Position numbers and translations under genes: made by a program. Source: Candidatus Bathyarchaeota archaeon (GTDB lineage: Archaea; Thermoproteota; Bathyarchaeia; Bathyarchaeales; Bathycorpusculaceae). Taken from it: a stretch of DNA of 64,000 bases. The notes beneath the pieces are model-generated. The model had not been told where the DNA came from, searched no databases, and saw nothing but the letters and a program-made list of their open reading frames with translations. The stretch covers positions 2,240,001-2,304,000 of the forward strand of contig OY970176.1 of NCBI GenBank assembly GCA_963707955.1. Reading direction: 5' to 3'. How positions within the stretch are numbered: position 1 is the first letter of the stretch; each line of letters begins with the position of its first letter. This document shows, in pieces, positions 1 to 64,000 of the stretch.

Positions 1-2
1 TA

Positions 3-542
3 CTTGCGCCTTCAACGGTTGGTTCTCTGAAGGAAGAATGCAAGCCTGGAGACGTGGTGTTCGTCGACCAGTTCATAGATAGAACGACCAAACGAGAAGA
101 GTCATTCTATACACGAAAGCGCGTGTGCCACATATCAGTGGCCGAACCAATGTGTCCAGAGTTAAGGCGAACTCTGATAGAAGCAGCTGACAACGTAGAC
201 GTCAAAACTCACAACGCTGGCACGTATGTTTGTATAGAAGGGCCAAGGTTCTCGACGAAAGCGGAATCTAGATTGTTCAGGACTTGGGGAGCAGACGTCG
301 TAGGTATGACTCTTGTTCCAGAGTGCGTTCTTGCCCGAGAAGCGGAGATTTGCTATTCTTCAATTGCGACTGTTACTGACTACGACGCGTGGAAGGACCA
401 GCCTGTTACGGCGAATGAAGTTTTGAAGATTATGAGGGCGAACGTGGAAAAAGTCAAGAGCATAATTGCTGAAGCAGTTCCAAACATACCGAGAGAAAGA
501 AGATGCGAATGTAAGAGCGCATTGCAGAGTGCTCTGATCTGA
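3..542 (+). CDS. mtnP: S-methyl-5'-thioadenosine phosphorylase (5' end outside window)
   Basis: Motifs VGSL..PGD.VF.DQFID.T, YVCIEGPRFSTKAES, DVVGMT.VPE, VTDYD; frame open from position 3. Confidence 0.93.
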   Translation, partial: LAPSTVGSLKEECKPGDVVFVDQFIDRTTKREESFYTRKRVCHISVAEPMCPELRRTLIEAADNVDVKTHNAGTYVCIEGPRFSTKAESRLFRTWGADVVGMTLVPECVLAREAEICYSSIATVTDYDAWKDQPVTANEVLKIMRANVEKVKSIIAEAVPNIPRERRCECKSALQSALI

Positions 543-562
543 ATTGGCTTAGTAACAAGGGA

Positions 563-1102
563 ATGAAGAATGAAAACATGAGTCTCAGGTCGAAGATAAG
601 GCGAATACCCGAATTCAAAGGCGTTGTTTTCTGGGACATAACCCCGCTTTTGAAAGACAAGCACGCTTTTCGAGAATGCATCAAACAGTTGGCTGACCAT
701 TTTCGAGACAAAAAAGTGGACGTTGTAGTATCAAGTGAGGCTAGAGGTTTCATTTTGGGAGCAGCGGTAGCCTATGAACTTGAAGCCGGTTTTGTTCCTA
801 TCAGGAAGAAAGGAAAACTGCCTTCGAAGACGGTGAACCTGACTTACCAGAAGGAGTATGAGTCAGACACCATCGAGATTCATGAAGATGCTGTCGAACC
901 TGGTCAGAACGTTCTCCTTGTTGATGATTTGCTGGCAACAGGTGGCACTATCAAGGCAAACGCTGAATTAGTTGAAAAACTGGGCGGAAACATCGTTGGC
1001 ATGGGCTTTCTGATTGAACTCGGGTATCTTCACGGGAGAGAATCTCTCGGAGACAAATATGAAGTGTTCTCGATCATAAACTACGAGACCCCCAAAGAGT
1101 AA
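563..1102 (+). CDS. apt: Adenine phosphoribosyltransferase
   Basis: F.DITPLL, EARGFI, IRKKGKLP and PRPP-binding VLLVDDLLATGGT. Confidence 0.95.
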   Translation: MKNENMSLRSKIRRIPEFKGVVFWDITPLLKDKHAFRECIKQLADHFRDKKVDVVVSSEARGFILGAAVAYELEAGFVPIRKKGKLPSKTVNLTYQKEYESDTIEIHEDAVEPGQNVLLVDDLLATGGTIKANAELVEKLGGNIVGMGFLIELGYLHGRESLGDKYEVFSIINYETPKE

Positions 1103-1140
1103 TTCCCGCTGCCTACTTCTAAATAGTGGTCGTATGAGCT

Positions 1141-2214
1141 CTATTCCGTTAGTCCTCGGTTGTGTAGACGTTCGTGTTCCCATGTTGCGAAGTCTTGTGG
1201 TGGGCTGATGATTTGGTTGTCGGGTTTGCGTTTGAGTTGTGCTGCGTTGTTTGGGCAGCCGGTTACGCATAGTCCGCAGCCGATGCATCTTTTCTTATCC
1301 ACAACGGATGCGCCGTCTTGTTCAGTGATTGCGTGTACTTGGCATCTGGTTCTGCACGTTCCGCAGTTTAGGCATTCGTTTGGGTCTATTGTGGAGTAGT
1401 AGTTTGCGTGGGCAACGGAGTTTTCTATGCCCCATTCGTTGATGCCTCTGAGTATGCCGCAGCAGCAGCCGCAACAGTTGCACACGTAGCCCACACCCTT
1501 CATCACGTTACTGACGGTGTGAACTAACCCTATTTCCTCAGCCTTGTCGAGGAAAGCCAATGCTTCCTCTTTGGAGATGGTGTACCTGTGTGGAGGGCGC
1601 TCGTACGGCGAAAAGAACAGACAGGTCGTTAATGGAAACTTGCATTTGTGGCCGAGGTGCTTCTGCTGTATCCTGCAGACGCAATCACGTAAGCCAAACG
1701 ATTTGGACTCTAACAGTATTGATTTGACATCGTCGTATGGAAGAATAAGTTCGGATTTCATAGCTTTCTGCGCGGGGACTACACGGTGGAGAGCCGGCTG
1801 AGGCTTCATTATGCCGACTGCACCTCCATTCGCCAAGTATTCTTCGACGAGGTGAGCTAGTTCATGGTCCATGGTTTCCAGTTGGTCTTCGTAGATTCCG
1901 ACGACGAAGGGAGCGAGTCTAAAGGTCGGTCTTCCTTCTTTGTAATCACGCCACACGAGCCCCCGTCTGGCCATTTTTGTCAACTTTGCTTCAGCCTCTT
2001 TAACTGAGAGCCCAACCCTCTTGGCGATCGATTCGACTGGTTCTTGGGAACCGCTTAGCTGACTTGCGATCGTTGCCTCTTCAGGTGAGAATATCTTCTT
2101 CAGGACTCGAATCTCAACGTTTGATGGTGTTCTGGGAAAACCGTTCGGAAGGTGGTTCAAGGCTTCTGCAAGTTGATCATAAACTTCATCGACCAAACCT
2201 GTGTCTCTCCTCAC
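1141..2214 (-). CDS. 4Fe-4S dicluster-domain protein with N-terminal HTH-like region
   Basis: CxCR, CNCCGCCCG, two C-terminal CxxCxxCxxxC ferredoxin motifs. Confidence 0.85.
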   Translation of the reverse strand: MRRDTGLVDEVYDQLAEALNHLPNGFPRTPSNVEIRVLKKIFSPEEATIASQLSGSQEPVESIAKRVGLSVKEAEAKLTKMARRGLVWRDYKEGRPTFRLAPFVVGIYEDQLETMDHELAHLVEEYLANGGAVGIMKPQPALHRVVPAQKAMKSELILPYDDVKSILLESKSFGLRDCVCRIQQKHLGHKCKFPLTTCLFFSPYERPPHRYTISKEEALAFLDKAEEIGLVHTVSNVMKGVGYVCNCCGCCCGILRGINEWGIENSVAHANYYSTIDPNECLNCGTCRTRCQVHAITEQDGASVVDKKRCIGCGLCVTGCPNNAAQLKRKPDNQIISPPQDFATWEHERLHNRGLTE

Positions 2215-2348
2215 GTGAGAATCTTTCTTACATGCTTATTTAACGATAGTGCGCCGTTTGGCAAGAAACAACAGGATGTAATCTGCTAGAATCGCAGGTT
2301 TTCTTTTCTACGATTTTCGGGAGCGCGTGCTGCGATATTGTGTGTGGG

Positions 2349-2930
2349 CTAAGGTGTTTTGAGCATGCTGTAGTAGAATTCTTGCAGTTTGGTGATTTTG
2401 GGGGCGATGACTATCCTGCAGTAGGCTTGTTCTGGGTGACGTTTGAAATAGTCTTTGTGATAGTCTTCGGCCTCGTAGAAGGCTTTGAAGGGCTCTACTT
2501 TTGTCACTATGGGTGCATCCCACAGTTTTTCTTCAGTTATTTCTTTGATCACCTGTTCGGCGATTGATTTTTGTTCGTCGTCGTGGTAGAATATGACTGA
2601 ACGATACTGAGTACCAACGTCAGAGCCTTGGCGGTTTAACGTCGTCGGGTCATGCATGGTGAAGAAGATTTCCAGTATCTGCTTGAAGGAGATGACGTTA
2701 GGGTCAAATGTTATGTGCACAACTTCCGCGTGCCCTGTTGTCCCCGTTGACACTTGCTCATAAGTCGGGTTTGCCATGGTGCCGCCGGAATAGCCTGATT
2801 CAACTTTTTCCACACCTTTCAATTCGCTGAATATAGCTTCCATGCACCAGAAACAACCCCCTCCAAGGGTTGCCACTTCTCTTCGCGTCTGAGACGTGGG
2901 CTTCAGCCGTTCTTGACTCATGGTATTCAC
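2349..2930 (-). CDS. msrA: Peptide-methionine (S)-S-oxide reductase
   Basis: GGGCFWC active site, [30 protein letters not shown]. Confidence 0.96.
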
Positions 2931-3063
2931 GGTGGATGCTAAGATAATAAAGGGTTTGTATAGGCCAGTGACGGAGAAAGGATGTCGTGTGAGCCGAAGT
3001 TTTCAAAGCGCGCTCGCGAAAGTCAGAGCTCAAATCCTTAAAAGGCCCTTGCCTAAGTAACTA

Positions 3064-3732
3064 TTGTCTGCTTCAGCTATTGGGTGGTTTGAAAGGGTGT
3101 CTCGAGTGAAGAACGCACGTGAGTTTGATTTTCTCAGAACTTTGGCTTTGAATTTTGGGGCCACAGAGGCAAGAGTGATTCCTGCAGGTGCGGTGGTTGT
3201 TGAAAACAGGGTTGTTCTCAAATGCAGACTTGGATGCGACGATTATGGAAAGAAGCTGACCTGTCCACCATTCACTCCGAAGGTTGACGAATTTCGAAAA
3301 ATGTTGAAAGACTACAAATATGCTTTGATCGTCAAGTTCGAGTCTCCAGCCGAGGCTGACAAGGATGTTTCAAGAAGCCTGCTGAGAAGCCAATATGACT
3401 CCACGATGAGTAGAGCTCTGCGAGAAAAAGCATCAAAATTCTGGTCTGACTGGAAGAACGACAAGAAGAGAATCCTTCTGGCCGTTCTTGAACTTGAGAA
3501 GGCTGCTTTCAACAGAGGATATACGTTTGCAGTTGGATTCACTTCTGGTTCATGCGGCTTATGCGAAAAATGCAACGTGGAAGCTGGAATCTGCCTCCAC
3601 CCGACGATGGCCCGTTGTCCAGAACACGCCGTCGGAGTGAACATGAAAAAGACAACTGAAAAAGCAGGTATGCCCATAACCTTTCCAATCAAGGGAAAAC
3701 CCGAACCCACAGCGCTGCTGTTGATAGACTGA
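3064..3732 (+). CDS. DUF2284-family predicted metal-binding protein
   Basis: KC..GC..YG..LTCPP and G.C.LC..C....C.HP..AR...AVG patterns. Confidence 0.8.
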   Translation: MSASAIGWFERVSRVKNAREFDFLRTLALNFGATEARVIPAGAVVVENRVVLKCRLGCDDYGKKLTCPPFTPKVDEFRKMLKDYKYALIVKFESPAEADKDVSRSLLRSQYDSTMSRALREKASKFWSDWKNDKKRILLAVLELEKAAFNRGYTFAVGFTSGSCGLCEKCNVEAGICLHPTMARCPEHAVGVNMKKTTEKAGMPITFPIKGKPEPTALLLID

Positions 3733-4119
3733 GCATTCGTTTTCACTCGTCTGACCGTGGGTTATTCAGGGCGCGCAAACATAGTTGTGACAAATCGAAA
3801 TGCGCGTGACGCTACAAGTGCTCAGAAACCTGTACATTGGAAGAGTGATGCACGCTTCGCCAGATCAGTGGAAAAGGGACGTGATAGACCTGCTCAGGTT
3901 CAACTTGAAGACGCAGAATGAATGAGCGAAATGGGAAAAGAAAGAATCCGCCGAGAACCTGGCTTCCTAGAAGTCCGAGTCCAACGGCGTCAGTTTAAGG
4001 GTCAACATCATCTGTTGCCATGAAGGCTTACAGCTGCAAATCTGCTGGTTTACGATGAGTCTTTGGTCTTCAAGAATAGCGAGCTGCGTTGGACACTGCA
4101 AGAAGAATTGGCTTTTTCT

Positions 4120-4203
4120 TTACTTTCTTCTTACGTAACCCTTGACGTGTACTGTCTTGTGCTTATTGCCTGGTTTGGCTCGTCTGTACGCTTGTACTTT
4201 CAT
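4120..4203 (-). CDS. Candidate 27-aa basic micro-protein MKVQAYRRAKPGNKHKTVHVKGYVRRK
   Basis: Manual translation: ATG..TAA, two related V.(A/G)Y.R motifs, fills an otherwise empty intergenic gap. Confidence 0.45.
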   Translation of the reverse strand: MKVQAYRRAKPGNKHKTVHVKGYVRRK

Positions 4204-4408
4204 TTTCTCACTTGTGCATGATCAGAACGCTTATGCTAGAAAAGAGTTGTGAAGCGACGATTCAGAGTTCAAGTCTATGTTTTTGGCAGCTAGGATGGTT
4301 GTCGAATAATGTTTTGGATATCCCCTTGTACTTGGTCCGAGGACGCATACTCGTATTTTGATCCTTTTTGAAGAAGTGTTATAAGTTCAATGTTGGAACC
4401 ATCAGCAT

Positions 4409-4831
4409 ATGCCAGACAAGGTTCATTGCGCCCACATTCTTGTGAAGACAGAGCAGGAAGCCAAGTCCGTGCTCGACCATCTGAATAAGGGCGAAAAGTT
4501 CTCGAACGTAGCGAGGGAGGTGTCCCTGTGCCCGTCTGGAAAGCGTGGCGGAGACCTTGGAACTTTCACGAGGGGGAAGATGGTGCGAGAGTTCGAGACG
4601 GTCGCGTTTGCGCTTGAGAAGGGCCAGACGTCAGCCGTGGTGAGAACGAAGTTTGGTTGTCACATCATAAAGCGGTCTGGAGTAGAACACCAGATTTGCG
4701 GGATCGGATACTACCAGCCTTGCGCTCATACTCATTCAAGTACGACAGCGCGCGCGACAAACCAACTAGCGTGCACTGGGGGTTCCAGGTCCCGCATATA
4801 CTACTTATATTCGTGGGATTTGTTAAATTGA
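4409..4831 (+). CDS. Parvulin-type peptidyl-prolyl isomerase (tail apparently extended by a 1-nt insertion near 4677)
   Basis: HILVK, S.CPSG.RGGDLG.F.RG.MV.EFE..AF, T.FG.HIIK; removing one T gives the usual KRLE-stop at ~4685. Confidence 0.88.
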   Translation: MPDKVHCAHILVKTEQEAKSVLDHLNKGEKFSNVAREVSLCPSGKRGGDLGTFTRGKMVREFETVAFALEKGQTSAVVRTKFGCHIIKRSGVEHQICGIGYYQPCAHTHSSTTARATNQLACTGGSRSRIYYLYSWDLLN

Positions 4832-4844
4832 AAATGTAAATAAT

Positions 4845-5534
4845 ATGAAATCTGCTAAGATATTTTTTGATGAGTTCTCGAAGCAATATGAAGCTCAGAG
4901 TAGGAACAAATATCTATTCTACAGATGGACTGCAGATAATGTTATCAAACAAATAAACAAACAAAAATCTGTGATACTGGATTTGGGAACTGGAAACGGT
5001 GAAATAGCGATAAGGGTTGCGTTAAAGTTTCCCCATTCGAGCGTCATAGGAATAGACGTTTCTTCGGGCATGATAAATGAGGCAGAAGAGAAAGTGAGAA
5101 AAATAGGATTAAAAAATGTGAGATTCGTTGTTTCGCCAATGGAGAACTTGAAAATAGAAAGAGCCGGTTTTGTGGTATCTCACTTAGCCTTTCACCATGT
5201 TAAAAACAAACTATCAGTAGTGACAAAGATCTACAAAATTCTTCTCAGAAAAGGTAGAGTGATAATCGGTGACTGGTTCAAACCAACCATAGAATATGAA
5301 AAGGAAATAGAAAAGTTAAGAGCAAAGAATCCAACGTTATCGAAGAAATTCGACGAAAGTTGGCAAGATTTCATATCCGAGCCAAGCATGAGAGAATATC
5401 AAGAAAAACATCCGAAGGAATACCCCATCAGCCAGATTAAACTAAAAAACATGATAAAAAAAGCGGGGTTTAGAAAACAAGAAATAATCAAGATGCCAAT
5501 GGCTACGTTTGCAGTTGTTGTTGGAGAAAAGTAG
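4845..5534 (+). CDS. Class I SAM-dependent methyltransferase
   Basis: ILDLGTGNG, GIDVSSGM, AFHHV; AT-rich relative to flanks. Confidence 0.88.
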   Translation: MKSAKIFFDEFSKQYEAQSRNKYLFYRWTADNVIKQINKQKSVILDLGTGNGEIAIRVALKFPHSSVIGIDVSSGMINEAEEKVRKIGLKNVRFVVSPMENLKIERAGFVVSHLAFHHVKNKLSVVTKIYKILLRKGRVIIGDWFKPTIEYEKEIEKLRAKNPTLSKKFDESWQDFISEPSMREYQEKHPKEYPISQIKLKNMIKKAGFRKQEIIKMPMATFAVVVGEK

Positions 5535-5812
5535 GTTATCGCAATGGGTGGCGTGCATGTCTGTTCGGAAAATGGTCAAAATTCGGCTTTCACAACTGAG
5601 AATAGGACTGCCCTTACGTAGAAGATACGGAAACTCAAGCAATTCAAAACCGTTCTCAAAGCTCAAAAAGGAACAAAAATCATTTTTAGCCAATTTCGGG
5701 ACAAGGCAGCGCGCTTCGTAAACAAGTTCGAGCAACCGTTGATCGCGGTTTGAAGCAAAGTCTTATACAATTTGGGTCAAAACTAGCTATTCGCGGGTCT
5801 CAGGGGTTGTTC

Positions 5813-6556
5813 ATGGTCGGGTATGAGCATAGAGGCAAGACTTCAAAACCGTTTGTGAGTTTTTGGGAATCAATTACAAGCAAGGAAGGAGCAAAGGAGA
5901 GGGCACGCTGCGTGCTGGAACTCGTAAATGAATACTGCAAGCAGGCAAAGAAGATACTGGAAATAGGCTGCGGAATCGGAGAGGTCTTGGTTAATCTTCC
6001 TGAGAGATACGCTGTTTACGGTTTGGACGTTGAAAGAGACTACGTTGAGGTTTGCAGAAGGAGAATGCCCAGGGGCAAGTTTTTTGTTTTCAGCATGCAC
6101 AACTTTGAGATTGATGAGAAATTTGATGTCATATTCTCTGCTAACGATGCCGTTAACTTTTTGAAAGATTTTGCCCAGTGGAAATCAACGTTCAAGACGG
6201 TGAATGAGCATCTTAACAGGGATGGTCTGTTCATCTTTGATGTGTATACTCCGAAGATGCTGAGAGATACTGTTCATTGGTTGGAAAAATACAACAGGTG
6301 CACTTCATCCGTCAGGGAATTTGCCAAAGGATTCTACTATGACAGAGAATTAGTGAAGGGCAACACGCTGACCTGGGATTCTAGAATCTTTGAAAGACTT
6401 CCAAATGGACTTTATCAGCTTCACAAATACAGGTTTAAGGAAACAATGTACCCGGTTGCAAAGATGAAATCTGCCCTGTCTGAGTATTTCGAGATTGTTG
6501 AAGCCGATTTGAGAGAAGAAGGCAGGAAGATTCTGTTTGTCTGCAGGAAAAATTGA
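5813..6556 (+). CDS. Class I SAM-dependent methyltransferase
   Basis: ILEIGCGIG, GLDV, FDVI, HLN.DGLFIFD. Confidence 0.88.
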   Translation: MVGYEHRGKTSKPFVSFWESITSKEGAKERARCVLELVNEYCKQAKKILEIGCGIGEVLVNLPERYAVYGLDVERDYVEVCRRRMPRGKFFVFSMHNFEIDEKFDVIFSANDAVNFLKDFAQWKSTFKTVNEHLNRDGLFIFDVYTPKMLRDTVHWLEKYNRCTSSVREFAKGFYYDRELVKGNTLTWDSRIFERLPNGLYQLHKYRFKETMYPVAKMKSALSEYFEIVEADLREEGRKILFVCRKN

Positions 6557-6580
6557 AAGCGCGCGCTATAGGTCCCCTTT

Positions 6581-6655
6581 TTAGTGGCGAACCCCTGTTA
6601 CCCGTCGTCTAGCTTGTCTCTTCAAATATTTCGTGTACCTTCTGTGATAAGGCAA
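6581..6655 (-). CDS. Candidate 24-aa Arg-rich micro-protein (TTG start) MPYHRRYTKYLKRQARRRVTGVRH
   Basis: Manual translation; strongly basic composition. Confidence 0.3.
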   Translation of the reverse strand: MPYHRRYTKYLKRQARRRVTGVRH

Positions 6656-6908
6656 GTCTGAATCAACAAAAGAAAAATGGCAATCACCATAGGGCCCGTT
6701 TTGGCAAAACTGCATCAGGGCTCGTTTCAGAACTTGGAAAACTCTTATGGACCCGTTGTGAATCGTATCCGACGGAAAGTAACAAGGAGAACAATCCGAC
6801 GAAGAGGTAACAGAACCCTTTTGCAAAACAAGTCATCTCTGAGCAACAAGCTATCCATCTGGTCAAAAGGTTTTATTCTTGATGAACTATTATAAATGGT
6901 AAAGTGAG

Positions 6909-7277
6909 ATGACATTGGTCAAAGTGACGATCAAGCCTTGGGAAGAAATAGTGATCCATGAGTCTATCCGTTACGAGCTTGATGATTTCATTAAATTGTG
7001 TTGTATTGGGATTCAAGCTGGTGGTTTGGCTGAACCGTTGCAGTGGGCTGACGGTGTAGTTTTCCGTCACATGCCTATGCCCCCGACTGAGGATGTAGTT
7101 AGGGAGATGCTTGCGGGCAAAGTGCATTGGAACGCAATTGGGTGGGCTTTGATGCCTAAGTATCAGCCCGTTTACATCATTAACGAGATAAATGCGAGGA
7201 TTCCGATAGTCAATGTGAGTACCACGGCAGGGATAATTGATGTTGTTAAGGCACTCAAAGATTCGGTGAAAAGTTAG
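6909..7277 (+). CDS. Hypothetical protein (archaeal-type, ~120 aa)
   Basis: Clean ORF with upstream TTATAAA box; PWEEIVIHE...L.WADGVVF pattern. Confidence 0.7.
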   Translation: MTLVKVTIKPWEEIVIHESIRYELDDFIKLCCIGIQAGGLAEPLQWADGVVFRHMPMPPTEDVVREMLAGKVHWNAIGWALMPKYQPVYIINEINARIPIVNVSTTAGIIDVVKALKDSVKS

Positions 7278-7384
7278 CATCAACCGATTTTTGACAAGGA
7301 CAAGCATCAACCGCAGACTTGACAGAACCTCACGGTTCACACTTTAAATAATAGGCTGAGTGCGGTTATAGGTAGACGATAAGA

Positions 7385-7486
7385 ATGATTGAAGAACCTA
7401 TTTTTGACGATGATGAACCGTGGCTAGATGACGATGAAGACCAAGATGAACCGCAAGAACCAATTGAAGGGACTGAAGAGTCATAG
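7385..7486 (+). CDS. Candidate 33-aa acidic micro-protein MIEEPIFDDDEPWLDDDEDQDEPQEPIEGTEES
   Basis: Manual translation; upstream TTTAAATA box at ~7343. Confidence 0.4.
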   Translation: MIEEPIFDDDEPWLDDDEDQDEPQEPIEGTEES

Positions 7487-7700
7487 GTGAAAAACAGCAA
7501 ATGCTGCATCCCTTGATTTTCACAGGAGGGCAATATCAACGGATTTTTTAGAGCTCATCTGGTTGTGCATGGTGTTCGGCAGACGAACAGTATGGGCTCG
7601 TTTTCCGTGCGCGAACCATATAAGATTGCTTATGTAGATTGTAGGCTCTAACCTATCAGACCTATAAGAAACAATGGACATAGATAGACTCGGTAAGAAT

Positions 7701-7760
7701 ATGCCAAAGAAAAGAGCACACGCAGGACTCAAGAAGAAGAAGAAACGTCAAGAAACATAA
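7701..7760 (+). CDS. Candidate 19-aa basic micro-protein MPKKRAHAGLKKKKKRQET
   Basis: Manual translation; upstream TATAAG at ~7663. Confidence 0.3.
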   Translation: MPKKRAHAGLKKKKKRQET

Positions 7761-7959
7761 TCAACGCACCGCGCTAATAGAATGAGAACAATATCGCCTC
7801 CATCACCCGACTGTTAACACGAAGAACGATCACCCGCCAAGTTACCAGAACCGAAGATAAGAAGAGATTTAAGAATCATCTAGGCAAAGCACTGAAACAG
7901 GTTGATTCTTCAGATCAACTGGCACTGATCTAGAGCTCCGATTGAGGGATAGTAGAAAA

Positions 7960-8745
7960 ATGTGTGGAATATTCGGTTTTTCATTAAGAAAACCTGTGTC
8001 CATGAACAAAGTCTTCAAGGTTCTTCAAAAACTGGAGGTCCATCAGCTTCCGCATGAGCCACGGCCCGTCGGCGGTTACGGTGCCGGCGTCGCCGTGCTC
8101 CTGGAAGATGGCGACCTCCTAGTCGAAAAAGTTGGAAAGATCGATGGATCCCCTGCTTGCCACCTGCCTGAAATCGTCAATGTCAAGAACGCCTCCGTCC
8201 TGCTTGGACACGTAAGAATGCCGAGCCCAGAGTTCATGAGCACGGCTAAGTTCAAAGAGACTGCACAGCCCTACGTCGTTGAACGCGACCCAGGGTTAAC
8301 AGTAGCCTCAGTTCACAACGGGAAAATGGAAAATTATGAAGAGATCAGAAAAAAGTTCGGTGCCGGACACGTTTTCGAATCTGAGAAGGTTGAACTCATC
8401 GATTCAGAGGTCATTCCGCATTTTTTCGAAGAGATGCTCAACGAAAAAGGAGACGTTACTGAAGCCCTTTACGGGTTTTTCTGTGCGTTGAAGGGCTCAA
8501 ACGCAGTGGCTATGCTGCAGCTAGGAGAGGAGAACTCATTTCTGCATCTGGTTCACAAAGGAAAAACGAGGGGCCTAACGGTCTGGACCAGCGAAAAAGG
8601 CGAGGTAATCTTCTGCTCAAGGAAACCACCGTTAGTAGAGGAATTCGGGAAAACACTTGAAACAGGAAAGTTCAGAGAGACGGTTTCAATACGGTACCGC
8701 GAAAGCGTTGGTCTGATACTGTCCTACCCGTTGCCGCGAAGATAA
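7960..8745 (+). CDS. Class II glutamine amidotransferase-domain (Ntn) protein
   Basis: N-terminal MCGIFG, GHVR, AQP, VHNG..EN, DSEVI. Confidence 0.88.
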   Translation: MCGIFGFSLRKPVSMNKVFKVLQKLEVHQLPHEPRPVGGYGAGVAVLLEDGDLLVEKVGKIDGSPACHLPEIVNVKNASVLLGHVRMPSPEFMSTAKFKETAQPYVVERDPGLTVASVHNGKMENYEEIRKKFGAGHVFESEKVELIDSEVIPHFFEEMLNEKGDVTEALYGFFCALKGSNAVAMLQLGEENSFLHLVHKGKTRGLTVWTSEKGEVIFCSRKPPLVEEFGKTLETGKFRETVSIRYRESVGLILSYPLPRR

Positions 8746-8779
8746 AGAATAAAACTTTCGATCACCATCGTTTCAGCTT

Positions 8780-10486
8780 GTGAGAATGCCTAAACGCCAA
8801 GCGAACTCAGAAGTGTTCAACCAGCTCGCGAAACCCATTCGTGACTCTTTGTCTGAGCTGGGCTTCACCGAGCCCACTTTACCCCAGACAATGGCCATTC
8901 CCCACGTAGCAAAGGGCCAAAACGTCCTCCTGATAGCTCCCACGGGAAGCGGCAAAACAGAGGCGGTTCTGCTCCCGATTTTCTCAGACTTGATTCAACA
9001 AGAAACGAGGAAGGGCATAGCCGTGATTTACATCACGCCTTTGAGGGCCTTGAATCGTGACCTGCTGAAGCGCTTATCCTTCTGGTCGTCAAGAGTGGGC
9101 ATTTCAATCGAGGTGCGACACGGAGACACCGAAATGAAGCTTCGAAGAAGACAAGCGCTTTTTCCACCTGAAATGCTTGTGACAACCCCTGAAACGCTGC
9201 AGGCCATTCTGCCAGGCTCACGAATGAGACAACACTTGGCCAACGTAAGGTATGTTGTCGTTGACGAAGTGCACGAACTTGCGTCAAGCAAGCGCGGTGT
9301 TCAGCTTGCAGTCGCCTTAGAAAGACTTCAAGAAATCGTTGGAAAAGAGTTTCAAAGGATAGGCTTGTCAGCAACTGTTGGCAACTCCGACGAAGTGGCC
9401 CAGTTCATCGCTGGAACAGGCAGAAGCATCGAGGTGGTAGAAGCCTCTTTTCTCAAGGGCTACAGATATCATGTTGAAAACCCGAGCCCAATCGAGTCAG
9501 ACTTCGACCTAGCTGCGAAGCTCAACACGGCGCCTGAGGCAGCTGCAAGAATAAGACGCATAACTGAGCTTGTTGATAGTCACAAGTCAACCTTGATTTT
9601 TGTAAACGCTCGAACGATTGCTGAGATGCTGGGCTACAGGTTCAATCAGCTCGGGCGCAGTGACGTTGCTGTTCATCACGGGTCCTTGTCCAAAGAAGAG
9701 CGAGCCCAAATTGAAGACGAGTTTAAAGCAGGTGCCTTGAAAGCGATAATCTGCACGAGCACTCTGGAGCTCGGCATAGACATTGGAAGCATTGACTTGG
9801 TGATCCAGTATCTTTCGCCCAGACAGGTCAGCAGCTTGATTCAGAGGGTCGGCCGAAGCGGCCACCGATTGGACATGCTGTCAGAAGGCGTCATTGTAAC
9901 CGCGTTTCCAGACGACACGTTGGAGTCGATTGCAGCGGTGAGGAACGCTTGCAAGAACAAGCTTGAACCCGTCGTGATCCACGAAGGTGCCTTGGACGTT
10001 TTGGCTCATCAAATCGTTGGAGCAGTGATGGATAAAGGATTGGTAGAGTCGAAGGAACTATTGTCAATTTTACGGCGAGCCTATCCCTACAGGAAGATTT
10101 CACGAGGCACTTTTTATGAAGTGGTATACTTTTTAGAGCGCTTGGGAAACATAAGAATAGGGGAAGAAGGCAGAGTTTTGAGAAAGGCTCGGAAGACTAG
10201 AAGCTACTATTATGAGAACCTATCCATGATTCCAGATGAGAGACGCTATCCAATCGTGAACGTGATTTCTGACAGAAAAATCGGAACCTTGGGCGACGAA
10301 TTCATGGCTTTGAAAGCCAGAGTGGGCTTGAACATCATCGTCAAGGGCAGAGTGTGGCGAATCGTCCAGATTGAGCAGGAAACTGGGGTTGTCTACGTTG
10401 TTCCTTCGGAGGAGGAAAAAAAACTGGGGTTGTGTAAGTTGTTCCTTCGGAGATCCTCTGGCCGCGATTCCAGGATGGGACGGTGA
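8780..10486 (+). CDS. lhr: Lhr-family DEAD/DEAH helicase, N-terminal part (frameshifted)
   Basis: APTGSGKT, TPLRALNRD, TTPETL, DEVH, SAT, HHGSLS, TSTLELGID, QRVGRSGH. Confidence 0.92.
   Translation: MRMPKRQANSEVFNQLAKPIRDSLSELGFTEPTLPQTMAIPHVAKGQNVLLIAPTGSGKTEAVLLPIFSDLIQQETRKGIAVIYITPLRALNRDLLKRLSFWSSRVGISIEVRHGDTEMKLRRRQALFPPEMLVTTPETLQAILPGSRMRQHLANVRYVVVDEVHELASSKRGVQLAVALERLQEIVGKEFQRIGLSATVGNSDEVAQFIAGTGRSIEVVEASFLKGYRYHVENPSPIESDFDLAAKLNTAPEAAARIRRITELVDSHKSTLIFVNARTIAEMLGYRFNQLGRSDVAVHHGSLSKEERAQIEDEFKAGALKAIICTSTLELGIDIGSIDLVIQYLSPRQVSSLIQRVGRSGHRLDMLSEGVIVTAFPDDTLESIAAVRNACKNKLEPVVIHEGALDVLAHQIVGAVMDKGLVESKELLSILRRAYPYRKISRGTFYEVVYFLERLGNIRIGEEGRVLRKARKTRSYYYENLSMIPDERRYPIVNVISDRKIGTLGDEFMALKARVGLNIIVKGRVWRIVQIEQETGVVYVVPSEEEKKLGLCKLFLRRSSGRDSRMGR
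10381..10452 (+). repeat. Imperfect tandem duplication inside lhr
   Basis: aactggggttgtctacgttgttccttcggag (10381-10411) vs aactggggttgtgtaagttgttccttcggag (10422-10452). Confidence 0.9.
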
Positions 10487-10487
10487 G

Positions 10488-11753
10488 ATGCTTCCCGTCC
10501 CTTTTGATCTCGCACAGGCAACGGGCAAACTGCGCGAAGAAATTGCAGATCAGCTGAAGAAGACGAAAAACGCGGAGGCCGCAGCGGAAACGCTTGCATC
10601 GAGACTCTCAACCGACAGGTCTGCGTTGCTTGCAACAGTCAAAGAGGTTGAAGAGCACATGAAAACTGGAGCGCCACTGCCCACGCATAATCATATCGTT
10701 GTCGAATCTTTCGACAAGTACTTGATAATTCACGCTTGCTTCGGTGAACTGGTGAATCGCACTTTGGGCTGCGTTTTTGACGCTGTGCTCTCTGAGCGGG
10801 AAGTGATAGTCGGCTGGTGGAACGACGGTTACCGCATACTCATCGAGACGCCCAGAAAACTGAACCCGAATGAGACTGAAAAACTGTCTGAAACGTTGTT
10901 TGGATTGACAAGTAAAGAGGTTGACAAGGCTTTCGAGGATTACTTGGAAGCCAAGTTTCCCTTCTCTTACAAGATGAAGTTTGTTGCTGAAAGGTTCGGT
11001 GTTTTGCCACGGGGAAAAACCATGAGCTATGAAAGGTTGAGCCAGCTTCCGAGACGATTCGGCGATACCCCTATTTATGATGAAACACTGCGAGAGGCGA
11101 TGATAGAGAAAGTCGACAAAAAGAGAGCCAAAGAGATCATGCGACATGTTAAGAGCGGCCTAGTAAAGGTCAGCACCGTGTGCAGCTTGGAGAAACCAAC
11201 ACCGTTGGCTTATCACATACTCGCAAAGTTTTCAGACATGTCAGAGCTGATGGCTCCTGAACAGGTCTTGCTAAGCAACATAGACAGGATGAAAATGGCA
11301 ATAGAGGCCAGAACAGCAAGGATGCTCTGCATGTCTTGCGGCGAATTCGCAGGCGACCTGAAAATTAGAGATATGCCTGAACAACCGTCATGCAGGAAAT
11401 GCGGATCGAAGCTTCTGACGGTTCTGTACACAAGCCAAGACGCAGACCATTTGGGCGAATTGCTTAGAAGAAGACGAGAAGGCAGCATGCTGACGGAGGA
11501 AGAGCTGAAGGAGTTAACTCAGGCAAGACGAGCCGCGGACCTGGTGCTGAGCTACGGAAGAAAAGCGCTCATTGCCCTTGAAGTCAAGGGTGTAGGCCCT
11601 GAAACTGCCTCAAGAATTCTTGGAAAAATGCATCCGAAAGAAGAAGAGTTTTTCATGGACCTTCTGAAGGCGAAGATCCAGTACCTGCGAACCCGCGAAT
11701 TCTGGGAAGAAAAAGAAAATCGCAAAGAATTCCGCAGTGTTGATAGCTCATAA
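10488..11753 (+). CDS. lhr: Lhr helicase, C-terminal part
   Basis: Continues IPGW.GE.LPVPF, IHACFG..VNRTL, CxxC..CxxC zinc ribbon, GVGPETA.RIL; joins the N-part if the 40-bp duplication at ~10412-10451 is removed. Confidence 0.88.
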   Translation: MLPVPFDLAQATGKLREEIADQLKKTKNAEAAAETLASRLSTDRSALLATVKEVEEHMKTGAPLPTHNHIVVESFDKYLIIHACFGELVNRTLGCVFDAVLSEREVIVGWWNDGYRILIETPRKLNPNETEKLSETLFGLTSKEVDKAFEDYLEAKFPFSYKMKFVAERFGVLPRGKTMSYERLSQLPRRFGDTPIYDETLREAMIEKVDKKRAKEIMRHVKSGLVKVSTVCSLEKPTPLAYHILAKFSDMSELMAPEQVLLSNIDRMKMAIEARTARMLCMSCGEFAGDLKIRDMPEQPSCRKCGSKLLTVLYTSQDADHLGELLRRRREGSMLTEEELKELTQARRAADLVLSYGRKALIALEVKGVGPETASRILGKMHPKEEEFFMDLLKAKIQYLRTREFWEEKENRKEFRSVDSS

Positions 11754-11757
11754 CAAG

Positions 11758-11983
11758 ATGAACAGTTCCCAAGGTGAAAACTTGGCTGATCTCACGGGGA
11801 AGCTCAAAGATTTCGTCAAAAAGAAAGGAGCAACACTCGTAGGAGTTGCAACCGCCAAAAGATTCTCAAGAGCGCCGAAAGGCCATCGTCCGAGAGACCT
11901 CTTGCCGAACGCCAAAAGTGTCATCTCCATAGGTCTAAGAATAAACAAGTCTTCAATTCTTCAACTTCCAAAAACCATGAGAG
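11758..11983 (+). pseudogene. Epoxyqueuosine reductase (QueG)-like Fe-S protein, 5' part
   Basis: GA.LVGVA...RF..AP.GHRP.DLLP.AKSVIS; joins in frame (PKT-MREY) to 13522 after removing the insertion. Confidence 0.88.
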
Positions 11984-11990
11984 GATACTG

Positions 11991-12278
11991 TTAAGTTATT
12001 TGACCCAGTTCTTCTTTGATTTTTAGAACTAGGTCGCAGAACTCTGAAAAATGGTCAAAAGGGATGTTTAGTTTCTCTCGATAGCGCCATTTTCCTTTTT
12101 TGCTTTTGGATATTCGCTGAAATTTAATACCATGCCAGAACGGTTCTTCTGTGTCTACATCGTAATGAGTAACATCAAGAACTCTGATTCTATTATCTGC
12201 TCCCAATGCTCTTACCGATAACAAGATGACCTCTTGATACCATTCACCAAACTCTCTGATCTTGTCATTTTTTGACAT
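11991..12278 (-). CDS. Small hypothetical protein, possible PC4/PUR-like ssDNA-binding fold
   Basis: GIKFQR....KGKW....KLNIPF..F.EF pattern resembles PC4-like beta-beta-helix; stop codon lies in the TIR. Confidence 0.55.
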   Translation of the reverse strand: MSKNDKIREFGEWYQEVILLSVRALGADNRIRVLDVTHYDVDTEEPFWHGIKFQRISKSKKGKWRYREKLNIPFDHFSEFCDLVLKIKEELGQIT

Positions 12279-12297
12279 GCAATCACCAGTTTTATTT

Positions 12298-12525
12298 TTA
12301 TGCCAACAAGAGCAGGATGCTCAAGGGAACAACAACATAATTTCTTCCGATTTCTAGCTGAGTCCTTGATGTCAAAATTCCACACTTATGTGAACAACCA
12401 GTTTTCATAAAGTCATAAATTCTGTTTACGTCATCACGTTGAACATTGTCTGAGTATTTTACTTCAATAGGTAGAAACCTGTTATCTATGTTAATAACAA
12501 AATCTACTTCTCTTTTCTTGCCCGA
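12298..12525 (-). pseudogene. C-terminal remnant of an AAA-ATPase/DUF4143 (PD-(D/E)XK) protein
   Basis: KREVDFVI......PIEVKY ...VPL..LL; no N-terminal ATPase. Confidence 0.7.
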
Positions 12526-12556
12526 TAAAATGCATCGATCGATTCCTGACGATAGC

Positions 12557-13300
12557 TCATAGTTTTGATTTGTAGGTAGGATCAGTGGCAGTTCGACGTC
12601 CTTGTAACTCGAGAAGATCGGGATACAATTCAATGAATTCTGCAAACTTGAAGACTCCATAAGATTTGGGGTCGAAAGCTGGGTCAAGGCGTCTTAGAGC
12701 AGTGCTTAATGCTGCTCCCTTCACGAACCCATTTTCATCTTGCGCGGCCTTTATTGCCCTTATTAAGAGTTCTCGCCCTTGTTCCTTTGTTGGTTCTGCG
12801 TTCGTTGCCTCTGCAGAACCTTGAACATTCTCTGATTGAATCTCCCCTTTTTCGACCGCGACCTCTCCTATGAGATTTTCGAGTAACAAGAACTCGTCAC
12901 ACGCATTAACGAATGCTGGAGGAGTAACTCTGCGACCCACGCCTATAACTCTCAAACCTTCTTCGCGAATTCGTGTGGCCAATCCTGTAAAGTCACTGTC
13001 AGAACTCACCAGCACAAATACGTCGACATCCTTCGAATGAAGAATGTCCATTGCGTCGATTGTCATGGCTGAATCAGTGATGTTTTTACCCGATGAGAAC
13101 CTAAACTGCTGAATCGGTCTTATAGCGAACTCCCTGAAAACCGAAATCCATCCTTGCAAGTTCGGTGACGTCCAATCACCATATGATCGTTTGATAATCA
13201 CACGCCCATATCGTGCGCACGCATCAAGTATTGCCTTAACGTAATCCTTTGAAGTATTATCGGCGTCGAAGAGTACCGCCAAGTTGCTCTTTTCGGTCAT
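12557..13300 (-). CDS. NYN-domain (LabA/DUF88 PIN-like) RNase with C-terminal OST-HTH/LOTUS
   Basis: AVLFDADN, YGDW, GKN.TD..M.IDAMD, LVSSDSDFT.LA.RIRE.G, DP.FDP.SYG..KF. Confidence 0.92.
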   Translation of the reverse strand: MTEKSNLAVLFDADNTSKDYVKAILDACARYGRVIIKRSYGDWTSPNLQGWISVFREFAIRPIQQFRFSSGKNITDSAMTIDAMDILHSKDVDVFVLVSSDSDFTGLATRIREEGLRVIGVGRRVTPPAFVNACDEFLLLENLIGEVAVEKGEIQSENVQGSAEATNAEPTKEQGRELLIRAIKAAQDENGFVKGAALSTALRRLDPAFDPKSYGVFKFAEFIELYPDLLELQGRRTATDPTYKSKL

Positions 13301-13521
13301 TGCGAAGTCTTTGCCAACGGAGTCAGAAGTCTGACTTGCACCCAACATTCCTCACCTGAAAGATAGTGAGCACAGTTGGCTAATAAGTCTAGTTTTTTAT
13401 GCTGGTTATGTTCTTTCAATTGCCTAAAATAATAGTATGAGCAATCCATCCTAGAATTCATATCCGCGCCACCACAGCAAACTTCAGTACCAGGTTGGGT
13501 CAAATAACTTAACAGTATCCC

Positions 13522-14013
13522 ATGAGAGAGTACAAGATAAACTATGATGTGGCAAACCTCAAGCTTAACAGCCTAGCATGGGAGACAGCGCGATTTCTCG
13601 AAGACCTTGGATACGAAGCTTTAGCGATTCCAGCCAGCTCACCGTACGATAAAAAGAAGAATTTCGGGGATATGTCGCACAAGCACGCTGCCGTTGCAGC
13701 TGGCCTGGGCAGATTTGGAATGAACAATCTGGTCCTGACACCAGAGTACGGGCCTTACGTACGTTTTGTCACAGTCATAACAAGCGCCGCGCTCAGACCT
13801 GACAGACCCTTAACCGAAGACATTTGCCTTCTGGACAAGTGCCTAAAATGCGTCAAGGCCTGTCCCGCCGGAGCCCTGGAAAACCCAGTCTACGATGCTG
13901 CTGAAGGATGGCTGATAGACAAGGAGAAATGCCACGAATACATTCACATCGTCTCTGGCAGAGACGTATGTGGCCTCTGCATCAAAGCGTGCCCAATAAC
14001 GAGACCACAATGA
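13522..14013 (+). pseudogene. QueG-like Fe-S protein, 3' part
   Basis: SHKHAAVAAGLG.FG.N.L..TPEYGP.VR, C..C.KC..ACP, CG.CIKACP. Confidence 0.88.
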
Positions 14014-14059
14014 CCCGCGATCAAAACCCAACGACTAAGGGCCATTAAGGATAGAGAAC

Positions 14060-14125
14060 ATGACCAGAGATCCACGCTGAAGCCGACGTTAGGACTGCTC
14101 AACGCCACGGCCTAAAGCCTAGGAT
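14060..14125 (+). pseudogene. Degraded 5' stub of an APC-family permease
   Basis: TLKPTLGLLNATA.SLG matches the APC N-terminal LK..LGL..A.A..(V/L)G pattern; ends at CGCGCGCTA. Confidence 0.55.
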
Positions 14126-14565
14126 CGCGCGCTAAATGAGGATTAGCAGAAAAGCATGGACTTTTGTAACAATTTTGCTGTAACAATCTGTCACAAACTC
14201 AGTTTTTCTAGAATTCCCAGAATTCCAATCAACACGATGGACTTTTTGAGGTGTCGTGACACTTCACAAAAAAGAGACCAGTTCTCAAAGAATTAAGCTC
14301 TTTTTTGCGTTAACACATGGAACTATTCTCAAAACTGCATTAACGTAGCGCGCTACCATGGTTTAAGAGTGCAGAACATGCCTGAAATTAGGTGCGGTCT
14401 TCTGGAAATAGAACGATTAGGATTTACAACATGTAAGCGCGCGCGCTCAAGACTATTACGAGTTTTTTTAAATTGCCGCCCGCGCTAAATGGACCTATAA
14501 TGGCGACATAAAATCTTTTATTACTAGATCGTGAATCAGCTAAGCAACTTCACAGAGGACAGTCA

Positions 14566-15492
14566 TTGTCAAAAGTCAAGAAAACAAAGGAAGACGCGCC
14601 TCGACGTTGTGACTACATCATTACCAACTACAGAAAGGCGCGTCAAAGCATTGACCAATCAAAGCTGAAGTTGAACGACACGTCTAGAGAACTCGATGAA
14701 GTGATCAACAAGTATAGCATGCTGAACAAGTTTTGCGGCCAAGTCTCAGCGATGCCAACCGGTTCTTTCTCGCAATTCCAAAAGGCGAACCTCGAAAGCC
14801 TTCTTGTTTCTGGAGCTGACAACGCGACAATGGCCTTAGGAAGGGCGAGGGAGATCGAGAAGACCATTCCACATTTTTCTGCAGTAGTTTCTTCGGGAAG
14901 CGCACTTGTTCTTGGCATTGCTGAAATCGCAAGAAACATTGCTGAAAGCTCTGAGGACACAAGGAAACTGGTCGCAGGATGGAATCTGCCCACGCCCAGG
15001 GAAAATCAGAATGCGCTCACTTCGAGGGTTCATGAGATTGAGCCACGTCTTGAGGTTAAACTCAACGGAGCTTGGCAAACCTTGTTCGACAGAACCAAAG
15101 TTGATAGGTTTCGTCAATCTTCAAGCTCGATGAGAGAGCTAATCTCTGACACTTTACAGGTTTTGGCTCCAGATTCAGGAATACAAGAGACTTCTTGGTT
15201 TTCCCAAAACGGTCCCAACAGAAAGCCGACTCAAGCAGAGCGTGCCTACTATGCCATTGTTGGAAAGAATCCAGCGGTTGAACAAAAGGATCTGAAGTCA
15301 GCAGCAGACCTAGCCAAGAATATTCGCGAATCATATGAAAAGCTCAACAAATATACCCACGAAAGAACAAGCCATCCAGAGATAAAACCTGAGGATCTCG
15401 AAAGCCAATTGGTCAGCGTTTTCAATGAGACGCAGATCTACCTTCTGGAAATCCTCAGAATGCGAGAGAAGTTTTTCAGAGACCTAATATAG
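14566..15492 (+). CDS. Hypothetical protein with C-terminal pPIWI-associating nuclease-like (HEPN-like) domain
   Basis: R(Q)...SMREL....L..LAPD..I....W.......KPT...R..Y and LNKYTH. Confidence 0.65.
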   Translation: MSKVKKTKEDAPRRCDYIITNYRKARQSIDQSKLKLNDTSRELDEVINKYSMLNKFCGQVSAMPTGSFSQFQKANLESLLVSGADNATMALGRAREIEKTIPHFSAVVSSGSALVLGIAEIARNIAESSEDTRKLVAGWNLPTPRENQNALTSRVHEIEPRLEVKLNGAWQTLFDRTKVDRFRQSSSSMRELISDTLQVLAPDSGIQETSWFSQNGPNRKPTQAERAYYAIVGKNPAVEQKDLKSAADLAKNIRESYEKLNKYTHERTSHPEIKPEDLESQLVSVFNETQIYLLEILRMREKFFRDLI

Positions 15493-15604
15493 ACTTTCGC
15501 CCGATGTCTTTGTCATTGGCTTACGTCTGTACTGATATCCCGAACCATTTCTCATAAGCATAGAAAACTTGGATGACTGCGATTGTCTTGGCTTTGTTGA
15601 AGAG

Positions 15605-16258
15605 CTATCTTAATAGAGGTTGGATCAGTGCTCTCACTTTTTCCAGCGCACTCACGACTCCACCTACGGTAGCGACGCATTTTAGCACATTCCACGCTGT
15701 TCTGAGTATACTTCGGTCTGGATTTGATTTCAATAGCTGGCTCTTAATGGTTTCAATTTCAGCCTGATAATTCAACTTCTCTTCGTCAGAGAGTCTATCG
15801 GTTTGTCGAATTTCTTCCCCAAGCAAATCGAGACTCCGGTAAAGATTACTGTACTGATTATACACGTAATTGCCATCCCCGATCACTGTAACCCCTTGAA
15901 TGTTGGTTATGTTGATACCTGTTAGCTTCGGAGTCCGTTGGAATTTGGAAGGGCCTTCAAAATGATTAATGCCTTTATCAGCTATTCTATAAGAGACGTT
16001 CTCTGCCCTTATGGTTGCGCTACCTCTAGTTATCGGGAACGTTTTCCTTTCTTCATTTACCCAACCGCTCTGAATTAGATAGTAGAGGTTACTAGCTACC
16101 TCTTGTTCGTTGAGTCCCTTTTCCTTCAATACTTGTTTTATCTCTCTCCTTCTAACGCCCGCTCCACTCACACTTCTGGATTTTTTGTACTTTGAGTACA
16201 GATATTCCAGGATAAGTTCTCTTATTTCATCGCTAGTTCTGTCTAGGGCAAGTGACAT
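15605..16258 (-). CDS. Hypothetical protein: winged-helix N-terminus, N/G-rich linker, helical C-terminus
   Basis: IL.YLY...NL.YL...GWV...YRI..KGI wHTH pattern; 217-aa clean ORF. Confidence 0.7.
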   Translation of the reverse strand: MSLALDRTSDEIRELILEYLYSKYKKSRSVSGAGVRRREIKQVLKEKGLNEQEVASNLYYLIQSGWVNEERKTFPITRGSATIRAENVSYRIADKGINHFEGPSKFQRTPKLTGINITNIQGVTVIGDGNYVYNQYSNLYRSLDLLGEEIRQTDRLSDEEKLNYQAEIETIKSQLLKSNPDRSILRTAWNVLKCVATVGGVVSALEKVRALIQPLLR

Positions 16259-16448
16259 TTACCAGATCCGTTCCTACCAATAATGCAACTTTGCGATGGG
16301 TCTAAAATAGATAGCGCATCCTAAATCTAGATGAATGATCAACATCGTAACAGCCGGGTTTGCGACCATCATCGTATAGCGCCAATTTGATTTGGTAAAA
16401 AGTAATAAAGGGATATAAAGGCAAATCTGAAAATGACCCTGAGGCGGC

Positions 16449-17534
16449 ATGAAGTACTGGGACTGGGTAGGACGATCTCACGAAGGAATGTCCAGAGATT
16501 TCCCTAATGGTGAGGAGGGCTATAGGGCTGTTTGTTTCATTCGATCCTTTTTTGAGGGAATCGGAATCGAGGAACTACCCCGAAACCATCCGCTTCACAA
16601 CAGACTGCGTATAGGCATGGCTCCGAACTACTCATGGCTAGTACAATATGCACGAAAACTGCTCACTGCCAGTCAACTGTCAGGGTTCGAGGAGATTGCA
16701 AGAAGATTTGCAGATCCTCGGGAATACTTGGCTGCAAATGCTGAGACTGAGGTTGCTCTAAAGATGTACTTAGAAGGACTGGATGTTTCTTTTTCCAGAG
16801 TGGCCTCTCAGCCTACGTGTGACCTGACTGTGAATTTGGGTAGCGAAGTGATTAGAATTGAGGTAACTTCCCTGAATCCGCCTGATGAGGAAACGCGCGT
16901 TTGGACATTGGTCGACCAAGTTAACACCTTAGGTTTCATGAAAGAAGTCGCAACAGGTGGATTCGTAAGCAGGGTTCCATCGCCCAAAATACTTGAAGAC
17001 GTACTAAAACAAGTGAATCGGGCCATTGACGAGACTAAAGATTCGCGCAAGGTTAAGAAGTTCAATTACGAGGGAGTAGCGACAATTTATCTCGCTCCAC
17101 ATGATATGGTAGACCAGATGCCCGAGGATTCCAGACACACTCTTTGCTTTGTTCAACCTCCCCGCAAGCTTATAGAGGAGCAAATAAAAAGAAAGATAGA
17201 AGAGAAAAACAAACAACTAAAACACCACAATGAACCTGGGATACTTTTTCTTTATACGCAGATGATACGCAGACAATCAGTTTCAAAGTTATTTGAACAA
17301 CCAATGGATCATGTCTCAGTTGCATTGGCCTCTTATTCAAAGCTGTTGGGATTAGTTTTGACAGTTCCACATATGGGGATTGAAGTCGCAAACGCTGTGA
17401 AGACGGAAGACCTGAAAAAAGAGCGCAGAGGGGGTAAGCTCTTTCTGGAGACTGAAGCTGGTTCCTACCAGTACGAAAGTTCGTTACTCTGGAAGAATTT
17501 GCATGCTGACCGAGGTTTTCCAGAGAACTTGTAA
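16449..17534 (+). CDS. Hypothetical protein, possible PD-(D/E)XK fold
   Basis: 361-aa ORF; E..VA...CDL.V......IEVT motif. Confidence 0.65.
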   Translation: MKYWDWVGRSHEGMSRDFPNGEEGYRAVCFIRSFFEGIGIEELPRNHPLHNRLRIGMAPNYSWLVQYARKLLTASQLSGFEEIARRFADPREYLAANAETEVALKMYLEGLDVSFSRVASQPTCDLTVNLGSEVIRIEVTSLNPPDEETRVWTLVDQVNTLGFMKEVATGGFVSRVPSPKILEDVLKQVNRAIDETKDSRKVKKFNYEGVATIYLAPHDMVDQMPEDSRHTLCFVQPPRKLIEEQIKRKIEEKNKQLKHHNEPGILFLYTQMIRRQSVSKLFEQPMDHVSVALASYSKLLGLVLTVPHMGIEVANAVKTEDLKKERRGGKLFLETEAGSYQYESSLLWKNLHADRGFPENL

Positions 17535-17765
17535 CCGCGCTAGAGAACTATTCCTCAAACCTAAGGAAACTTTCGCCTCTTCAAGAGTCTTTTGCCGGGT
17601 TGAGGACGACTAGCTGAATTCCTATCGCCAATGGTTTGTAGCGCGCGCTGGTCGTACGCTATTTTTCTTCGTGCGCGCAGTTTTTGATTCAATACTTTTC
17701 GATAGGGAACCGACTAAATCAATGTTTGAGTTTGATATTCAAAAAAGGTCCAAGAACAGCGCGCA

Positions 17766-18173
17766 TTACCTTAGGAATCTGAAGATTTTCTTATACCAAG
17801 GCGTCATTCTATCTTGGATGATTTCACAGAGTTGATTTGCAAGAATCTGCGGGTTGTTGAAGACATCTTCATTGCGGCGTCGGAGCACCTTTATGCCCCG
17901 CCGCGCTAGGTTTGAGTCTCTTTGCCTGTCGTATCTTCTCCGGTCATCATGTATGCTACCGTCAATTTCTAAGCCTAATCGCAGTGTTGGACAGTAAAAG
18001 TCAAGGATGTACCCATATGCCACGAACTGTCGGTGGAAGATATGATTTGGAAAATTAGGCATCACTTGACCTTTTATGATTTCCCACATGCGCGCCTCTG
18101 CTGGTTTCGGATTGTGTCGCATTTCATAGGCTTTTTCGAACTTGAAAGGCGCACTTCTTCGACGGCGATACAT
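17766..18173 (-). CDS. DUF559/Vsr-like endonuclease-domain protein
   Basis: AE..MW, F.RQ....YILDFYC....L.LEIDGSIH......D..RD..L...GI.VLR. Confidence 0.9.
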   Translation of the reverse strand: MYRRRRSAPFKFEKAYEMRHNPKPAEARMWEIIKGQVMPNFPNHIFHRQFVAYGYILDFYCPTLRLGLEIDGSIHDDRRRYDRQRDSNLARRGIKVLRRRNEDVFNNPQILANQLCEIIQDRMTPWYKKIFRFLR

Positions 18174-18269
18174 ACCAACCAGGCTACTATTTAATCTCTG
18201 CTAGCGCGATAAGGATTATGAAAACCCTGTAAAGATTGAAACTCAATTGAAAACCACGCAAGTTGCCTT

Positions 18270-18399
18270 TTTTGTTTGGGTTTGAGCTGGGATAAAACTT
18301 TACCCTTTTTCTCTCTCCTGCTAACTCTCTCGCTCACTCTCTCTAAAAAAACAAACAAATAAAAAACACACACACGCAGACAACAAACAAAAACACACA
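18270..18399 (+). repeat. Box + G-poor tract element, copy 1
   Basis: GGATAAAACTTTACCC at 18290-18305 followed by CT-rich then CA-rich tract; fused directly to truncated cas1. Confidence 0.85.
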
Positions 18400-19360
18400 G
18401 AAGTCAGAGACAAAAACGGGCAGACTGAACGTTATCCGCATTTTGAGAAGGAAATAGGCGAAGCTGTCCTGAAGAGCGGAAGTTACGTTTCCGTTGACGC
18501 CCTAATTGACCTTGCACTCTGGAACATAGACACCTACATTATGACTAGGAAAAACAGAGTTGTAGCAGTTTTGAAGAACCTTGAAGATGACTCTCACGTT
18601 AAAACTAGGCTCTGTCAATATGAGGCTCTCAGCAACGGTAAAGGAATTGCTATAGCTAAACAGTTTTTAATCTCCAAGATTGAAGGTCAAAACTTCGTTT
18701 TTAAGAAATATGGTCTGAAACGTCTCAATGTTGATGCTAGGCATCAAATCGGTAATATTCAATTTGAAAGTCTAGAATCAGCTAGGAAAAAGCTTGTCTT
18801 AATTGAGAGCCATAATGCTAAGCTGTATTTCAACCAGATTTTCAACTTGTTTCCTGAAAAGATTAGACCTGAAAAGAGGACAGGCTATGCGGCGTAAGAT
18901 GGCTTGAACAACGTCTTTAATTTTGCGTATTATGTTTTGAAGTGCAGAGTTCATAAGACATTGTTGAAAGCTAAGCTTGAACCATACCTAGGATTCCTTC
19001 ACTCTGTTCAAGTTGGAAAGCCTAGTCTAGTATGCGACTTTCAAGAACTTTACCGCTACTTGATAGATGACTACCTGATAGAACGGTGTCAGAAATTGCG
19101 TAAGAAGGATTTTGTGCTTGTTACAGATTTTATGATGCGTCTCAAAATGGGAAAGAGGATTCACCTATGTGAATTTGAAACTAATGATTTAGCTGAAGGT
19201 TTGAATTTGCTTTTTGAACGGCATAGTTGAGATTCCAAGAATCAGGCATGGCAGTAGGCAGACTCTTGACACGTTGATTAATGAAGAGGCTTACTTGTTT
19301 GCAAAGTTTCTGAGACATGAACGGGAAACATGGGCTCCAAGAATAGCGAGCCTAGCCTGA
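18400..19360 (+). pseudogene. cas1: Solo CRISPR-associated endonuclease Cas1 (5'-truncated, TAA at 18895-18897, frameshift near 19222)
   Basis: VRDKNG.TERYP.FE.EIGE..LKSG, R..QY, IE...A..YF, N..FNFAY..L, L.PYLGFLH, SLVCDFQE.YR..IDD; no cas2 or array nearby. Confidence 0.9.
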
Positions 19361-19514
19361 TGGAAATAAGTAGTGATATCCCGATGTGGGACTTGGCGTG
19401 CGCTAATTTGTCAGAGTCCTCTGATCTGCGCTATTCTGTAAAGTCTGCTTGCTGGGAGTAAGAATACAAAGAGTTTTATCCTCATATCTTCAACTAAGTT
19501 GGCGGGATTGATAT

Positions 19515-20174
19515 TTGGAAAAACTTCAAACAGTAAGGCCTGAACGTACTGAAGAATTCAGGAAAAGATACCATGTGCTTCTTAACATCTCTGACGAGAA
19601 AATCAATGATATACTGAAACTGGTTGATTACGGACGACTTCTGCCTGATATCTGGAAAGATAAGCGAGAGGAGGAATTCAACCGGAAGATAGCTAAGATC
19701 TGTCAATTTGATGACCAAAAAGCAAGTTTGGTCATGTCATCGATAATTGGCATTTTGCGTAATGTGAAGAAAAAAGAGTTTGTTTTGAAAAGAGAATCAG
19801 ACCTGCTGAAATTGAAGTTTAACAAAACTGAGATTGAAAGATACGGAAAATTAGTGAACACATTGAGGAAAAAAGGGGGTCACGATGAAGTCAGAGAAGT
19901 CGATCAATGGCAATCTCTGACTGCGGAAGTCTTGCCATCTTTGGCTTCTATTGAATGCTCGTTTGACATACGGTGCGGAATCAAGAAAGACCAAGTATCG
20001 ACGTATATCCCTATTGTATTGTTAAAACTCAGAGCGACGAATGAAGGAGGGAAATCCTCAGAGTTTGTATTCCAAACTGACATTGGCACCCTAAGACGTA
20101 TAACTCGCGTTTTGACCGAAACATATAGAAACTCCAGTGTACTTAGGAAATATACACTCAAACGTGAGGACTGA
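19515..20174 (+). CDS. COMMD-like protein (helical N-domain plus C-terminal COMM-like domain)
   Basis: LPSLASIECSFDIR...PIVLLKL.......SEFVFQ.....L..I...L follows the COMM-domain pattern; ~220 aa as in COMMDs. Confidence 0.6.
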   Translation: MEKLQTVRPERTEEFRKRYHVLLNISDEKINDILKLVDYGRLLPDIWKDKREEEFNRKIAKICQFDDQKASLVMSSIIGILRNVKKKEFVLKRESDLLKLKFNKTEIERYGKLVNTLRKKGGHDEVREVDQWQSLTAEVLPSLASIECSFDIRCGIKKDQVSTYIPIVLLKLRATNEGGKSSEFVFQTDIGTLRRITRVLTETYRNSSVLRKYTLKRED

Positions 20175-20182
20175 AACTGACA

Positions 20183-20656
20183 ATGCGTCTCAGTCAACGT
20201 GTAGTACTTGAAGAACCGCAACCTGTCGCAGAGCATCAGAGATGTTTTCTAAGTGGAGATAGATACATCATGGATGCAGATCTCTTGGATAATTCCAAGC
20301 GTCGCGCGAGACTAAGACGCGTGCGTGAAGTATGGAAGCCAAATCATTGGTTCCCTGATGAAAGAATATACTTGGTGCATTCAGTCGCTCCAAACTTCTA
20401 TCGACGTGGCGATACGACATGGTCTATTGTTTTAGATGAAGAAAGCGAGACTGACTTAACTGAAACAATTCAAAAGAAGCTGAGAATCAGAAAGACAGAG
20501 GCAGCAGCAATAAAGGATAAACTTTACGAGGAAATTGACCAAATAGCTCAGGCTCGGAACGTTGAACGGTTTTCCTCAAACGAAAAAGACCAGCTAGTAT
20601 TAGCAATAATCAAGACCGCTGACAGTTTGTTGAAGAAGACACTTGATACAAAGTAG
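20183..20656 (+). CDS. Hypothetical protein
   Basis: 157-aa ORF, 8 bp from upstream and 14 bp from downstream gene. Confidence 0.7.
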   Translation: MRLSQRVVLEEPQPVAEHQRCFLSGDRYIMDADLLDNSKRRARLRRVREVWKPNHWFPDERIYLVHSVAPNFYRRGDTTWSIVLDEESETDLTETIQKKLRIRKTEAAAIKDKLYEEIDQIAQARNVERFSSNEKDQLVLAIIKTADSLLKKTLDTK

Positions 20657-20670
20657 TCGGAGGCTGGCAC

Positions 20671-21753
20671 TTGTCATCCTCGGAAGACAAGCAGTCATCC
20701 TTTGCCTATCTTCTCTTGTCATTCCTCGAAGGAAAATTGTTAGAGAAGAATATTGAGATTCCCAAATCTTCTCGTGACATTCTTAATGTAGCAGTGGATG
20801 AGGCTGTCAACCAATATGTCACTATGCATGGCAAAGATATGACGATTGAACCTTTGTCACTTTTTGAGACGGTTTTCATGCTAGGTTTGGAATTCCGCCG
20901 TAAAAATCCTCCAATCATTCTTGTTCGCACCTATCAAGTTGGTTTTGAATCAAAAAAGAAGTCTCCTTATTCAATTGTAGTAGTGCAACCACGTGTTCCT
21001 TCTCAGGATCAGTTTAGAGAAAAGGTTACCAATAATGGAAAACTTTGTATCATTAAAGAAGAAGCGGCTGAAGACATAATGCAGCAACTTTCAGAGATTG
21101 CTGAGAAGCTTGAAGAAAGAGTTGATTTTGTCTGTTTTCCTGAACTATCATTCTTTGATAAGAAAGAAACCTACGATGTTTTGAGCAAAATTGGAAAGGA
21201 AAAAGATTGTTTCATAATAGCAGGATCTTTTCACGATGAAAAGACAGAATCTAATATCTCTGTGATTTTTTCACCCCAAGGAAACTGGTTCAATCAGAGC
21301 AAAATCTTCAGATCCAAAAACGAAGGTATCAATGAGAAACCAATAGAATACTTGAACGAGTTTGATTTCCTTGAAGGAAGATTTTGTGTGTTGATTTGTA
21401 TCGATTCAGAAAGAGAGGATATCAGACAGATACTCAAAGAGAGACTGAAAGACCGCAAGTGCCCTGTGCTAGTCTTCAACCCATCACACACCGAACACCC
21501 AAAAAGGGCGACGGAGCTGCTAGCAAACAATCTCATGGTGCTGATTTCTGCGGCAATAGTTTTCTGTAATACTAACCAGAAAGGGGGTTCAACGGTACTT
21601 GTTCCTTTTGTTGAACTCAAAGATAGAAAATTCCGACTCTTCGAACTACCTCCTTCCGCCAAGACTGAGATTGGAAACGCCCAAGTTGATGTTAACCTCC
21701 TTATGGAAAATAGATTGTCAAAACAAAATGGTGTGGTTTCCATGACGAGATAA
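20671..21753 (+). CDS. Carbon-nitrogen hydrolase (nitrilase-fold) protein with N-terminal extension
   Basis: Catalytic triad motifs FVCFPEL, Q.K, VLICID; IIAGS; F.NT...GGS. Confidence 0.82.
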   Translation: MSSSEDKQSSFAYLLLSFLEGKLLEKNIEIPKSSRDILNVAVDEAVNQYVTMHGKDMTIEPLSLFETVFMLGLEFRRKNPPIILVRTYQVGFESKKKSPYSIVVVQPRVPSQDQFREKVTNNGKLCIIKEEAAEDIMQQLSEIAEKLEERVDFVCFPELSFFDKKETYDVLSKIGKEKDCFIIAGSFHDEKTESNISVIFSPQGNWFNQSKIFRSKNEGINEKPIEYLNEFDFLEGRFCVLICIDSEREDIRQILKERLKDRKCPVLVFNPSHTEHPKRATELLANNLMVLISAAIVFCNTNQKGGSTVLVPFVELKDRKFRLFELPPSAKTEIGNAQVDVNLLMENRLSKQNGVVSMTR

Positions 21754-21811
21754 GACTGCGAGCCGTCAAGGAAAGGATTTGCGCCCGCGCAAAATCACAG
21801 ACTGAACAGTG

Positions 21812-21940
21812 TTATGTGTTTTTCGTTTTATGCGTGTGTGTGTTTTTTATTTGTTTGTTTTTTTAGAGAGAGAGTGAGTGAGAGAGTTAGTAGGAGAGAG
21901 AGAAAAGGACAAAACTTTACCCCCCCACACACACAACAAC
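21812..21940 (-). repeat. Box + G-poor tract element, copy 2 (inverted, near-identical tract to copy 1)
   Basis: Reverse complement of ~21832-21908 matches ~18304-18378 with few differences; box GGACAAAACTTTACCC at 21907-21922. Confidence 0.88.
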
Positions 21941-21984
21941 TTTGGTTCGTGGCTTTTTGGGGTGCCTCGCTGGTCGCTCGGCAC

Positions 21985-22371
21985 CTTTTTCTAAGCAGCA
22001 GGATGACCAGCTATCCTCTTTGAGGCAAAAAACAGACGCTGGTACGCTGATAAAAGAGGTGGGGCATGAGGCACAGCAAATAACCCTACCCACGCTCAAT
22101 AGGAGAATAATATACCCGTTAGAGGCTCTAAAGGGTATATTTCGAGACGTTTTCAGCTCAATTTGATGGCGAATAGAGAATACTCCAAAGCTACTGGAAA
22201 ATCATTAAGAAAACAGCGGTTTACGACAAGGCTCTTGGCAAATTTACAGACGAAGACTCACGCAAAGAAGGTTTCGAAGACATAGCCGAATGCAAGCAGT
22301 TCTGGAAGGAAAACATTGACGCGTGGAATCCCGACAGAATCGTCTGGATTCATGAACATGAATTAGTCTAA
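21985..22371 (+). pseudogene. Degraded ASCH-domain gene
   Basis: C-terminal VYDKALGKFTDEDSRKEGFEDIAECKQFWKENIDAWNPDRIVWIHEHELV-stop; 5' part broken. Confidence 0.6.
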
Positions 22372-22397
22372 GCACACGCCGATTACACTTCATACGC

Positions 22398-23249
22398 TTA
22401 TTCCGTGACCTCGGGTGTATCCGCGAGCACTTTCGAGAAGGAGTTTGCTATCGAATTGACTACCTCTTGGTTAGTGGAAACAATCCCTGCTTCCCAAGAA
22501 ACACCAGCCGATGAATCTGCAAAGAAATTCATTGAAGATATAATAGCTATTGCACGGTCAACTACGATTAATTTCGCGTGTACTTTGGCATCATAAAATA
22601 ATGAAATGCCTTCCTGTTTGAGTTTTGAGTGATAATCCTGCCTTTTCTTAAGATATTCAGGATGCTTGTCCTCTGGAGGGCGAGTAATAATTTGAACGTT
22701 GATTCCGTTTTTACTCGCTTCTATCAACGTATTGCTGAGGTCACAATCTTGAATGTAAGGATTTGCTGTGAGAACATCGAATTTGGCGTGAGAGATTAAT
22801 TCTTTTGAAAAATCATCTAGATGTCTTCGCTCGAGGAAGAAATGTTCATGCTCAATGGAAAAATCAAGATTCCTAATTTCTTTCCATTGCGCTATCCATT
22901 TGACGAGTTCGGTCCTCGGATTATACAACTCCGAATAAATCTGAAAACGTTCGTCAGATATGTAATACTTGCTCTCAGCGTTAGTGTTGCTCTCGATTTT
23001 ATGAATGTCTTCTGAGGAGATAAGTTCGAAAAGTGCCCTGTTCAATGATTTCTTGCCCAAACCAGTTACTTCTTGGATTTCTCTCCAAGTCAAGGGTCTG
23101 CCATTTTGGACAATCGCTCTGATGACTAAACCTTGCCATGACCGAGGTCTCCACTTTGGTCTGGCTGTCGCTTCGCTCTCCAAAGTTGGCTTCTCGGATT
23201 GTTTAATCATTCTGCGGAGCAAGAATAACTCCTGTAACTCTATCATCAT
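22398..23249 (-). CDS. HTH + phospholipase D-family (HKD) nuclease-like protein
   Basis: VHAKLIVVD...AIISSMNF......EAG; N-terminal HTH (LTWREIQEVTGL). Confidence 0.85.
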   Translation of the reverse strand: MMIELQELFLLRRMIKQSEKPTLESEATARPKWRPRSWQGLVIRAIVQNGRPLTWREIQEVTGLGKKSLNRALFELISSEDIHKIESNTNAESKYYISDERFQIYSELYNPRTELVKWIAQWKEIRNLDFSIEHEHFFLERRHLDDFSKELISHAKFDVLTANPYIQDCDLSNTLIEASKNGINVQIITRPPEDKHPEYLKKRQDYHSKLKQEGISLFYDAKVHAKLIVVDRAIAIISSMNFFADSSAGVSWEAGIVSTNQEVVNSIANSFSKVLADTPEVTE

Positions 23250-23411
23250 ACGATTTCTTATAACAATAATGCAGTCATAATCTATAGCACAACTAACGGA
23301 TGCATCGCTTCAAAAATACCTTGGCACCTCTATCATTTTCTTGATCATAAAATGCCCTTCTTTTTGGTATGCCTTGAACATAAGTAAGTAGGCTCTCAAT
23401 GAGAATTAGCA

Positions 23412-23452
23412 ATGTGGTGGTTGTTGGGGTAAAGTTTTACCCAAACCAAACC
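23412..23452 (+). repeat. Box element, copy 3 (short)
   Basis: tgtggtggttgttg GGGTAAAGTTTTACCC aaaccaaacc; box at 23427-23442. Confidence 0.75.
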
Positions 23453-23689
23453 TGACGACGATGTGCTACGTGGAAACAGAATGGCTTCTGAAAGGCAGTA
23501 TACACGATTCAGAGCATAGTGGTTGATCTCTGCAAAAGAGGCTATTACGGGAAATCAGATCATAATAGGGTAGGGATATAGGTAGTATCGGAATCGAGTA
23601 TACGGCCCCCTTTGCGCAGAAGGATTGCGAGAGATGTGTTTGTTCTTTCTGTTTCATAATAGAACAGATTGTTTTGATTGTTATCGAGA

Positions 23690-24775
23690 TCATGAATCGG
23701 CAAGTTTCGTCTCAAGCAGTTCCAGTGTCTTGCTTATGCCGAATGAGCCCTTAATGGGGACTATTCGCTTTTCTTTGGAGAGTGCGCCCCTCAGCTTTGC
23801 TTGAGGAACCAATCTTCGGATTGCTTTTGTAGGCGCTGTAGAGATAACAAAAAGCTGGAGAGACCTATTTGCCACCAGAGACTCATTGATTATTGTATTA
23901 ATCTTCTCGTGCCTGAATGCAAAGCCGACGATGATGCAAATATCCGTCTGCGTGAGTTTATTTTTGAATCTGGCAAACATATCGCCGTACGGATATGGGT
24001 TTTCAGTGTTCGGCTTCCTGCCAAAAAGAACAAACTCGTTGTTTCGGTAAAGTATGGTGTTTGGCGGAACTGGAAACTGTACGGTTATCACCTCAATCTT
24101 TTCTGTCTGTTTGTTCCATACCCAGTTCAGGGAACCATGAAGCTTCGTCAGTGTATATTTTTCGCTGGATGTGGGGGTCACCTGTGGCTCCAAAGTATGT
24201 TCTAGGACCGCATACCTCAGAGCATGCCCAGACTGATCGCAATAATCCTCTATCACGTGATCATAGTTGGTCGTGAATATCTCGAATTCAGGTTTGTTCG
24301 CCATATACGTTTTCATCAAGGAAAAGAAGCGACCGTAATAGTCTTTGATATCATCGAAAAACCCTTGTTTTCGCTGATAATTTGAGAAAGTAGCGGCAGT
24401 TATTTTTTCTTCAAGAGCTCTTGCTAGTCTAACTATCTTATGCCATTCAATTGTACCTTGAAGAGGGTAAGGATGACTATCTTTTCCGAAATCTACAGAC
24501 TCTTTGTACCGTTCAAAGAAATTGTGCATGGAAGAGGCTGTCGAGAGCCGATCTATCTCAAACAGCGAATCGAGAATCTCAACAATATGTTCAATGTCTC
24601 TCACACCGTGCAATTGGCGGAGGGACGACAAGAAACTTCTCTCTTCATCCTTCAAAGTTTTTGAGAAATTTTCCATAAAAGCCTTCGTAGCAGGACAACC
24701 AAACTTTGCAGAAACCCCTGCTCCCAAGAATATTATGATGCTTTTCGAGTGTCCATTATCGACCCTAAGTGACAT
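23690..24775 (-). CDS. SIR2-like (SIR2_2) NAD-dependent protein
   Basis: FLGAGVS...G.P, IFTTNYD, KLHGSLNW, IVGF.FR...IN. Confidence 0.9.
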   Translation of the reverse strand: MSLRVDNGHSKSIIIFLGAGVSAKFGCPATKAFMENFSKTLKDEERSFLSSLRQLHGVRDIEHIVEILDSLFEIDRLSTASSMHNFFERYKESVDFGKDSHPYPLQGTIEWHKIVRLARALEEKITAATFSNYQRKQGFFDDIKDYYGRFFSLMKTYMANKPEFEIFTTNYDHVIEDYCDQSGHALRYAVLEHTLEPQVTPTSSEKYTLTKLHGSLNWVWNKQTEKIEVITVQFPVPPNTILYRNNEFVLFGRKPNTENPYPYGDMFARFKNKLTQTDICIIVGFAFRHEKINTIINESLVANRSLQLFVISTAPTKAIRRLVPQAKLRGALSKEKRIVPIKGSFGISKTLELLETKLADS

Positions 24776-24848
24776 GTGACTAGATTGCTACGGAGACAAG
24801 AAAACGCTTTCGGTTTGTGTTTCTTGGCAGAAATAGTATCTATTTGCA

Positions 24849-26489
24849 TCAGCTCTCCTGAAAGAAGAAAAGATTATCATTCCGAATAGAATCTCTCAAT
24901 TTAACCAGCAGATTAAAGTGCTCGTGAAGCTTCGTTTCTTCTGCTTCTTTTTCTACTGTTTCTATATCTTTTTTCATTGGGAATCCTTCCATTCCTATAT
25001 CCACAGGATATTCTTTCCTTCGGAATTTTGCTATTTTTTGAACACAAATATTGAAGAATCTGATTTCCGACAATAAACGCATGGCAAGATCGAGCACTTT
25101 GTTGTCATAGACTGACTTTATCCAACCCTCAGTTTCGTCTGATTTCGACAATAGTCTCAATTCAATGAAACCAGACGGAGATGACGCAAACTGAAAATGT
25201 CTGATTTCATTTATCTTGGCACTTGTAATGAATAATTCTTTGGTAACGTCGTTGAAAAACAGTCGAAAATCGTGGCAAGGGAAAAACAGTTTATCCCTGC
25301 TCAGTGATGCGACTAAACCCAGTTTGATTCTTTTAGGTATTGACTTTCCGTAATACTCACTTTCAAACACTGAGTTGTTCTGATACAATTTCCTGAAATG
25401 GGAAGGCAGAAACAAAGATTTTTCTAATTCCACACATTTCTTGAAAAGCTTTCTCAAGCTTTTTTCAGCTTTCTGCAGATCTATTTCATCGAAATTATCA
25501 AGAGGAAATGTTATACTGAAATCAAAGTTCTTTGGCAATTTGATTCTTGTCAAGCTAGGGGCCTTTCCGCAAATCTGTTTTAGGGTAGAAAACTCGGATA
25601 TGTTCTTCGTTTTGTATTCGCCTTGCAGCATGAAATCGTCTAACCTGAATTTCTCGATTTTTGGTATGAACGAAAAAACGCCCGAGCTACCTGAGGGTCG
25701 ACCCCAATCTTGCAGTTCATCGGCCAAAATGAGGACAGACAATATTTTCTCTTTTGATGCTTTGATTTTCCTTGTGCCGCGGGAGCTATGAAAAGCAATG
25801 GCTCTGATTACGTCCTCATATTTCTTAATTAGATTCGCATCTTGTTTTAGATAAGATGTGAACTCTAATGCACTCAATATGCCATGGTCAAATTCCTTAG
25901 TTTTGTATTCCTGCAGGATCTCTGGCGGCAAAGATGAGAATTTCTCGATATCAAATCGCAATTTCTTTTCCGCATTCAATAATGCTTCCGAAGCTATATT
26001 GTAACAGTCTTTTATCGCATTTATAGAGAATCGGATGCTCTGGTCTATGTCAGCCAAAGGATATGCGACATCATGGAAAAGGGAAGCCAGGAGCAACTTA
26101 TCCAGATCTTGCGGAGACAAATTGAAAGGGGATTTTTGGCCAATAGCTCTGCCCAATAATGCAACGCGTATCGTATGATTTAGATGATCACGGTAAAATT
26201 TCCTTGCTAACCCTCGAGTTGATATTGTTATTTGCTCCAAACTGGTTAACGCATTACCTAATCGTTTCGACCTCATTCTTCCTTTCGAACTGCAGTCTGC
26301 ACCTAAGATCTTGAGAATCAAATTACTCATTAAGGAGGCTGCTTTCGTTTTCTGCATCTCATAATCAGTTATTTCATTCCAATCTTCTATTTCAGAGCAG
26401 ATGTCTTGGGGCCATTTCCCTAGCTCTATTATCTTTTTGTCGAAAAGCAAACTGACTACGAACGGGTTTTGCTTCGATATGTCTTCCAT
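24849..26489 (-). CDS. HD-domain metal-dependent phosphohydrolase with long C-terminal extension
   Basis: RDH..HT.RV, FHDVAYP, DHG.LSA, AIAFH, LADELQDWGR. Confidence 0.85.
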   Translation of the reverse strand: MEDISKQNPFVVSLLFDKKIIELGKWPQDICSEIEDWNEITDYEMQKTKAASLMSNLILKILGADCSSKGRMRSKRLGNALTSLEQITISTRGLARKFYRDHLNHTIRVALLGRAIGQKSPFNLSPQDLDKLLLASLFHDVAYPLADIDQSIRFSINAIKDCYNIASEALLNAEKKLRFDIEKFSSLPPEILQEYKTKEFDHGILSALEFTSYLKQDANLIKKYEDVIRAIAFHSSRGTRKIKASKEKILSVLILADELQDWGRPSGSSGVFSFIPKIEKFRLDDFMLQGEYKTKNISEFSTLKQICGKAPSLTRIKLPKNFDFSITFPLDNFDEIDLQKAEKSLRKLFKKCVELEKSLFLPSHFRKLYQNNSVFESEYYGKSIPKRIKLGLVASLSRDKLFFPCHDFRLFFNDVTKELFITSAKINEIRHFQFASSPSGFIELRLLSKSDETEGWIKSVYDNKVLDLAMRLLSEIRFFNICVQKIAKFRRKEYPVDIGMEGFPMKKDIETVEKEAEETKLHEHFNLLVKLRDSIRNDNLFFFQES

Positions 26490-26563
26490 TGAGTTGTACT
26501 ATAGATTCACTAGTGTTATATATAATGATTCGAAAGCCTATATTCAGAGGCAGGATGAAATCT

Positions 26564-26923
26564 ATGGGACATCGAAGGGAAGTTTTCAGACCCAGATCTA
26601 CAAAGACGATAAAGAATAGAATTCAACAATCACTCAAAGAGGGGAGGTTTGCAGAAGCTGCCAACATTGCTGCTTTCAGTTATTCATCCAGGCCTATTGC
26701 AGATGATTTCGCCATTTCAATGTTGGCCACAGCCGAAGCTATCACCCTGGGCCGACAAATAAACTGGAAAAAGATTACTGAAGATCTAGTTTCTGCAGGT
26801 ATATCTATCGCTGAACGGAAACTCAATTCGAGAGTCAACAGAAAACGCCTCTCAATAGTCTTTGAATCCATAGCCCGTTCGGTTGAACGCGCTAGAAAAG
26901 AGGAGAGTGCGCGAGATGAGTGA
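26564..26923 (+). CDS. Hypothetical protein (start MGHRR; alternative start 26555)
   Basis: First gene of a tightly coupled three-gene operon ending in QueC. Confidence 0.65.
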   Translation: MGHRREVFRPRSTKTIKNRIQQSLKEGRFAEAANIAAFSYSSRPIADDFAISMLATAEAITLGRQINWKKITEDLVSAGISIAERKLNSRVNRKRLSIVFESIARSVERARKEESARDE

Positions 26924-27266
26924 TCTTGACATTCTCCTTCTGAAAAGCGTAGCTAAAGAAATCATCGAGCATGTTTGGAAAACGGAATTCTACAACGATG
27001 CTGAGAATTATATTTTATACAAAGATTCTAGACGGAAAAAAAACCCTAGGTCGGAGGATGAGATAAGACAGATCGATTCCGAATTGAGTAGATTAAAGAA
27101 CGATCTAATTGACGAAATAGTTGAAGAGTTCAATGCGAACGGGATAAACTCCATGGAGGATATTTCAAAATCCTATGGAAAAGTCCGGGAAATATGTTAC
27201 AAGAAATTTGAAGAGCATAGGAGGCGACTTTGGGATGTCGTTAAACCTGGATTCCCTTCTAAGTGA
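26916..27266 (+). CDS. Hypothetical helical protein
   Basis: Overlaps both neighbours (translational coupling). Confidence 0.7.
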   Translation: MSDLDILLLKSVAKEIIEHVWKTEFYNDAENYILYKDSRRKKNPRSEDEIRQIDSELSRLKNDLIDEIVEEFNANGINSMEDISKSYGKVREICYKKFEEHRRRLWDVVKPGFPSK

Positions 27267-28533
27267 ACATCTGGCAGAAACATCCCCCTTAAGACAATTT
27301 TTCTGGCGAAAAGAAAGGAAAGCAGACGGAATTAGTTATCCTATACCTCTCAAAGAACAATATGTAGATTTCTTGAGACTTGTTTTGGGGCTTCATATAA
27401 TAGAAATCAGACATCTTGAATACGTCAAAGAACTGAGAATGGAAACAAGCTATCCGGATGATTTTCTTTCTATAGTCAATGATTGCGAGTCACTTTTCTA
27501 TTTGTTGGCAAATATGAAGGTAAACCTCAAGATTATTCCAAGCAGTTCCAGACATAGCTGGAGAAAAATCGATGAAGGTACTTTATATAAAGATATCGTT
27601 CCATTTTCCGGTGGATTAGACAGTCTATGTGGCGCTCTTAGTTCATCAAAACATTCAAGAATCATTCTGTCTCACTGCAAGACGAATCTGGTCATCTTTG
27701 GCAAGGTTTTGAAACTTTCAGACATGAATTCTTTCAAAAGGTCCGTTTTATATTGTATGGATGCTACGTCCAAAACACCGATAGCTGGAGTATCCGATAC
27801 GAGGGGATTACTTTTCCTTTCATTCGCTTATGCAATTGCTGCTTCTTTGGACCTAAGATACGTGACATTTTGCGAAAATGGCTCGCAGATGCTTGACGTG
27901 ATGCTAGGTTCATTAGTCTATCCGAATAAACCCGCCACGAAGAATACAAACCCAGTCTATATTGACAAAATTGAGAGCATTTTCAGCAACTTCTATGATA
28001 AAACCTTCAAAATCGAATGCCCTTTCAAGGACATGACAAAGGCTGAAATGCTTCTTCCATTAAAAAATGAAATAAGATTCGAAGATACTTACTCATGTTT
28101 CAGCCCAAGGGGCAGGGCTGCAATGTGCGGGGAATGCTATAACTGCTTCGTAAGAAGACTATCCTTATTGGCAATAAACGTCGCAGAGAAAAATAATGTG
28201 TATGAAGTAAATCCTTTCACGGTTACGCATGAAATACATCACGAGGGAAGCGCTCCGTCAACGAACATCCTATTTCATTTCTTAAGGTTCTATAGCCAAA
28301 TACTAATGAGGAATTCCTCTTCGATGAATGAGATAGAAGTAAGCTCAAGAGGCTATTTTAGAGACCCCTTGGATTTGGCTACTCGATTCGCCGAAGATGT
28401 ATTTCTAGGTGTCAATGGACTATTAGGCGCGATTGGTGAAAACCAGTTGAACGCACTAGGAAAAAAAGCAAGAGAGTTGCTTGATCAGCTTGACAAGAAA
28501 ACCCTGAGAGAAAGAAAAGAGGAATTGACCTGA
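27235..28533 (+). CDS. QueC-like (QatC-type) PP-loop ATPase
   Basis: FSGGLDS, RG.LF...A, ENG, T.P, PF...TK.EM, TYSC, CG.C..C.VRR; extended N- and C-termini unlike housekeeping QueC. Confidence 0.88.
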   Translation: MSLNLDSLLSEHLAETSPLRQFFWRKERKADGISYPIPLKEQYVDFLRLVLGLHIIEIRHLEYVKELRMETSYPDDFLSIVNDCESLFYLLANMKVNLKIIPSSSRHSWRKIDEGTLYKDIVPFSGGLDSLCGALSSSKHSRIILSHCKTNLVIFGKVLKLSDMNSFKRSVLYCMDATSKTPIAGVSDTRGLLFLSFAYAIAASLDLRYVTFCENGSQMLDVMLGSLVYPNKPATKNTNPVYIDKIESIFSNFYDKTFKIECPFKDMTKAEMLLPLKNEIRFEDTYSCFSPRGRAAMCGECYNCFVRRLSLLAINVAEKNNVYEVNPFTVTHEIHHEGSAPSTNILFHFLRFYSQILMRNSSSMNEIEVSSRGYFRDPLDLATRFAEDVFLGVNGLLGAIGENQLNALGKKARELLDQLDKKTLRERKEELT

Positions 28534-28808
28534 TTGGCACCTAGGGGATAATACGCCAAACGAACGTGGCGCACTATCACTTAGAATGTCCTTTCAAGAG
28601 TTCTCGCGCGCGCTATTTGCAATCTTTCGGTTCTAGGAGGTATTTGGGAATTGGTATGGCAGATGCTCTAGATAAAATACTTCAATATGTGGACGTAACT
28701 GTGAAAGAAATCTGTCTTCGTTCATTTCTGGATCTGGATTCACCAGAGCTTTGATTAGCTGTTCTTTATGAAAGTCCTTTAGATTTGGATCTCTCTTGTA
28801 GCGTGCGC

Positions 28809-29741
28809 TCAGATAATCACTGGTTTATTTTTTTGCTTATTTGTTCTTTGTTCCAGTTTTATTAGGACCAGACTTAGTAGTGCCATCGTCGTTGTTCCAA
28901 TGACTATCGGAATCCAATTGGCGGATACAGCCTCAAGATTCGCCCATATGCCCATTCGATAAAGAACAAGCCAAATACCAAGGCAGACAAGACCTGCAAC
29001 GAAAAGGGGTTTTTTCCAGATGTTGCGGTGCTTGATCATCGTTTGGGGAATTATTTTTAGAGGCTCTTTTCTATCTCTCCGGTCTAGTTCGCCCGACCAA
29101 TAAACTAGTCCGAAAAATGCGAACCCTGCAACAAACGGATAGTAAAATGACCATGGTTTGGCGAAGACCTCTAGATTCGATCCATTTGGCACTAGCAACC
29201 AGATTATTGAAAGGAATATTGCTCCTAAAAGGAAACCGCGATCTAATAGGTGACTGTTAAGTGCTGGTCCGTATATTCTCCGCCACGGTGTAGGCTGGTC
29301 ACCGGGCAAGCGAAGATCTGGATCTGCTTGTTCTATGATGCCTCTAGGGTCTTCTTGAAAGAAGTAGACTTTTCCATTTTCAATAGGAAGCTGTGGATTT
29401 CCATCAGCATCAATTGTGCCGCGTTTAACCCATCTTGTTAGGGGATAGAACCATTCACAGCCTCTATCTTTTGCGGTGGTAAACGAGTCCTGCAAGGCGT
29501 GCATAAAAATACCGAGTGAAAAGAAAGGGCTCAAAAGAAACCCTGCCGCCATCACAAACACATTATGAAACCTTGCCCTGTGAGGTTGTTCATCTCGATA
29601 TTTCTTTGCTCGAACAAACCAATACTCTCTGTCCAAATCGGGGACAAAGGCTCCGAGACAAACGAGTAGCGCGGCGTCAGCACGACCAAAGAAAATTAGC
29701 CCTACAGCAAAAGCAAATACAACATGCGTTGTTAACTCCAA
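28809..29741 (-). CDS. YdjM-like membrane-bound metal-dependent hydrolase
   Basis: TH, GA..PDLD, HR..FH, H.LQD.FT, multiple TM helices. Confidence 0.82.
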   Translation of the reverse strand: MELTTHVVFAFAVGLIFFGRADAALLVCLGAFVPDLDREYWFVRAKKYRDEQPHRARFHNVFVMAAGFLLSPFFSLGIFMHALQDSFTTAKDRGCEWFYPLTRWVKRGTIDADGNPQLPIENGKVYFFQEDPRGIIEQADPDLRLPGDQPTPWRRIYGPALNSHLLDRGFLLGAIFLSIIWLLVPNGSNLEVFAKPWSFYYPFVAGFAFFGLVYWSGELDRRDRKEPLKIIPQTMIKHRNIWKKPLFVAGLVCLGIWLVLYRMGIWANLEAVSANWIPIVIGTTTMALLSLVLIKLEQRTNKQKNKPVII

Positions 29742-29910
29742 CTTGCATCAAGCTAATTATTACATCATCCCCAATTTAACTGCTTTCTCAGCTGTCTCAG
29801 GATGTGTGAATATCGTTTCAACGATGTCTACCATCGCCGTAGAATCAGCTATGTTCTTTATTCTCTCTGATCCATTGCCCTTGAATGAAGCTAGTTGTTA
29901 TCCCAGAAGA

Positions 29911-30474
29911 TTATCCGTGGCGCTCGGCTTTTAATTTTTTGGAGAATAAACCTTCCAGGCAGTAGACTGTAAGCTTCTCTTTTTCTGGGCATTTTGCTCC
30001 AAGGTCGCACTTTGGGCAAAGCTGGGAAACATCTTTCACGTTGAGGGTGCCCATTCGTTCGTGCAGGGCATAGAGCAGCTTAAGGTATTTTCCCTCAGCT
30101 ATTCTCGGAACATCATACCGCCTATCTAGCCCATACCACTCATAGAGCCGCCTATCACCCTTGGAAGAGTTACAGCTCTTACAAACCCAGACCGCATTGT
30201 CAGGCAAATCTGGCCCTCCTCTTGACTTCGGCAAAATGTGATCAAGTGTAAGATCTTTCTTGCCACCACAATAAATGCACTCTCCAGTCTTCTCACGCTC
30301 CTTCACGTACTCCCGAATAGAAGTCGACCACAGGATCTCCCCAGAAGCAAGCTTCTTGAACCTGTCCATCACAAAACCGTACTGCCTCTTCCCAGCACCG
30401 GCAGACTCTGAAATGATCTTGGCATACTGCCAGAAAATCAAGTCTCCGACAGTTTTCACGGCACTAGGAGGCAA
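29911..30474 (-). CDS. HNH endonuclease
   Basis: CIYCG....LTLDHILPKSRGG.D...N.V..C..CNSSKG. Confidence 0.92.
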   Translation of the reverse strand: MPPSAVKTVGDLIFWQYAKIISESAGAGKRQYGFVMDRFKKLASGEILWSTSIREYVKEREKTGECIYCGGKKDLTLDHILPKSRGGPDLPDNAVWVCKSCNSSKGDRRLYEWYGLDRRYDVPRIAEGKYLKLLYALHERMGTLNVKDVSQLCPKCDLGAKCPEKEKLTVYCLEGLFSKKLKAERHG

Positions 30475-30522
30475 TAATACACCCAGAGTAACTAGGGTCG
30501 ACAGGCCTTTTATGCTTTAAAC

Positions 30523-30693
30523 TAGCGCGCGCTAACTTTTCCGACACATCCAATGCTGGTTGGATAAAACTTTACACCTCAAACCCAAACCTAAACCCAA
30601 ACGTTTACTGACTAAACTTCTAACTTACCTATACTCTTACTCTCTTCACACATAATACAAGACATAATATACACATAAAACACGCGCGCGCTA
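30523..30693 (+). repeat. Box + G-poor tract element, copy 4, bounded by GC palindromes on both sides
   Basis: TAGCGCGCGCTA 30523-30534; box 30562-30577; nearly G-free tract; CGCGCGCGCTA ending 30693. Confidence 0.88.
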
Positions 30694-30720
30694 CGTACAT
30701 ACGGACCGCATAAATCGGCG

Positions 30721-31668
30721 TTACAATCGATCTTCAGGAGGAGTCGGATTTGGGGATGCCCCGTTTAAATGAGGTAGGAGCGCCCTGTAAATTGTGGAAT
30801 TGATAGGGGTCTCCACCCCCTTCTCTCGACCCAATCGAACAATGGTGCCGATCAAAGCGTCAAGTTCCAGCCGATGACCCGCCATGAGGTCAACCTGCAT
30901 AGACGGCCTAGCCCACGTCGCATACCCCTCTAACATCTTCATAGTGTCATCAACGAATCTTTCAGGTATCGTGACTCCAGACGCCTTTGCCACAGCAACG
31001 TTCTCCTCCATCGTATCGCGTACCAATTGCCAAGAATCAGAGCAATCTCAGACAGGCCCTGCTGGGAGCCTAATCAATGAAAAGACCCCGTTGACCGCTG
31101 AGTTGGAGAGCATCTTCTCCCACAATGCCTGTCGGATATTTGGGTGAAGCTCGGCGGCGATATTAGCTTCTTTGAGAACCTTGGAGATCTCTTCTGTGCG
31201 CCTCGTCACGCCTCCTGCGAGTTCCCCGAATATTAGCCTCGTCGAACCTCCGTGTATGATAACGCCTGGTTTCTCGACTCTGGCGTTCACCCAGGAGACT
31301 CCTCCGAGGACATGCTCTAATCCAACTATATTCCCTATGTGGTCAGCGGCCTCTACGCCGTTCTGAACTGGGATTATGACGGTTCCTTCACTGATAAGTG
31401 GTGACATCTGCTGCGCGGCGGAGTCGAGGTCGTAGGTCTTCACGCAGAACATGATTAGGTCAACGGGGTCAACTTCGGCGGGCCTATCAGTTGCTTTCAC
31501 GGATAATTTGATGTCTCCGAGTGAGTTGGATTTGACGAATAGGCCATTAGCCCTCAGGGCATCCAGGGTTTGCCCCCTAGCGATTAGGGTTACATCGTTT
31601 CCAGCATTTGCGAGAAGCGCTCCGAAGAAGTCGCCTTCACCTCCAATCCCGACGACAGCTATTCTCAT
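30721..31668 (-). pseudogene. panE: 2-dehydropantoate 2-reductase with in-frame TGA at 31048-31050
   Basis: Rossmann start, CVKTYD, QNGVE, LWEK, then in frame SMQVD..AG..LELD...G. Confidence 0.88.
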
Positions 31669-31766
31669 AATTTACAAAATAGTTGAAATAGCATTTATAT
31701 TATTCTTTGTATGTACGATCAGTAATTATTAGCGAGTAATTGAGCTGAAGCCCGAAAATGCTCAGG

Positions 31767-31825
31767 TATGTGTCGGGATTAAATTTTACCCCCCAAACCC
31801 AACCCAAAAAACACACAAAACCCAT
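31767..31825 (+). repeat. Box element, copy 5 (short)
   Basis: GGATTAAATTTTACCC 31776-31791 followed by cccaaacccaacccaaaaaacacacaaaaccc. Confidence 0.7.
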
Positions 31826-31890
31826 GTGAGAAATGCAGAACTGTTATAACAAGAAAAAATAGGGATAGATAGTATGCTTCGAGTAGCGGG

Positions 31891-32340
31891 TTAGCTTGTT
31901 GTGATCGACCACTCGCATGGAATTTTTCCTGTTTTCGCCGTGGCTTTCCATCCCAACAGTTTTGCTGTGTCCACGACTGATGCAGCACAGAATTCGCACA
32001 GTGGTGTTCCAGGACCTCCAACGCCAATTTTTGATGCCCCACATGTGGTTGCTTGAAGAACAACCTTCCTAGGCGACTCTTCAAGAACTTTTATGTCGTT
32101 GCCTACGATCTGAAAGAATGTGCGAGCATAGTTCAGAGCCTTTAATGCTCCCTCTCCTGGCGTTTGTTTCCACACATCCGAGTTAACAGAATCCTTCGCG
32201 AAAGCAGCAAAGAATTTCTTAACCCCTTCGTCACCATAATTGCTTCTGATGAAGGCTATGGCACTTATCATTCCCACGTTGCCGAAAGACCTGGCGCCTG
32301 CAAGCTTCTCCTCTAAAGAAAGAGCTTTGCCCATATTCAT
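31891..32340 (-). CDS. V4R/ATC-hydrolase-like small protein
   Basis: V.EES...VVL..T.C, CEFC, G..PCEW.I pattern. Confidence 0.6.
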   Translation of the reverse strand: MNMGKALSLEEKLAGARSFGNVGMISAIAFIRSNYGDEGVKKFFAAFAKDSVNSDVWKQTPGEGALKALNYARTFFQIVGNDIKVLEESPRKVVLQATTCGASKIGVGGPGTPLCEFCAASVVDTAKLLGWKATAKTGKIPCEWSITTS

Positions 32341-32765
32341 CCCCTCACCCTCTACCATCTCTAGTTTCCACTTATAACATTTTGTATTCAACTAGAAGCA
32401 TTAGTTTGGTAGTAATTTGGCACAACAACTCTGGGAATCCAATTTTCCCTTTCATTTCTCAAATATTTGGCAAACAGTAAAGCCTCTTCATTGATCAGAG
32501 TTTCAATTTCCTGACGCTTACCCATCCTCACCCTTGAAACATCAACCTTGCTCTGGAAGAACGCGCGCTAAGCATTATTACACTAAAGGGATTTCCGCGT
32601 GTCCAAGGCACAAGTTCTACATTCGGACCATACATCGGGAGAAACCTCGCACTCTACATTTCGAAGAATACCCGAAAGCCGAGCTTGAAGAGAACAGCAG
32701 GTCTTCCACTGCGGAGTGGTACGGAAAGGATATAGCTGAACCATACGAGGTAGATTAGTGCAGGG

Positions 32766-33542
32766 ATGGGGAGAGGTTTGAGCGACGACGAGTCCGTTTG
32801 CAAGCCGTCTGACGCCGTCAGTTATGCTGCCAAAAGCAAAAAGGTCTCGATAGAATCGCTAGGAATCCCTCAGCGCCTTGTATTGACTTACCAGAGAAGC
32901 ACGTTTGAATGCGCAAGAAACCTGATCAAAGGCAAATGCGTCGAATGGCTTTATGGTGAAAGCCAGCCTTTCTGCGTTGGGCAGGTAGACGGCTTAGAAG
33001 TTGGAGTTGGTCGCTTCTGGATAGGAACTCCTGCTGCCGGTTTCACGTTGGAGGAAGCCATTGCATGCGGTGCAAAGACTGTTTTTGAAGTTGGCGTCTC
33101 AGGCGGAATCCAGTCTAACCTTCAACCAGGCGACATTGTTGTCGTAACCGGAGCGATTCGTGATGAGGGAACCTCGTACCATTATTTCCCACCAGAAGTG
33201 GAAGTTGAGTCCGACATTCCACTTAGAGACAAGCTGATTGAGCATCTGAAGGAGAAGAGAATCAGACATCTCATCGGTCCTGTCTGGTCGACTGATGGAG
33301 CTTACAGAGAAACCCGAGGAAAACTTGGAAAGTTCAAACAACGCGGAATCCTGACTGTCAATATGGAGACGTCTGCCGTTTTTGCCATTGCTAAATACAG
33401 GAATGTTAAGGCTGCTTCAGCGCAGGTCACCTCTGACATCTTGACTGAGAATGGGTGGCAGCTAGCTTTCGGAGACCAATCAATTAGAGAAAGCACAAAG
33501 GTCCTTTTGAAGGCTGTCATAGAGACTATTTCTGAAGAGTAG
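32766..33542 (+). CDS. Nucleoside (uridine/purine) phosphorylase family protein
   Basis: G.P.A...LEE, GD.VV...AIRDEGTS.HY, WSTD..YRET, VNMETSA. Confidence 0.92.
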   Translation: MGRGLSDDESVCKPSDAVSYAAKSKKVSIESLGIPQRLVLTYQRSTFECARNLIKGKCVEWLYGESQPFCVGQVDGLEVGVGRFWIGTPAAGFTLEEAIACGAKTVFEVGVSGGIQSNLQPGDIVVVTGAIRDEGTSYHYFPPEVEVESDIPLRDKLIEHLKEKRIRHLIGPVWSTDGAYRETRGKLGKFKQRGILTVNMETSAVFAIAKYRNVKAASAQVTSDILTENGWQLAFGDQSIRESTKVLLKAVIETISEE

Positions 33543-33590
33543 CGCGCGCAAAAACGTTAAGCGGTTTTTTCGTGGACCCGCTGCTTGTTC

Positions 33591-34295
33591 TTAAAGTTCT
33601 AAAGTCTGGGAAGCGTAGGGCGCAAGTATGATTACTTTTGTCTGCGGCATTTTCTCCTTTATCATGTTTTCGAATTTGTTGTATTGTCCTTTGGATCCGT
33701 GCATGACCACGACGACGTTTGGCTTTAATTCAGAGGCCATTTTGAAGGAGTTTTCGGGGGACGCCGTTCGAGACCATCGCCCTGTAGGCAGAAAAGCTAG
33801 TTGTGACTGATAATCCTTCACGGGCACGTATCCTGAGTCGCCCGCGTGGAACACGAGAAGGTTCCCCATTTTTACCTGGAAGAGCATTATTGGACCACTG
33901 TGAACTCCTTGAACGGCCTTTACGATGAGGTCTCCATAAGCGTACGTTTGACCGGACGTCGCACTTGTCAGCTTGTCGCCGGGGATTTTTCCTTTCAATT
34001 TGTTGGCGACTTTAGCCTCGGCCAATATAGGCGCTCCAGTCGTCTTGAAAAGTTTCAAAGTCTTGCCTTCACTGAAATGATCCATATGGCTGTGCGTGAA
34101 GAGCAGAAGGTTGACTTCTTTGAGGGCCGCGGCCTCGTCATCCTTCAAAAAGCCTGCCGCGTCGATCAGAACGCTTTGTTTCGAGGTTCTTGCGAGGATT
34201 CCTGAAGCCCCGAGGTACATAACGGCAATCTGGTTCTCAGAAAGCCCTAAAGCAAAAAATTTGCCGATTTCTTCAGCCTTGCTCTGTCTAAACAC
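33591..34295 (-). CDS. MBL-fold metallo-hydrolase
   Basis: THSHMDHF, H, FHAGDS, MHG. Confidence 0.88.
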   Translation of the reverse strand: MFRQSKAEEIGKFFALGLSENQIAVMYLGASGILARTSKQSVLIDAAGFLKDDEAAALKEVNLLLFTHSHMDHFSEGKTLKLFKTTGAPILAEAKVANKLKGKIPGDKLTSATSGQTYAYGDLIVKAVQGVHSGPIMLFQVKMGNLLVFHAGDSGYVPVKDYQSQLAFLPTGRWSRTASPENSFKMASELKPNVVVVMHGSKGQYNKFENMIKEKMPQTKVIILAPYASQTLEL

Positions 34296-34395
34296 AAATT
34301 ATCGCCATTCCTCTGTGGGAGCTACTTACTATAAATATCTTGACCGACCGGCTTGATAATCCTTGATAGGCTGAATTATCTGTATGGTAAACCGC

Positions 34396-35097
34396 CTACG
34401 TTGATGGCACTGCACTTAGTCTCTCCATAATCTCGTCTGCGGATAAGACCATTGCGAACCCTTTTCTCAGAGTCTTCAGCTCTGCTTCGTGGAGAGTTGG
34501 GTCGTCGGTGGAAGTCACGTCGCTTCCAATCACAACCTTGAATCCTCTCTCGTAAGCTTGTCTGGCGGTTGTGCCGCAACAGAAATTCGTCAGTGTACCG
34601 CAAATAATGACGGTGTCCTTGTCCAGGTTCTTAAGGATAGTTTCCAAGGGAGTGTCATAGAAGGCACCGTATGATGGCTTTTGGATAACTATCTCCTCGT
34701 CTAAAGGGGCGATTTCATGCCATATGTTCCCGTCCTTGAACCAAGACGGATCCTTGGATCCTAACTCTCCGTAGCGGTTTGACATAAACTTCCCAGCTAA
34801 TGGGCGATCAAAATAATTGTGGGTCTTTGCAAAGACAGTGAAAATAGCTGGAATCCCCTTGTTCCTGCAGAACTCCAATAGACGCTTTATGCGTGGCACT
34901 TGGCGAGTTGCCTCAGGAACCCAGAAAGGTGTCCAATGAGGTTTCACGAATTCATCCTGCATGTCAATAACCAGCAAAGCGCATCTGACTTGTTTGACAT
35001 CAAAGACAGGGTTCTTCTCATAGGCCTGTTTCGCCAGCTCTAGGACATCTCGCTCTGTGAACTCATGACTATCTGATTGAAATCTTCGCTTCGACAT
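34396..35097 (-). CDS. Isochorismatase-family cysteine hydrolase
   Basis: ALLVIDMQ.EF, K.SYGAFY.T.LE, G..TNFCC.TTAR.A. Confidence 0.92.
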   Translation of the reverse strand: MSKRRFQSDSHEFTERDVLELAKQAYEKNPVFDVKQVRCALLVIDMQDEFVKPHWTPFWVPEATRQVPRIKRLLEFCRNKGIPAIFTVFAKTHNYFDRPLAGKFMSNRYGELGSKDPSWFKDGNIWHEIAPLDEEIVIQKPSYGAFYDTPLETILKNLDKDTVIICGTLTNFCCGTTARQAYERGFKVVIGSDVTSTDDPTLHEAELKTLRKGFAMVLSADEIMERLSAVPST

Positions 35098-35315
35098 ATA
35101 CTTAACGCCGCATCATTTTCGCTTATTTGTCTTTTGGGAGTGGATATTTGTTCCCGGTGTCTCGATACCCGCCAAGTGGAATCAGCGCAGATAGAGCTTC
35201 CAATCACGCTTGCAAACGCCACCTGATCTTCCCATCCTTCTCCCGCAAGAGCGGGACAAAGTCGCGCGCGGCCAATTAGAAGAATTAATAAAGTTACAGA
35301 CTGAAACGGCAAGTC

Positions 35316-36137
35316 ATGATTGATGATTCGTTACTGATACGTTATATTCTAGCATTTGCGGTGGGAAGCTTGTGGGTAACCCTCATAACTATTATTGCTG
35401 AAAGAAGAGACAGTGCAGTCGGCGGCATTCTAGGAGGGCTCCCATCTACATCAGCTTTTGCATTCTTATTCATCGGGCTAAACCAATCTTCATCGGCTGC
35501 AGTTCAGGCCACAACCGTCTTTCCATTAGTGTTCAGCTTCACAAGCGCCTTCCTCTTGTTCTACGCGTTCTTCGCCCGCAAAGGATTCACCGTCGGTTTC
35601 ACCATTTCCCTATTAATATGGTTTTTAGTCTCCGTCATAATCGTCGTGTCGGGCCTGAAAGACTTCGCATTTTGTTTAGGTAGCGGTGTTTTGGTCTCCG
35701 CAGCGGTCTACTACATTTTTGCCAAAAGACTTAACCTTGAAAAATTGACTGGGGAAAAGCGGCCTTATACTCCTATGCAGATTTTAGGGCGCGCAATTGG
35801 CGCTGGCTCTCTCGTTTTCCTCGCGGTACTACTTAGCCAAATTGGAGGTCCCATCATCGGCGGAATCGCCTCCGCGTTTCCCGCGATTTTCAGTTCAACT
35901 TTGATTATCCTTTACAAGAGCGAAGGAACAGAGTTCTCCCGTGCCATGACAAAGCCATTGGTAATATCTGGTATTCTGACAGTTATTCCCTACGGCGTTG
36001 CAGTAAGATACCTGTATCCCAGTATCGGCATCTGGCTCGGGACCCTCAGCTCCTACGCCATAATAGCACCTCTAGCTGTCCTCTCCTACTTCATACTTCA
36101 GCCCAAACGAAAACAAAATCAGATTCTGTTCGATTAA
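35316..36137 (+). CDS. DUF3147-like integral membrane protein
   Basis: GG.L.GLPS and GG..SAFP internal repeat, multiple TM helices. Confidence 0.78.
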   Translation: MIDDSLLIRYILAFAVGSLWVTLITIIAERRDSAVGGILGGLPSTSAFAFLFIGLNQSSSAAVQATTVFPLVFSFTSAFLLFYAFFARKGFTVGFTISLLIWFLVSVIIVVSGLKDFAFCLGSGVLVSAAVYYIFAKRLNLEKLTGEKRPYTPMQILGRAIGAGSLVFLAVLLSQIGGPIIGGIASAFPAIFSSTLIILYKSEGTEFSRAMTKPLVISGILTVIPYGVAVRYLYPSIGIWLGTLSSYAIIAPLAVLSYFILQPKRKQNQILFD

Positions 36138-36219
36138 GGTACATATATGAACGATATTTCGTTGTCTGTTTTTCCCAATTAACAATCACTTTTTTATATA
36201 GGTGCTTTTATTTTTCTAA

Positions 36220-36666
36220 TTGGAGAAGCGTGATTCTGTGGCTACGGTAGACATTACCCAGAAGTACAAAGAAACTCTAAGCAGAATGCGAGACTATTTG
36301 ACTGACAACAATACTATGGCATGTGTAAATAATTCTCAAGACTTGACACATTATTCCAGTTTCCTTGATTTTGATGAAGGTGTTTTCGTTGGCGAATTTC
36401 TTGAGGGAATTTTAGACGATTTTGACAGCATGGTCAAGATGTTTGAACATAAAAAAGAGGAAATTGAACCAACCAAGACCAAGATAGGTTCGCTGATTAA
36501 GTTTCTTCAAACATATTTTCCACCAAAGAATGATAAGGCAAAGGCAGAGTTGTATGACATTTTAGTTTCAACTCGTTCATATGTAACTAGATCATACACA
36601 ACTTTCATGCGAGAAAAAGAAATCAAAGAACCGCCAATGAGAGGCGGATTTGAGACTACTAGCTAG
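36220..36666 (+). CDS. Hypothetical protein
   Basis: 148-aa ORF after TTTTTATATA box. Confidence 0.65.
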   Translation: MEKRDSVATVDITQKYKETLSRMRDYLTDNNTMACVNNSQDLTHYSSFLDFDEGVFVGEFLEGILDDFDSMVKMFEHKKEEIEPTKTKIGSLIKFLQTYFPPKNDKAKAELYDILVSTRSYVTRSYTTFMREKEIKEPPMRGGFETTS

Positions 36667-36691
36667 TGACAGATAGCGAGAGAAAAGAAAC

Positions 36692-37147
36692 ATGAGCGAT
36701 CTGTATTTGCGAAGAAAGAACCCTCAACCACTACATGCCACTCTGCCTAAGTATTATCCAAGAAAAAGAAGGAGAGTGATGCCTCACGGGTACTACAGTG
36801 AGCTATTGAAGCGGGACATCGGTGAACCTATTCGTTTAGAGTTGCATCCTAACATTCCAGCTAGTTATGAAATTGTTGTGGCTGACCTTGAGAGTACACA
36901 GAGACATCTCAAGTCGATGAGTGCTAGACTTGCGAAATTGGAAAGCCGTGTTCCTGAACAGATTGAAGTTAGAGACCTACCGTTGAAAGAAGCTAAGAAA
37001 TTGGTCAAGAATTTCTTGAAGAAATATCTTGAGGAAAATCGAAGAGTTTACCCTAGTGATGTAGCTGATGCGCTTTGCCTAGAATATGAGAGAGTATGCG
37101 AAGTGTTTAATGTTCTAGAGGAAGAGGGAAAACTGAGGAAGGAGTGA
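36692..37147 (+). CDS. Hypothetical protein with C-terminal winged HTH
   Basis: YPSDVADAL.L.YE.V......L.EEG. Confidence 0.75.
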   Translation: MSDLYLRRKNPQPLHATLPKYYPRKRRRVMPHGYYSELLKRDIGEPIRLELHPNIPASYEIVVADLESTQRHLKSMSARLAKLESRVPEQIEVRDLPLKEAKKLVKNFLKKYLEENRRVYPSDVADALCLEYERVCEVFNVLEEEGKLRKE

Positions 37148-37150
37148 AGC

Positions 37151-37348
37151 GTGTCAAAACAATCCTTGATTTGGCACATAAATACGTATGATGCAATAAA
37201 GGGCGAAAGGGTAGTTATTGAAGCAAGAAGGTTTGGCAAGCCACATGAGATAAGCGGGAAAACAAGTAGACATGGTGCGTCAAGAGTGAAGGCTGATAAG
37301 GCAGAGGCTTGGGTAGAACAAGCATATGTTGCTGGCACTAATTGGTGA
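37151..37348 (+). CDS. Small hypothetical protein
   Basis: GTG start 3 bp after the upstream stop, GGAG upstream. Confidence 0.5.
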   Translation: MSKQSLIWHINTYDAIKGERVVIEARRFGKPHEISGKTSRHGASRVKADKAEAWVEQAYVAGTNW

Positions 37349-37829
37349 GAGTGGGAGTAACTGCTAAGCTGTTGTGATATGTCTCACAGCTAGAAAACTG
37401 AACGGTTTTATGCTTCTTGTTCTCTACTTCGTCGTCATTATAGGTTTGAGCCTTTTCAATTGCCTTTTATGGCGTGGTAGTATGGATTTTGAGTTGGCAA
37501 CAGTTAGCGACCCGCGCGCGCTAATCCCCAAAACAGTTCTGTGTCTAACCTTGTCAAGACTTTCTTTTAATGACTACTAAGGGATTACTCATGTTCCTAG
37601 CGCACGCAGAGCATTCGTGTGTGCAATCGCCGGAAGCGGTGTCATCACGGTTATTGCTGCAAGGAACGACACTGACTCACCCGTATGGGTTCTGTGGCCC
37701 TGCGAGAACACCCGTTTGTCGATATCATCGGCATCGATACCCGGCGCGTGGATGTTGTGCGTCAGCATATTGCCTTTTCACTTTGTTTCAAGATGGATCT
37801 CCTTGTCGACCATGGTGCGCGCTGATTGC

Positions 37830-38756
37830 TTAAGCTGGAGTTAGCCATTCCTCGTGTTTGTCCACTTTTCCAGCGACTATGTCCGCGTAGTATCCTGCTA
37901 TGCGCCTCGTCACGGACCCTGGATACTCTTTGCCCAGGGTCAAATCGTCTATGCTGGTTATCGGCGTGATTTCCCCACCGGTTCCGCATAAGAAAACTTC
38001 ATCAGAAGCATAAAGCTCAACGCGTGCAATATCCCTCACTTCAACTGAAACGCCAAGATCTTCTGGTGTTATCTTGAGAAGCGTCTCTCTCGTGATGCTC
38101 TCAAGAATTGAAGCGGTCACTGGTGGAGTTATCACTTTTCCATTTCTCACCACCATAATGCAGGCACCTGTTCCTTCGCTGACAAAACCCCTATTATCCA
38201 GAAATATTGCGCCGTCATAACCCATCCTCGTGGCTTCTCGCAGGGCCAAAGCAGAATTGCCGTAATTCGCCCACGTCTTCGCCTGCGGAGGAAGCGCGTC
38301 GGAAGCGATGCGCCTCCAACTGCTAATCATGAACCTGCGGTTCTTAGAAAACTGCATATTATCTTTTCCCAGCACCGTCTCGAATGTCCAGACTGGAATG
38401 ACAACGTGAACCTCTCCTGGCGCTCCAGCCTTTGGCCAAATTCTGGGTTGAATGTAAACGTTCGTTTGGAAACCGTTTGCCCTGATAGTCTTCCTCGTAG
38501 CCTCCAATAACTCCTCGTCAGTGTAAGGTATTTTCATCCCACAGACTGCCGCAGAACGCTGGAGCCGATCAACGTGAGGCTTCCATTGAAAAATGTTCAA
38601 ACTTCCCCTGCCGTTGACATCGTTTTTCACGTAAGCCTTTATTCCCTCGAAAATGCCAAGATGGATAGGCTCCAAAGCGGAGACAAGCGCCTTTTCAGTC
38701 CCTACGACCTCACCGTTCATCCAACAGAAACCTGCACCATGAAACGCAACAGACAT
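37830..38756 (-). CDS. ilvE: Branched-chain amino-acid aminotransferase (class IV)
   Basis: FEGIKAY, H..RL.RSA, AK..ANY, EG.GA, IL.SITR, EVFLCGT..EI.PI. Confidence 0.9.
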   Translation of the reverse strand: MSVAFHGAGFCWMNGEVVGTEKALVSALEPIHLGIFEGIKAYVKNDVNGRGSLNIFQWKPHVDRLQRSAAVCGMKIPYTDEELLEATRKTIRANGFQTNVYIQPRIWPKAGAPGEVHVVIPVWTFETVLGKDNMQFSKNRRFMISSWRRIASDALPPQAKTWANYGNSALALREATRMGYDGAIFLDNRGFVSEGTGACIMVVRNGKVITPPVTASILESITRETLLKITPEDLGVSVEVRDIARVELYASDEVFLCGTGGEITPITSIDDLTLGKEYPGSVTRRIAGYYADIVAGKVDKHEEWLTPA

Positions 38757-39289
38757 AAGATGACAACCTCAAACAAAACCTAAGCTCGCCACCTTTTCTA
38801 TTTATGAGTTTTGATGCAAGCGCGCGTTGTATAAAAAGAATCAACAAAAGTCAGTGTTCACTTGGTTCAAAGGGCTTCTTTGTTTCGCCACTCCATCGGA
38901 GCCACACGTACATAGCATCCTGCCTTATGGCTTAGTAATTTCAGAGGACAGGAGAGACTAATCGGTTCTCAATTATTCTCTGTTTATTTTTCTCTGCTTC
39001 CATGTTTTCTGTTTTTTCCGTTTGTCCGTTCTAGTTCTTGCTCTGTCGTCGTCCAGTCATAATACCAACATTCTCGATGGTTCGTCCCGTCGTCAGAGCG
39101 AGGCGACAGGACGCATCTACTCAGAGAGGGATATACAGGTCTGGCGAGAAAGTCGCCGAGCGAATCCCTTATGTTGACCTGTGAGTGCCGTCAGTTGTTA
39201 AGGTGTTCGTCGGGTTTTTTCGTTCAACTTCTCGAATCTCTGAGAGCCAGATAGGCCCCTATGATTAATTCAATAGTGCTAAAGGCTTT

Positions 39290-39769
39290 CTAAGCTTCAT
39301 TTCTTTCATCTATGCGGGATGTTTTGACTATGATTGCCATAATTTCATAATCCCATGGAATAGGGAGATAGAATCGCAACGGCCTCCATTCGGTTGTTGC
39401 AGTTTTAACTTCAACAGGGAAAGCTTTGCAAGCTTCGATGAACCACTTTTTATTGAAATAATAAAGATGGTCCGCAGCTTTAGCGCCAGCCCCCATGTGA
39501 TGAGGGCAGTATATCTGCACCTTGTATCTGCTTACTCGGATGAGTTCCTTCAACATCAGAAACGGATTGGGAACATGTTCTATTACGTGATGTGAATAGA
39601 CCATGTCGAAACTGTTGTCCTGAAAAGGCAAATGCTGTGCATCTGCTCTGATAAAATTCTGCATTAGGTGTGGATTAAGGTCGAAGTCTATGCCGCGATT
39701 CACCATGTTAAGGTCTACGTTCACATCTCCTTTGGGATCGGTTCCTCCGCACCCAACGTCAAGAATCAA
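39290..39769 (-). CDS. Class I SAM-dependent methyltransferase (type 11)
   Basis: ILDVGCG, ADAQHLPF.D.SFD, HVIEH. Confidence 0.85.
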   Translation of the reverse strand: MILDVGCGGTDPKGDVNVDLNMVNRGIDFDLNPHLMQNFIRADAQHLPFQDNSFDMVYSHHVIEHVPNPFLMLKELIRVSRYKVQIYCPHHMGAGAKAADHLYYFNKKWFIEACKAFPVEVKTATTEWRPLRFYLPIPWDYEIMAIIVKTSRIDERNEA

Positions 39770-39800
39770 CTTTGTCTGCTCCTAGCTGGTTTTTCTTGCC

Positions 39801-40002
39801 CCGCGGGCGCATCGCATATTATGTCCACATTCCGTCCTTTCTCGATGTCTATCCCTATATGCTCGGTTGGGTGTAATGATTCAACAAAGGGTCTAAGAGT
39901 GCCATTTACATTGCATGAACGAAATTCAATTACTCTCTGTCCTTGAACTCCGTCCTTTGTCAGATTTAACACTCTGAACATAACACAATTTACGCCACAC
40001 AT
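39801..40002 (-). pseudogene. 5' stub of a SAM-dependent methyltransferase
   Basis: RVIE..S.NVNG.LRP...GIDIEKG..VDIICDA then homology stops at GCGCCCGCGG. Confidence 0.7.
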
Positions 40003-40206
40003 GCTATTCCATTCGTTAGTTAGACTATATTTTACAATTATGAATTTGGAATAAGTATTGGTAGTATACCGCGCGCTAAAGCATTTACCTGACAAGCAAA
40101 TTCACGTTTTTGGGGTCGGGAGCACTTTGACCATGCACCTGATGTTTTATGCTGGTGCAGATTCGGTTGACAGTTCTGGTTGGAGAAGAAAAGCGGCGCG
40201 CGTTGG

Positions 40207-40659
40207 TTAGGGTTGCATTGTTCGGCGGGGCATGAATTGTTGTTGTTGTTGCATCGGGTCAGGAAACCTGGAGTAGTGTTCGTGGACCACTTTCCATCCT
40301 GAATCTTGTTTGTTGAGGACGGATGTGACGCGTGAAGTCACGTCGAATGTCCTGTTTCTCATCACTGCTCGATAATGTATGATGAATGTGGCGATCGCCG
40401 TGTTCCCGAGAATGTTGGCTTGAAAATCCCTCAACTCGTAAGTGTAGCTGGACATTACCTTGAACGCGTCGAACTCGTTCTCTAAGGCTTTCGAGCCTTC
40501 CTGCCTCTCATAGGGGGGCCAGTCGTCAAATTTGTTGTAGTGCTCATCAACGATTGCTTTGACCGCACCCTCGTCCTTGTTCTTCATGGCGTCGAGCCGA
40601 CTAACTATAACATTCCTTATTTCATCCTGCGCGGGTGATCCGACTGTAGTCTGTGCCAT
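40207..40659 (-). CDS. SnoaL/NTF2-like (DUF4440) protein
   Basis: G.TA.A.F...Y, R.T.V......WKVVHEH.S. Confidence 0.85.
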   Translation of the reverse strand: MAQTTVGSPAQDEIRNVIVSRLDAMKNKDEGAVKAIVDEHYNKFDDWPPYERQEGSKALENEFDAFKVMSSYTYELRDFQANILGNTAIATFIIHYRAVMRNRTFDVTSRVTSVLNKQDSGWKVVHEHYSRFPDPMQQQQQFMPRRTMQP

Positions 40660-41202
40660 TTTGACACCTCACCTTAAGGCGCTTGTTCTTCTCTCTTCAA
40701 AACGCGCTAGCATCTTATGTTTCTTTCTCAAGCGCGCGCCCTTTTCTTCACTTTGCATTTCTAGCATAAACGGTAGTGCGCGCGCTTCTCTAAGAATCAA
40801 CGTACAGTGGCATTTGCACTTCTCCACTGCCAAGCACGTACTCTCCATTTATCCCTTCCACTCCACTCACTAACATCAAAGTTCCTTGTGCACAAGTCTA
40901 CCTCACCCCGTCTGTAAGTCCTAGACGGTCTCAATATATAAGAGCTATAGTGAGCGCGCGCGGTTGTCTAATGTGGTTTTTACCCTTTCATCTTAAACAT
41001 TCTTGTCCTGGAAATGGAAACACGAAATGGGGTACTGTTTAAGACGACAATTGCTACTTAATCTCGACCGCTTCGCGCGCTGGGAGACCCAAACAACTTC
41101 AGGTTCGAATCCAATTAATTTCGCTGGGTTCCAGCTAAGGCATTCTGATTTGATGGACAAAATGGAAATTGCTAATACTGGCAGCCTGAATTGTCACGCG
41201 GG

Positions 41203-42546
41203 CTAATTTTGCCTTGCTAACGTTCCCATAGGATCCCAAGGTGGAAGAACAACAGGTTCGGTGCAGAGAACACTCAAGAGTTCTGGAGAGAGGTATTTTT
41301 TTCTAACAGTTATTTCGAACAGGTATTCGTCGAACCACTTATCCATCATATACATATAACCTCTGTCCCCAATCGTGGCCCCCCAACTGTTTTCAACTCG
41401 CCATTTTTTCGGTTTTCCTTTTTCGTCAAGATCCACACCTGTCAGTACCATAGCGTGTGTCATCTCGCTATTCCTGTATTCCAATCTTCCGGCCTTATCT
41501 AGCTTAAAATCTGTTCCGTAGACGATGTCATAATCATACACGTTCAAATCCATTGCGCCCATGTCTGTTTCAAGCATCTGGCCCACGTCACAGCCAAACC
41601 AAACCGCATGGTTGTCCTTTATCATGTCAACGGCAGCTTTCTTCAATGTGTCTATATCAACGTTTAAGTAATGGACTGGACGTCCACCGATAACGTTACC
41701 GAGATACTGCACCGTGTAGAGTTTATTGTAGGGTTTGTCCTTGGTTGGGGCGTTTATTAGGCAGACTAGATCATCCAGGTCGACGTTCACATATTTCTTG
41801 TAGAACTCTCTCGGTGTCATATTACCATCCCTGTGGAATCTTTTGTCTTTGTCTCGCCATTCCCAGTAGAAGCTGCTCGGAGGTTTCCCTAAGTGAATTG
41901 CAAGCATTCGATAGAACTCCTCAAGTAACTCGCGCTTTGACTTTCGCAATTCCTCTGCAGAAGAGCCCTGAGCATGCATCTCCCTGAGCAACTTCGCATA
42001 TTCCCTCAGCTTGGAGACTAGCAGAGTGTTCATAGAATCGGAATCGCTGCTACTGAATGTCTCCGGCATAAAAGACTTCGGCACAACCCCGTACTTGTCT
42101 ACGAGATTCACGAACATGTCCCACTGTCCACCATCGGGAAGTGGATCAGAGAGAAGCGCCAGAATCATCCGGCTGTCCAGTGGCTCATCCCTGGTCTCGA
42201 TGATGCTCTCAAGGAAATAATTTGCCTTCTCCAATTTATCCCAGAACATCTGGTAGACCTCGGAGAGTTCAAAGGTCTGAAGGTTCAACTTTTTCATAGC
42301 TTCCAGGCAGAGGAGACTAAGCCCAGAGAACAACCAACACCGCCCTGACCGCTCTTGATTAGTAGCCTCCGGTGACTCTATGAGATTACTGAATGTGTAG
42401 TTAATTCGATCGATTTCTTTTCGACTCAAAGCCACAGCTGCAATACCGTTCTGGGTCACCGCGTTCAACGCAAGAAGATTCTTAGGGTCCCTATCAAAAG
42501 ATGCTAAAAATCGCTTAATATCCTCATTCGTGACACTTTGCATCAT
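41203..42546 (-). CDS. pepC: Aminopeptidase C / bleomycin hydrolase (peptidase C1B)
   Basis: NQ..SGRCWLF, FWDKLEKAN, DGGQW, HAMVLTGVD, WRVENSWG, PWDPMG.LA. Confidence 0.95.
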   Translation of the reverse strand: MMQSVTNEDIKRFLASFDRDPKNLLALNAVTQNGIAAVALSRKEIDRINYTFSNLIESPEATNQERSGRCWLFSGLSLLCLEAMKKLNLQTFELSEVYQMFWDKLEKANYFLESIIETRDEPLDSRMILALLSDPLPDGGQWDMFVNLVDKYGVVPKSFMPETFSSSDSDSMNTLLVSKLREYAKLLREMHAQGSSAEELRKSKRELLEEFYRMLAIHLGKPPSSFYWEWRDKDKRFHRDGNMTPREFYKKYVNVDLDDLVCLINAPTKDKPYNKLYTVQYLGNVIGGRPVHYLNVDIDTLKKAAVDMIKDNHAVWFGCDVGQMLETDMGAMDLNVYDYDIVYGTDFKLDKAGRLEYRNSEMTHAMVLTGVDLDEKGKPKKWRVENSWGATIGDRGYMYMMDKWFDEYLFEITVRKKYLSPELLSVLCTEPVVLPPWDPMGTLARQN

Positions 42547-42681
42547 AATATTTCCCGACCATTTGGGATACATTAACTTAGATATCAATCGAACTAAGTT
42601 AAAGTTTTTGACCAAGTCTGAATTAACAAGTTACCTAACTAATTCATGGAGCTTTACATCGCGCGCGCTTAAGCCAAGCTT

Positions 42682-44139
42682 TCAAGTCTGCCTCTTACCA
42701 GTGACTCTTCTATAGAAATGTTTAATGTGCTGCAAAGCATGCGCCAGAAACGTCTGTTCTTGCTCATGTGCCCTCTTCAAAACAGCCTCTCGGGAAAGCA
42801 ACTCTTGCTTGAGTTCAGCTATCTCTTTCTTCGGGGAATACTTGATGTAGATGGGCACTCCCACGAGAAGCAAGAGCAGACCTAATGCGATCTGCGTCAG
42901 ACTGCACTGTGTGATCAGGTACAAAGAAAACCCTGCACCCAGAACTGGAATGATCAGCCCACCTCTGAGACGGAAACTGGGCTGTGAGACCTTTCTGCGC
43001 AGGAAAAAGATCGAGGCACTGGTTGCAAGGTAAGAAGCCGCCATGAAAAACACTGAAACAGCAATCAGCATACCGAGACCGCCAATAGTCGGAGCCACTG
43101 AAGCTGCAACAAACGCCGCGGCACCCTCAATTATTATCCCCAGGTAAGGAGTCTTGAACCTTGCATGAACCTTCGCAAACACTTTAGGAAAGAGACCGTC
43201 TGCAGCAAGCGCATACCCAAGTCTTGACGTACCTATCATTCCAGACTCATCAGACCCAGCAACTGAAACCAACGCCCCACCCCCGACTATGTATAGACAT
43301 ATCGCTGCCAAGATCGGCAATGAGACAAGCGCCGCCGTTGTCGCATCGGCCAAAGGAGCGTTGGAACCACCCAACTTGTAAGATGGCATTATTCCAAAAA
43401 GCAAAATGTTCGTTATCAAATAGAAGATTGTCACGATTGTGATCCCAACCACTATGGCCTTCGGAATCGTTTTCCCAGGATCCTTTATCTCCCCTGCTGG
43501 TATAGTTGAGATTTCGAAACCAGCATAGGCCCAGAACACCAGAACGACAGTTATCCCGAAACTTCCCAACCCACCTGGCAAGAACGGCGTAAAATTCCCG
43601 GCTGCTGCAATAGGATGTAGAACCACGAAGAATATGCCAATAATCGCGAAAAGAACCAGCGGGACCAGCTTAACCACAGTCAAGACGTCATTCGTCTTCC
43701 CAGCTGCTTTGACCCCAACGACATTCGTTATGACCAGAAAAGCCACGAACAGTCCCTTGACAAGCGTCTGAATAGGAAAGGAAAGGCTGAGAAAAACCCC
43801 CAAATACTGCACGAACGCCAATGGAAAAACAGCTAACGATACCCATTCAGCCAGCCACAGCGACCAGCCGACCGTGAATCCGGCAAACGGTCCCCAAGCT
43901 TCTTTCGCGTATGCATATGGACCACCGACTTTCGGAAGCAGGGCAGCACACTGAGCGAAACACAGGGCGATCACGATCGCTATGATTCCACAGAAGACCC
44001 AGACCACCAACGAGAAAGGTCCCAAGTATTTGGCTCCAAACGCTGAAGCCACGTAAATGTCAGCACCTATGATGGCTCCAACAACCAGATTCGTCACGTC
44101 AAAAAGTGTGAGCTCCGACTTAAGATCAACCTTAGACAT
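42682..44139 (-). CDS. APC-family amino acid permease
   Basis: VGAIIGADI, GGPY.Y, WAYAGFE, E.KDP..TIPKA, ~12 TM. Confidence 0.93.
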   Translation of the reverse strand: MSKVDLKSELTLFDVTNLVVGAIIGADIYVASAFGAKYLGPFSLVVWVFCGIIAIVIALCFAQCAALLPKVGGPYAYAKEAWGPFAGFTVGWSLWLAEWVSLAVFPLAFVQYLGVFLSLSFPIQTLVKGLFVAFLVITNVVGVKAAGKTNDVLTVVKLVPLVLFAIIGIFFVVLHPIAAAGNFTPFLPGGLGSFGITVVLVFWAYAGFEISTIPAGEIKDPGKTIPKAIVVGITIVTIFYLITNILLFGIMPSYKLGGSNAPLADATTAALVSLPILAAICLYIVGGGALVSVAGSDESGMIGTSRLGYALAADGLFPKVFAKVHARFKTPYLGIIIEGAAAFVAASVAPTIGGLGMLIAVSVFFMAASYLATSASIFFLRRKVSQPSFRLRGGLIIPVLGAGFSLYLITQCSLTQIALGLLLLLVGVPIYIKYSPKKEIAELKQELLSREAVLKRAHEQEQTFLAHALQHIKHFYRRVTGKRQT

Positions 44140-44305
44140 CGAAACAAGTTAACAGCAAAACTCACATATAAGATATTTCGCTTCGATGCCTAAGCGCGCG
44201 CTTGCCACAAATCAACAGGAAATTGCTTGAATATTCAGATTACATTCGTTCTGAAAAACGGAACATAGCCCAACATCCAACGAGGATTTTTAGTCAAAAG
44301 GAAGC

Positions 44306-44406
44306 TCAGACATGGCAGTAGGCAGACTCTTGACACGTTGATTAGTGAAGAGGCTTACTTGCTTGCAAAGTTTCTGAGGCATGAACGGGAAACATGGGTT
44401 CCAAGA
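44306..44406 (+). pseudogene. cas1: cas1 3'-end fragment, copy 2
   Basis: Near-identical to ~19242-19342 (RHGSRQTLDTLI.EEAYL.AKFLRHERETW.PR). Confidence 0.92.
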
Positions 44407-44646
44407 GAAGAGAGCGCACGCGACGTCAAAGAAGTGAAAGAAATACTTGATGGAAAACGAGATTACGCACTGAATTATGAACCTCCAATAGACGTGAACC
44501 TGAATGAAAAGAAAGAACAGCAGAAAAAACGTGTTTGGACAATTGACTTAGACACTCTTACAGGTCACAGAGCGCGCGACATACTTGCGGATTTCCTTTC
44601 TTTTTCGAAATAGCTTGACTTGCACATGTCACAGACCTTCTTAGAT

Positions 44647-45426
44647 CTAGATTTTATCAGGCTTGGCAGATGCGTCTTGTTTGTACGATTTGTCGTAGAA
44701 GAGATCTGGATCCATCTTCAGATACTCCACGTACAATTCTATTAGCTGTCTTAACTTGACTAGCTCAAGCGTGGCTTCTCCAACCTTGACAGTTTTCATT
44801 ATTCCTCGTGCAATACAAGGATTCGTCAACTTTGCAAAATCTGGGTAAGGACCAAAATCCCATTCCCACTCGCCCTCAGGATACTTCTCAATGAGCCAAT
44901 GTGGCGGAGTGATCTTCTCTAGGATGCGCTCAGGGAGTTGGACAAGTTTCTCAGCCAAGTGCATGGCAGTACAGCTTTCTAGGCCGACGCCGATGAGCAG
45001 TATGTAACCGTCCCGGTCAAGCAGTCTATGCCAGCCTTCTGACAGTTCTTTTGCGTTCGGTCCTAGAGCTGCGATAGAGTTGCTGGGATGAGAGCCGCGG
45101 ACTACACCCTTCCTCTTTCTAAAAGTCTCGGGAATTATGCCCGTTCTTACGGGTGTCTCCTTAGGATCATACGGTAGAAGCTTAAGCAACCATGAAACCC
45201 CTATCGCAATCTCCTCAGGTGTCCTTCGATCTTCAGACACGTTTGCAGAATGCGTCGACATTACTATGTTTCCTTCCTGCCCAACAATCTCCAAGAGAGC
45301 ATCGATAACAGCATCAGCCCCGCCCTCAACGTGCCCGAAACGCCTCAAGGAGCTGTGAACGCCAACAGAGTCGCCTTTCTTCAACCCCAGTGTCCTTAGG
45401 CCAGCCTTAATATGCTCCTTATTCAC
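44647..45426 (-). CDS. AAC(3)-family N-acetyltransferase
   Basis: LG...GD...VHSSL..FG.V.GG, G.IPE.FR, HP..S.AA.G, LLIGVG....T..HLAE. Confidence 0.9.
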   Translation of the reverse strand: MNKEHIKAGLRTLGLKKGDSVGVHSSLRRFGHVEGGADAVIDALLEIVGQEGNIVMSTHSANVSEDRRTPEEIAIGVSWLLKLLPYDPKETPVRTGIIPETFRKRKGVVRGSHPSNSIAALGPNAKELSEGWHRLLDRDGYILLIGVGLESCTAMHLAEKLVQLPERILEKITPPHWLIEKYPEGEWEWDFGPYPDFAKLTNPCIARGIMKTVKVGEATLELVKLRQLIELYVEYLKMDPDLFYDKSYKQDASAKPDKI

Positions 45427-45466
45427 TGACTCCAGATTTCCCTCTCCGCTGCATTCATTCGACGCT

Positions 45467-45632
45467 TAGCGCGCCGGCTAACTTTTCCGACATATCCAAT
45501 GTTGGTTGGTTTGGATAAGACTTTACCCTTTTTCTCTCTCCTACTCTACCTTCCTCTCTACCTCTCTTATTCTACTCCTCTTCTCACAAAACTGCACAAT
45601 AAACTATAACTCACACACAAAGAGCGCGCGCC
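45467..45632 (+). repeat. Box + G-poor tract element, copy 6
   Basis: First ~60 nt nearly identical to copy 4; box 45513-45528; tract with a single G over ~95 nt; ends in AGCGCGCGC. Confidence 0.88.
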
Positions 45633-45737
45633 CGCCCCGTAGGAGAAAAGTGTTAGCGATGGAGATGGACGTTGAAGCTTCTTTCGTAAACTTTTTACCA
45701 CTGCAAGTTCACCTATTGCTTAGAGAGAGGAGTTAAA

Positions 45738-48700
45738 TTGTCTAGGAAGACTGTTTCTGCAATAATGCTATTTTTGTTGGTGATAAGCACATTAACATTG
45801 GCATTTAAGATTCAATCAGTCAAAGCAGACGATGGAACTGTCTACGTTAATGCTGACGGAAGCATAAGCCCGATCAGCGGCAATGTTGTCACAAATGTCA
45901 CTTCGTTCGAGGCCATTAGATGGCAGGAAAAAACGTTCTTCGCTGCTGGAAGGTACTGGCTTTTTTATGTTGACGGAGGTTACCCCACAGAGAGCTCCTT
46001 GCCGAGCTCCACGATGTATTATACGACAAGCACGGATGGAGTTTCTTGGACCCCTCCGACCGCACTTGCATCTGGTCTCAGTGAAAACTCTGGAGAAAAC
46101 GTACAGGCATTTCTAAGCAATAGTGGATATCTCCAAGTTTTTTATAGGATTAATAATGAGCTTTTCTACCGCATGGGGAGTCCCAACTCAGACGGTTCAA
46201 TAACGTGGGCGACACCTAGCTGGCAACTCGTCTTCAATGCTAATGCAGCAGAAGGAGAAGCAAGCGGTACGTGTGACTTTTTCGCAATAGTCGACTCTAA
46301 CAATTATCCTTGGGTTTCTTGGGGGTACGTCCAAGAGCCGATACAGTTGCTCAATCCTTCAGACACTAAAATGTACGTTTGGAAAGACGCGTTTAACAAT
46401 GGCACGTGGCAGACTGCCTCAGGCTTTCCCTATAACGTAGGCACTGGCAACTATACAAACGACTTGATGATTCCGCTTTCGAACGGTCAAAATTACGTAA
46501 TGTACTTTCTTGATAATCCCCCCTTAAGCGGTCAGATCTATGGTGAACTGTGGAACGGCACTGCGTGGGGGCCTCAGGAAACATGCACAACCAGTCAGGT
46601 GAATGAGCAATACGTTTGGGGACAGGAATCCTGGGACAGAACTGCAGTTGCGGATTCAAACGATAACATATACCTGGCTTTTTTGTCCACAACACTGAAC
46701 TTGGTTTTTGTCGAGCGCACGATGAGCGGTGGATGGACTAGCGAAACAATCGTGCAAGGTGGCTGTGGCATTTATTCGTCTCCTTCATTCAACTTATACG
46801 ACGACAACCTGCGACTGTTTTGGATTAACAGTTCCACCTCAATATGCTACAAGAAATACGTTGGCGGCGTATGGGATACTGACCCGACTTTGATAGTGAA
46901 TGAAACAAACTCTCAGATTGCAGTCGGCACCTCCGTCGACGGCACGGATGATGGACGTTTAAACGCTTTCACAATGTCTCTTGATGGTAGCATTGGCTTG
47001 TTGTGGGTAAACAATCAAACAGTGACGAACACTGGTCAAATAATGTTCGGGCTTCAACCGCAGACAGCACTGACATTCTCAAACATCGGTTTAAGCAGCA
47101 CAGTAGCAAATTCGACTTGCACGTTCAGCTGTTGTTGGACCGACACGCAAGGACTTGGTGCGTTCATTTTCTCGACAAACAATACCGGCAACTGGCAGAA
47201 CGACTCCACGGTGAGTCTCAGTGGCACTGTCGCGTGGACAAACGTGACGAAGACTTTGAACCCCATAGTGGGCACGGTCGTCGGTTACGAATGGTTCGCA
47301 AACGACACGAATGGCAACTGGGCATCGACAGGAATTCAAACATTAACAACACACGCGCCCGCTGGTTATATCTCGACCGAACCCATTTACATACAGGCCG
47401 ACGGAAGCATACAACCGTCAACAGCGCCGATTTCCAGCGTTGACAACGTGACCTACACGTTAACAAACGATATCACGGCAAACGTCACAGCCAGTTCCAG
47501 CGCAATCATCATACAAAGAGACAACATCACAATAGACGGAGCAGGCCACACGCTGCAAGACTCAGGAGCTTCAGACTCCGAAGGAATAGATTTGACAGGA
47601 AGAAGCAACGTAACAATCAAAAACATGCAAATCACAGCATTCTATTATGGCATCGATCTCAATTCTTCTTCTAACAACAGCGTGAGCGGAAACAACATAA
47701 CAAGCAACAGCTGGGCTGGCATCTGGCTCGATTCTTCTTCTGATAATAATAGCGTGAGCGGAAACTCGTTTGTTAATTGCGGCTTACTTGTGTTTGATTC
47801 CTATGGGAATGTGGTGACTGATAACTTGGTGAACGGTAAACCCTTGGTCTATCTTGAAGATGTGTCAGACTATGCGGTTGGGGACGCTGGGCAAGTCATA
47901 CTCGTCAACTGTAACAACGTAACCGTGGAAAACCTCAACCTATACAACACTAACACAGGCGTTGAACTATGGGAAACAAACAACACCACAATCTCAGATA
48001 ACGACATAACAGCAAACACCAACGACGGTATCTCGTTCTATTCTTCTGCTAATAATAACGTGAGCGGAAACAACGTAACAAACGACGGTGCTGGCGTCGA
48101 TTTCGATTCTTCTTCTGCTAATAATAGTGTGAGCGGAAACAACATAACAAACGACGGCTATGGCATCATGCTCTTTTCTTCTGCTAATAATAGCGTGAGC
48201 GGAAACAACATAACGAACAACGGCTATGGCATCATGCTCTTTTCTTCTGATAATGATAATAGCGTGAGCGGAAACAACATAACGAACAACAGCTGGGCTG
48301 GCATCTATCTCCTTTCTTCTGCTAATAATAGTGTGAGCGGAAACAACATAACGAACAACGGCTATGGCATGATGCTCTTTTCTTCTGCTAATAATGGCGT
48401 GAGCGGAAACAACATAACAAGGAACAGCTGGGCTGGCGTCTATATCGATTATTCTGATAATAATAGTGTGAGCGGAAACAACATAACAAACAACAGGGTT
48501 GGCATTGAGATAGATTCTTCCTCTAAGAATACAGTCTACCATAACAACTTCATAAACAACACCGGCCAAGTTTATTCTTCTGGCTCGACTAGTGTTTGGG
48601 ATGTTGGCTATCCCATTTGTGGAAACTACTGGAGCGACTACAACGGCACAGACTTGTACAGCGGGCAATATCAGAATGTGACTGGAAGCGACGGCATAGG

Positions 48701-49136
48701 CGACACACCATACGTTATTGACGCCAATAACACGGATTTTTACCCTCTGATGGGAGGATTCTCAGACTTCAATGTTGTACAAGGCGTTGATGTTCAGGTT
48801 GTGAGCAACTCCACGGTTTCTGATTTTCAGTTCAACGGAACCGCTATACTCTTCAACGTTTCAGGTACGAATGGGACAACGGGCTTCTGCAACGTGTGCA
48901 TACCAACAGCCCTGTTAAACGGCACTCTCAGCGTGTTCGTTAATGGGACGCAGGTTCAATACAACCTCTTGCCCGTCTCAAACAGCAGTATCAGCTACCT
49001 GTACTTCACCTACGGCCACTCAGCAGAACAGGTCATAATAATGCCCGAGTTTCCTGAGCCTCTCATCCTAGCAATGTCCATGTTAGCGACACTGTTGACA
49101 ATTGCAATCTACAAGAAAAAACATAGCCGTTCTTAG
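45738..49136 (+). CDS. Secreted NosD/right-handed beta-helix repeat surface protein with PEF-CTERM-like anchor
   Basis: Signal peptide, PbH1 repeats (NNSVSGNNIT), GNYWSDY.G.D...DGIGDTPY, C-terminal PEFP + TM + basic tail. Confidence 0.92.
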   Translation: MSRKTVSAIMLFLLVISTLTLAFKIQSVKADDGTVYVNADGSISPISGNVVTNVTSFEAIRWQEKTFFAAGRYWLFYVDGGYPTESSLPSSTMYYTTSTDGVSWTPPTALASGLSENSGENVQAFLSNSGYLQVFYRINNELFYRMGSPNSDGSITWATPSWQLVFNANAAEGEASGTCDFFAIVDSNNYPWVSWGYVQEPIQLLNPSDTKMYVWKDAFNNGTWQTASGFPYNVGTGNYTNDLMIPLSNGQNYVMYFLDNPPLSGQIYGELWNGTAWGPQETCTTSQVNEQYVWGQESWDRTAVADSNDNIYLAFLSTTLNLVFVERTMSGGWTSETIVQGGCGIYSSPSFNLYDDNLRLFWINSSTSICYKKYVGGVWDTDPTLIVNETNSQIAVGTSVDGTDDGRLNAFTMSLDGSIGLLWVNNQTVTNTGQIMFGLQPQTALTFSNIGLSSTVANSTCTFSCCWTDTQGLGAFIFSTNNTGNWQNDSTVSLSGTVAWTNVTKTLNPIVGTVVGYEWFANDTNGNWASTGIQTLTTHAPAGYISTEPIYIQADGSIQPSTAPISSVDNVTYTLTNDITANVTASSSAIIIQRDNITIDGAGHTLQDSGASDSEGIDLTGRSNVTIKNMQITAFYYGIDLNSSSNNSVSGNNITSNSWAGIWLDSSSDNNSVSGNSFVNCGLLVFDSYGNVVTDNLVNGKPLVYLEDVSDYAVGDAGQVILVNCNNVTVENLNLYNTNTGVELWETNNTTISDNDITANTNDGISFYSSANNNVSGNNVTNDGAGVDFDSSSANNSVSGNNITNDGYGIMLFSSANNSVSGNNITNNGYGIMLFSSDNDNSVSGNNITNNSWAGIYLLSSANNSVSGNNITNNGYGMMLFSSANNGVSGNNITRNSWAGVYIDYSDNNSVSGNNITNNRVGIEIDSSSKNTVYHNNFINNTGQVYSSGSTSVWDVGYPICGNYWSDYNGTDLYSGQYQNVTGSDGIGDTPYVIDANNTDFYPLMGGFSDFNVVQGVDVQVVSNSTVSDFQFNGTAILFNVSGTNGTTGFCNVCIPTALLNGTLSVFVNGTQVQYNLLPVSNSSISYLYFTYGHSAEQVIIMPEFPEPLILAMSMLATLLTIAIYKKKHSRS
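47660..48500 (+). repeat. Coding tandem repeats (~66-69 bp units) of the beta-helix
   Basis: Recurrent gtgagcggaaacaacataac units in frame. Confidence 0.85.
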
Positions 49137-49325
49137 CGTCCGCTTTCTGTCTGTGACTGTCTGTCAGTTTGCGTGTGTTTTTTTTGTTTGTTTGTGTCAA
49201 GGTGTAGAAAGTAAGAGAGATAATTAATAGTAAGTAGAATAGTAGAAGGAAGAAGAAGAAAAAGGCTAACTTTAACCCAAGCCAACCAACAAGACTGAAC
49301 AAACAGAAAAGTATAGACCGCGCTA
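49134..49325 (-). repeat. Box + G-poor tract element, copy 7
   Basis: Degenerate box 49264-49278; tract runs toward and ends on the TAG stop of the NosD gene; CCGCGCTA at 49318-49325. Confidence 0.78.
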
Positions 49326-49326
49326 G

Positions 49327-49560
49327 TTATCTGTGCAATTTTATGACTAACTTGAAATGCTTTGATTCCTTTTGGTTGGTAAAGACCTTGCAAGCTTCCA
49401 AAATGGCCGCGCAGTGCTTGCATTGAAAAAAGGTCGATTCGCGCTTTGCGATGAGCCAAAAACCTTCAGCAGATTTGCACTCTGGACAAGCTGCTGGTGA
49501 TTTGCGGAAGTCTTCAATTTCCCCCAAGCTCAACCTTTCTCCCGAACTGTTTAGAATCAT
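49327..49560 (-). CDS. Small zinc-ribbon protein
   Basis: CPEC...CKHC pairs; start uncertain. Confidence 0.55.
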   Translation of the reverse strand: MILNSSGERLSLGEIEDFRKSPAACPECKSAEGFWLIAKRESTFFQCKHCAAILEACKVFTNQKESKHFKLVIKLHR

Positions 49561-50024
49561 GGTCCGATTTATCCCTTATGCGGTCCCGCCAATTCATGTC
49601 AGCGAGTCCCCCGTAAACGAGGGATCTGTCTTCATCTTGCATTGGGCGAATGCTTATTGCGCGTCTAGCCGTCACGTTCCTAATCAAACTTGAGCTTGCT
49701 TTAAAAGTTTGGTTGAGAAGACTGCGTCTCACCAGCATACTTCAGCACATAGTTTCGTGACGAGCCAGCGCGCTAATACATTAGTCCATGCCACCGCTAA
49801 GTATTAGTGCTTTTCAGTCTAGCAATTTCTTGAAAACTCTCATTGACTAGAGATTACTTCTATCACTCCTTTTATGCCAGTTTGACGCGTTTATCCCTTG
49901 GAAAAAAACGGTCATGCTAAGACGGACTTCGGGAGATATCTCCACTTTGTGTTTGGTGCAAACCTTCTGAGTGTGCCGTTTTACTAAAATACAAGAGTTA
50001 GCCCCTATTCTATTGGGACCCGCT

Positions 50025-50927
50025 ATGCCCATAAACGAGCTTGACCTTCTTTTAACTTACAAATGCAACCTAGAATGCGATCATTGCTTTGTCTTCGGGA
50101 GCCCAGATGCAAGAGGTGTGATGAAAATTGCTGACATACGAAAAATATTGAAAGAAGCAAGGAAGATCAAGAGCATTGACTGGATATATATTGAAGGTGG
50201 CGAACCTGTTCTTTACTATCAGATTCTCTTGTGGGGGTTGCGTGAAGCAAAAAAGCAGGGGTTCAAGACAGGGTTTATTACGAATGCTTATTGGGCGACG
50301 TCGATTGAAGATGCAAAAGAATGGCTGAAACCTATTTCAGAAATAGGCATATCTAACGTGATAATAAGCGATGACCTCTTCCACTACGGCAAGGAGGAAG
50401 AAAACCTTTCGAAATATGCTTTTCAGGCAGCCAAGGAGTTGCGAGTTGCTGTAAGCAACATCAGTATAGAGCAACCCAAAGAATACATGACTAGGAAAGA
50501 ATGGAAGGGGAGACCTGTCACAGAAGGAGCTGTGCTATTCAAAGGGAGACCTGCTGAAAAACTCGTTGAAGGCTTGCCGAGGAGGCCATGGGAGAAATTT
50601 GACAAGTGCTTAGACGAGGATTTCTCCAATCAGAAGCGGGTACACATCGACCCCTTCGGGTACGTTCACCTGTGTCAAGGCATAACCATGGGAAACATGA
50701 ATAAGACCCCACTGCACCGATTGTTTGAACAGTTCGACCCATACCAGCACCCTATATGCAAACCAATTCTAAAAGGAGGCCCAGCTGAACTTGTCAGAAC
50801 ATATCATGTTAATCACGAAGAAGCCTATGTGGACGAATGCCACCTCTGCTACTTGACCCGGCTGAAACTGCGAAAGATGTTCCCAGAGATTCTTGCACCC
50901 AACCAGATGTATGGAATCTTCACCTGA
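50025..50927 (+). CDS. Radical SAM protein
   Basis: CNLECDHC, GGEP, TNAYWA, C-terminal C..C.LC. Confidence 0.92.
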   Translation: MPINELDLLLTYKCNLECDHCFVFGSPDARGVMKIADIRKILKEARKIKSIDWIYIEGGEPVLYYQILLWGLREAKKQGFKTGFITNAYWATSIEDAKEWLKPISEIGISNVIISDDLFHYGKEEENLSKYAFQAAKELRVAVSNISIEQPKEYMTRKEWKGRPVTEGAVLFKGRPAEKLVEGLPRRPWEKFDKCLDEDFSNQKRVHIDPFGYVHLCQGITMGNMNKTPLHRLFEQFDPYQHPICKPILKGGPAELVRTYHVNHEEAYVDECHLCYLTRLKLRKMFPEILAPNQMYGIFT

Positions 50928-51246
50928 AACGCACACGCATCTGCATTTCCACGAAGTTAGGGCATGTGACAGACTTGACCCCCTCTTCCAAGCGCATTTC
51001 GCACGCGCGACTTAGACCCGAATGGGTTTGAGTCCACTGCTTTAAAAATCCTGTAACCAGCATTCTCTTTGTTCAGGCCAACTGGTTCAGAGCTACTCGA
51101 CCCCATACCCAAAAGGGTTCAGGTCCTAGCATGCGCGGCGCAGTGCCCAAACCAAGAACGCAGCACGTGCTATATGTCGGTTGGCTATTTGTTTCGTTCG
51201 AGAAGTCTTATAAGGACAGATATTGGATATTCAAAAGCCAAGGAGC

Positions 51247-52029
51247 ATGATAGATTTGAAGAAGGCATTTGTAGCGGCATTGACAGTTGTGATGGTGTGC
51301 ATGTTTCAAATAATGATTCTTCCAGCCATGGCGCAATACGCATGCGGTCTTCAAAGTGGAAAATACGCCAAGTATGACTGGTCAATAACATACTCAGCGA
51401 TGGGGCAAAGCTACAGCATGAGCGGAACCTTGGACGTCAACATTCAATCTGTATCTGGATCTAGTTATTCGGGCACGTTTGAGGAGGCCGTAACTGGAGG
51501 AAGTGTGCCAACAGGCATATTAACTATCCCTGAAAGCAATCAGACCTTTTCAGGGGATGTCGGATCAGGTTCTGGAATCACTGGTTTCATCGATCCTCTT
51601 GCAATACCGGCTAACATGACAGCAGGAAGCAGCATTCCAGGTGTTGGCAGTGTGCAGCAAATCGGAAGTTGGGGCGGCAGAAGCGCAGTCGTACTGTATT
51701 CAAGCGGGCTCAGCCTTGGTCAGGGGAACTGGTATTATGATGAAACCACAGGGATATTCCTGTCTGCAACGACCACATTTGGTTATGGAGGTGTCTATTC
51801 GCTTAATTACAAGTTGGAGATGGTCGGAACTGATCTTTGGAGCGGTGGATTTGGCGGTGGTGGTCTTCTTGGACTTGACCCATGGATATGGGCCGTAATT
51901 ATCGTAATCATAGTGGCTGCTGTTGCTGCTGTTGCTGCTGTGGCAGTAAGGATGCGTAGGAAGAAGCTGCCTACTGCTCCCACTCCAACTCCACTTCAAC
52001 CGCCTCCTCCTCCGACGCCGCCAGCATGA
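51247..52029 (+). CDS. Secreted/membrane-anchored hypothetical protein with Pro-rich tail
   Basis: N-terminal signal, YYD.TTG motif, C-terminal TM, RRKK, poly-Pro. Confidence 0.8.
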   Translation: MIDLKKAFVAALTVVMVCMFQIMILPAMAQYACGLQSGKYAKYDWSITYSAMGQSYSMSGTLDVNIQSVSGSSYSGTFEEAVTGGSVPTGILTIPESNQTFSGDVGSGSGITGFIDPLAIPANMTAGSSIPGVGSVQQIGSWGGRSAVVLYSSGLSLGQGNWYYDETTGIFLSATTTFGYGGVYSLNYKLEMVGTDLWSGGFGGGGLLGLDPWIWAVIIVIIVAAVAAVAAVAVRMRRKKLPTAPTPTPLQPPPPPTPPA

Positions 52030-52479
52030 TCTGACGGAACTACAAGGCATTACAAATTCCCGCACGCGCTTTTCTAATTAGAAATAGAAGCGGCTATTAG
52101 GCTAGGCAAATCCATTCGTTCAATCTTGAAGTCTCGCGCCATCCATTGGACATTTGAGCGGATAATTCTCTTTGCTCAACATTCGTTGGCTGTCGTAACA
52201 TCAAGAAAGACGGAAATGGGGTACTTGCAAGAATTGAAAGAGAATCCTACTCCTTCTAAAAGTCTATAGACTGAAGTTCTGATTGAGTTACAGCATGCTC
52301 TGCTTAAAGGGACGCCCTCGCAACAAAGATTTCTCAAACTCTTGTTAAGATGTCAAAGAACTTGTTGAGCGCGCGCTTTCCAGCAAGATTCACTACAACC
52401 AGCTCAAAACTATTCCACAAGCTTCGGAAACACTTTTTTGTGTAGGCTGACAAGACTGAAGCAGGGTGTAGAGTCGAAC

Positions 52480-53505
52480 ATGCATCATCCAAGGATAAAG
52501 GGTTCATACTGCGAAATGGGATGCAGGTATGGAGCCATACTGCATAGGCATGGCTTCAAAGTTTCAGCACAACCAAAGGAAAAACTTGACTTTGCCCTTG
52601 AATCTGAGTCCGAAGTAAAAAGAATCTTTCCAGAAATATTGGACGAAATACGAGGCTTCGCAGAAGGCTGCCATGCTTCATACCAAGACATGGCATCTTT
52701 CATGATGACAATTGGAGCATTCAAGCCTCAACCAATGTGTAGCAGCTTCGCCGCGTTCAACGGCTCCGATGTGATATTCGGGAGAAACTATGACTTCTTT
52801 TACAGCTTCAAGAAGTACACGGAAAGCTATCTGACTGCGCCGCAGGACGCATTTATCAGTCTGGGGCATTCTGATGTCTTCATAGGAAGAGAAGACGGAA
52901 TCAACGAAAATGGCTTGGCCATCGCAATGACGGGCGTGTGTGAGAAAAAGGTCAAACCTGGAATCAGCTTCGTACTGGCAGTGAGGCTCGTACTCGACAA
53001 GTGCGCAAATGTCAAAGAAGCCGCAAAAAGCCTTTTGAACATGCATGCGTCGGCTGACGCCAACTTTCTGTTAGCTGACAAAGCAGGCGACATGGCCGTT
53101 GCCGAAGTCTCGCCGGACAAGGTTATGATCCGCAAACCAAAGAATGACGAGAACTTCATCGTTTGCACAAACCATTTCGTTCTTCCTGAAATGCAGCAGT
53201 ACGAGGACTTGGAGCGCCGAAGCAGAGAAAATTGGGACACGATACCACGTTACGATGCAATATCTGAAGGCGTACGCAGGGCAGGAAGCAAGATGAATTT
53301 TGAGAAAGCGCAAAGGATAATGTCAGACCACACTGGCTGGGTATGTTCTCATCAGGACAACAAAAAGCTAGGAACGTTATGGTCGATAACAGCTGGCCTC
53401 AAGAATCTTGAAGTGTTCCGAGCTGAAGGAAATCCTTGCCGAACGAAATACAGAGAAGACCCGAGACTCAAAAGAGAAGCTCAGAAACAGAAACGCAAGA
53501 GCTAG
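52480..53505 (+). CDS. C45-family peptidase / acyl-CoA:6-APA acyltransferase-like Ntn hydrolase
   Basis: EI.G.A.G, CSSF, GRNYD, DGINE.GL, CTNHF. Confidence 0.9.
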   Translation: MHHPRIKGSYCEMGCRYGAILHRHGFKVSAQPKEKLDFALESESEVKRIFPEILDEIRGFAEGCHASYQDMASFMMTIGAFKPQPMCSSFAAFNGSDVIFGRNYDFFYSFKKYTESYLTAPQDAFISLGHSDVFIGREDGINENGLAIAMTGVCEKKVKPGISFVLAVRLVLDKCANVKEAAKSLLNMHASADANFLLADKAGDMAVAEVSPDKVMIRKPKNDENFIVCTNHFVLPEMQQYEDLERRSRENWDTIPRYDAISEGVRRAGSKMNFEKAQRIMSDHTGWVCSHQDNKKLGTLWSITAGLKNLEVFRAEGNPCRTKYREDPRLKREAQKQKRKS

Positions 53506-53514
53506 CGTACGCGG

Positions 53515-53583
53515 ACAACTGATGAGTACTGTAAGTTGGTGGAGGCAGGATTCAGCTACGTGTGTGACGTTGGTGATAGTTAG
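53515..53583 (+). pseudogene. Probable C-terminal stub of an archaeal tyrosine integrase
   Basis: TTDEYCKLVEAGFSYVCDVGD resembles the 'T.EEA.KL.EAGF.YVC' tail of Bathyarchaeia-type integrases (recalled pattern). Confidence 0.6.
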
Positions 53584-53723
53584 TTGGGGTAAAGTTTTAT
53601 CTTTCTCTCTCTCAATTTCTTACGCACACGACGACGCTCTAATTCTAACGCGCTAACTCTCCCCTACTCACTCACTCTCTCTACACACACGCACACACAC
53701 AGAGACAGACAAAGCACGCGCTA
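53581..53723 (+). repeat. Box + G-poor tract element, copy 8
   Basis: GGGTAAAGTTTTATCT 53587-53602; CT then CA tract; ends GCACGCGCTA on the stop of the second NosD gene. Confidence 0.85.
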
Positions 53724-55487
53724 GGAACGGTTATGCTTTTTCTTGTGGATTGCTATTGCTGACAGTGTCGCTAACATGGACATTGCTAATATGAGAAAAT
53801 CAGGAAACTCGGGCATTATTGTAATCTGTTCTGCTGAGTGGCCGTAGGTGAAGTACAGGCAGGTGTTACTGCTGTTTGAGACGGGCAAGAGGCTGTATTG
53901 AACCTGCGTCCCATTAACGAACACGCTGAGAGTGCCGTTTAACATCGCTGTTGGTATGCACACGTTGCAGAAGCCCGTCGTACCGTTCACGCCTGAAACG
54001 TTGAAGAGTATAGCGGTTCCGTTGAACTGAAAATCAGAAACCGTGGAGTTGCTCACAACCTGAACATCAACGCCTTGTACAACATTGAAGTCTGAGAATC
54101 CTCCCATCAGAGGGTAAAAATCCGTGTTATTGGCGTCAATAACGTATGGTGTGTCGCCTATGCCGTCGCTTCCAGTCACATTCTGATATTGCCCGCTGTA
54201 CAGGTCCGTACGGTTGTAGTCGCTCCAATAGTTGCCGCCTGAAGGATAGTCGTTGTCCCAAGTGTTGCCGATGGATGTGCTGTCGACTAAAGTCTGGGCA
54301 CCGTTCCCAATGAAATTGTTATGGTATATCGTGTTGTTTGAGGAAGAATTGTCGAGCCAAATGCCACTACCATAACTATTTGCTGTGACGTTGTTGCCAG
54401 ATAGAACATTGCCAGAAGAATTGTCGAGCCAAATGCCAGCATAGTAGTTTGCTGTGACGTTGTTGCCAGACAGAATATCGCCAGGAGAAGAGTAGAGATA
54501 AATGCCATACCAGCCGTTAGCTGTGAGGTTGTTGCCGATGATTTTTGAATCAGTCGTGTTTGCCAGCGTGAGTCCCCCATAATTTCTCGTGAGAGCCAAG
54601 CCTTGCACTGTCACGTTCTTGCAGTTGACGAGGCACACGTACCCAACGCCCTCGGGATAAGTCTGGGGGCTTATCACGATGTTCGACTTGTTCATCAGGT
54701 AGTACACGGGCTTACCCTCCACGAGGTTTGAAGTGTCAACATGATTCACAAAATCGCTCAAAACACTGCCAGAGGCGCTGCCAGAGACGCCAAAGTTGTA
54801 GGTGTTATCTGCTATCACGTTGTCAGACAGAACATTGCCAGAAGAAGCGCGGAGATAAATGCCATAGATGTTTGCTGTGGCGGTGTTGCCTGACACGGTA
54901 TTGTTATCAGAAGAAGAAAAGAGCTCAATACCATCAAAGACGTTTGCTGTACTGTTGTTGCCTGACACGGTATTGTTATCAGAAGAAGAGCCGAGGTTAA
55001 TTCCAAAGCCGTTTGCTCTGACGTTGTTTCCGCTTATGCTGCTGCTGTTAGAATATTCGAGATCGATGCCACCCCCGCTGTTTGCTGTGACGTTGTTGCC
55101 GCTAACAGTGTTGTTTGAAGAAGAGTAGAGATAGATCCCTTCTTGGAAGTTTTCGATGTTGGCGTTTTCGATCGTCACGTTGCTTATGTCCGTCAGGCTT
55201 AGACCATATCCGCTTAGGTTTCCTTGTACAGTGTAGCCGTTTCCGTCGATTACGGTGTTGTTTCTTTCGACGACGATTCCGTTGTAAGCTGGGTAGCTGA
55301 CGTTGCCAGTTAGCGTGTACGTGACGTTGTTAACGCTTGAAATAGGTGCGGAAGACGGAGAAACGCTTCCGTCACTGTTAATATAAACGGTTTCATTTGG
55401 TGCATGGACAAGCCCAATGTTAAACGCCAAGGCGAACGTGCCTGCAAGAAGCAACGACAAAATCATCAAAGAAACAATTCTCCTCAT
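53721..55487 (-). CDS. Secreted NosD/beta-helix repeat surface protein with PEF-CTERM-like anchor (paralogue of 45738)
   Basis: Signal peptide, PbH1 repeats, YPSGGNYWSDY, C-terminus nearly identical to the 45738 gene. Confidence 0.92.
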   Translation of the reverse strand: MRRIVSLMILSLLLAGTFALAFNIGLVHAPNETVYINSDGSVSPSSAPISSVNNVTYTLTGNVSYPAYNGIVVERNNTVIDGNGYTVQGNLSGYGLSLTDISNVTIENANIENFQEGIYLYSSSNNTVSGNNVTANSGGGIDLEYSNSSSISGNNVRANGFGINLGSSSDNNTVSGNNSTANVFDGIELFSSSDNNTVSGNTATANIYGIYLRASSGNVLSDNVIADNTYNFGVSGSASGSVLSDFVNHVDTSNLVEGKPVYYLMNKSNIVISPQTYPEGVGYVCLVNCKNVTVQGLALTRNYGGLTLANTTDSKIIGNNLTANGWYGIYLYSSPGDILSGNNVTANYYAGIWLDNSSGNVLSGNNVTANSYGSGIWLDNSSSNNTIYHNNFIGNGAQTLVDSTSIGNTWDNDYPSGGNYWSDYNRTDLYSGQYQNVTGSDGIGDTPYVIDANNTDFYPLMGGFSDFNVVQGVDVQVVSNSTVSDFQFNGTAILFNVSGVNGTTGFCNVCIPTAMLNGTLSVFVNGTQVQYSLLPVSNSSNTCLYFTYGHSAEQITIMPEFPDFLILAMSMLATLSAIAIHKKKHNRS

Positions 55488-55577
55488 TCTACTCTCCCTG
55501 CCCACTACAAACATAGCCCTAATTAACTTTTAAGTTTATCTAAGCAACAACCAGAAGATTCCTAGACGGCTCGCTCA

Positions 55578-55707
55578 TTAGGCTAGGCTCGCTATTCTTG
55601 GAATCCATGTTTCTCGTTCATTCCTCAGAAACTTCGCAAGCAAATAAGCTTCTTCATTAATCAACGTGTCAAGGGTCTATTTACTGCCATGTCTGATTCT
55701 TGGAATC
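55578..55707 (-). pseudogene. cas1: cas1 3'-end fragment, copy 3
   Basis: Reverse complement reads IPRIRHGSK*TLDTLINEEAYLLAKFLRNERETWIPRIASLA-stop, matching 19231-19360. Confidence 0.92.
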
Positions 55708-55818
55708 GCGCGGTTTACCCAGGATCTTTCGGAGCCGCTTATCTAACAGTCTCTTTTTGGCAGTATTTGTCCACTCGGCAACACTGGTTGGAGATCCCAG
55801 CGGGCGCTAAATAGCGCG

Positions 55819-56811
55819 TTAATTCGATGCTTCTTTAGCGCGCGTTTTCAAAGTTTCTGAGGCCTTTTCTGCCCATTTCGGGTCCTTCCAGAGCGCTCTG
55901 CCCACGGCCACCAGGTCAACTTTGCCGTCTCGAACTAGTCTGTCAGCATGCTCGGCCTCGGTGATTCCTCCTACGCCTATGACTGGAGCATTGACGGCCT
56001 TCTTTATCTCGTAGGCCTGAGGAATGAAGTAGCCCTTGACGTTTCGAAGCTGCTTGGGCTCGCTTCCACAAAGGCCGCCTGACACGTCGATGATGTCGAC
56101 GCCATTTTGCTCAAGCTTCAAGGCAAAGGCAGCCGAATCCTCAACCTGCGTTCCTTTCGGGGCAAGGTCGTCCGCGCCTAAACGGTAGAGTAGAAGTTTG
56201 CCTCTAACTCTTTCTCGAACCGCGTTAACTACCATGAGGGGAAAACGTGTCCTGTTCTCCAAGGAACCCCCGTACTCATCTCGACGCTTGTTGAACAGGG
56301 GTGAGAAGAACTGGTTGAGCAGGAAACCGTGCGCCCCATGAAGCTCCACACCGTCAAAACCGGCTTTAACCGCGCGATCGGCAGCCATGGCGAACTCTTC
56401 TACCAAAGCCTCAATCTCATTTCTTGTCAGTTCGCGGCTCTTCTCCGTTGCAGAGGGGCTCGTAGGCTCTGCGCCGATGATTTTCTCGTTCGCGATGCCC
56501 CCCGCATGGGTAATCTGTACAACGACAGGAGTGTCGACCGCGTGTATGGCGCCCGTAAGCCTCTCTAACCCGTCGATCAACTCGTCATCGTACATGCCTA
56601 GCTGCTTTGAACTCAACTTTCCACTTGCAGAAACGAAAGAGTGCTCCACAATGAGCAGGCCTAGCGCCGCTGAACGCCTAACATAGAACTTGATGAGCCT
56701 GCCAGTGACGGCGCCTTTAACCGTGGCTCGACCTGTTTGCATAGGAGGCATAACTATCCGGTTCCTGAAGATCAGATCCTTCACTTCTAGAGGATCAAGA
56801 AGCCCCACCAA
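55819..56811 (-). CDS. NADH:flavin oxidoreductase (Old Yellow Enzyme family)
   Basis: NRIVMPPM, Q..HAG, AGFDGVELHGAHGFLL.QF.SP..N.R.DEYGGSLENR. Confidence 0.94.
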   Translation of the reverse strand: MVGLLDPLEVKDLIFRNRIVMPPMQTGRATVKGAVTGRLIKFYVRRSAALGLLIVEHSFVSASGKLSSKQLGMYDDELIDGLERLTGAIHAVDTPVVVQITHAGGIANEKIIGAEPTSPSATEKSRELTRNEIEALVEEFAMAADRAVKAGFDGVELHGAHGFLLNQFFSPLFNKRRDEYGGSLENRTRFPLMVVNAVRERVRGKLLLYRLGADDLAPKGTQVEDSAAFALKLEQNGVDIIDVSGGLCGSEPKQLRNVKGYFIPQAYEIKKAVNAPVIGVGGITEAEHADRLVRDGKVDLVAVGRALWKDPKWAEKASETLKTRAKEASN

Positions 56812-57111
56812 CTCCCAACACCAAGAAGACTACAGACTAGTTCACGTCTATAAGAACATAGCACAAGTGCGGTAAGAACAAGGCCACAAAAAGATGTTGC
56901 CTCTCTGCCCTTCCTCAGCGCGCGCCGCACGCTATTCATTGCCTTACATAAGGAAGCTCTGCATATATGCATATCTTTGGTAAGAAACATAAATGCTAAT
57001 GTACTAAACAAAATTGTGGTTGAAATCACACAGAGGACATCAAAATCGAAGAAGTTTTATAACATAGCAACTGAAAGTTAAATGTGCCTCGTACGTAAGG
57101 AGGTGAAAAAA

Positions 57112-57432
57112 ATGGAACGTAGAGCCAACCCATGGGAAATATTCAACGAGGAAAGGCCTGAGGTTGTGAAAGCTTTCCAAGAAATGATGAAGCGCGTTAA
57201 CAAAAACAATGTCCTTGACAAAAAGACGATGGCACTAATCTATGTTGGCATCTGCTCTACGATACGAGAAGCAGGCGCGCTGCGTCATTTCGTCGGTGAG
57301 GCATTAACAGCTGGAGCAACGAAGGAAGAAGTAGAAGCAGCGGCCTTACTTGCTTTCACTACAGGGGTTTCCTCCGCAGAACTAAGCCTACCTATAATCC
57401 TCGATCTCGCCAGGAAAACTAAACAAAAATAG
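57112..57432 (+). CDS. Carboxymuconolactone decarboxylase/AhpD-family protein
   Basis: LD.KT..LI.VG, H...AL.AGATKEE. Confidence 0.85.
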   Translation: MERRANPWEIFNEERPEVVKAFQEMMKRVNKNNVLDKKTMALIYVGICSTIREAGALRHFVGEALTAGATKEEVEAAALLAFTTGVSSAELSLPIILDLARKTKQK

Positions 57433-57563
57433 CGCTACATCGCGTTGAGAGGTCGCAATTGTGTCATAATGGCTGCCAATTCTGCCTCTAAGAAGAGCGA
57501 GCGCTATTGTGCAGCGCGCGCTATCGTAACATGTAAATCTGTCTCCTCACAGCAAATCCTTAA

Positions 57564-58463
57564 TTGTGTATGCGACCAAGAGCGTCGTTGCCGAACTGGG
57601 AGAGGCGCAAGGGATTGATTAAGCGAGTTAGTATCGTTCTTGCGAATTATTGTCCGCACTGTGTACCGTTTTCTCTGCGTAATGCTAACAAAATGTCCAG
57701 AGACCTTGGGGTTCCGCTTCTTACTCTTGACATAGAGATCCCCGAGCAGCTTGAGGCGGCTGACAGGCTCGTCGAAGAACACGGCGATTGGTCGGAGGAT
57801 TATCTTATCCCTCAAGTCTTTGTTGAACACATGGACGGGAGAGTTAATCACGTATTAACTGGTTTTTCAGAGGCAGTTTCGGTGACAGAACGTTCTTGGA
57901 AAGCGCTGTTTTCGAGTAGTTACTATCAAAGTCTCGTACATGGAGAACCGGCTATCTCGTTGCCTCACTCATCATCCCGTCGTAAGTCGTTGAAGGAGTT
58001 TGTGGAGGCATACCTAACGTTCGATGGACAATGTTACAGGCACTGCGATAGCCCTTCCTCCTTCGTAGATCTGCGATCCGACTCGGATAATGTCATCGGA
58101 GCATACGTCTGCCCCGGCGGATACGTGTCTAGGGTTGTCTACTTCAGTGTTTACCCAGATGTCAAGCAATTAAGAAGCTTCCTTATCTCCCAAGTCGGTA
58201 AGGAAATTGTTAACGATCGCGATATCCGTCCAGCCACTAGGCACGGGTGGGAATTGGGAGGTGATGCTTTGGCTGAGATTGGTGAAGTGAGCCCCACCGG
58301 TGTCATAAAGGAGATCTATTGGACAGTCTATGCCAAAACCGAAGACGAGAGAAGACGTGGAGTTTTTATCTGCTCACATCCTAGGAAAGGAATGGGATGT
58401 AACAGACTATTCGTTCAAGACAAGAAGTCAAGAAACAGATTGTGCCCAAAGTGTAAACAGTGA
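57564..58463 (+). CDS. Thioredoxin-like (CPHC) protein with Cys-rich C-terminal region (start probably ~57615)
   Basis: YCPHCVP, DYLIPQVF; C-terminal C..GC...CPKC. Confidence 0.7.
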   Translation: MCMRPRASLPNWERRKGLIKRVSIVLANYCPHCVPFSLRNANKMSRDLGVPLLTLDIEIPEQLEAADRLVEEHGDWSEDYLIPQVFVEHMDGRVNHVLTGFSEAVSVTERSWKALFSSSYYQSLVHGEPAISLPHSSSRRKSLKEFVEAYLTFDGQCYRHCDSPSSFVDLRSDSDNVIGAYVCPGGYVSRVVYFSVYPDVKQLRSFLISQVGKEIVNDRDIRPATRHGWELGGDALAEIGEVSPTGVIKEIYWTVYAKTEDERRRGVFICSHPRKGMGCNRLFVQDKKSRNRLCPKCKQ

Positions 58464-58640
58464 AGCGCGCGCTAAGGCTTTCTCTAATTTGGTGACTAGA
58501 GATAATGGCTTTTGAAAAAGCCGTTTTCCCTATTCCACACCCAACAGGTTTCTAAGCGAAATCCACACTTTAAGGCTTGCCCAGTAACCGCGAGTTAGAA
58601 GATTCTTCTCAATCACCAGCGCGCGCTCCAAGATGATGAC

Positions 58641-59447
58641 CTACTTGATTTTCTCTGCAACTTTTGACTTGATGTATCTTGAACGATACCAATATAGAGC
58701 CGACACGAATGTTAGTGCTAGGATGCATACTGAAAGAATTTGGTAAACAAGAGGAAAAAGAACGATGGAAGGCAAAAGGGTCAAAAGCAAAATACCAATC
58801 AATGTCGGAATGACTGTCTTAAGTTTGCGATTTGTAAGCAGATAATATCCGACAGTCACTAGAAACAGAATGGGTATGGAAACAAGCAATCCCTTAAAAA
58901 GACCAATAAATAACAACACGAATGGAAAGAGCGTAAAAAACAAGACTACGCCAGTAGCGAAAAGCAAGCTACCAACTATTTTTTGGAGAAGAGATGGTTT
59001 GCCCAAATATTCCTGAGTTGGTTTTGGACGTGAAGCCCGTTGTGGCTCAGTTTTCTCTTGCTTCTGTTCAATGCCTTCAATGCGTGCTGTTTGTTGGGGT
59101 TTATGCTTCTGGTAGTATCTCCTGTAGGAAAGAAGGATAATTGAAACCACCAATGACCAAAGAAGAAACTGCGATTCATCGGGAAGCTGGATGAGGAAGA
59201 TTAGACTCGAAGGAACCACAAGCAAAGAACCGCCCAGTAGTGCTATCACAGAACGTCTAAATCCTAAATCGACCAGAAGAAAGCAAGCCTCTCCAAGAAT
59301 AAGAGCAACCAACCAACCGAACATCAAGGCTCAGAGCAAACCGAATCGAAAGACAAACGGGATGCCTAACAAGAGAAGCAAAAATCCCAAAATTATGAGC
59401 AATAGCCCAGTTGTTCTCTTGAGCATCGGCAAGCGATTTCTCCGCAT
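58641..59447 (-). pseudogene. Multi-pass membrane protein with in-frame TGA at 59331-59333
   Basis: Frame extends upstream through TGA to ATG 59447 with another TM helix; two similar hydrophobic halves. Confidence 0.65.
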
Positions 59448-59522
59448 GCTACGTTCTCCTAACCCACGATTAGTTCTATCCGTTAAGTTGCACTATAACT
59501 TTTCTGCACAATAAGAAATACT

Positions 59523-59662
59523 CCGCGTGTCTGTCTGCCTGTCTATTTGTGTGATGTATGTGTGTGATATCTCTGTGTGAGATATGTAAGTAGCTAAGAG
59601 AAAGAAAGAAGAAGAGAGAGAAGGTGTGTGTGTGTTTGGGGGTAAAGTTTAATCCCACACAC
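59523..59662 (-). repeat. Box + G-poor tract element, copy 9
   Basis: Box GGGTAAAGTTTAATCC 59640-59655 inside a GTGTG../..CACAC hairpin; tract ends at CACGCGG. Confidence 0.82.
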
Positions 59663-59737
59663 ATGAAAAAATACAATATTTTTTATGTATCATCAGAATC
59701 AAAGGTAGAACTAAAGAGGAAAGGATGTAGTGGTATA

Positions 59738-60166
59738 ATGAGAATAATCTATGGATTCGTTTTGTTGGCTATCATCTTCGTAGCTTGTTTCGGCTTTCAA
59801 TCATACCTAATAATGCATCTACAGTCACAGTTAGACAATGTTCAGCATCTGAATGACGAGAGCATTAAACCTAAGGTTGTTGTCTTGTCGTATACATGGG
59901 CACTATCTTCATATGACCCATTAGAGAGCATGGTGAGTGCTAACTGCACGTTGCTAAATCTGAGTCCAACCACAGCGGTGAATGTGGAAATAGACATTAC
60001 TGTTTCAGTACAGAATACGACCATAACTTGGGTACGTACCTTAGCTGATTTTGACCCTTGGCATACGGAAAACGTCTATGATATAGTAGTTATCTATAAC
60101 AGTAGTTTAGGAGTACCATTGAACGTTTGGCTTACACCTAGATGGAACGGTATGTATGGATATTAG
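59738..60166 (+). CDS. Membrane-anchored hypothetical protein (Ig-like extracellular part)
   Basis: N-terminal TM, beta-rich remainder; stop TAG is part of TAGCGCGCGCTA. Confidence 0.7.
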   Translation: MRIIYGFVLLAIIFVACFGFQSYLIMHLQSQLDNVQHLNDESIKPKVVVLSYTWALSSYDPLESMVSANCTLLNLSPTTAVNVEIDITVSVQNTTITWVRTLADFDPWHTENVYDIVVIYNSSLGVPLNVWLTPRWNGMYGY

Positions 60167-60243
60167 CGCGCGCTAAGGCTGAATCACGCGTAAAGATTAT
60201 CTGGCCGATCCTAAAACTTTACGGGAGTAAGTGTTGAAGTCAC

Positions 60244-60603
60244 ATGGATGTTAGCGGCGTTGCCGACGAGAAGTACATCTATTTAACAACTAGAGGTAGG
60301 AAGACTGGAAATCCACACACGGTTGAATTGTGGTTTGCGATAGCTGGAAAGAAAATCTATCTTAGCCATGAAGGAGCGTACACTGACTGGATGAAGAACA
60401 TTCTTGAGGATGGTCGAGTCGAGTTTAAGGTCGGAAAGATCCAGTTTGAGGGCATTGCTCGAATTGCTGAAGGTGGGGAGGTTTTTGAATTGGGAAAACA
60501 TGTTCTCTACCTTAAGTATTATGGCAAGGCAGACGAAGACACGATTAACGATTGGTTCTCAGAGTCAACAATAATCGAGATCTCAATGATCGGTAGAGTA
60601 TAA
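60244..60603 (+). CDS. Deazaflavin (F420)-dependent nitroreductase-family protein
   Basis: LTTRGRKTG.PH.VE.WF, DW.KN. Confidence 0.85.
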   Translation: MDVSGVADEKYIYLTTRGRKTGNPHTVELWFAIAGKKIYLSHEGAYTDWMKNILEDGRVEFKVGKIQFEGIARIAEGGEVFELGKHVLYLKYYGKADEDTINDWFSESTIIEISMIGRV

Positions 60604-61226
60604 AGCGCCTATGGTAAGAGGTTGATGAATTGATGAAATGGAAGTCCGTGAACTAAACCTGACGGCGCGCTGAAGAATGAACTGAACCCATTTAGGTCTA
60701 AGTCCGGGCGAGCGCGCTGGCTTTCTCTCTAGGCGAATTACACAATACGCTAAGGACACGTTGGATTCGACCATTGAAACTAGACTTTTGTTGAGTTATC
60801 TGTGATGCCTAAAACGTGTTTTGGCAAATGGGACTGCAAAGAGTTTGGAGACACACTAGTAAGATTGTTCTACCAAGTAGCTAGTGGTTCTTGACAGCAT
60901 TACTAAGTGGAAAATAGCGCGCGTTAATCCACGAAGGCGCTCTCAGCAACCTCGTCAACCAAGCACTGGGAAACACACAGCGTGATACCTATCCTTCCGT
61001 GATCCATAAGCACTATAAAAACAAGCTTGATCTAGACTAAAAATGATCGCGCGCGCAAGAAAACTGCTCAAATCTGGCGAACCCGGTGCAAGAAAAAAAG
61101 GGAATGAGGTTGGGAATGGTTCTAGCTGTATTGGAGGTTTTGTATGCGGCTCTCGTACGAGGTTGTTCCCCAGTAGAACGTGGATGAGGTTATCTTAAGT
61201 TGGCGGTTGTAGACAGCGCGCGCGCT

Positions 61227-61496
61227 GAAGTAATATTCAGTGATGATCTCGCTAACAACGTCTCTCTTGCCTTCGAATCGAAGAGCCCAGATTCGAAAAT
61301 CCTGTTCTTGGGCGATCTTCCATCCGAAGTGCTTGACGTTGTTCACATAGAACCCGGACGATTTCATTTGGTCAAGGCTGCTCACCATGGGACTGAATTT
61401 GGCAGCAATCTCGAGCCTGTTTCTGCCGATTTCGTTTTCATATCAAGAAATGAAAGAGAGTTTAGAAATCAAGGATATTTGTCCGAATTATCTTGA
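61227..61496 (+). pseudogene. 5'-truncated ComEC/MBL-fold hydrolase fragment
   Basis: NN.SL, ILFLGD, VKAAHHG, V.IS; begins at AGCGCGCGCGCT. Confidence 0.65.
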
Positions 61497-62037
61497 CAAC
61501 TTTGGTGCCCATGTGCTGAGCAGTCAGCTGTTGGGTAGCTGTCATCTGAAGAGGATTCTTCAGTTCAGCAGAAGGCAGGCAGAACCGAGATGCTCCGCAG
61601 GATGCATTGTATTTACGGGGAAAGGGAAAGCAATTCGCTTCCTTATGTTGCGTCGCGAGAAAAGTGCCGTTTGGGACTTCCCGAAAGGCAAGGCCAAAGA
61701 CAAGGACAAATCCTCAAGAGAAACGGCACTGCGGGAGGTCGCAGAAGAAACCGGGCTGACCATAAAAATTCTACAAGGATTCAACTGTGTCTCGCACTAT
61801 TCCGATTTGGACCCAGTCTCTGACTGGATCTATCCTTTCCTATATGACGGTGATGTCCGCTTGTTCATCGCGAAAGCGCTAAACACAGAAGTTCACCTCC
61901 AGATGAGTGCTGAACACGATCTTTACGCATGGCTTCCGTTCCAAGAGGCAATGGAAAGATTGACCCTTCAAGACTCAAGAGACGCATTGGCGGAAGCTCA
62001 TGAATTCTTGAAGCCCATGCCCCCTATATTTTCGTAG
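61387..62037 (+). CDS. NUDIX hydrolase (Ap4A-hydrolase-like); start uncertain, possibly formerly fused to the MBL fragment
   Basis: SAG.IVF, WDFPKG, ETALREVAEETGL, EH..Y.W. Confidence 0.85.
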   Translation: MGLNLAAISSLFLPISFSYQEMKESLEIKDICPNYLDNFGAHVLSSQLLGSCHLKRILQFSRRQAEPRCSAGCIVFTGKGKAIRFLMLRREKSAVWDFPKGKAKDKDKSSRETALREVAEETGLTIKILQGFNCVSHYSDLDPVSDWIYPFLYDGDVRLFIAKALNTEVHLQMSAEHDLYAWLPFQEAMERLTLQDSRDALAEAHEFLKPMPPIFS

Positions 62038-62388
62038 CTCGAAAACGCGCGCACAGTGCCATAACTTAGCCTACCCTTGGTGCCCGCGCATTGCATCAAA
62101 CCAGGACTGTTTGCACACGCTAATCATAAATATCAATAGTGTGACATATGACAAGTGATGTTACAATGCCTCGGAACCTTGCTTTGGCAATCTTCGTGGT
62201 TTTTTGATGTTAGGCATTGTCTTAAGTCTAAACGTTTCAACTGCGAAGGCAACGTGGTGACTAGATCTCTGTTCTGTAAAAAAGGGGAGATGCGAGTGAT
62301 ATCCACTGTGGTGGATTCACGTTCCACTTCCGAGACTTCCAACGTACGTCCCTCTGTCTCTGAAAACAGGCTTTGACTGGTATCTTAG

Positions 62389-62607
62389 TTACGAAGGTTT
62401 GACTATTTCCACGTAGTAGCGCCCATCTTTAGTTCTTTTTATTCCACGAATCTTGGCCAGATCGTGGTTCAGAATCCACTCTTCGAGACCTAACTCTTCA
62501 GGCCTTTTAGCAGTTTCTTCTGACACAGCGCCCAGTTCTTTCATCTTTCTCCTGGCCAAATCTGCGCGGATACCTAATCCAACCAAGAGTCCTGCCATTG
62601 CCAACAC
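62389..62607 (-). CDS. Small membrane-anchored hypothetical protein
   Basis: TM then GAVS.ETAK.PEELGL...T.DGRYY. Confidence 0.6.
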   Translation of the reverse strand: MLAMAGLLVGLGIRADLARRKMKELGAVSEETAKRPEELGLEEWILNHDLAKIRGIKRTKDGRYYVEIVKPS

Positions 62608-62623
62608 CTCAGAGAGAGTTGCT

Positions 62624-62987
62624 TTAAGGCGATATAAACCATGGGATGCAAACGGTTGTCGTTATGTCTCCTATCTCATAAGGGCCATAATATTTGTAGC
62701 ATGTTGCCTCCAAATGACCATCAAAGACAACTTCTGTTAAGCCGCACGTCTTAGCGCCAACGGGATCCGATCCCAGGAAGATTAGATCGCTTGCGCTACC
62801 ACCTGTATTGTTATTTGCAATGTAGAAATTTAACTGGCTCTGATATAGGCCGTACTTTTCGCCATAATAGTCGCCGAGAAGGTTGTTCGACGTAAGCTGC
62901 ACATGATGTGTCTGTGCAATTGTTTCGTTGTACCCTGATACTGGCTGTCCTTGCGTATAATCAAAAGCAGTGGCTACTCCCTTCATT
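62624..62987 (-). pseudogene. Startless fragment of a secreted-type protein
   Basis: Protein-like frame begins at the (GC)5 run at 62988-62997. Confidence 0.45.
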
Positions 62988-63983
62988 CGCGCGCGCGATC
63001 CATAGTGCAGGACCGTTTGCACCGTTGCCCCCATTTAAGAAAGTATCGACGCCTTGTGGGTCGTTTTCGAAGACTTGGCCATTGTCAGCCCATATTCCAA
63101 CGGTGTACCAAGAAACGCTTTCATTGTTGACTTTGTCAAAGGTTATCGCGACACCCCATGCTGGATAAATCGCAAAATCGTCTCCTCTGAACATGTCAAT
63201 GTCCCGGAGCCAAGTGAGTGACGCATTCACAGAGACGACCCGCTGTCCGTGTTGTTGCGCGTAGTTTTGGGCAATGGAATTTGCGATGACCTCTGCTTCT
63301 TCCTCTGAGACAGTAATGTTTGTACTTGCAACGTAATAGAGGTCCATGTTATCGGAGATCGAGGTTACTAGGCCGTTCTTTGACACGCATATTCCCAGAA
63401 ATTCCTCAAAATTCGTGTTGTTTATTCTTTTCGCCCATTGAAGGTCGGTGTATCTCCTGTAGTCTTCGGGCGTTGAGCAGTTTGCAACGCATGACGCATT
63501 CAGTACAGTGTCGCCATTTTCGGCAGAGAATTTAGAATTGTTAAGCGCAGCGGGGATCATTTCGGCGAATGTGTCGCCATAGGTCAAGTTCAGGGTTTCT
63601 CCGTATTGTCTGACAGTTCTGCTTGCCACTGCTAAACAGTTGCTAAAAGTTTCATTTCCAGAGAACTGGGTAGTAGGTGAGGTTAAGTCAAACATGGTGA
63701 GTTTTCCATCCTCGAGGAGCATCGAAGCCACGAACGTGTCGTTGTTGACTGTGACCTCCAATTGCATGGGAGTCTCAACGTGTTCAGAACCAGTCATTGT
63801 GCTACCTGTCGTGGAGTTGAAGGAGACGATTTGGAAATTGCTGAATCCGATGACCTTCGTCAGAAAATTCGTGGCGAACTGCCCTGTAACGTCATACGCG
63901 TGCCCATGCACAATCGTAGTCGGCAGGGTTGCCGAGAATACGAGAAAGATGCCTAAGAAAGCCATGATACACTTCTTGCTCAT
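62961..63983 (-). CDS. Secreted hypothetical protein, probably 3'-truncated
   Basis: Signal peptide; YPAW.V...FD, V.IWAD.GQV (PepSY-like); no C-terminal anchor, ends just past the (GC)5 run. Confidence 0.75.
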   Translation of the reverse strand: MSKKCIMAFLGIFLVFSATLPTTIVHGHAYDVTGQFATNFLTKVIGFSNFQIVSFNSTTGSTMTGSEHVETPMQLEVTVNNDTFVASMLLEDGKLTMFDLTSPTTQFSGNETFSNCLAVASRTVRQYGETLNLTYGDTFAEMIPAALNNSKFSAENGDTVLNASCVANCSTPEDYRRYTDLQWAKRINNTNFEEFLGICVSKNGLVTSISDNMDLYYVASTNITVSEEEAEVIANSIAQNYAQQHGQRVVSVNASLTWLRDIDMFRGDDFAIYPAWGVAITFDKVNNESVSWYTVGIWADNGQVFENDPQGVDTFLNGGNGANGPALWIARANEGSSHCF

Positions 63984-64000
63984 GGTTTTTCCCCAAATTG

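What the first reader, a model, noticed from the sequence alone, without database searches (positions are those of the whole stretch)
14126..63983. Candidate undescribed gene-cassette capture system: GC-palindrome-delimited array, leader-like elements and solo Cas1
Seen: ~50 kb of functionally unrelated genes and stubs in both orientations, joined at one short palindrome, with nine conserved box elements, three copies of the cas1 3' end and an integrase-like stub. There is no CRISPR array, cas2, integron integrase or canonical attC. Established: Cas1 (CRISPR adaptation and casposases) is an integrase that duplicates its target, and CRISPR integration is directed by a leader next to the repeat. 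Inference: the layout is what repeated integration of gene-sized DNA at a minimal repeat (TAGCGCGCGCTA) would leave, with the box/tract acting as a leader or element end. A tyrosine integrase is an equally possible catalyst.
Basis: partly seen in the sequence, partly recalled or inferred. Interest (0 to 1): 0.92.

Follow-up and report, generated by a model that had tools for sequence, protein, structure and literature searches.

The report
GC palindrome marks gene gain/loss junctions
A very short alternating G-C palindrome sits exactly where gene-sized pieces of DNA have been gained or lost in this Bathyarchaeia genome and its relatives, which points to an undescribed way of joining DNA, but the nearby broken Cas1 genes are not what drives it.

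Summary
The observation largely holds. Window 14,131-64,000 is most of a ~61-kb hypervariable island between conserved flanks. The same locus is ~48 kb in G007 and ~19 kb in G001. It holds a decaying defence island plus unrelated accessory genes.

The palindrome (GC)3-5 is real but not local. GCGCGCGC occurs 464 times in the genome, 16x over expectation, and 85% of sites lie outside ORFs. The motif is enriched in all 10 congeners searched and, patchily, in 25 of 300 other genomes of the class.

- At 21 of 62 clean gene-sized indels between G000 and G001/G007, the allele lacking the segment carries (GC)>=3 exactly at the junction. Shifted control windows gave 1 of 496.
- In 11 of those 21, the filled allele has no motif at either end, so the palindrome looks new at a deletion joint.
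- Inserted units, such as a 299-aa gene seen in four contexts, are bounded by it.
- It is in 38% of island gaps against 8% of adjacent core gaps.

The proposed catalysts fail. All 4 Cas1 matches in G000 are broken, and Cas1, Ku, an IS5-like transposase and Y1 transposase do not track the motif. No integrase hit lies in the window. The mechanism is unresolved. I favour a junction scar that is also a reusable joining site.

The parts
14131..64000 (.). Hypervariable island. It runs on to G000 2,315,602, about 11.6 kb past the window end. It lies between flanks conserved in G007 and G001.
   Evidence: collinearity with G007:C3 ends at window 14131 and resumes at G000 2,315,602. The island is ~61 kb in G000, ~48 kb in G007 and ~19 kb in G001.
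14126..14132 (.). CGCGCGC at the left island boundary
   Evidence: homology with G007 ends inside it. G001 has (GC)5 14 nt from the same boundary.
14566..30474 (.). Defence-island part: pPIWI-associated nuclease, DUF559, broken Cas1, PLD/DrmC-like, SIR2, HD, QatC-like and HNH genes
   Evidence: Pfam; PADLOC
18379..19230 (+). Cas1 pseudogene, with an in-frame TAA and a 3' end in another frame
   Evidence: profile positions 11-270 of 283, with 1 stop
18276..18397 (+). Box plus CT/CA-rich tract; left arm of an inverted pair around the Cas1 segment
   Evidence: (I5, I6)
21815..21936 (-). Box plus CT/CA-rich tract; right arm of the inverted pair
19268..19380 (+). cas1 3'-terminal repeat, copy 1
32430..32528 (-). 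cas1 3'-terminal repeat, copy 2
44306..44415 (+). cas1 3'-terminal repeat, copy 3
55576..55707 (-). cas1 3'-terminal repeat, copy 4
23427..23442 (-). Box 16-mer
30562..30577 (+). Box 16-mer, 30 nt after GCGCGCGC at 30525
   Evidence: (D6)
31776..31791 (+). Box 16-mer at the right end of the ApbA unit
45513..45528 (+). Box 16-mer plus CT tract, upstream of the 1132-aa beta-helix protein gene
   Evidence: (D9)
53587..53602 (-). Box 16-mer between convergent genes
59640..59655 (-). Box 16-mer
30684..31807 (-). Unit B: split ApbA/PanE gene, shared at 94% with G007 in inverted position. The left end is exactly GCGCGCGC in both genomes.
40196..40739 (-). Unit C: SnoaL-like gene shared with G001 and G007, bounded by (GC)3 and (GC)4
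41205..42659 (-). Peptidase C1 unit shared at 93% with G009. Its right end is 1 nt from CGCGCGCGC.
57528..58474 (+). Unit A: 299-aa gene of unknown family, seen in four contexts, each flanked by (GC)3-4
60177..60608 (+). F420H2-quinone-reductase-like unit shared with G007 and G009. Its left end is 4 nt from GCGCGCGC.
14437..14446 (.). (GC)5
17641..17648 (.). (GC)4 between convergent genes
28605..28613 (.). (GC)4 site between convergent genes
30525..30532 (.). (GC)4, within an exact TAGCGCGCGCTA
33542..33549 (.). (GC)4 overlapping the TAG stop of the PNP gene
35263..35270 (.). (CG)4
37513..37521 (.). (GC)4 site
40778..40785 (.). (GC)4
40954..40962 (.). (GC)4 site
44194..44201 (.). (GC)4
45624..45631 (.). 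(GC)4
52369..52376 (.). (GC)4
56918..56925 (.). (GC)4, 26 nt from the end of the OYE unit
58619..58626 (.). (GC)4
60166..60173 (.). (GC)4, within an exact TAGCGCGCGCTA that overlaps a TAG stop
61048..61056 (.). (GC)4 site
61216..61225 (.). (GC)5
62988..62997 (.). (CG)5

Best explanation
The stretch is a hypervariable genomic island whose gene units are joined at a short self-complementary (GC)3-5 palindrome. That palindrome is a genome-wide mark of non-homologous DNA joining in this lineage.

Shown:
- It sits exactly at the junctions of gene-sized presence/absence differences.
- It can be new at a deletion joint.
- It bounds inserted units.
- The same sites recur as boundaries in different genomes.

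Inferred mechanism:
- After a break, or during capture of a DNA fragment, the ends acquire or copy a few GC repeats.
- These repeats may be copied from the hundreds of existing copies by microhomology-primed synthesis, or added by an unidentified polymerase.
- Because (GC)n pairs with itself, any two such ends can anneal and be sealed.
- Each event leaves a (GC)n scar. Existing scars then serve again as fragile sites and portable microhomology.
- As a result the motif piles up where gene turnover is tolerated: intergenic DNA and islands.

Cas1, a tyrosine integrase and Ku are not needed by this reading.
For: Abundance and position:
- GCGCGCGC is 16x and (GC)5 is 27x over a first-order Markov expectation. 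Other 8-mers tested are near 1x.
- 355 of 419 merged sites lie outside crude ORF calls, which cover 81% of the genome.

Junctions:
- 21 of 62 clean indels carry (GC)>=3 at the junction of the empty allele, against 1 of 496 shifted windows and 3.8% of random intergenic positions.
- For (GC)>=4 the figures are 15 of 62 against 0 of 496.
- Empty alleles with the motif occur in all three genomes: G000 12 of 24, G001 4 of 12, G007 5 of 26.

New at deletions:
- In 11 of the 21, the filled allele has no (GC)>=2 within 12 nt of either end.
- At G000 2,223,456, G007 and G001 both keep an intact 300-aa membrane protein. G000 keeps about 97 codons and then TAGCGCGCGC.
- G007 is the likely outgroup: identities are 92.5 (G000-G001), 89.5 (G000-G007) and 90.1 (G001-G007).
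- At G000 2,228,398, G001 and G007 share about 291-296 bp where G000 has (GC)5.

Bounding inserts:
- Unit A occurs in four contexts with (GC)3-4 within 0-14 nt on both sides and unrelated outer flanks. Its right end stops at three different points before the motif.
- A 1.1-kb insert at G000 997,229-998,358 lies motif to motif where G007 has one motif.

Island against core: 16 of 42 gaps against 7 of 90 hold (GC)>=4.

Not explained by extant repeats:
- In G009, 151 sites in 398 kb have no repeat family beside them.
- Only 11 of 838 flanks of (GC)>=4 sites in G000 look like the MITE terminal inverted repeat (TIR).
Against: - No enzyme was found. The Ku/LigD operon is present, but Ku is found in only 7 of 26 motif-rich genomes (counting G000), against 82 of 275 others.
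- No reverse transcriptase (RT) was found in 31 genomes.
- Polarity was established at only 2-3 loci. Elsewhere the 'empty' allele could be ancestral.
- 41 of 62 clean indels have no motif, so this is not the only joining route. One recent 1.5-kb insertion (window 11983-13520) has ordinary inverted ends and a target duplication, with no GC motif.
- An IS5-like element and about 35 MITE copies carry GCGCGC at both ends, so a transposon origin is not excluded.
- The preference for A before and T after the motif is not predicted by the model.
- Contigs of four metagenome runs showed no ongoing polymorphism at the motif. This is uninformative rather than negative.
Confidence: 0.4

Rival explanations
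1. The palindromes are relics of transposon ends. Elements whose inverted ends begin with GCGCGC (an IS5-like element and its MITEs) insert. They are then lost by slippage between their two identical palindromic tips, or by imprecise excision that also removes neighbouring DNA. This leaves (GC)n. Segments between two tips can be moved as composites.
For: - A MITE family of about 170-200 bp has ends of the form (T)AGCGCGC-WW-GCKTGTTCCTAAATTC, with 119 end-like hits in G000.
- A 1-kb copy at G000 389,088-390,136 encodes DUF772 and DDE_Tnp_1 domains in two frames.
- Several class-B inserts end in MITE-like sequence next to the motif.
- The patchy spread of the motif over the class is what mobile elements give.
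- That imprecise excision can leave terminal stubs and flanking deletions is established for P and Ac/Ds elements (recalled, not from a call).
Against: - Motif abundance does not follow the elements. The TIR pattern gives 0 hits in G004 and G008 and 1 in G009, which have 39, 56 and 82 motif copies.
- DUF772 was found in 5 of 10 congeners and in 3 of 20 genomes of other genera that lack the motif.
- G009 has no repeat family beside 151 sites.
- Only 11 of 838 flanks of (GC)>=4 sites are TIR-like, and TAGC/ATGC are not enriched after the motif.
- MITE flanks are (GC)3, while junction fillers are mostly (GC)4-5.
- No convincing TIR hit lies in the window.
Confidence: 0.25
2. A dedicated gene-cassette exchange system uses (GC)n as a minimal attachment site, catalysed by an unidentified site-specific enzyme.
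For: - Units are bounded by the motif on both sides in several contexts.
- The left island boundary carries the motif at the same place in G000 and G001, and a degenerate copy in G007, with different DNA beyond it.
- The symmetric A...T / TA...TA flanks would suit a dimeric protein.
Against: - Site-specific exchange cannot make a motif where the ancestral allele has none (11 of 21 junctions).
- Unit ends lie 0-14 nt from the motif, and unit A stops at different points in different copies.
- A 6-10 bp site is far shorter than known recombinase sites (recalled).
- No tyrosine recombinase hit lies in the island, and no Y1 transposase is in G000.
Confidence: 0.12
3. Cas1 (solo, casposase-like) integrates gene-sized DNA at the palindrome, with the box/tract acting as a leader.
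For: - Cas1 fragments and at least 11 copies of its 3' end are scattered through islands.
- The window's Cas1 segment is bracketed by inverted repeats of about 120 nt.
- G001 has an intact solo Cas1 between inverted boxes.
Against: - No intact Cas1 is in G000.
- Congeners with 39-92 motif copies have only Cas1 fragments, and 4 congeners have no match. Seven genomes of other genera have intact Cas1 scoring above 240 bits and 0-1 motif copies.
- No Cas2, CRISPR array or PolB appears among the hits.
Confidence: 0.03
4. The palindrome is a functional signal kept by selection, for example a protein-binding site, a methylation target or a 3'-end signal between genes. Its link to junctions would be secondary.
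For: - 85% of sites lie outside ORFs.
- 23 sites lie within 2 nt of a stop codon, against 8.4 expected. 5 lie within 10 nt of a start, against 25.8 expected.
- 94 of 169 sites inside aligned blocks are conserved between species at about 90% identity.
- The flanks are symmetric.
Against: - Point mutation plus selection cannot place an exact (GC)4-5 at a fresh deletion joint.
- Sites occur in all intergenic orientations, including 90 between divergent genes.
- The motif is more common in the dispensable island than in the core.
Confidence: 0.1

Closest known systems
HIP1, the highly iterated palindrome GCGATCGC of cyanobacteria (features recalled; listings and abstract starts seen)
   Same: An 8-nt palindrome that is many-fold over-represented in some lineages and not in others, with no agreed origin.
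   Different: HIP1 is spread through coding and non-coding DNA. Here 85% of sites are outside ORFs, and the motif sits at indel junctions. I do not recall such a link being described for HIP1.
REP elements with RAYT transposases (recalled)
   Same: Hundreds of intergenic palindromic repeats, often between gene ends, and lineage-specific.
   Different: REPs are 20-40 nt imperfect hairpins with a conserved head and a cognate Y1 transposase. Here the unit is 6-10 nt with no extended conservation, and G000 has no Y1 transposase match.
Integron cassette arrays (recalled)
   Same: Unrelated single genes are joined at a recurring palindromic site, and content varies between relatives.
   Different: There is no IntI in the window and no attC-sized site. 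Genes lie in both orientations. The motif is genome-wide and can arise de novo at deletions.
Transposon excision footprints and flanking deletions (Tc1/mariner, P, Ac/Ds; recalled)
   Same: Short palindromic remnants are left at sites of loss, sometimes with deletion of neighbouring DNA. GC-tipped MITEs do exist here.
   Different: The motif is abundant in genomes without the elements, and its flanks carry no further element sequence.
GC clusters of yeast mitochondrial DNA (recalled)
   Same: Short GC-rich palindromic elements in intergenic DNA that coincide with deletion endpoints.
   Different: Those are 30-60 bp structured elements in an AT-rich organelle genome, and their deletions use pre-existing clusters. 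Here the motif is 6-10 bp and can be absent from the undeleted allele.
Templated or filler insertions in microhomology-mediated end joining, and Ku/LigD end joining (recalled)
   Same: Deletions sealed with a few extra bases. A full LigD-Pol/Ku/ligase-PE operon is present.
   Different: I know of no end-joining pathway that leaves one constant self-complementary filler. Ku does not co-occur with the motif across the class.

Membership tests
Integron | IntI tyrosine recombinase next to the array | tested here: not met
   PF00589 gives 9 hits in G000 and none in the window.
Integron | attC sites: structured imperfect palindromes of tens of bases at each cassette end | tested here: not met
   The logo of 374 sites shows conservation only over (GC)4 plus 2 flanking bases on each side.
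Integron | Cassettes mostly co-oriented behind one promoter | tested here: not met
   Genes lie in both orientations.
CRISPR adaptation module | Intact Cas1 with Cas2 and a repeat array | tested here: not met
   All 4 Cas1 matches are partial or carry stops. No Cas2 appears among Pfam hits of 50 ORFs. No array appears among the repeats.
Casposon | Cas1 with a family B polymerase between terminal inverted repeats and a target duplication | tested here: not met
   Inverted repeats of about 90-120 nt flank 18276-21936. Cas1 is broken, and the three other ORFs gave no polymerase hit. A target duplication was not examined.
   only fragments or no match in 8 of 11 genomes of the genus (counting G000), all of which have the motif. 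Intact Cas1 occurs in other genera with 0-1 motif copies.
REP/RAYT | Hundreds of intergenic palindromic repeats | tested here: met
   419 merged (GC)>=4 sites, 85% outside ORFs.
REP/RAYT | Cognate Y1 (RAYT) transposase gene | tested here: not met
   PF01797 gives 0 matches in G000.
HIP1-type iterated palindrome | Octamer palindrome strongly over-represented | tested here: met
   464 observed against 28.4 expected.
HIP1-type iterated palindrome | Distributed through genes as well as spacers (recalled feature) | tested here: not met
   64 of 419 sites lie in crude ORFs, which cover 81% of the genome.
IS5-family IS and derived MITEs | Terminal inverted repeats plus a DDE transposase | tested here: met
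   Met for elements elsewhere in G000. In the window there is only one weak TIR-like hit, at 33583.
IS5-family IS and derived MITEs | Motif abundance follows element abundance | tested here: not met
Ku/LigD end-joining scars | Ku, LigD polymerase, ligase and phosphoesterase present | tested here: met
   G000 957,178-960,233.
Ku/LigD end-joining scars | Ku co-occurs with the motif | tested here: not met
   Ku is in 7 of 26 motif-rich genomes against 82 of 275 others.
Defence island | Cluster of genes matching defence-system models | tested here: met
   Aga_Nuclease, Aga_SIR2, DrmC-like, QatC and PDC-M01B hits in 14.5-30.5 kb, with Pfam hits.

The most novel reading that the evidence does not exclude
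Several Bathyarchaeia lineages have a previously undescribed way of joining DNA. Breaks and captured fragments are sealed through a self-complementary (GC)3-5 tract that is written at the joint and later reused. A 6-10 bp palindrome would then act as both a scar and a universal minimal attachment site for gene-sized gain, loss and shuffling. The catalyst would be an unidentified polymerase, nuclease or mobile agent with the same patchy distribution as the motif.
Probability: 0.3. Interest if true: 0.9.

Novelty: new variant of a known kind. Interest (0 to 1): 0.78.

Why it matters
How archaeal genomes gain and lose single genes outside known mobile elements is poorly understood. Here a trivial-looking sequence marks about a third of the gene-sized differences between sister species, and it is sometimes created at the joint. 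That gives a readable footprint of gene turnover in an uncultured, globally abundant archaeal class. It also gives a concrete handle for finding the responsible activity: profile motif-rich against motif-poor lineages. If the joining chemistry is new, it would add a mode of illegitimate recombination beside integrons, transposons and Ku-dependent end joining. If it proves to be transposon relics, it still shows how strongly one element family can shape island structure.

Tried and rejected
Ku/LigD end joining as the cause. In the first 31 genomes, Ku looked almost genus-specific: G000 plus 7 of 10 congeners, against 1 of 20 other genomes. A full operon is present. The class-wide sample removed the link.

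Other candidate agents:
- Reverse transcriptase: 0 of 31 genomes.
- RAYT/Y1 transposase: none in G000 or G089, present in G105, G111 and G244.
- IS5-like DUF772: no link to the motif.
- Cas1: no link.

Polymorphic MITE sites, examined to define target duplications: 21 places were tried. Two MITEs are conserved in relatives and one case is messy, so nothing clean came of it.

G009 against G000 indels: only 38 kb aligned at 85% identity, giving 0 clean indels.

Reads. Contigs of runs X1-X4 cover window 44-64 kb. The joints and loose ends seen there fit the second copy of unit A and repeats inside the beta-helix genes. No motif-bounded variant was seen. These are short contigs, so this says nothing either way.

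Unit A protein. It has no Pfam hit. The best protein-atlas score was 0.79, below the level the tool calls a lead. It was not folded.

Other scans of the window: Rfam gave 0 families and tRNA search gave 0 genes.

The box as a promoter: it occurs in divergent (10), tandem (13) and convergent (8) gaps and in 6 crude ORFs, so this is not decided.

Literature:
- 0 papers hold Bathyarchaeia + palindrome + intergenic.
- 44 papers hold GCGCGCGC + archaea. I saw 15 listings and none is about genome repeats.
- 5 papers hold 'highly iterated palindrome' + archaea. All five listings concern bacteria, four of them cyanobacteria.
- The Bathyarchaeia/MITE/transposase search listed nothing on Bathyarchaeia.
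- I saw only listings and the starts of abstracts and read no paper. Supplements were not needed.

Full report
WHAT IS THERE

The window is G000:C1:2,240,001-2,304,000 of a single-contig genome of 2,346,764 bp. Record titles of the closest Ku loci name Candidatus Bathyarchaeia or Bathyarchaeota MAGs.

Pfam and PADLOC scans split the finding's range into two parts.
- 14.5-30.5 kb is a defence-island-like run, mostly of lone components. It holds a pPIWI-associated nuclease, a DUF559/Vsr-like gene, Cas1 in two pieces, a PLD/DrmC-like gene, SIR2, HD, a QatC-like gene, YdjM and HNH.
- 30.5-64 kb holds unrelated accessory genes in both orientations. These include a split ApbA/PanE, PNP, a metallo-beta-lactamase fold, isochorismatase, aminotransferase IV, a methyltransferase, SnoaL, peptidase C1, an amino-acid permease, an aminoglycoside N-acetyltransferase-like gene, two NosD/beta-helix proteins, radical SAM, AAT, OYE, CMD, NUDIX and several genes with no hit.
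- The window has no tRNA and no Rfam family.

THE ISLAND

G007:C3 and G001:C5 are collinear with G000 from about 2.128 Mb up to window 14131 (G007) or 14010 (G001). Collinearity resumes at G000 2,315,602 (G007) or 2,314,838 (G001).

Between these flanks lie about 61 kb in G000, about 48 kb in G007 and about 19 kb in G001. Only a few units are shared, some of them inverted or moved. So the finding covers most of a hypervariable island.

THE PALINDROME

It is far above chance in the window: 26 GCGCGCGC against 0.46 expected. But it is genome-wide.
- There are 464 copies, a mean of 12.5 per 64-kb bin, with two bins at 32-33.
- It is 16x over a first-order expectation, and (GC)5 is 27x over. Other alternating or GC-rich words tested are near 1x.
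- The logo of 374 sites shows only (GC)4, with A (56%) before it and T (56%) after it, then T/A. Nothing is conserved further out.
- Of 419 merged sites, 64 lie in crude ORF calls that cover 81% of the genome. The rest lie in all intergenic orientations.
- Sites are enriched right at stop codons: 23 within 2 nt, against 8.4 expected from random intergenic positions. They are depleted next to starts.

Distribution across genomes:
- AGCGCGCGCT has 7-92 copies in 10 of 10 congeners (reversed control 0-4) and 0-1 in 20 genomes of other genera of the order.
- In a class-wide sample, 25 of 300 further genomes have at least 10 copies and at least 5x the control. They belong to families f1, f26 (8 of 10), f27, f29, f35 (5 of 5) and f36.
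- The feature is therefore patchy across the class, not genus-specific.

I aligned 1.13 Mb of G001 and G007 contigs to G000 and 735 kb aligned. I took every pair of adjacent collinear blocks where one genome has at most 40 bp between them and the other has at least 100 bp.
It included two artefactual pairs with large negative gaps.
- After dropping those two pairs, 21 of 62 'empty' alleles carry (GC)>=3 within 12 nt of the joint. Windows shifted by 100-400 nt gave 1 of 496 (Fisher p about 6e-21), and random intergenic positions gave 3.8%.
- For (GC)>=4 the figures are 15 of 62 against 0 of 496.
- At least three loci are counted twice because both relatives cover them, one with the motif and two without.
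- The missing segments are 184-4,089 bp long.

Inside the island, 8 of 17 ends of units shared at 88% identity or more with congeners lie within 15 nt of a motif, against 3.6% for random positions.

(GC)>=4 is present in 16 of 42 island gaps, 292 of 1,834 gaps genome-wide and 7 of 90 gaps in the adjacent syntenic core.

TWO KINDS OF JUNCTION

First kind: 11 of 21 junctions. The filled allele has no (GC)>=2 near either end, and a pure (GC)3-5 replaces the segment.
- At G000 2,223,456, G007 and G001 both encode an intact 300-aa membrane protein. G000 keeps about 97 codons followed by TAGCGCGCGC, which supplies the stop.
- G000-G001 identity is 92.5%, against 89.5% for G000-G007 and 90.1% for G001-G007. 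The G000 state is therefore a derived deletion with a new palindrome.
- The same logic holds at 2,228,398, where about 291-296 bp shared by G001 and G007 are replaced by (GC)5 in G000.

Second kind: 10 of 21 junctions. The insert has GC repeats at one end (6) or both ends (4).

Unit A is a 299-aa gene with no family assignment. It occurs at window 57528-58474, at G000 999,121-1,000,052, in G007:C3 and in G001:C3. Each copy has (GC)3-4 within 0-14 nt on both sides and unrelated outer flanks. Its right end stops at three different points before the motif.

At G000 997,229-998,358, a 1.1-kb insert lies motif to motif where G007 has one motif and G001 has none.

Inside aligned blocks, 94 of 169 G000 sites are conserved in the relative and 74 are substituted. 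Five pure insertions of the motif were seen in one genome or the other.

WHAT DOES NOT DRIVE IT

Cas1:
- The four matches in G000 are all partial or carry stops.
- Among the 10 congeners, intact Cas1 is in G001 and G003 only. There are fragments in 4 and no match in 4.
- Other genera with intact Cas1 have 0-1 motif copies.

Tyrosine integrase: no hit lies in the window.

An IS5-like element and its MITEs do carry GCGCGC at both ends. But their counts do not follow the motif.
- The TIR pattern gives 0-1 hits in G004, G008 and G009.
- G009 has 151 sites in 398 kb with no repeat family beside them.
- DUF772 shows no link to the motif.
- Only 11 of 838 flanks of (GC)>=4 sites in G000 are TIR-like.
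- No convincing TIR hit lies in the window.

Ku:
- A complete LigD-Pol/Ku/ligase-PE operon exists, and in the first sample Ku looked tied to the genus.
- Class-wide, Ku is in 7 of 26 motif-rich genomes and 82 of 275 others.

Reverse transcriptase: 0 of 31 genomes. Y1 transposase: none in G000.

OTHER ELEMENTS OF THE FINDING

The box is a 16-bp quasi-palindrome, often set between G-rich and C-rich arms.
- It has 37 copies in G000 at <=2 mismatches, 8 of them in the window.
- It occurs in every intergenic orientation.
- At <=1 mismatch it is found in 10 of 10 congeners (1-38 copies) and at 0-6 copies elsewhere, often clustered.
- It ends unit B in both G000 and G007.
- Its role is open.

The 'cas1 3' end' corresponds to the last ~90-115 nt of the intact G001 cas1 gene plus about 20-30 nt beyond its stop. 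It has 4 copies in the window and at least 11 in the genome, far more than the rest of cas1.

The window's Cas1 segment (18276-21936) is bracketed by inverted box-plus-tract repeats of about 90-120 nt. G001 has an intact solo Cas1 between inverted boxes. This suggests a decayed Cas1-bearing mobile element, separate from the palindrome question.

READING

I take the palindrome to be a mark of non-homologous joining. It is written at joints and then reused. It accumulates where turnover is tolerated.

The mechanism is inferred, not shown. The most economical version is that broken or captured ends gain a few GC repeats and anneal through them. The repeats would be copied from the many existing sites or added by an unknown polymerase. 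Transposon-end relics are the main rival. A dedicated cassette system is less likely, because the motif appears where the ancestral allele had none and because unit ends are not fixed.

Limits:
- Only two relatives, at about 90-92% identity, could be aligned.
- Polarity is established at 2-3 loci.
- Gene calls are crude longest-ORF calls.
- 41 of 62 clean indels lack the motif.
- No enzyme was identified.
- Three full-text searches found no description of this feature. I saw only listings and abstract starts.

Noticed in passing
window 11983-13520: A 1.5-kb insertion with perfect 25-bp inverted ends and an 8-bp duplication (CATGAGAG). It encodes a NYN + OST-HTH protein and no recognisable transposase. 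It is absent from both G007 and G001, and there is no GC motif at its joints.
   Followed up: partly
G000:C1:957178-960233 (L092 7178-10233): A complete end-joining operon: LigD primase-polymerase, Ku, and a ligase fused to a 3'-phosphoesterase. Ku was found in 89 of 301 sampled genomes of the class.
   Followed up: yes
window 19268-19380, 32430-32528, 44306-44415, 55576-55707; also G000 77185, 80711, 206293, 393369, 863024, 2026895, 2034521: The last ~90-115 nt of cas1, plus about 20-30 nt beyond the stop, is a dispersed repeat with at least 11 copies. The rest of cas1 survives at only 2-4 places. Why the 3' end alone is repeated is unexplained.
   Followed up: partly
G000 genome-wide, e.g. 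123074-123271 and 389088-390136: A MITE family of about 170-200 bp and a 1-kb IS5-like element (DUF772 + DDE_Tnp_1 in two frames) share ends of the form (T)AGCGCGC-WW-GCKTGTTCCTAAATTC. Pattern hits: 69 in G000, 93 in G001, 28 in G003, 26 in G007.
   Followed up: yes
window 18290, 21907, 23427, 30562, 31776, 45513, 53587, 59640: The 16-bp quasi-palindromic box GGATAAAACTTTACCC is kept in all 10 congeners, including ones that barely align with G000 at the DNA level. It clusters in islands, for example about 8 copies within about 7.4 kb of G009:C8. Its function is unknown.
   Followed up: partly
L065 (G001:C28) 9903-10946: An intact 347-aa solo Cas1 without Cas2 or an array. It lies between inverted boxes at 6471 and 15738, near a ThiF/E2-like gene.
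   Followed up: partly
window 48596-49174 and 53683-54261: A 579-nt inverted repeat, 90% complementary, covering the 3' ends of two convergently placed NosD/beta-helix protein genes. The larger gene also holds 66-69-nt tandem repeats at 47651-48560.
   Followed up: no
window 30721-31026 and 31048-31668: The ketopantoate reductase (ApbA/PanE) gene is split in two. The whole unit is shared at 94% identity with G007, where it lies inverted.
   Followed up: partly
window 44647-45426: A gene matching the aminoglycoside 3-N-acetyltransferase family (PF02522, E 4e-51) in this environmental archaeon.
   Followed up: no
window 14100-14500, 18190-18215, 19395-19430 and many junctions: Degenerate copies of the motif mostly read GCGCGTGC, GCACGC or CGCGTG, that is CpG to TpG/CpA changes. 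This was seen by eye only and not counted. It could hint at cytosine methylation of the motif.
   Followed up: no
G007:C3 about 137,700, compared with G001:C5 97,572-98,398: G007 lacks an FMN-reductase-like gene that G001 has. The joint lies between two GTCGAC repeats with no GC filler, so this is an ordinary microhomology deletion right beside a motif-type deletion in G000.
   Followed up: partly

Follow-up and report, generated by a model that had tools for sequence, protein, structure and literature searches.

In dif/pdif and related Xer-dependent elements, a short dyad with unlike half-sites flanks gene modules and the recombinase is supplied in trans by the host. REP/BIME elements with RAYT, and the PATEs and MITEs of IS200/IS605, are dispersed intergenic near-palindromes that form mosaics with short motifs and are frequent at rearrangements, and in human PATRRs rearrangement ends map to the centres of dispersed palindromes. 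Integron attC arrays, including those of archaeal integrons, consist of short imperfect palindromes between diverse accessory genes (Ghaly et al. 2022, PMC9668308). Casposons and CRISPR adaptation involve Cas1, short direct repeats and, as in the CRISPR leader, low-complexity DNA by the repeat (PMC4046053). Our literature search did not find a description in print of the box element analysed below, in agreement with the preliminary description, which had not recognised it as a described element.

Search of the window (the whole 64-kb stretch of DNA that was analysed) with the GGRTAAANNTTTAYCC pattern at up to one mismatch revealed eight sites, at 18290, 21907, 23427, 30562, 31776, 45513, 53587 and 59640, whereas 100 shuffles averaged 0.07 sites and never gave more than 1. 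A ninth box at 49264, a degenerate 15-nt copy with an indel, is missed by the pattern and was found by inspecting the sequence, giving the nine recurrences of a palindromic box originally reported. Boxes 30562 and 45513 are listed further below with their modules; the others are as follows.

18290..18305, plus strand: box GGATAAAACTTTACCC, A orientation, exact match
21907..21922, plus strand: box GGACAAAACTTTACCC, A orientation, pattern match
23427..23442, plus strand: box GGGTAAAGTTTTACCC, with short GT/CA arms and no tract
31776..31791, plus strand: box GGATTAAATTTTACCC, with a CCCAAA arm
49264..49278, plus strand: degenerate box GGCTAACTTTAACCC, from sequence inspection
53587..53602, plus strand: box GGGTAAAGTTTTATCT, B orientation, pattern match
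59640..59655, plus strand: box GGGTAAAGTTTAATCC, B orientation, pattern match

Comparison with the whole genome and with other genomes showed that the box is a family rather than an oddity of the window. The 2.35-Mb genome contains 36 curated copies; 13 boxes are exact, all of them intergenic, and 29 are found at up to one mismatch, with corresponding counts of 0 and 1 for a reversed-pattern control. Boxes were present in nine of ten genomes of the same genus, two of eight from other genera of the family and none of twelve from other families, and in a wider scan of GTDB species genomes 113 of the 122 listed box loci were in Bathyarchaeia MAGs. Exactly GGATAAAACTTTACCC accounts for 68 of the 110 distinct boxes, and nearly all of the 110 are built from two unlike half-sites, GGATAAAA and GGGTAAAG. 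A centred hairpin of at least ten pairs was found in only 8 of the 36 genomic boxes (median z, −0.7), indicating that sequence and not structure is conserved. The 16-mer is a fixed asymmetric word, conserved across species.

Each box flank is either a short arm of repeated CCCAAA, CCAA or CA units or a tract of ~100 nt; boxes 23427 and 31776 have short C/A arms only. Tract lengths, measured on the strand leaving the box at no more than 2 G per 20 nt, are given below together with the gene into which the first tract runs.

18306..18417, plus strand: G-poor tract of family 1 (T5, CT-rich, A7CAAACAAAT, CA-rich), 101 nt, running into the 5'-truncated cas1 pseudogene
18379..19362, plus strand: solo-type cas1 pseudogene lacking its N-terminus and interrupted by one TAA; its 3' end is the repeated R1 (19231-19362)
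21791..21906, minus strand: G-poor tract of family 1, 108 nt, an inverted copy of 18306-18397
30578..30683, plus strand: right-hand tract of box 30562, 110 nt strict
45529..45623, plus strand: right-hand tract of box 45513, 97 nt strict (A26 C37 G5 T33 over 101 nt)
49148..49263, minus strand: G-poor tract of family 2, 102 nt, directly 3' of the NosD-like gene 45738-49136
53603..53717, plus strand: G-poor tract of family 3, 30 nt strict and 115 nt at 4 G per 20, directly 3' of the NosD-like gene 53721-55514 (minus strand)
59532..59639, minus strand: G-poor tract of family 4, 101 nt, left of box 59640, contig-bridged

The seven tracts measured, of which that at 53587 reaches only 30 nt under the strict rule, match the seven low-complexity tracts of ~100 nt first described. 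Their gradient from T5 through CT-rich to CA/GACA-rich sequence is visible, and the AC/GT centre was observed, as had been stated, in both orientations relative to the tract. Across the 36 genomic boxes, 44 of 72 sides are G-poor for at least 20 nt (14.8% in controls), 11 of 72 have a G-poor stretch of at least 60 nt (0.5% in controls) and two show reverse polarity; in other species, the unselected side of 112 boxes was G-poor in 50 cases and C-poor in 10. Tracts form sequence families common to different species at ~75-90% identity, and homologues of every window tract type occur at other places in this genome as well as in further species. The claim that tract sequence is mostly not conserved is valid inside the window only, where it already meets an exception in the inverted pair 18276-18397 and 21936-21815 (tract including box, 83% alike over 125 nt), and fails given these homologues. 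Small tract indels in one contig suggest that slippage probably shapes the tracts. As to support in reads, three runs from one study yielded contigs that bridge box and tract at 45513 and 59640 with no differences, box 53587 and its tract are bridged by X1 record 4 only, and this record begins within the 49264 tract, which is thus covered in part.

Tracts end at TAGCGCGCGCTA, an intergenic motif that is particular to the genus and of which 374 runs were counted. Five tracts had been said to end at an exact or degenerate GC motif; we find two exact ends (30684-30691 and 45624-45631) and four degenerate ones, at 53587, 21907, 49264 and 59640, and no GC end at 18290, where the tract abuts the 5'-truncated cas1. 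Complete box modules and other delimited elements of the window are the following.

30525..30691, plus strand: box module of GC8, 29-nt arm, box 30562-30577, tract 30578-30683 and GC8, between an HNH gene and panE
45469..45631, plus strand: second box module of GC6, arm, box 45513-45528, tract 45529-45623 and GC8, contig-bridged
40196..40739, no strand given: GC-motif-bounded gene module with a SnoaL-like gene, GCGCGC at 40196-40201 and 40732-40739
23443..23640, plus strand: conserved non-coding element, GGCAGTATACACGGTTCAG ... ATCGGAATCGAGTATACGCC, adjoining box 23427 and box-adjacent in 8 genomes or records

Homology of the SnoaL-like module to two other species is confined to that stretch, and box 31776 marks where a 98% duplicate begins on the left, 31775-32483 corresponding to genome positions 2033861-2034574. 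The non-coding element has no Rfam match, and the Rfam search of the window gave no matches at gathering score.

Boxes are confined to variable DNA and absent from conserved core regions, and boxes and GC motifs coincide with homology ends between related genomes, in keeping with the link to recombination and variable DNA proposed in the preliminary description. Homology between the genome and G001 stops at boxes at genome positions 1671031, 1263779 and 683905. In fine mapping limited to this one close relative (~95% identity in shared DNA), with loci picked around boxes and a crude longest-ORF map, none of 25 G001 boxes was spanned by homology and none had homology on both sides; for box-free gaps at the same G001 loci, the count with both-side homology was 20 of 77, 13 of them within one block. 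Among 82 homology block ends, a GC run was nearby at 27 versus a box at only 4, and homology also stops at unmarked places, suggesting that the GC motif, rather than the box, may be the main joint.

At the hot spot at genome position 2144299, G001 and G002 have an empty site (90 nt and 77 nt, respectively), and G007 and the genome have 250 nt plus the box in common and diverge starting at the box; three modules occur there in G007, each closed by GC8-tract-box. Between the genome and G007, the panE module shows 94% likeness without a tract in common, and likeness stops exactly at GC8 on one side and, on the other, 16 nt past the box in the CCCAAA arm. In one X4 contig the sequence departs from that of the window at a point 8 nt to the left of box 53587, with other DNA beyond it. 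The run contigs revealed neither a clear excision circle nor a junction from one box to another; the sole X4 joint, from 53601 to 49282, has a depth of 2.8 and may just as well reflect a split alignment across the repeated box. In the one close genome pair, no filled GC site had an empty counterpart.

Cargo within 1.2 kb of boxes comprises 284 distinct proteins, the largest family having three members, and includes no gene family that recurs next to boxes. The genome has nine matches to tyrosine recombinases (PF00589), none of them in or beside the window or other box clusters, and no recombinase, intact cas1 or integrase was found physically linked to boxes. The lack of recombinase candidates beside box clusters speaks against reading boxes as borders, as do the missing excision circles and the mixed orientation of boxes inside arrays, which does not fit a simple polar array.

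By gene arrangement, 13 of the 36 boxes are divergent, 15 tandem and 8 convergent. An archaeal BRE/TATA promoter was rejected because the box differs from the genome TATA type (TTAAAT/TTATAT) and its distance to gene starts is not fixed; the 6-mers enriched upstream of genes are TTAAAT, TTATAT and TAAATA, and box 8-mers are rare there. An intrinsic terminator was likewise rejected, given the 13 divergent placements and a T5 that occurs only with the tract type and on either strand.

We tentatively propose that the box is the conserved core of a composite element that borders accessory-gene modules, acts there as a putative protein-bound exchange site, and that the element is restricted to a single Bathyarchaeia genus and close relatives. 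The full unit consists of a TAGCGCGCGCTA-type GC motif, an arm or tract, the 16-mer GGATAAAACTTTACCC, an arm or tract and a GC motif, and such units separate accessory-gene modules in flexible regions, e.g. defence islands and integration hot spots. With its unlike halves, GGATAAAA and GGGTAAAG, the 16-mer would serve as a sequence-specific protein site at which an enzyme acting in trans may join, exchange or insert DNA, analogous to attC/IntI or dif/Xer. The tracts would be slippage-prone spacers that are carried along, neither made de novo nor transcribed leaders. Marking the borders of exchangeable gene blocks, the boxes point to an undescribed route for accessory-gene shuffling in this group of sediment archaea. 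A bolder proposal, which we consider improbable, is a new trans-acting system for capturing and shuffling gene modules in this Bathyarchaeia genus, with TAGCGCGCGCTA and a 16-mer docking or exchange site with polar telomere-like flanks as its borders and the many decayed solo cas1 genes as integrase relics.

It is possible, if somewhat unlikely, that the unit of GC, tract, box, tract and GC is instead a small non-autonomous mobile or foldback repeat, MITE- or BIME-like, that spreads alone. Breakpoints at boxes would then arise incidentally, when copies recombine with each other or the palindrome breaks in its middle. The conservation of tract subfamilies across species beside unrelated genes, the discrete GC-bounded units of ~165 nt with homologous arms at 30525-30691 and 45469-45631, a two-armed G007 copy (113 nt and 78 nt), and the complementary composition of AG-rich left and CT-rich right arms are all consistent with such a repeat, and a self-propagating repeat explains the tract families and two-armed copies as well as a border element does. 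However, collinear both-side homology was seen at none of the 25 G001 boxes and element-only insertion polymorphism was not seen, differences always including genes; neither terminal inverted repeats nor target duplications were recognised, good hairpins are rare among copies, and the genome has no match to the Y1 transposase (PF01797) and one to TnpB (PF07282) that is below the cut-off and counted as absent. Less probable still is an architectural or regulatory protein site (insulator, silencer of acquired genes, partition or domain boundary) that moves with accessory DNA and has non-B-DNA spacers as flanks. A conserved 16-bp near-dyad that is strictly intergenic, lies between divergent genes a little more often than the background (13 of 36 versus 26%) and is followed by promoter-like GCGGAAAAGTTATAGCTGAAC downstream of several tracts would suit such a site, as would the regional orientation bias: B prevails on the arc that starts at 2.293 Mb, passes 0 and reaches 0.70 Mb (8 B versus 1 A, with 2 more B at 2.29 Mb), and A prevails between 0.79 and 2.29 Mb (23 A, 3 B). 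Yet by our estimate the bias is not significant with clusters as units; moreover, spacing to gene starts ranges from 37 to 1210 nt, the box is not of the TATA type, core regions lack it, and the homology stop at the box edge is left unexplained.

Integration of a Cas1 type, casposon- or CRISPR-like, in which the box would be the target that a solo Cas1 duplicates on inserting DNA there, with the tracts as insert ends, appears very unlikely. The association with cas1 raised in the preliminary description holds statistically, since 8 of the 11 solo-type cas1 fragments in the genome lie within 2.5 kb of a box versus 5.9% of random points. CRISPR arrays are absent from the genome. In G001 there are two intact solo cas1 genes with no accompanying cas2, and one of them sits within a 9.2-kb segment delimited by boxes. 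Boxes are direct repeats in all three window segments with inward-facing tracts and in one G007 module. Against this, the probability of four direct pairs out of four by chance is ~0.06 and paired boxes differ by one to several bases; every cas1 copy in the genome is broken (the four Pfam matches are all fragments or broken), most box-bounded segments lack cas1, polB was not seen in annotated loci, and genera without boxes also have similar low-scoring Cas1 genes. De novo formation of tracts when ends join the box, whether synthesis is untemplated or reiterative or the ends are healed as at telomeres, is the least credible possibility, with very little probability in our judgement. Mirror-symmetric polarity, with the C-poor strand always 5' to 3' towards the box, telomere-like (TTTGGG)n and (TTGG)n arms, two panE copies with different tracts and a second three-letter tract type, (GACG)n, in G007 would agree with it; the tract families conserved between species largely contradict it and argue that tracts are not untemplated filler, and within-genome duplicates include non-repetitive stretches. 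The preliminary description had offered a recombinase site with an unstructured ssDNA arm, a mobile-element end or origin, and slippage or untemplated synthesis; the link with recombination and variable DNA is supported, slippage is probable and untemplated synthesis is not sustained.

Like PATRRs, boxes are dispersed palindromes with rearrangement ends, but the box is a short, weak palindrome whose exact sequence is conserved across species. Similarly to REP/BIME, it is a dispersed intergenic near-palindrome in motif mosaics at rearrangement points; unlike REP/BIME and PATE, it keeps to variable DNA and is not scattered across the core, and most copies fold poorly. REP/BIME-RAYT and IS200/IS605 PATE were rejected on the PF01797 and PF07282 results and a stable hairpin in only 8 of 36 copies. 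With dif/pdif, boxes have in common many short dyad copies with unlike half-sites that flank discrete gene modules; the 8+8 bp box shows no evident 11-6-11 layout as in dif (two 11-bp arms, 6-bp spacer), and pdif sites are not known to carry GT/CA arms and tracts.

Relative to casposons and CRISPR adaptation (PMC4046053), boxes show a similar Cas1 association, direct repeats of ~15-16 bp at some segments and repeat-adjacent low-complexity DNA, and differ in having no intact cas1, no polB seen, no regular array and 'spacers' that are kilobase gene modules. A casposon (intact Cas1 and family B polymerase, TIRs, 14-15-bp duplication) was rejected since cas1 is broken and polB absent from annotated loci, and a CRISPR array (25-50-nt spacers) since the k-mer scan gave coding tandem repeats only. 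Measured against the attC sites of integrons (Ghaly et al. 2022), the box is a fixed 16-mer instead of a fold, without the GTTRRRY core or R/L box (R''-L''/L'-R') structure, and has polar, low-complexity flanks; its arrays have genes on both strands, often multi-gene modules, segments of 1.2-14 kb and no IntI beside them in the PF00589 scan. An integron was accordingly rejected, the core being absent from box and flanks, an integrase from beside the arrays, and the genes not forming tandem, mostly co-oriented single-ORF cassettes. Boxes resemble attC sites in variable length and inner sequence, conserved ends, arrays in flexible regions and an enzyme that, for the box, would likewise act in trans.

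A genus-specific composite element lies at the borders of accessory modules, and consists of a conserved asymmetric 16-mer (the box), a flank that is a short arm or a ~100-nt tract, and a GC motif, a (GC)n word. Positions below are those of the window unless marked as genome positions. The nine dispersed boxes of the preliminary description were all recovered: GGRTAAANNTTTAYCC at up to one mismatch matched eight times (18290, 21907, 23427, 30562, 31776, 45513, 53587 and 59640), compared with 0.07 matches expected from dinucleotide-preserving shuffles of the window, and the ninth, at 49264, is an indel copy, the degenerate 15-mer GGCTAACTTTAACCC. Across the genome, a single 2,346,764-bp contig with an archaeal 16S gene, the stricter pattern GGRTAAARYTTTAYCC gave 13 exact matches, 29 at up to one mismatch and 41 at up to two, versus 0, 1 and 8 for the reversed pattern, and all 13 exact copies were intergenic on a crude ORF map. 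Statistics were computed on a curated set of 36 boxes that started from 33 pattern matches; two inside long ORFs and without arms (genome 1794830 and 1990136) were dropped, and five with arms or tracts were added, namely four with two mismatches and the indel copy at 49264. Nine of the 36 fall in the window, which spans genome positions 2,240,001-2,304,000 and makes up 2.7% of the genome.

The sequence of the box is conserved and its fold is not. Among 110 distinct arm-bearing boxes from all the DNA compared, 68 read exactly GGATAAAACTTTACCC, and a GGATAAAA half was paired with a GGGTAAAG half in almost all, perfect dyads being rare. The AC/GT centre occurred both ways round relative to the tract in the window copies, as originally described. 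Folding, proposed at the same time as a check, gave poor hairpins for most copies: a box-centred hairpin of at least 10 pairs was found in only eight of the 36 with 20-nt flanks (median z −0.7), ruling out an extended hairpin or cruciform as a conserved feature. Along the chromosome, orientation B of the box prevailed from 2.293 Mb through 0 to 0.70 Mb and orientation A from 0.79 to 2.29 Mb, with one switch inside the window between 49264 and 53587. This bias by chromosome arm was not significant with clusters as units, and the GC skew of the genome revealed no origin or terminus as a reference for box polarity.

The flanks show a strong mirror polarity. The common form is a short arm, with (TTTGGG)n or (TTGG)n before the box and (CCCAAA)n, (CCAA)n or (CA)n after it on the top strand; long tracts are a minority form, and six of the eight longest in the genome lie in the window. 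Runs poor in G on the strand leaving the box 5' to 3' reached at least 20 nt on 44 of 72 box sides (14.8% of random intergenic positions), at least 60 nt on 11 (0.5%) and at least 90 nt on eight (0.04%), and the reverse polarity was seen on just two. For 112 boxes of other species, the side not used for selection was G-poor in 50 and C-poor in 10. In the window, seven boxes have the one-sided tract of ~100 nt that had been described, in which the outgoing strand contains hardly any G; six measure 97 to 110 nt at no more than two G per 20 nt, and that of box 53587 reaches 115 nt under a less strict G limit. From the box outward, they run from T5 through CT-rich to CA/GACA-rich sequence. The ends at a GC motif were also confirmed, since exact GCGCGCGC closes two of the seven (30684-30691 and 45624-45631) and a degenerate GC motif four; the tract of box 18290 has no GC end and runs directly into a 5'-truncated cas1.

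As judged by sequence comparison, the tracts are not random filler and form at least four families common to several species:

Family 1, core CTCACTCACTCTCTCTAAAAAAACAAACAAATAAAAAACACACACACGCA: window boxes 18290 and 21907; twice in related genome G007; once in related genome G001
Family 2: window box 49264; genome 2033104; G007; related genome G010
Family 3: window box 53587; genome 84830; G001
Family 4: window box 59640; G001

The conservation of these families between species contradicts the earlier suggestion that the tracts arise by untemplated synthesis, which we regard as very improbable. Two variants were seen in G007, a two-armed copy (arms of 113 and 78 nt) and a second three-letter tract type in which (GACG)n is mirrored by (CGTC)n, flanking a mini-segment. 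In several species, tracts are followed by the promoter-like motif GCGGAAAAGTTATAGCTGAAC (window 59420-59460, minus strand; loci L170, L197 and L038), suggesting that the tracts lie upstream of promoters and not within transcripts. Confirmation of the tracts in reads, which the preliminary description had called for, was obtained in part: boxes and tracts 45513 and 59640 were bridged without difference by contigs of three runs from one study, among which the source sample may be; box and tract 53587 were bridged by one contig only (run X1), and tract 49264 was covered in part only, with small indels inside it in one contig of run X3.

The GC motif is far more abundant than the box. The genome contains 464 copies of GCGCGCGC, compared with ~25 expected from base composition, and the window contains 75 copies of GCGCGC, compared with 9.5 expected. 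The 374 intergenic GC runs of at least 8 nt have the consensus TAGCGCGCGCTA and are spread evenly over all intergenic types. The two complete box modules in the window, 30525-30691 and 45469-45631, have a GC motif on both sides and homologous short arms. The presence of this genus-specific motif beside the box suggests a modular organisation that extends far beyond the 36 boxes. Examples in the window are:

14127-14132, GC motif
40196-40201, GC motif
40732-40739, GC motif
57514-57521, GC motif
58465-58472, GC motif

The GC motif and the box have the same phyletic range. The exact box pattern was found in nine of ten other genomes of the genus (1-25 copies), in two of eight genomes of other genera in the family (1-2 copies) and in none of 12 genomes from other families in the order. 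AGCGCGCGCT, representing the GC motif, was present in all ten other genomes of the genus (7-114 copies; 114 in this genome) and in one copy or none in 20 genomes of other genera. With one genome per GTDB species, the box with a CCCAAA arm occurred at no fewer than 122 loci; among the 122 matches listed, 113 were in MAGs titled Candidatus Bathyarchaeia or Bathyarchaeota and nine in unrelated organisms. A scan of IMG/VR returned 33 stretches, about the number expected by chance for a 16-mer, and the box was rejected as a viral att site. Arms stood beside the box in roughly ten of the listed stretches, several of which overlap on the same contig; in the most complete record, a tailed provirus, the box belongs to the flanking host DNA, where it separates Shedu-like from TIR-domain defence genes. 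Separately, a probable provirus occupies genome ~2055000-2077000, 1.6 kb from the box at genome 2053417; two tailed-virus records of IMG/VR (terminase, portal, capsid and tail tube) match it at 68-73%.

Comparison with related genomes revealed that boxes and GC motifs coincide with the ends of homology. G001 shares ~95% identity with this genome in common DNA; none of the 25 G001 boxes judged was spanned by homology (one-sided at ten, on neither side at 15), versus 13 of 77 box-free intergenic gaps at the same loci spanned and seven more with homology on both sides; these loci were picked around boxes and so over-sample variable DNA. A (GC)3-or-longer run was within 15 nt, in either genome, of 27 of 82 ends of homology blocks and a box of four of 82, and just 6.5% of intergenic positions are that near to such a run. 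One G001 contig (C28) corresponds to genome 1665822-1671058 through a box, continues with 9.2 kb of other DNA, and regains homology, now with genome 1263795-1263382, at a second box. The large inversion that this contig hints at, between the boxes at genome 1263779 and 1671031, was dropped when the reciprocal junction gave no confirmation.

GC motifs often coincide exactly with the limits of homologous modules, both in comparisons of genomes and in those of paralogues. Paralogous modules of this genome end at them (57512-58458 versus genome 999121-1000073; 5753-6567 versus genome 886244-887062), and in one paralogue comparison the GC motif is at a break within a cas1 remnant. The SnoaL-like module at 40196-40739, with GCGCGC at both ends, is the sole part of its neighbourhood that this genome shares with G001 and G007. 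Between this genome and G007 the panE module is 94% alike. On the 3' side of panE the likeness ends exactly at a run of eight (GC8), past which this genome continues into a tract and box, and G007 into another gene followed by a tract and box of its own; in the opposite direction the likeness extends through the box. The gene itself is split here into ORFs 30721-31026 and 31048-31668, is a single 315-aa ORF in G007 (locus L037, 10251-11198), and is probably a pseudogene in this genome. We also noted, in this genome, the 11-nt GCGCGCACTAG at the place of a 3.7-kb insert in G001.

The clearest case of a box as the end of homology is a hot spot between two convergent core genes, at the box at genome 2144299. 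Both G001 (90 nt) and the related genome G002 (77 nt) have an empty site that lacks box and GC motif alike. The filled site of this genome comprises 250 nt, the box, an arm, one ORF and a GC run of nine. G007 has the same 250 nt and box (89% identity), then a tract, module 1 and GC8, followed by a tract, a degenerate box, an arm, module 2, GC8, a tract, a box, an arm and module 3, indicating that content diverges at the box and that each module is closed by GC8, tract and box. The 3.2-kb G007 island (locus L240, G007:C3:61400-66900) is flanked by a 13-nt direct repeat, GCGAAATCCGCGA, at 1325 and 4498, which is the 3' end of the left core gene and resembles an att duplication; no integrase was found in the island. 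As a population variant, one contig of run X4 carries different DNA as far as a point 8 nt to the left of box 53587. A box-to-box joint in X4 (53601, CAA, 49282; depth 2.8) may represent a circle or another module order, but a split alignment on the repeated box would explain it equally well, and we left the joint out of the evidence.

No gene travels with the box, since the 284 distinct proteins encoded no more than 1.2 kb from a box, at all loci with sufficient flank, form families of three members at most. Neighbours in the window are of defence or accessory type, including a pPIWI-associated nuclease, DUF559, PLD, SIR2, HD and QueC-like proteins and others, as well as HNH, AAC(3) and two NosD-like surface proteins. 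The 36 boxes lie in 13 divergent, 15 tandem and eight convergent gaps (background 26%, 55% and 19%), a placement that rules out a terminator. A promoter was also rejected, because the promoter words of the genome (TTAAAT, TTATAT and TAAATA) are unlike the box and the distance to the nearest gene starts ranges from 37 to 1210 nt. The genome contains no Y1 transposase and no TnpB, eliminating an IS200/IS605 parentage, and no CRISPR array. The integrase association envisaged at the outset was not borne out, as none of the nine tyrosine recombinases in the genome adjoins a box cluster.

Several other elements and repeats were noted. Rfam gave no match in the window at the gathering score, and only one chance-level miRNA match beside box 23427. 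A conserved ~115-nt non-coding element, directly beside the box in eight genomes or records, has two invariant blocks with GTATAC, in which GGCAGTATACACGGTTC can pair with GGAATCGAGTATACGCC; it had no Rfam match, and an overlapping small ORF was not conserved. Its copies are:

23443-23640, window
394056-394220, genome
L049, L073, L006, L087, L008, L037 and L010, extracted loci

The 3' parts of two convergent NosD-like genes form a 558-nt inverted repeat (48621-49178 and 53685-54236, 92%) that reaches into the starts of tracts 49264 and 53587, such that, minus the intervening 4.3 kb, genes, tracts and box would make one large palindrome. A ~200-nt multi-copy repeat (75-88% identity) is present at L038 2079-2282 and about 25 places in this genome, and another ~115-nt repeat (51009-51126) has four more copies just past the right end of the window (genome 2304312-2314834).

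The association of the box with cas1, also anticipated, held in space. The solo-type cas1 at 18379-19362 has one stop and lacks its N-terminus, with the tract in place of the 5' end, and a repeat at 19231, 32430, 44306 and 55576 corresponds to the last ~130 nt of this gene. A tblastn search with the intact solo Cas1 proteins of G001 found 11 fragments in the genome, ten of them 3' parts of differing length and most with a common 3' boundary:

19231-19362, window
32430-32506, window, minus strand
44306-44415, window
55576-55707, window, minus strand
77172, 80699, 206076, 227787, 393360, 862558 and 2026624, genome

Of the 11, eight have a box no more than 2.5 kb away, compared with 5.9% of random points. 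Similar low-scoring Cas1 genes also occur in genera without the box, so the link is real in space and at most putative in function. Two intact solo cas1 genes, neither accompanied by cas2, are present in G001: one belongs to the 9.2-kb segment between two boxes, and the other is 5 kb from a fusellovirus VP2-like gene (L034, G001:C30, 4955-5341), raising the possibility that the latter is part of a spindle-virus-like integrated element.

From these observations we infer a mechanism, and tentatively favour the box as the exchange site of the composite border element, with an enzyme acting from elsewhere. The invariant asymmetric 16-mer would be a site for a protein or protein pair, because its sequence is kept and its fold is not and the two half-sites are unlike. 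An enzyme encoded at another locus would join or exchange DNA at this site, given unrelated cargo and the lack of a linked enzyme. The flanks would be inherited along with the rest of the element and change rapidly through slippage, and this would account for tract families with indels. Against an exchange site are the failure to find an enzyme or a clean circle junction, the mixed box orientation in arrays, and the presence of GC motifs at more homology ends than boxes.

The main competing explanation, to which we give appreciably less credence, is that the unit itself is a small mobile or foldback repeat and the breakpoints a by-product. Conserved tract subfamilies and GC-bounded units of ~165 nt are consistent with such a repeat; however, no element-only insertion difference was seen at the 25 G001 boxes, and no transposase was found. 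A structural or regulatory site is unlikely, as it leaves the homology ends at the box edge unexplained. We consider still less probable a Cas1-type integration in which the box is the duplicated target. The two boxes are direct repeats in one G007 module and in each of the three segments of the window whose tracts face inward, but four of four direct pairs has a chance probability of ~0.06, and this genome has no intact cas1.

The view that this is not a described element agrees with the literature searched, in which neither the box 16-mer nor the combination of GCGCGCGC, archaea and intergenic was found. Searches on Bathyarchaeia integrons and attC sites, mobile or palindromic elements, intergenic repeats and genomic islands likewise returned no such repeats. 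The portions covered of the report of archaeal integrons by Ghaly et al., which have canonical attC sites (PMC9668308), and of the Bathyarchaeia virus survey (PMC10541130) contain no description of it. Large genomic islands are described for closed Bathy-6 genomes (PMC11697101); a term search found neither 'repeat' nor 'palindrom' in the main text of that paper, and its Supplementary Text S6 could bear on the box. The box is real, widespread in one archaeal lineage, and undescribed within this literature. Bathyarchaeia are among the most abundant uncultured archaea of sediments, peat and wetlands. A conserved border element would supply a simple sequence marker by which to recognise accessory modules and defence islands of these archaea, and would account for recurrent assembly breaks and rearrangements. 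If the enzyme is found, it would represent a new site-specific DNA-joining system from archaea.

Among known systems, the element is alike in function to integron attC sites and dif/pdif modules. Unlike integrons, it has no attC core and no IntI beside the arrays, and the genes lie in both orientations. It differs from REP/RAYT and IS200/IS605 derivatives in the absence of Y1 transposase and TnpB and in its poor hairpins, and the tests that define casposons, CRISPR, promoters and terminators set it apart from each of these. The element is best filed as kin of the short dispersed repeats that border gene cassettes, unusual in its fixed asymmetric core, its mirror-polar low-complexity flanks and a partner GC motif of the same range.

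Follow-up and report, generated by a model that had tools for sequence, protein, structure and literature searches.

The 3.6-kb unit at positions 18290-21922 of the window (the whole 64,000-nucleotide stretch of archaeal DNA that was analysed) is, with a probability of roughly 0.7, a dead and internally deleted copy of a casposon-like transposon family without PolB. Small Cas1-carrying transposons of this family are common in Bathyarchaeia archaea. Their layout is a 16-bp near-palindromic box, a G-poor terminal inverted repeat (TIR) of ~100 nt, the genes, the inverted repeat and a second box.

An earlier note on this DNA had reported inward-facing repeats of ~75 bp around cas1 and a three-gene operon. 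These repeats are real, and extend over ~78 nt with ~93% identity. A repeat search of the window returned inverted arms of 90 nt at 18303-18392 and 21819-21908 (77% identity), with a core of 66 nt at 18325-18390 and 21819-21884 (88%). In a MAFFT alignment, the first ~78 nt beside the boxes contain 2 substitutions and 3 gap columns, and the similarity wanes over the next ~25 nt, that is, by ~100 nt. We place the left TIR at 18306-18400 on the forward strand, where 18306 to about 18383 is best kept, and the right TIR, its reverse complement, at 21815-21906 on the reverse strand, with a GC-alternating motif, GCGCCCGCGC, just internal to it at 21783-21792. The arms are G-poor and of low complexity (T5, CT, CA and AAAC runs), and share a specific non-periodic order; because all TIR sequences are of low complexity, assembly and alignment are less certain. 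Comparison of the two arms by blastn without low-complexity filter gave a 125-nt alignment with 83.2% identity (E 2.7e-29). In the 2.35-Mb genome that holds the window, each arm is the top match of the other. The runner-up for the left arm covers 55 nt with 82% identity (E 1.4e-7), and that for the right arm 162 nt with 74% (E 2.8e-22).

Directly outside the arms lie two 16-bp boxes, GGATAAAACTTTACCC at 18290-18305 and GGACAAAACTTTACCC at 21907-21922, neither assigned to a strand. They match in 15 of 16 positions as direct repeats and in 11 of 16 as inverted repeats, and may represent a duplicated target site. The earlier note, to which no target duplication was evident by eye, had overlooked this duplication-like feature: owing to their near-palindromic sequence, the boxes had been counted as part of the inverted repeat. 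Boxes with a direct-repeat match of 15-16 of 16 flank all five TIR elements found in this work (see below), and have a near-palindromic genome-wide consensus. The direct orientation clearly exceeds the inverted one in only two of the five, the window element and the element at locus L078 (15 versus 11 of 16), and for the boxes of L039 and L067 the inverted reading, shifted by one base, also reaches 15 of 16. In view of the near-palindromic sequence and the weak orientation signal, the box could instead form the outer end of the TIR, or represent a host motif that was present beforehand.

The description of the unit as TIRs, Cas1 and cargo without PolB is supported mainly by four further elements with the same layout. 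We searched about 70 related loci (L029-L108, with 11 duplicate or unrelated loci omitted) and the entire genome of the window for box pairs at most 25 kb apart with inverted inner flanks. The scan yielded exactly five elements, in five genomes, and all enclose a cas1 of one family. The pair around the unit is the only one in its genome, as the earlier note had it. The four box-TIR-cas1-TIR-box elements at other loci, all from other Bathyarchaeia genomes, span 4.9-6.7 kb, with long and nearly perfect TIRs of 96-125 nt: L040 (6.26 kb, TIR 125 nt, score 125), L067 (5.08 kb, TIR 96 nt) and L039 (4.85 kb, TIR 116 nt) have an intact cas1 (open frames of 338-352 aa, no stops), whereas cas1 is broken in L078 (6.70 kb, TIR 114 nt), as it is in the window element (3.63 kb, TIR 90 nt, score 64).

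None of the 39 open reading frames (ORFs) with 55 aa or more in the four other elements matched a polymerase, nor did any of the 55 ORFs with 450 aa or more that lie up to 10 kb from cas1 at 43 loci (13 of the 55 had no Pfam match of any kind). The four elements are filled by other genes, and carry a winged-helix protein and small primase/Rep-like proteins instead. Among the neighbours of cas1 at the 43 loci, a protein family of ~150-190 aa was found in 28 and 15 loci, a family of ~126 aa in 17, and a winged helix-turn-helix (wHTH) protein of ~200 aa immediately upstream. A P-loop ATPase of ~300 aa is sometimes encoded as well. Downstream of the cas1 stop codon, the 43 loci share no conserved gene. 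The likeness of the ~150-190-aa neighbour to archaeo-eukaryotic (AEP) primases is suggested by middling fold scores. Its predicted model (pLDDT 79.5) was best matched in VIA-align by 2atz, an uncharacterised protein (Z 8.1), and gave Z scores of 5.4-6.1 with AEP primases overall (AsfvPrimPol 6.1, RepB' 5.9, LigD/NHEJ polymerases 5.7-5.8, PrimPol 5.6) and 6.2 with the SV40 T-antigen origin-binding domain. The best AEP match had E 0.024 in Foldseek, and the AEP-like Pfam match (E 0.0019) is under the cut-off. In comparison with the DxD and sxH motifs of AEPs, a single Asp is invariant in the alignment, and the His is replaced by Arg in one subgroup.

The Cas1 family itself is large. It comprises 2212 proteins at E <= 1e-10 in a set of 5.8 billion, and 65 loci among the species-representative genomes scanned, 62 of them titled Bathyarchaeia or Bathyarchaeota. 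Members adjoin tail genes on two IMG/VR contigs, and a fusellovirus VP2-like gene, which indicates that the family travels with mobile DNA. In a quick IQ-TREE phylogeny, the window cas1 nests in this solo family (SH-aLRT 100, 13-row clade; nearest L055, 77% identity), and Cas1 copies of the window and of the same genus sit in different subclades. The residues E164, H229, D241 and E244 are invariant in all six aligned sequences. Among solved structures, the family profile matched the CRISPR Cas1 4n06 best (126 bits), ahead of 6opm, the one solved casposase (93 bits), and 7cr6 (86 bits). Judged by these scores, the Bathyarchaeia solo Cas1 appears at least as close to CRISPR Cas1 as to the solved casposase, and they do not place it in the casposase clade (Cas1-solo group 2). 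Cas1-solo group 1 is characterised, in the available part of its description, by an incomplete catalytic site, vertical inheritance and confinement to a single order, the Methanomicrobiales (PMC4046053). This group is ruled out by the invariant catalytic residues, the many copies or remnants per genome, the mixed subclades, and the 62 of 65 loci in Bathyarchaeia.

The boxes belong to a larger set. There are 29-41 copies in the genome of the window, 8 of them inside the window, and the two repeats of the unit are part of this genome-wide family. Most copies are not in TIR-bearing pairs. The exact box is specific to the genus (20-41 copies in each of its 7 near-complete genomes, 0-6 elsewhere), and its sequence tracks the host lineage, not the Cas1 subclade. 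Boxes are located between convergent, divergent and tandem genes. All this could be expected if the boxes and their low-complexity flanks were intergenic host repeats dispersed in accessory DNA, such as bidirectional promoters, terminators or REP-like hairpins. The cas1 gene would then be the last remnant of a lost CRISPR-Cas adaptation module, in agreement with the placement of the family in the generic NCBIfam cas1 equivalog, above the cut-off, and the inverted pair would be coincidental. We consider this explanation unlikely. Coincidence does not account for five independent elements in five genomes, with inverted repeats of 90-125 nt exactly inside the box pairs, and all around the same Cas1 family. 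The orientation of the boxes is independent of neighbouring gene starts, and long branches separate the solo family from eight CRISPR-type Cas1 proteins of relatives. The neighbours of cas1 are conserved and typical of mobile genetic elements (MGEs), and Cas2 and Cas4 families had no match either in the four elements (39 ORFs) or in the window ORFs close to cas1. A naive repeat scan of the genome, which holds 12 remnants of this cas1 family, found no CRISPR array; two candidates were rejected as coding 69-nt repeats. On these counts, the elements do not look like a CRISPR-Cas adaptation module, with cas1 next to cas2 (and cas4) and an array.

The genome of the window carries 12 cas1 remnants of the one family and no intact copy, clustered with 41 boxes in variable islands. 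Fifteen of the 41 boxes lie within 3 kb of a cas1 remnant (mean 1.2 and maximum 7 in 2000 random placements), and for 9 of the 12 remnants at least one box is that close. In the window, solo C-terminal remnants are present at 32424-32543 (reverse strand), 44302-44415 (forward strand) and 55576-55707 (reverse strand), the last between the boxes at 53587 and 59640, each of which has a G-poor tract on its inner side. The cas1 of the unit (18400-19360, forward strand), of the MGE-type solo family, is a pseudogene. The left arm abuts it at EVRDKNG, as the earlier note had observed, and alignment with five intact homologues shows that ~31 N-terminal residues are absent. In place of a conserved Tyr there is an in-frame TAA (18895-18897), and the frame shifts by +1 between 19227 and 19229; the E/H/D/E catalytic motifs are still legible. 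The unit also lacks the ~3 kb that intact relatives have between the left end and cas1, with the wHTH and small primase/Rep-like genes. These lesions contradict the idea of a working minimal casposon, and since the genome has no intact cas1, the unit is now immobile.

The three cargo genes, all intact ORFs on the forward strand, are less easily classified. Gene A (19515-20174, 219 aa) had no match in Pfam, NCBIfam, PADLOC or PHROGs, and its COMM-domain likeness serves as a lead only. In the Atlas, 25 of 30 feature matches fell in clusters without a common Pfam family (best 0.90-0.92), and two clusters that are partly COMM_domain (23% and 45% of members) scored 0.89 and 0.81, under the 0.9 bar. 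The TM scores with eukaryotic COMMD models were low (0.29-0.42). The cargo of L078 includes a COMM_HN+COMM_domain protein above Pfam cut-offs, and its direct comparison with gene A gave E 0.13. Gene B (20183-20656, 157 aa), to which no function is assigned, has a sub-threshold Rho_N match alone (E 0.0012, 19.1 bits versus a cut-off of 24.9), and further NCBIfam, PADLOC and PHROGs profile searches returned nothing. Gene C (20671-21753, 360 aa) may be a carbon-nitrogen hydrolase of nitrilase/amidohydrolase type, an assignment weakly supported by the PADLOC RT-nitrilase (E 3.8e-7) and Drt1a (E 1.2e-6) models and an NCBIfam lnt match far under the cut-off (E 1.2e-4). It has 13 homologues in the 5.8-billion-protein set, one labelled 'predicted amidohydrolase', and is present in 3 of 400 other Bathyarchaeia genomes, with ~30% identity.

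The island in the window is defence-rich, variable, and strain-specific as a whole. The interior of the unit had no match in 40 relatives, and the two closest relatives lack the entire 14-40 kb island, not the unit alone. Among the loci compared, no clean empty site was found. At the L067 locus, a 7.7-kb block that is not box-bounded stands in place of ~170 bp in five relatives, and at the G428 site orthologous to the right flank of L039, a degenerate box persists, and the DNA on the left of this box is unrelated. The next box of the array, GGGTAAAGTTTTACCC (23427-23442, no strand assigned), is where homology with the relative G007 restarts after a strain-specific block of 9.3 kb (14132-23426).

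Strain differences that stop at a box would also be expected if the boxes were att- or attC-like sites of a cassette array, served by an enzyme encoded elsewhere, such as a recombinase of the tyrosine or serine type, with Cas1 as cargo or in some other role. The boxes mark off cassettes of widely differing content, metabolic genes included, and they are numerous although cas1 is dead in this genome. The cargo beside cas1 is exchanged between loci, with a sharp border at the cas1 stop codon. This explanation is nevertheless improbable. No recombinase family was detected among the 39 ORFs of the four elements or the window ORFs at 12-31 kb, long TIRs are a feature of transposons and not of att sites, and cas1, with intact catalytic residues, is the sole gene common to all five elements. 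It is very improbable that the inward-facing repeats are inversion sites for a 3.4-kb segment, switching the expression of an operon whose three genes all run in one direction, because there is no invertase gene among the nearby window ORFs, the same architecture elsewhere encloses different genes and cas1, and no inversion or excision joints were seen in the contigs of 4 runs (weak evidence, as contigs cannot show rare forms).

The casposon-like reading suggests how such elements might operate. Intact relatives (4.9-6.3 kb) encode a full-length Cas1 that has its catalytic residues. The gene of a winged-helix protein immediately precedes cas1, one or two small primase/Rep-like proteins and another small protein are also encoded, and the stretch from cas1 to the right end is a variable 'cargo bay'. 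The Cas1 homologue would act as integrase in the manner of casposases, and attach the TIR ends at a staggered cut that spans the box, which would leave a box on both sides. Reuse of the same box would stack elements head to tail (box-element-box-element) and give rise to a variable, defence-rich island such as that of the window. Outer box flanks open with more TIR-like tracts, and related loci have 6-9 boxes per 21 kb around cas1, the pattern expected from tandem insertions at one target. The window copy has lost all sequence from the left TIR up to codon ~32 of cas1, and its cas1 is damaged in further places. Its three intact cargo ORFs (COMM-like, unassigned and amidohydrolase-like) were probably retained as useful to the host, possibly in defence.

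Casposons measure roughly 8-20 kb, and those of Family 2 target the end of a tRNA or EF-2 gene. The Bathyarchaeia elements are smaller (4.9-6.7 kb), and their likely target is a repeated near-palindromic box. According to the available parts of the published descriptions (PMC4046053, PMC4779613), Family 2 casposons (Aciduliprofundum boonei AciBoo-C1, Methanosarcina mazei MetMaz-C1) share with them TIRs with short flanking direct repeats (target site duplications (TSDs) of 14-15 bp versus the 16-bp box), a Cas1 homologue with the full catalytic set as the only candidate integrase, an apparent preference for certain sites, what look like tandem insertions with one repeat in common, and decayed copies and solo ends in islands. 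The same parts describe tandem casposons with one shared TSD in Methanosarcina (PMC4779613), and all four casposon families as found and defined via cas1-polB linkage, with islands defined by cas1-polB co-occurrence (PMC4046053). As far as these accounts go, the Bathyarchaeia elements differ from Family 2 in having neither a family B polymerase nor an HNH gene, a different replication-type module (small primase/Rep-like proteins), and a Cas1 of ~340-350 aa that lacks the additional HTH domain at the C-terminus. Family 1 casposons of Thaumarchaeota (Nitrosopumilus; PMC6563490) are likewise compact and hosted by a TACK-group archaeon, and their casposase also lacks the HTH domain in the available part of its description (PMC8464041), but they encode a protein-primed PolB (PMC6563490), and the Bathyarchaeia elements none.

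Two other systems invite comparison. As in CRISPR arrays built by Cas1-Cas2 spacer integration, arrays would be built by a Cas1-family integrase with the help of a short and partly palindromic repeat that borders every insert on either side; unlike there, the inserts are kilobase-size, gene-carrying and equipped with their own TIRs, the repeats are 1-14 kb apart, and no cas2, leader or effector genes were seen at the elements. The window unit resembles MITE-like or defective copies of DNA transposons in that the ends persist, and the inner part with the transposase gene has been deleted or has decayed. It differs in retaining most of the cas1 frame and a three-gene cargo, with no sign of mobilisation in trans.

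The window copy is a fossil, and its value is as a lead to the family and as an example of decay with surviving cargo. Tentatively, the Bathyarchaeia may harbour a large family of Cas1 transposons without PolB that has so far not been described. Its Cas1 would be no more distant from CRISPR Cas1 than from casposases, and its elements would insert site-specifically in a short near-palindromic repeat and duplicate it with each insertion, to form repeat-insert-repeat arrays with entire gene-carrying elements as the 'spacers'. If this widespread family keeps the TIR, direct repeat and Cas1 design with a small primase/Rep-type module in place of the polymerase, and targets a repeated palindromic box, then self-synthesis by PolB would not be essential to Cas1-driven transposition. 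The family would also supply biochemistry with compact Cas1 integrases whose 16-bp target is defined, and would explain the assembly of variable, defence-rich islands in an abundant, uncultured archaeal class. Here a Cas1 would, in nature, use a short repeat again and again and restore it each time, which is directly relevant to the origin of CRISPR repeats. The CRISPR adaptation machinery is accepted to descend from casposons, and the Bathyarchaeia family, on this reading, would be a living analogue of the proposed step from casposon to CRISPR array, and a builder of defence islands.

The unit at 18290-21922 lies in a genome assembled as a single 2.35-Mb contig, and the inverted repeat that the earlier note had described around cas1 and its operon is real. 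A repeat search places the arms at 18303-18392 and 21819-21908 (90 nt at 77% identity, including a 66-nt core at 88%). A MAFFT alignment contains 2 substitutions and 3 gap columns in the first ~78 nt before the likeness fades, and blastn without the low-complexity filter aligns arm with arm over 125 nt (83.2%, E 2.7e-29). Within the genome, the best blastn match of either arm is the other arm. Directly outside the left and right arms are two 16-mers, here termed boxes, GGATAAAACTTTACCC at 18290-18305 and GGACAAAACTTTACCC at 21907-21922, which agree in 15 of 16 positions as direct repeats, versus 11 of 16 as inverted repeats. On the strength of this comparison a direct repeat does flank the arms. 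The absence of a target duplication, reported previously, resulted from merging the boxes into the inverted repeat. In the window, searches against Rfam at gathering thresholds and for tRNA genes were empty, and therefore the unit ends contain neither a tRNA target nor a known RNA.

The box has the arms GGGTTTGG/CCAAACCC, and its consensus can be extended in two ways, to a palindrome of greater length, (GGTTTGGGTTTGG)-box-(CCAAACCCAAACC), or to the box with T-runs and CT-runs after it. Eight copies are present in the window, versus 0.31 expected (at least eight in 0 of 100 shuffles). The whole genome contains 29 copies with at most one mismatch (one for the reversed-pattern control) and 41 with at most two. 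A promoter function was rejected as the only account of the box: at three other loci with related Cas1 (L035, L042 and L043), its orientation does not follow gene starts.

The cas1 of the unit is, judged from its reading frame, a dead gene. Two neighbouring ORFs match Pfam Cas_Cas1 positions 64-180 and 188-270. When the frame is read from 18400, with the stop as X, and aligned with five intact homologues, the first ~31 residues are absent, in agreement with the earlier suggestion that the left arm cuts off the cas1 start. A TAA codon takes the place of a Tyr (KAYDG) that is present in all five homologues, and a +1 shift separates the last 43 codons from the rest, where the homologues remain in frame. 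It is the combination of N-terminal loss, TAA at the conserved Tyr and frameshift that speaks for inactivation; the catalytic motifs E, H and D/E are still legible. The distance from the left box to the cas1 start is 2.8-4.1 kb in intact elements, versus 95 nt for the already truncated gene in the window, which implies that ~3 kb of the interior have been lost. The window copy is thus a fossil. An alternative genetic code does not account for the in-frame stops, because TAA, TGA and TAG all occur among the three broken genes, and the TAA replaces a conserved Tyr. The use of three different stop codons (TGA, and TAA and TAG in cas1 remnants) argues against recoding and for decay of the genes or errors in sequencing. 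The TGA (31048-31050) interrupts a ketopantoate reductase gene at 30721-31668 (-). An Lhr-type helicase gene at 8780-11753 (+) is split by a frameshift into 568 and 460 aa, versus 956 aa for the intact protein in one relative.

Full-length Cas1 proteins of relatives are of two kinds, one scoring ~250 Pfam bits and located near contig ends, the other scoring ~155-175 bits. The window cas1 belongs to the latter kind, which an alignment-based profile scan of genome contigs found at 65 loci (Bathyarchaeia in the record titles of 62), and which comprises 2212 proteins in the protein database at E <= 1e-10. In a quick IQ-TREE phylogeny of the mobile-element Cas1 family and eight CRISPR-type Cas1 of relatives, the pseudogene falls inside the mobile-element family, in a clade of 13 rows with SH-aLRT 100. 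Its nearest neighbour is the Cas1 of locus L055 (77% identity); the same-genus copy L033 branches elsewhere, and the eight CRISPR-type proteins are distant. Against the PDB, the family profile scores 126 bits with Archaeoglobus Cas1 (4n06), 93 bits with the Methanosarcina casposase (6opm), and 86 bits with 7cr6. A naive repeat scan of the source genome detected no CRISPR array, its two candidates being 69-nt coding repeats.

The same layout occurs elsewhere, as the earlier note had proposed to check. A scan for box pairs with inverted inner flanks, covering loci L029-L108 (11 duplicate or unrelated ones omitted) and the whole source genome, yielded exactly five elements with the order box, TIR, cas1, TIR, box. 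Apart from the window unit (3.63 kb, more diverged TIRs of 90 nt, broken cas1), these are L040 (6.26 kb, TIRs of 125 nt), L067 (5.08 kb, 96 nt) and L039 (4.85 kb, 116 nt), all with intact cas1, and L078 (6.70 kb, 114 nt), with broken cas1. TIR sequences vary between elements, and share a G-poor style, which begins with CCAAAC repeats, or with T-runs and after them CT-runs, and goes on to CA/AAAC-rich sequence. Near-identical copies extending beyond cas1 and its neighbours, from which element ends might have been read by comparison, were not found among the related loci.

The description of the unit as TIRs, Cas1 and cargo without PolB also applies to its relatives. The 39 ORFs inside the four other elements match Pfam Cas1, HTH-type, Schlafen/AlbA_2, GOLD-domain and COMM_HN+COMM_domain families, and none of them matches a polymerase, recombinase, Cas2 or Cas4. 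Likewise, of the 55 ORFs with 450 aa or more that lie no further than 10 kb from cas1 at 43 loci, none is a polymerase, and 13 of these ORFs lack any Pfam match. According to neighbour clustering of the 43 loci, small proteins are conserved beside cas1 in 28, 17 and 15 of them, a ~200-aa wHTH protein is encoded directly upstream of cas1, a ~300-aa P-loop protein occurs nearby in seven, and no conserved neighbour follows the cas1 stop. A conserved protein of ~150-190 aa has a predicted fold (pLDDT 79.5) with a best Z score of 8.1 for an uncharacterised protein, and 5.4-6.1 for archaeo-eukaryotic primases (AEPs). At such middling scores, the model resembles AEP primase-polymerases and Rep/origin-binding domains, and the protein is a putative primase/Rep-like one.

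Remnants of cas1 are scattered over the source genome. At the Pfam level there are four fragments, none complete, and tblastn detects 11 copies of the C-terminal tail, far more than of any other piece of the gene. Together with an N-terminal fragment at 227778, this makes 12 remnants, nine of which have a box within 3 kb. Conversely, of the 41 boxes, 15 are no more than 3 kb from a remnant (random mean 1.2, maximum 7 in 2000 trials). Solo tails are found in the window at 32424-32543 (-), 44302-44415 (+) and 55576-55707 (-), and at genome positions 77172-77297, 80699-80791, 206268-206390, 393360-393476, 863032-863157, 2026868-2026981 and 2034515-2034574. The tails (the last ~40 codons) have ragged 5' ends, and a 3' end that coincides sharply with the stop codon; most lie 0.6-2.5 kb upstream of a box and resemble surviving right halves of elements, as if left halves had been lost by preference. 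In two other genomes, cas1 matches shorter than 100 codons are also confined to the C-terminal end (six of six in G419, three of three in G421).

Other traces accompany these remnants. A second box pair at window 53587-59655 has inward-facing G-poor tracts without detectable mutual homology, encloses a cas1 tail and NosD-like, old-yellow-enzyme and CMD-family genes; it probably delimits an older element in a more advanced state of decay, with metabolic genes as cargo. Between two boxes at genome positions 82412-84845, a partial P-loop protein and two small primase/Rep-like genes share 77-92% identity with their counterparts in the same-genus element L033 and lie 1.6 kb downstream of a cas1 tail; this is the remnant of a replication-type module, another decayed element of the family. 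Alternating GC tracts are in large excess, GCGCGCGC occurring 464 times in the genome (25 expected), and such tracts are present within 200 nt of 16 of the 41 boxes (5.7 expected). They are also found at inner TIR ends, at three of four ragged cas1-tail breakpoints and at the synteny break with the relative G007; in the window, such tracts are at 14127-14134, 17641-17648, 21783-21792, 30514-30522 and 30690-30698. A recombination hot spot is one possible reading of them, a subterminal protein site another.

In 40 relatives, no DNA matches the interior of the unit. Synteny with the two closest relatives ends at 14131; one resumes at the box at 23427, and the other, ~3 kb past a common ferredoxin-type gene, has DNA matching the window at ~40.2 kb. 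Because of these breaks, the whole 14-40 kb stretch is a variable island. A ~200-nt repeat at 14126-14332, which begins exactly at the synteny break with G007 and G001, is multi-copy in three further relatives (G003, G009, G004), recurs at genome positions 921499-921705, and may be the end of another mobile element. At 23427-23616, a box is followed by a ~180-nt conserved segment; this combination has a second copy at genome positions 394036-394220 (86%) and counterparts at 70-79% in six or more relatives. It matches nothing in Rfam and may represent either a small RNA gene or the conserved end of an element.

A search for empty sites, in the surroundings of L039 and L067 in 30 relatives each and at three further loci, returned for these two elements only replacements or unrelated contexts, including a degenerate box beside unrelated DNA and a 7.7-kb-for-170-bp replacement without bounding boxes. 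Five sequencing runs of two studies contain the stretch, one of them with a word share of 0.05. Contigs from four runs of one study, which are blind to rare forms, contain no excision or inversion joints and break at both arms. From three features, the direct repeats, the TIR-like tracts that also adjoin boxes on the outside, and the crowding of boxes near cas1 (6-9 per 21 kb at loci L035, L042 and L043), we infer that elements would insert at a box and duplicate it. Tandem casposons with a common TSD are described for Methanosarcina (PMC4779613).

The three cargo genes, A (19515-20174), B (20183-20656) and C (20671-21753), all on the (+) strand, are intact ORFs; the earlier note had described them as a COMMD-like/hypothetical/nitrilase operon. 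Gene A has no family match, and PHROGs and PADLOC are negative for A and B. In the Atlas, 25 of 30 feature matches of A fall into clusters without a common Pfam family (best 0.90-0.92), and two clusters in which 23% and 45% of the members carry COMM_domain reach 0.89 and 0.81, short of the tool's bar of 0.9. In view of these scores, of TM values of 0.29-0.42 against eukaryotic COMMD models, and of E 0.13 in a direct comparison with the COMM protein of L078, COMM-likeness of A is a lead only. Matches of C to nitrilase-type models are weak, and a Glu-Lys-Cys triad is predicted for it; its family has 13 members, one named predicted amidohydrolase, and it occurs in three of 400 other Bathyarchaeia genomes at ~30% identity, in none of them beside an A or B homologue. 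Apart from these three, A, B and C have no match in the related loci. The surroundings at 12.5-30.5 kb are rich in defence-type genes (12557-30474: NYN+OST-HTH, pPIWI-associated nuclease, PDC-M14B-like protein, DUF559, PLD/DrmC-like, SIR2, HD protein, QatC/QueC-like protein and HNH nuclease), with no Argonaute beside the pPIWI-associated nuclease among the ORFs scanned against Pfam. A putative defence role of the cargo is plausible.

The Cas1 family is also found in viral surroundings, beside tail-tube, neck and tail genes on two IMG/VR contigs (L107 and L108) and with a fusellovirus VP2-like capsid gene on a 12.7-kb contig of a relative (L030, G001:C30). No box was found on the three contigs, and L030 lacks the terminal overlap expected of a circular virus. 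Judging from these gene neighbourhoods, the family may perhaps serve as integrase in several kinds of Bathyarchaeia viruses. Eleven passages on Cas1, Cas4, integrase and casposon in a paper on Bathyarchaeia viruses (PMC10848311) mention no virus-encoded Cas1.

With casposons the elements share TIRs, a Cas1 that has the catalytic residues, and decayed copies; short direct repeats on the outside, as a candidate target duplication, and an apparent preference for one kind of site, with probable stacking in tandem, add to the likeness. They are unlike them in the absence of a polymerase, the criterion by which casposons were found: casposons were discovered through the cas1-polB criterion (PMC4046053), and a 2023 review describes its four casposon families through cas1-polB islands (PMC9939771). 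The likeness is one of presumed working, and not an assignment to the casposon superfamily. The literature searched does not describe Cas1 elements of Bathyarchaeia that have TIRs and lack PolB. The fossil in the window is a pointer to a family of PolB-less Cas1 elements.
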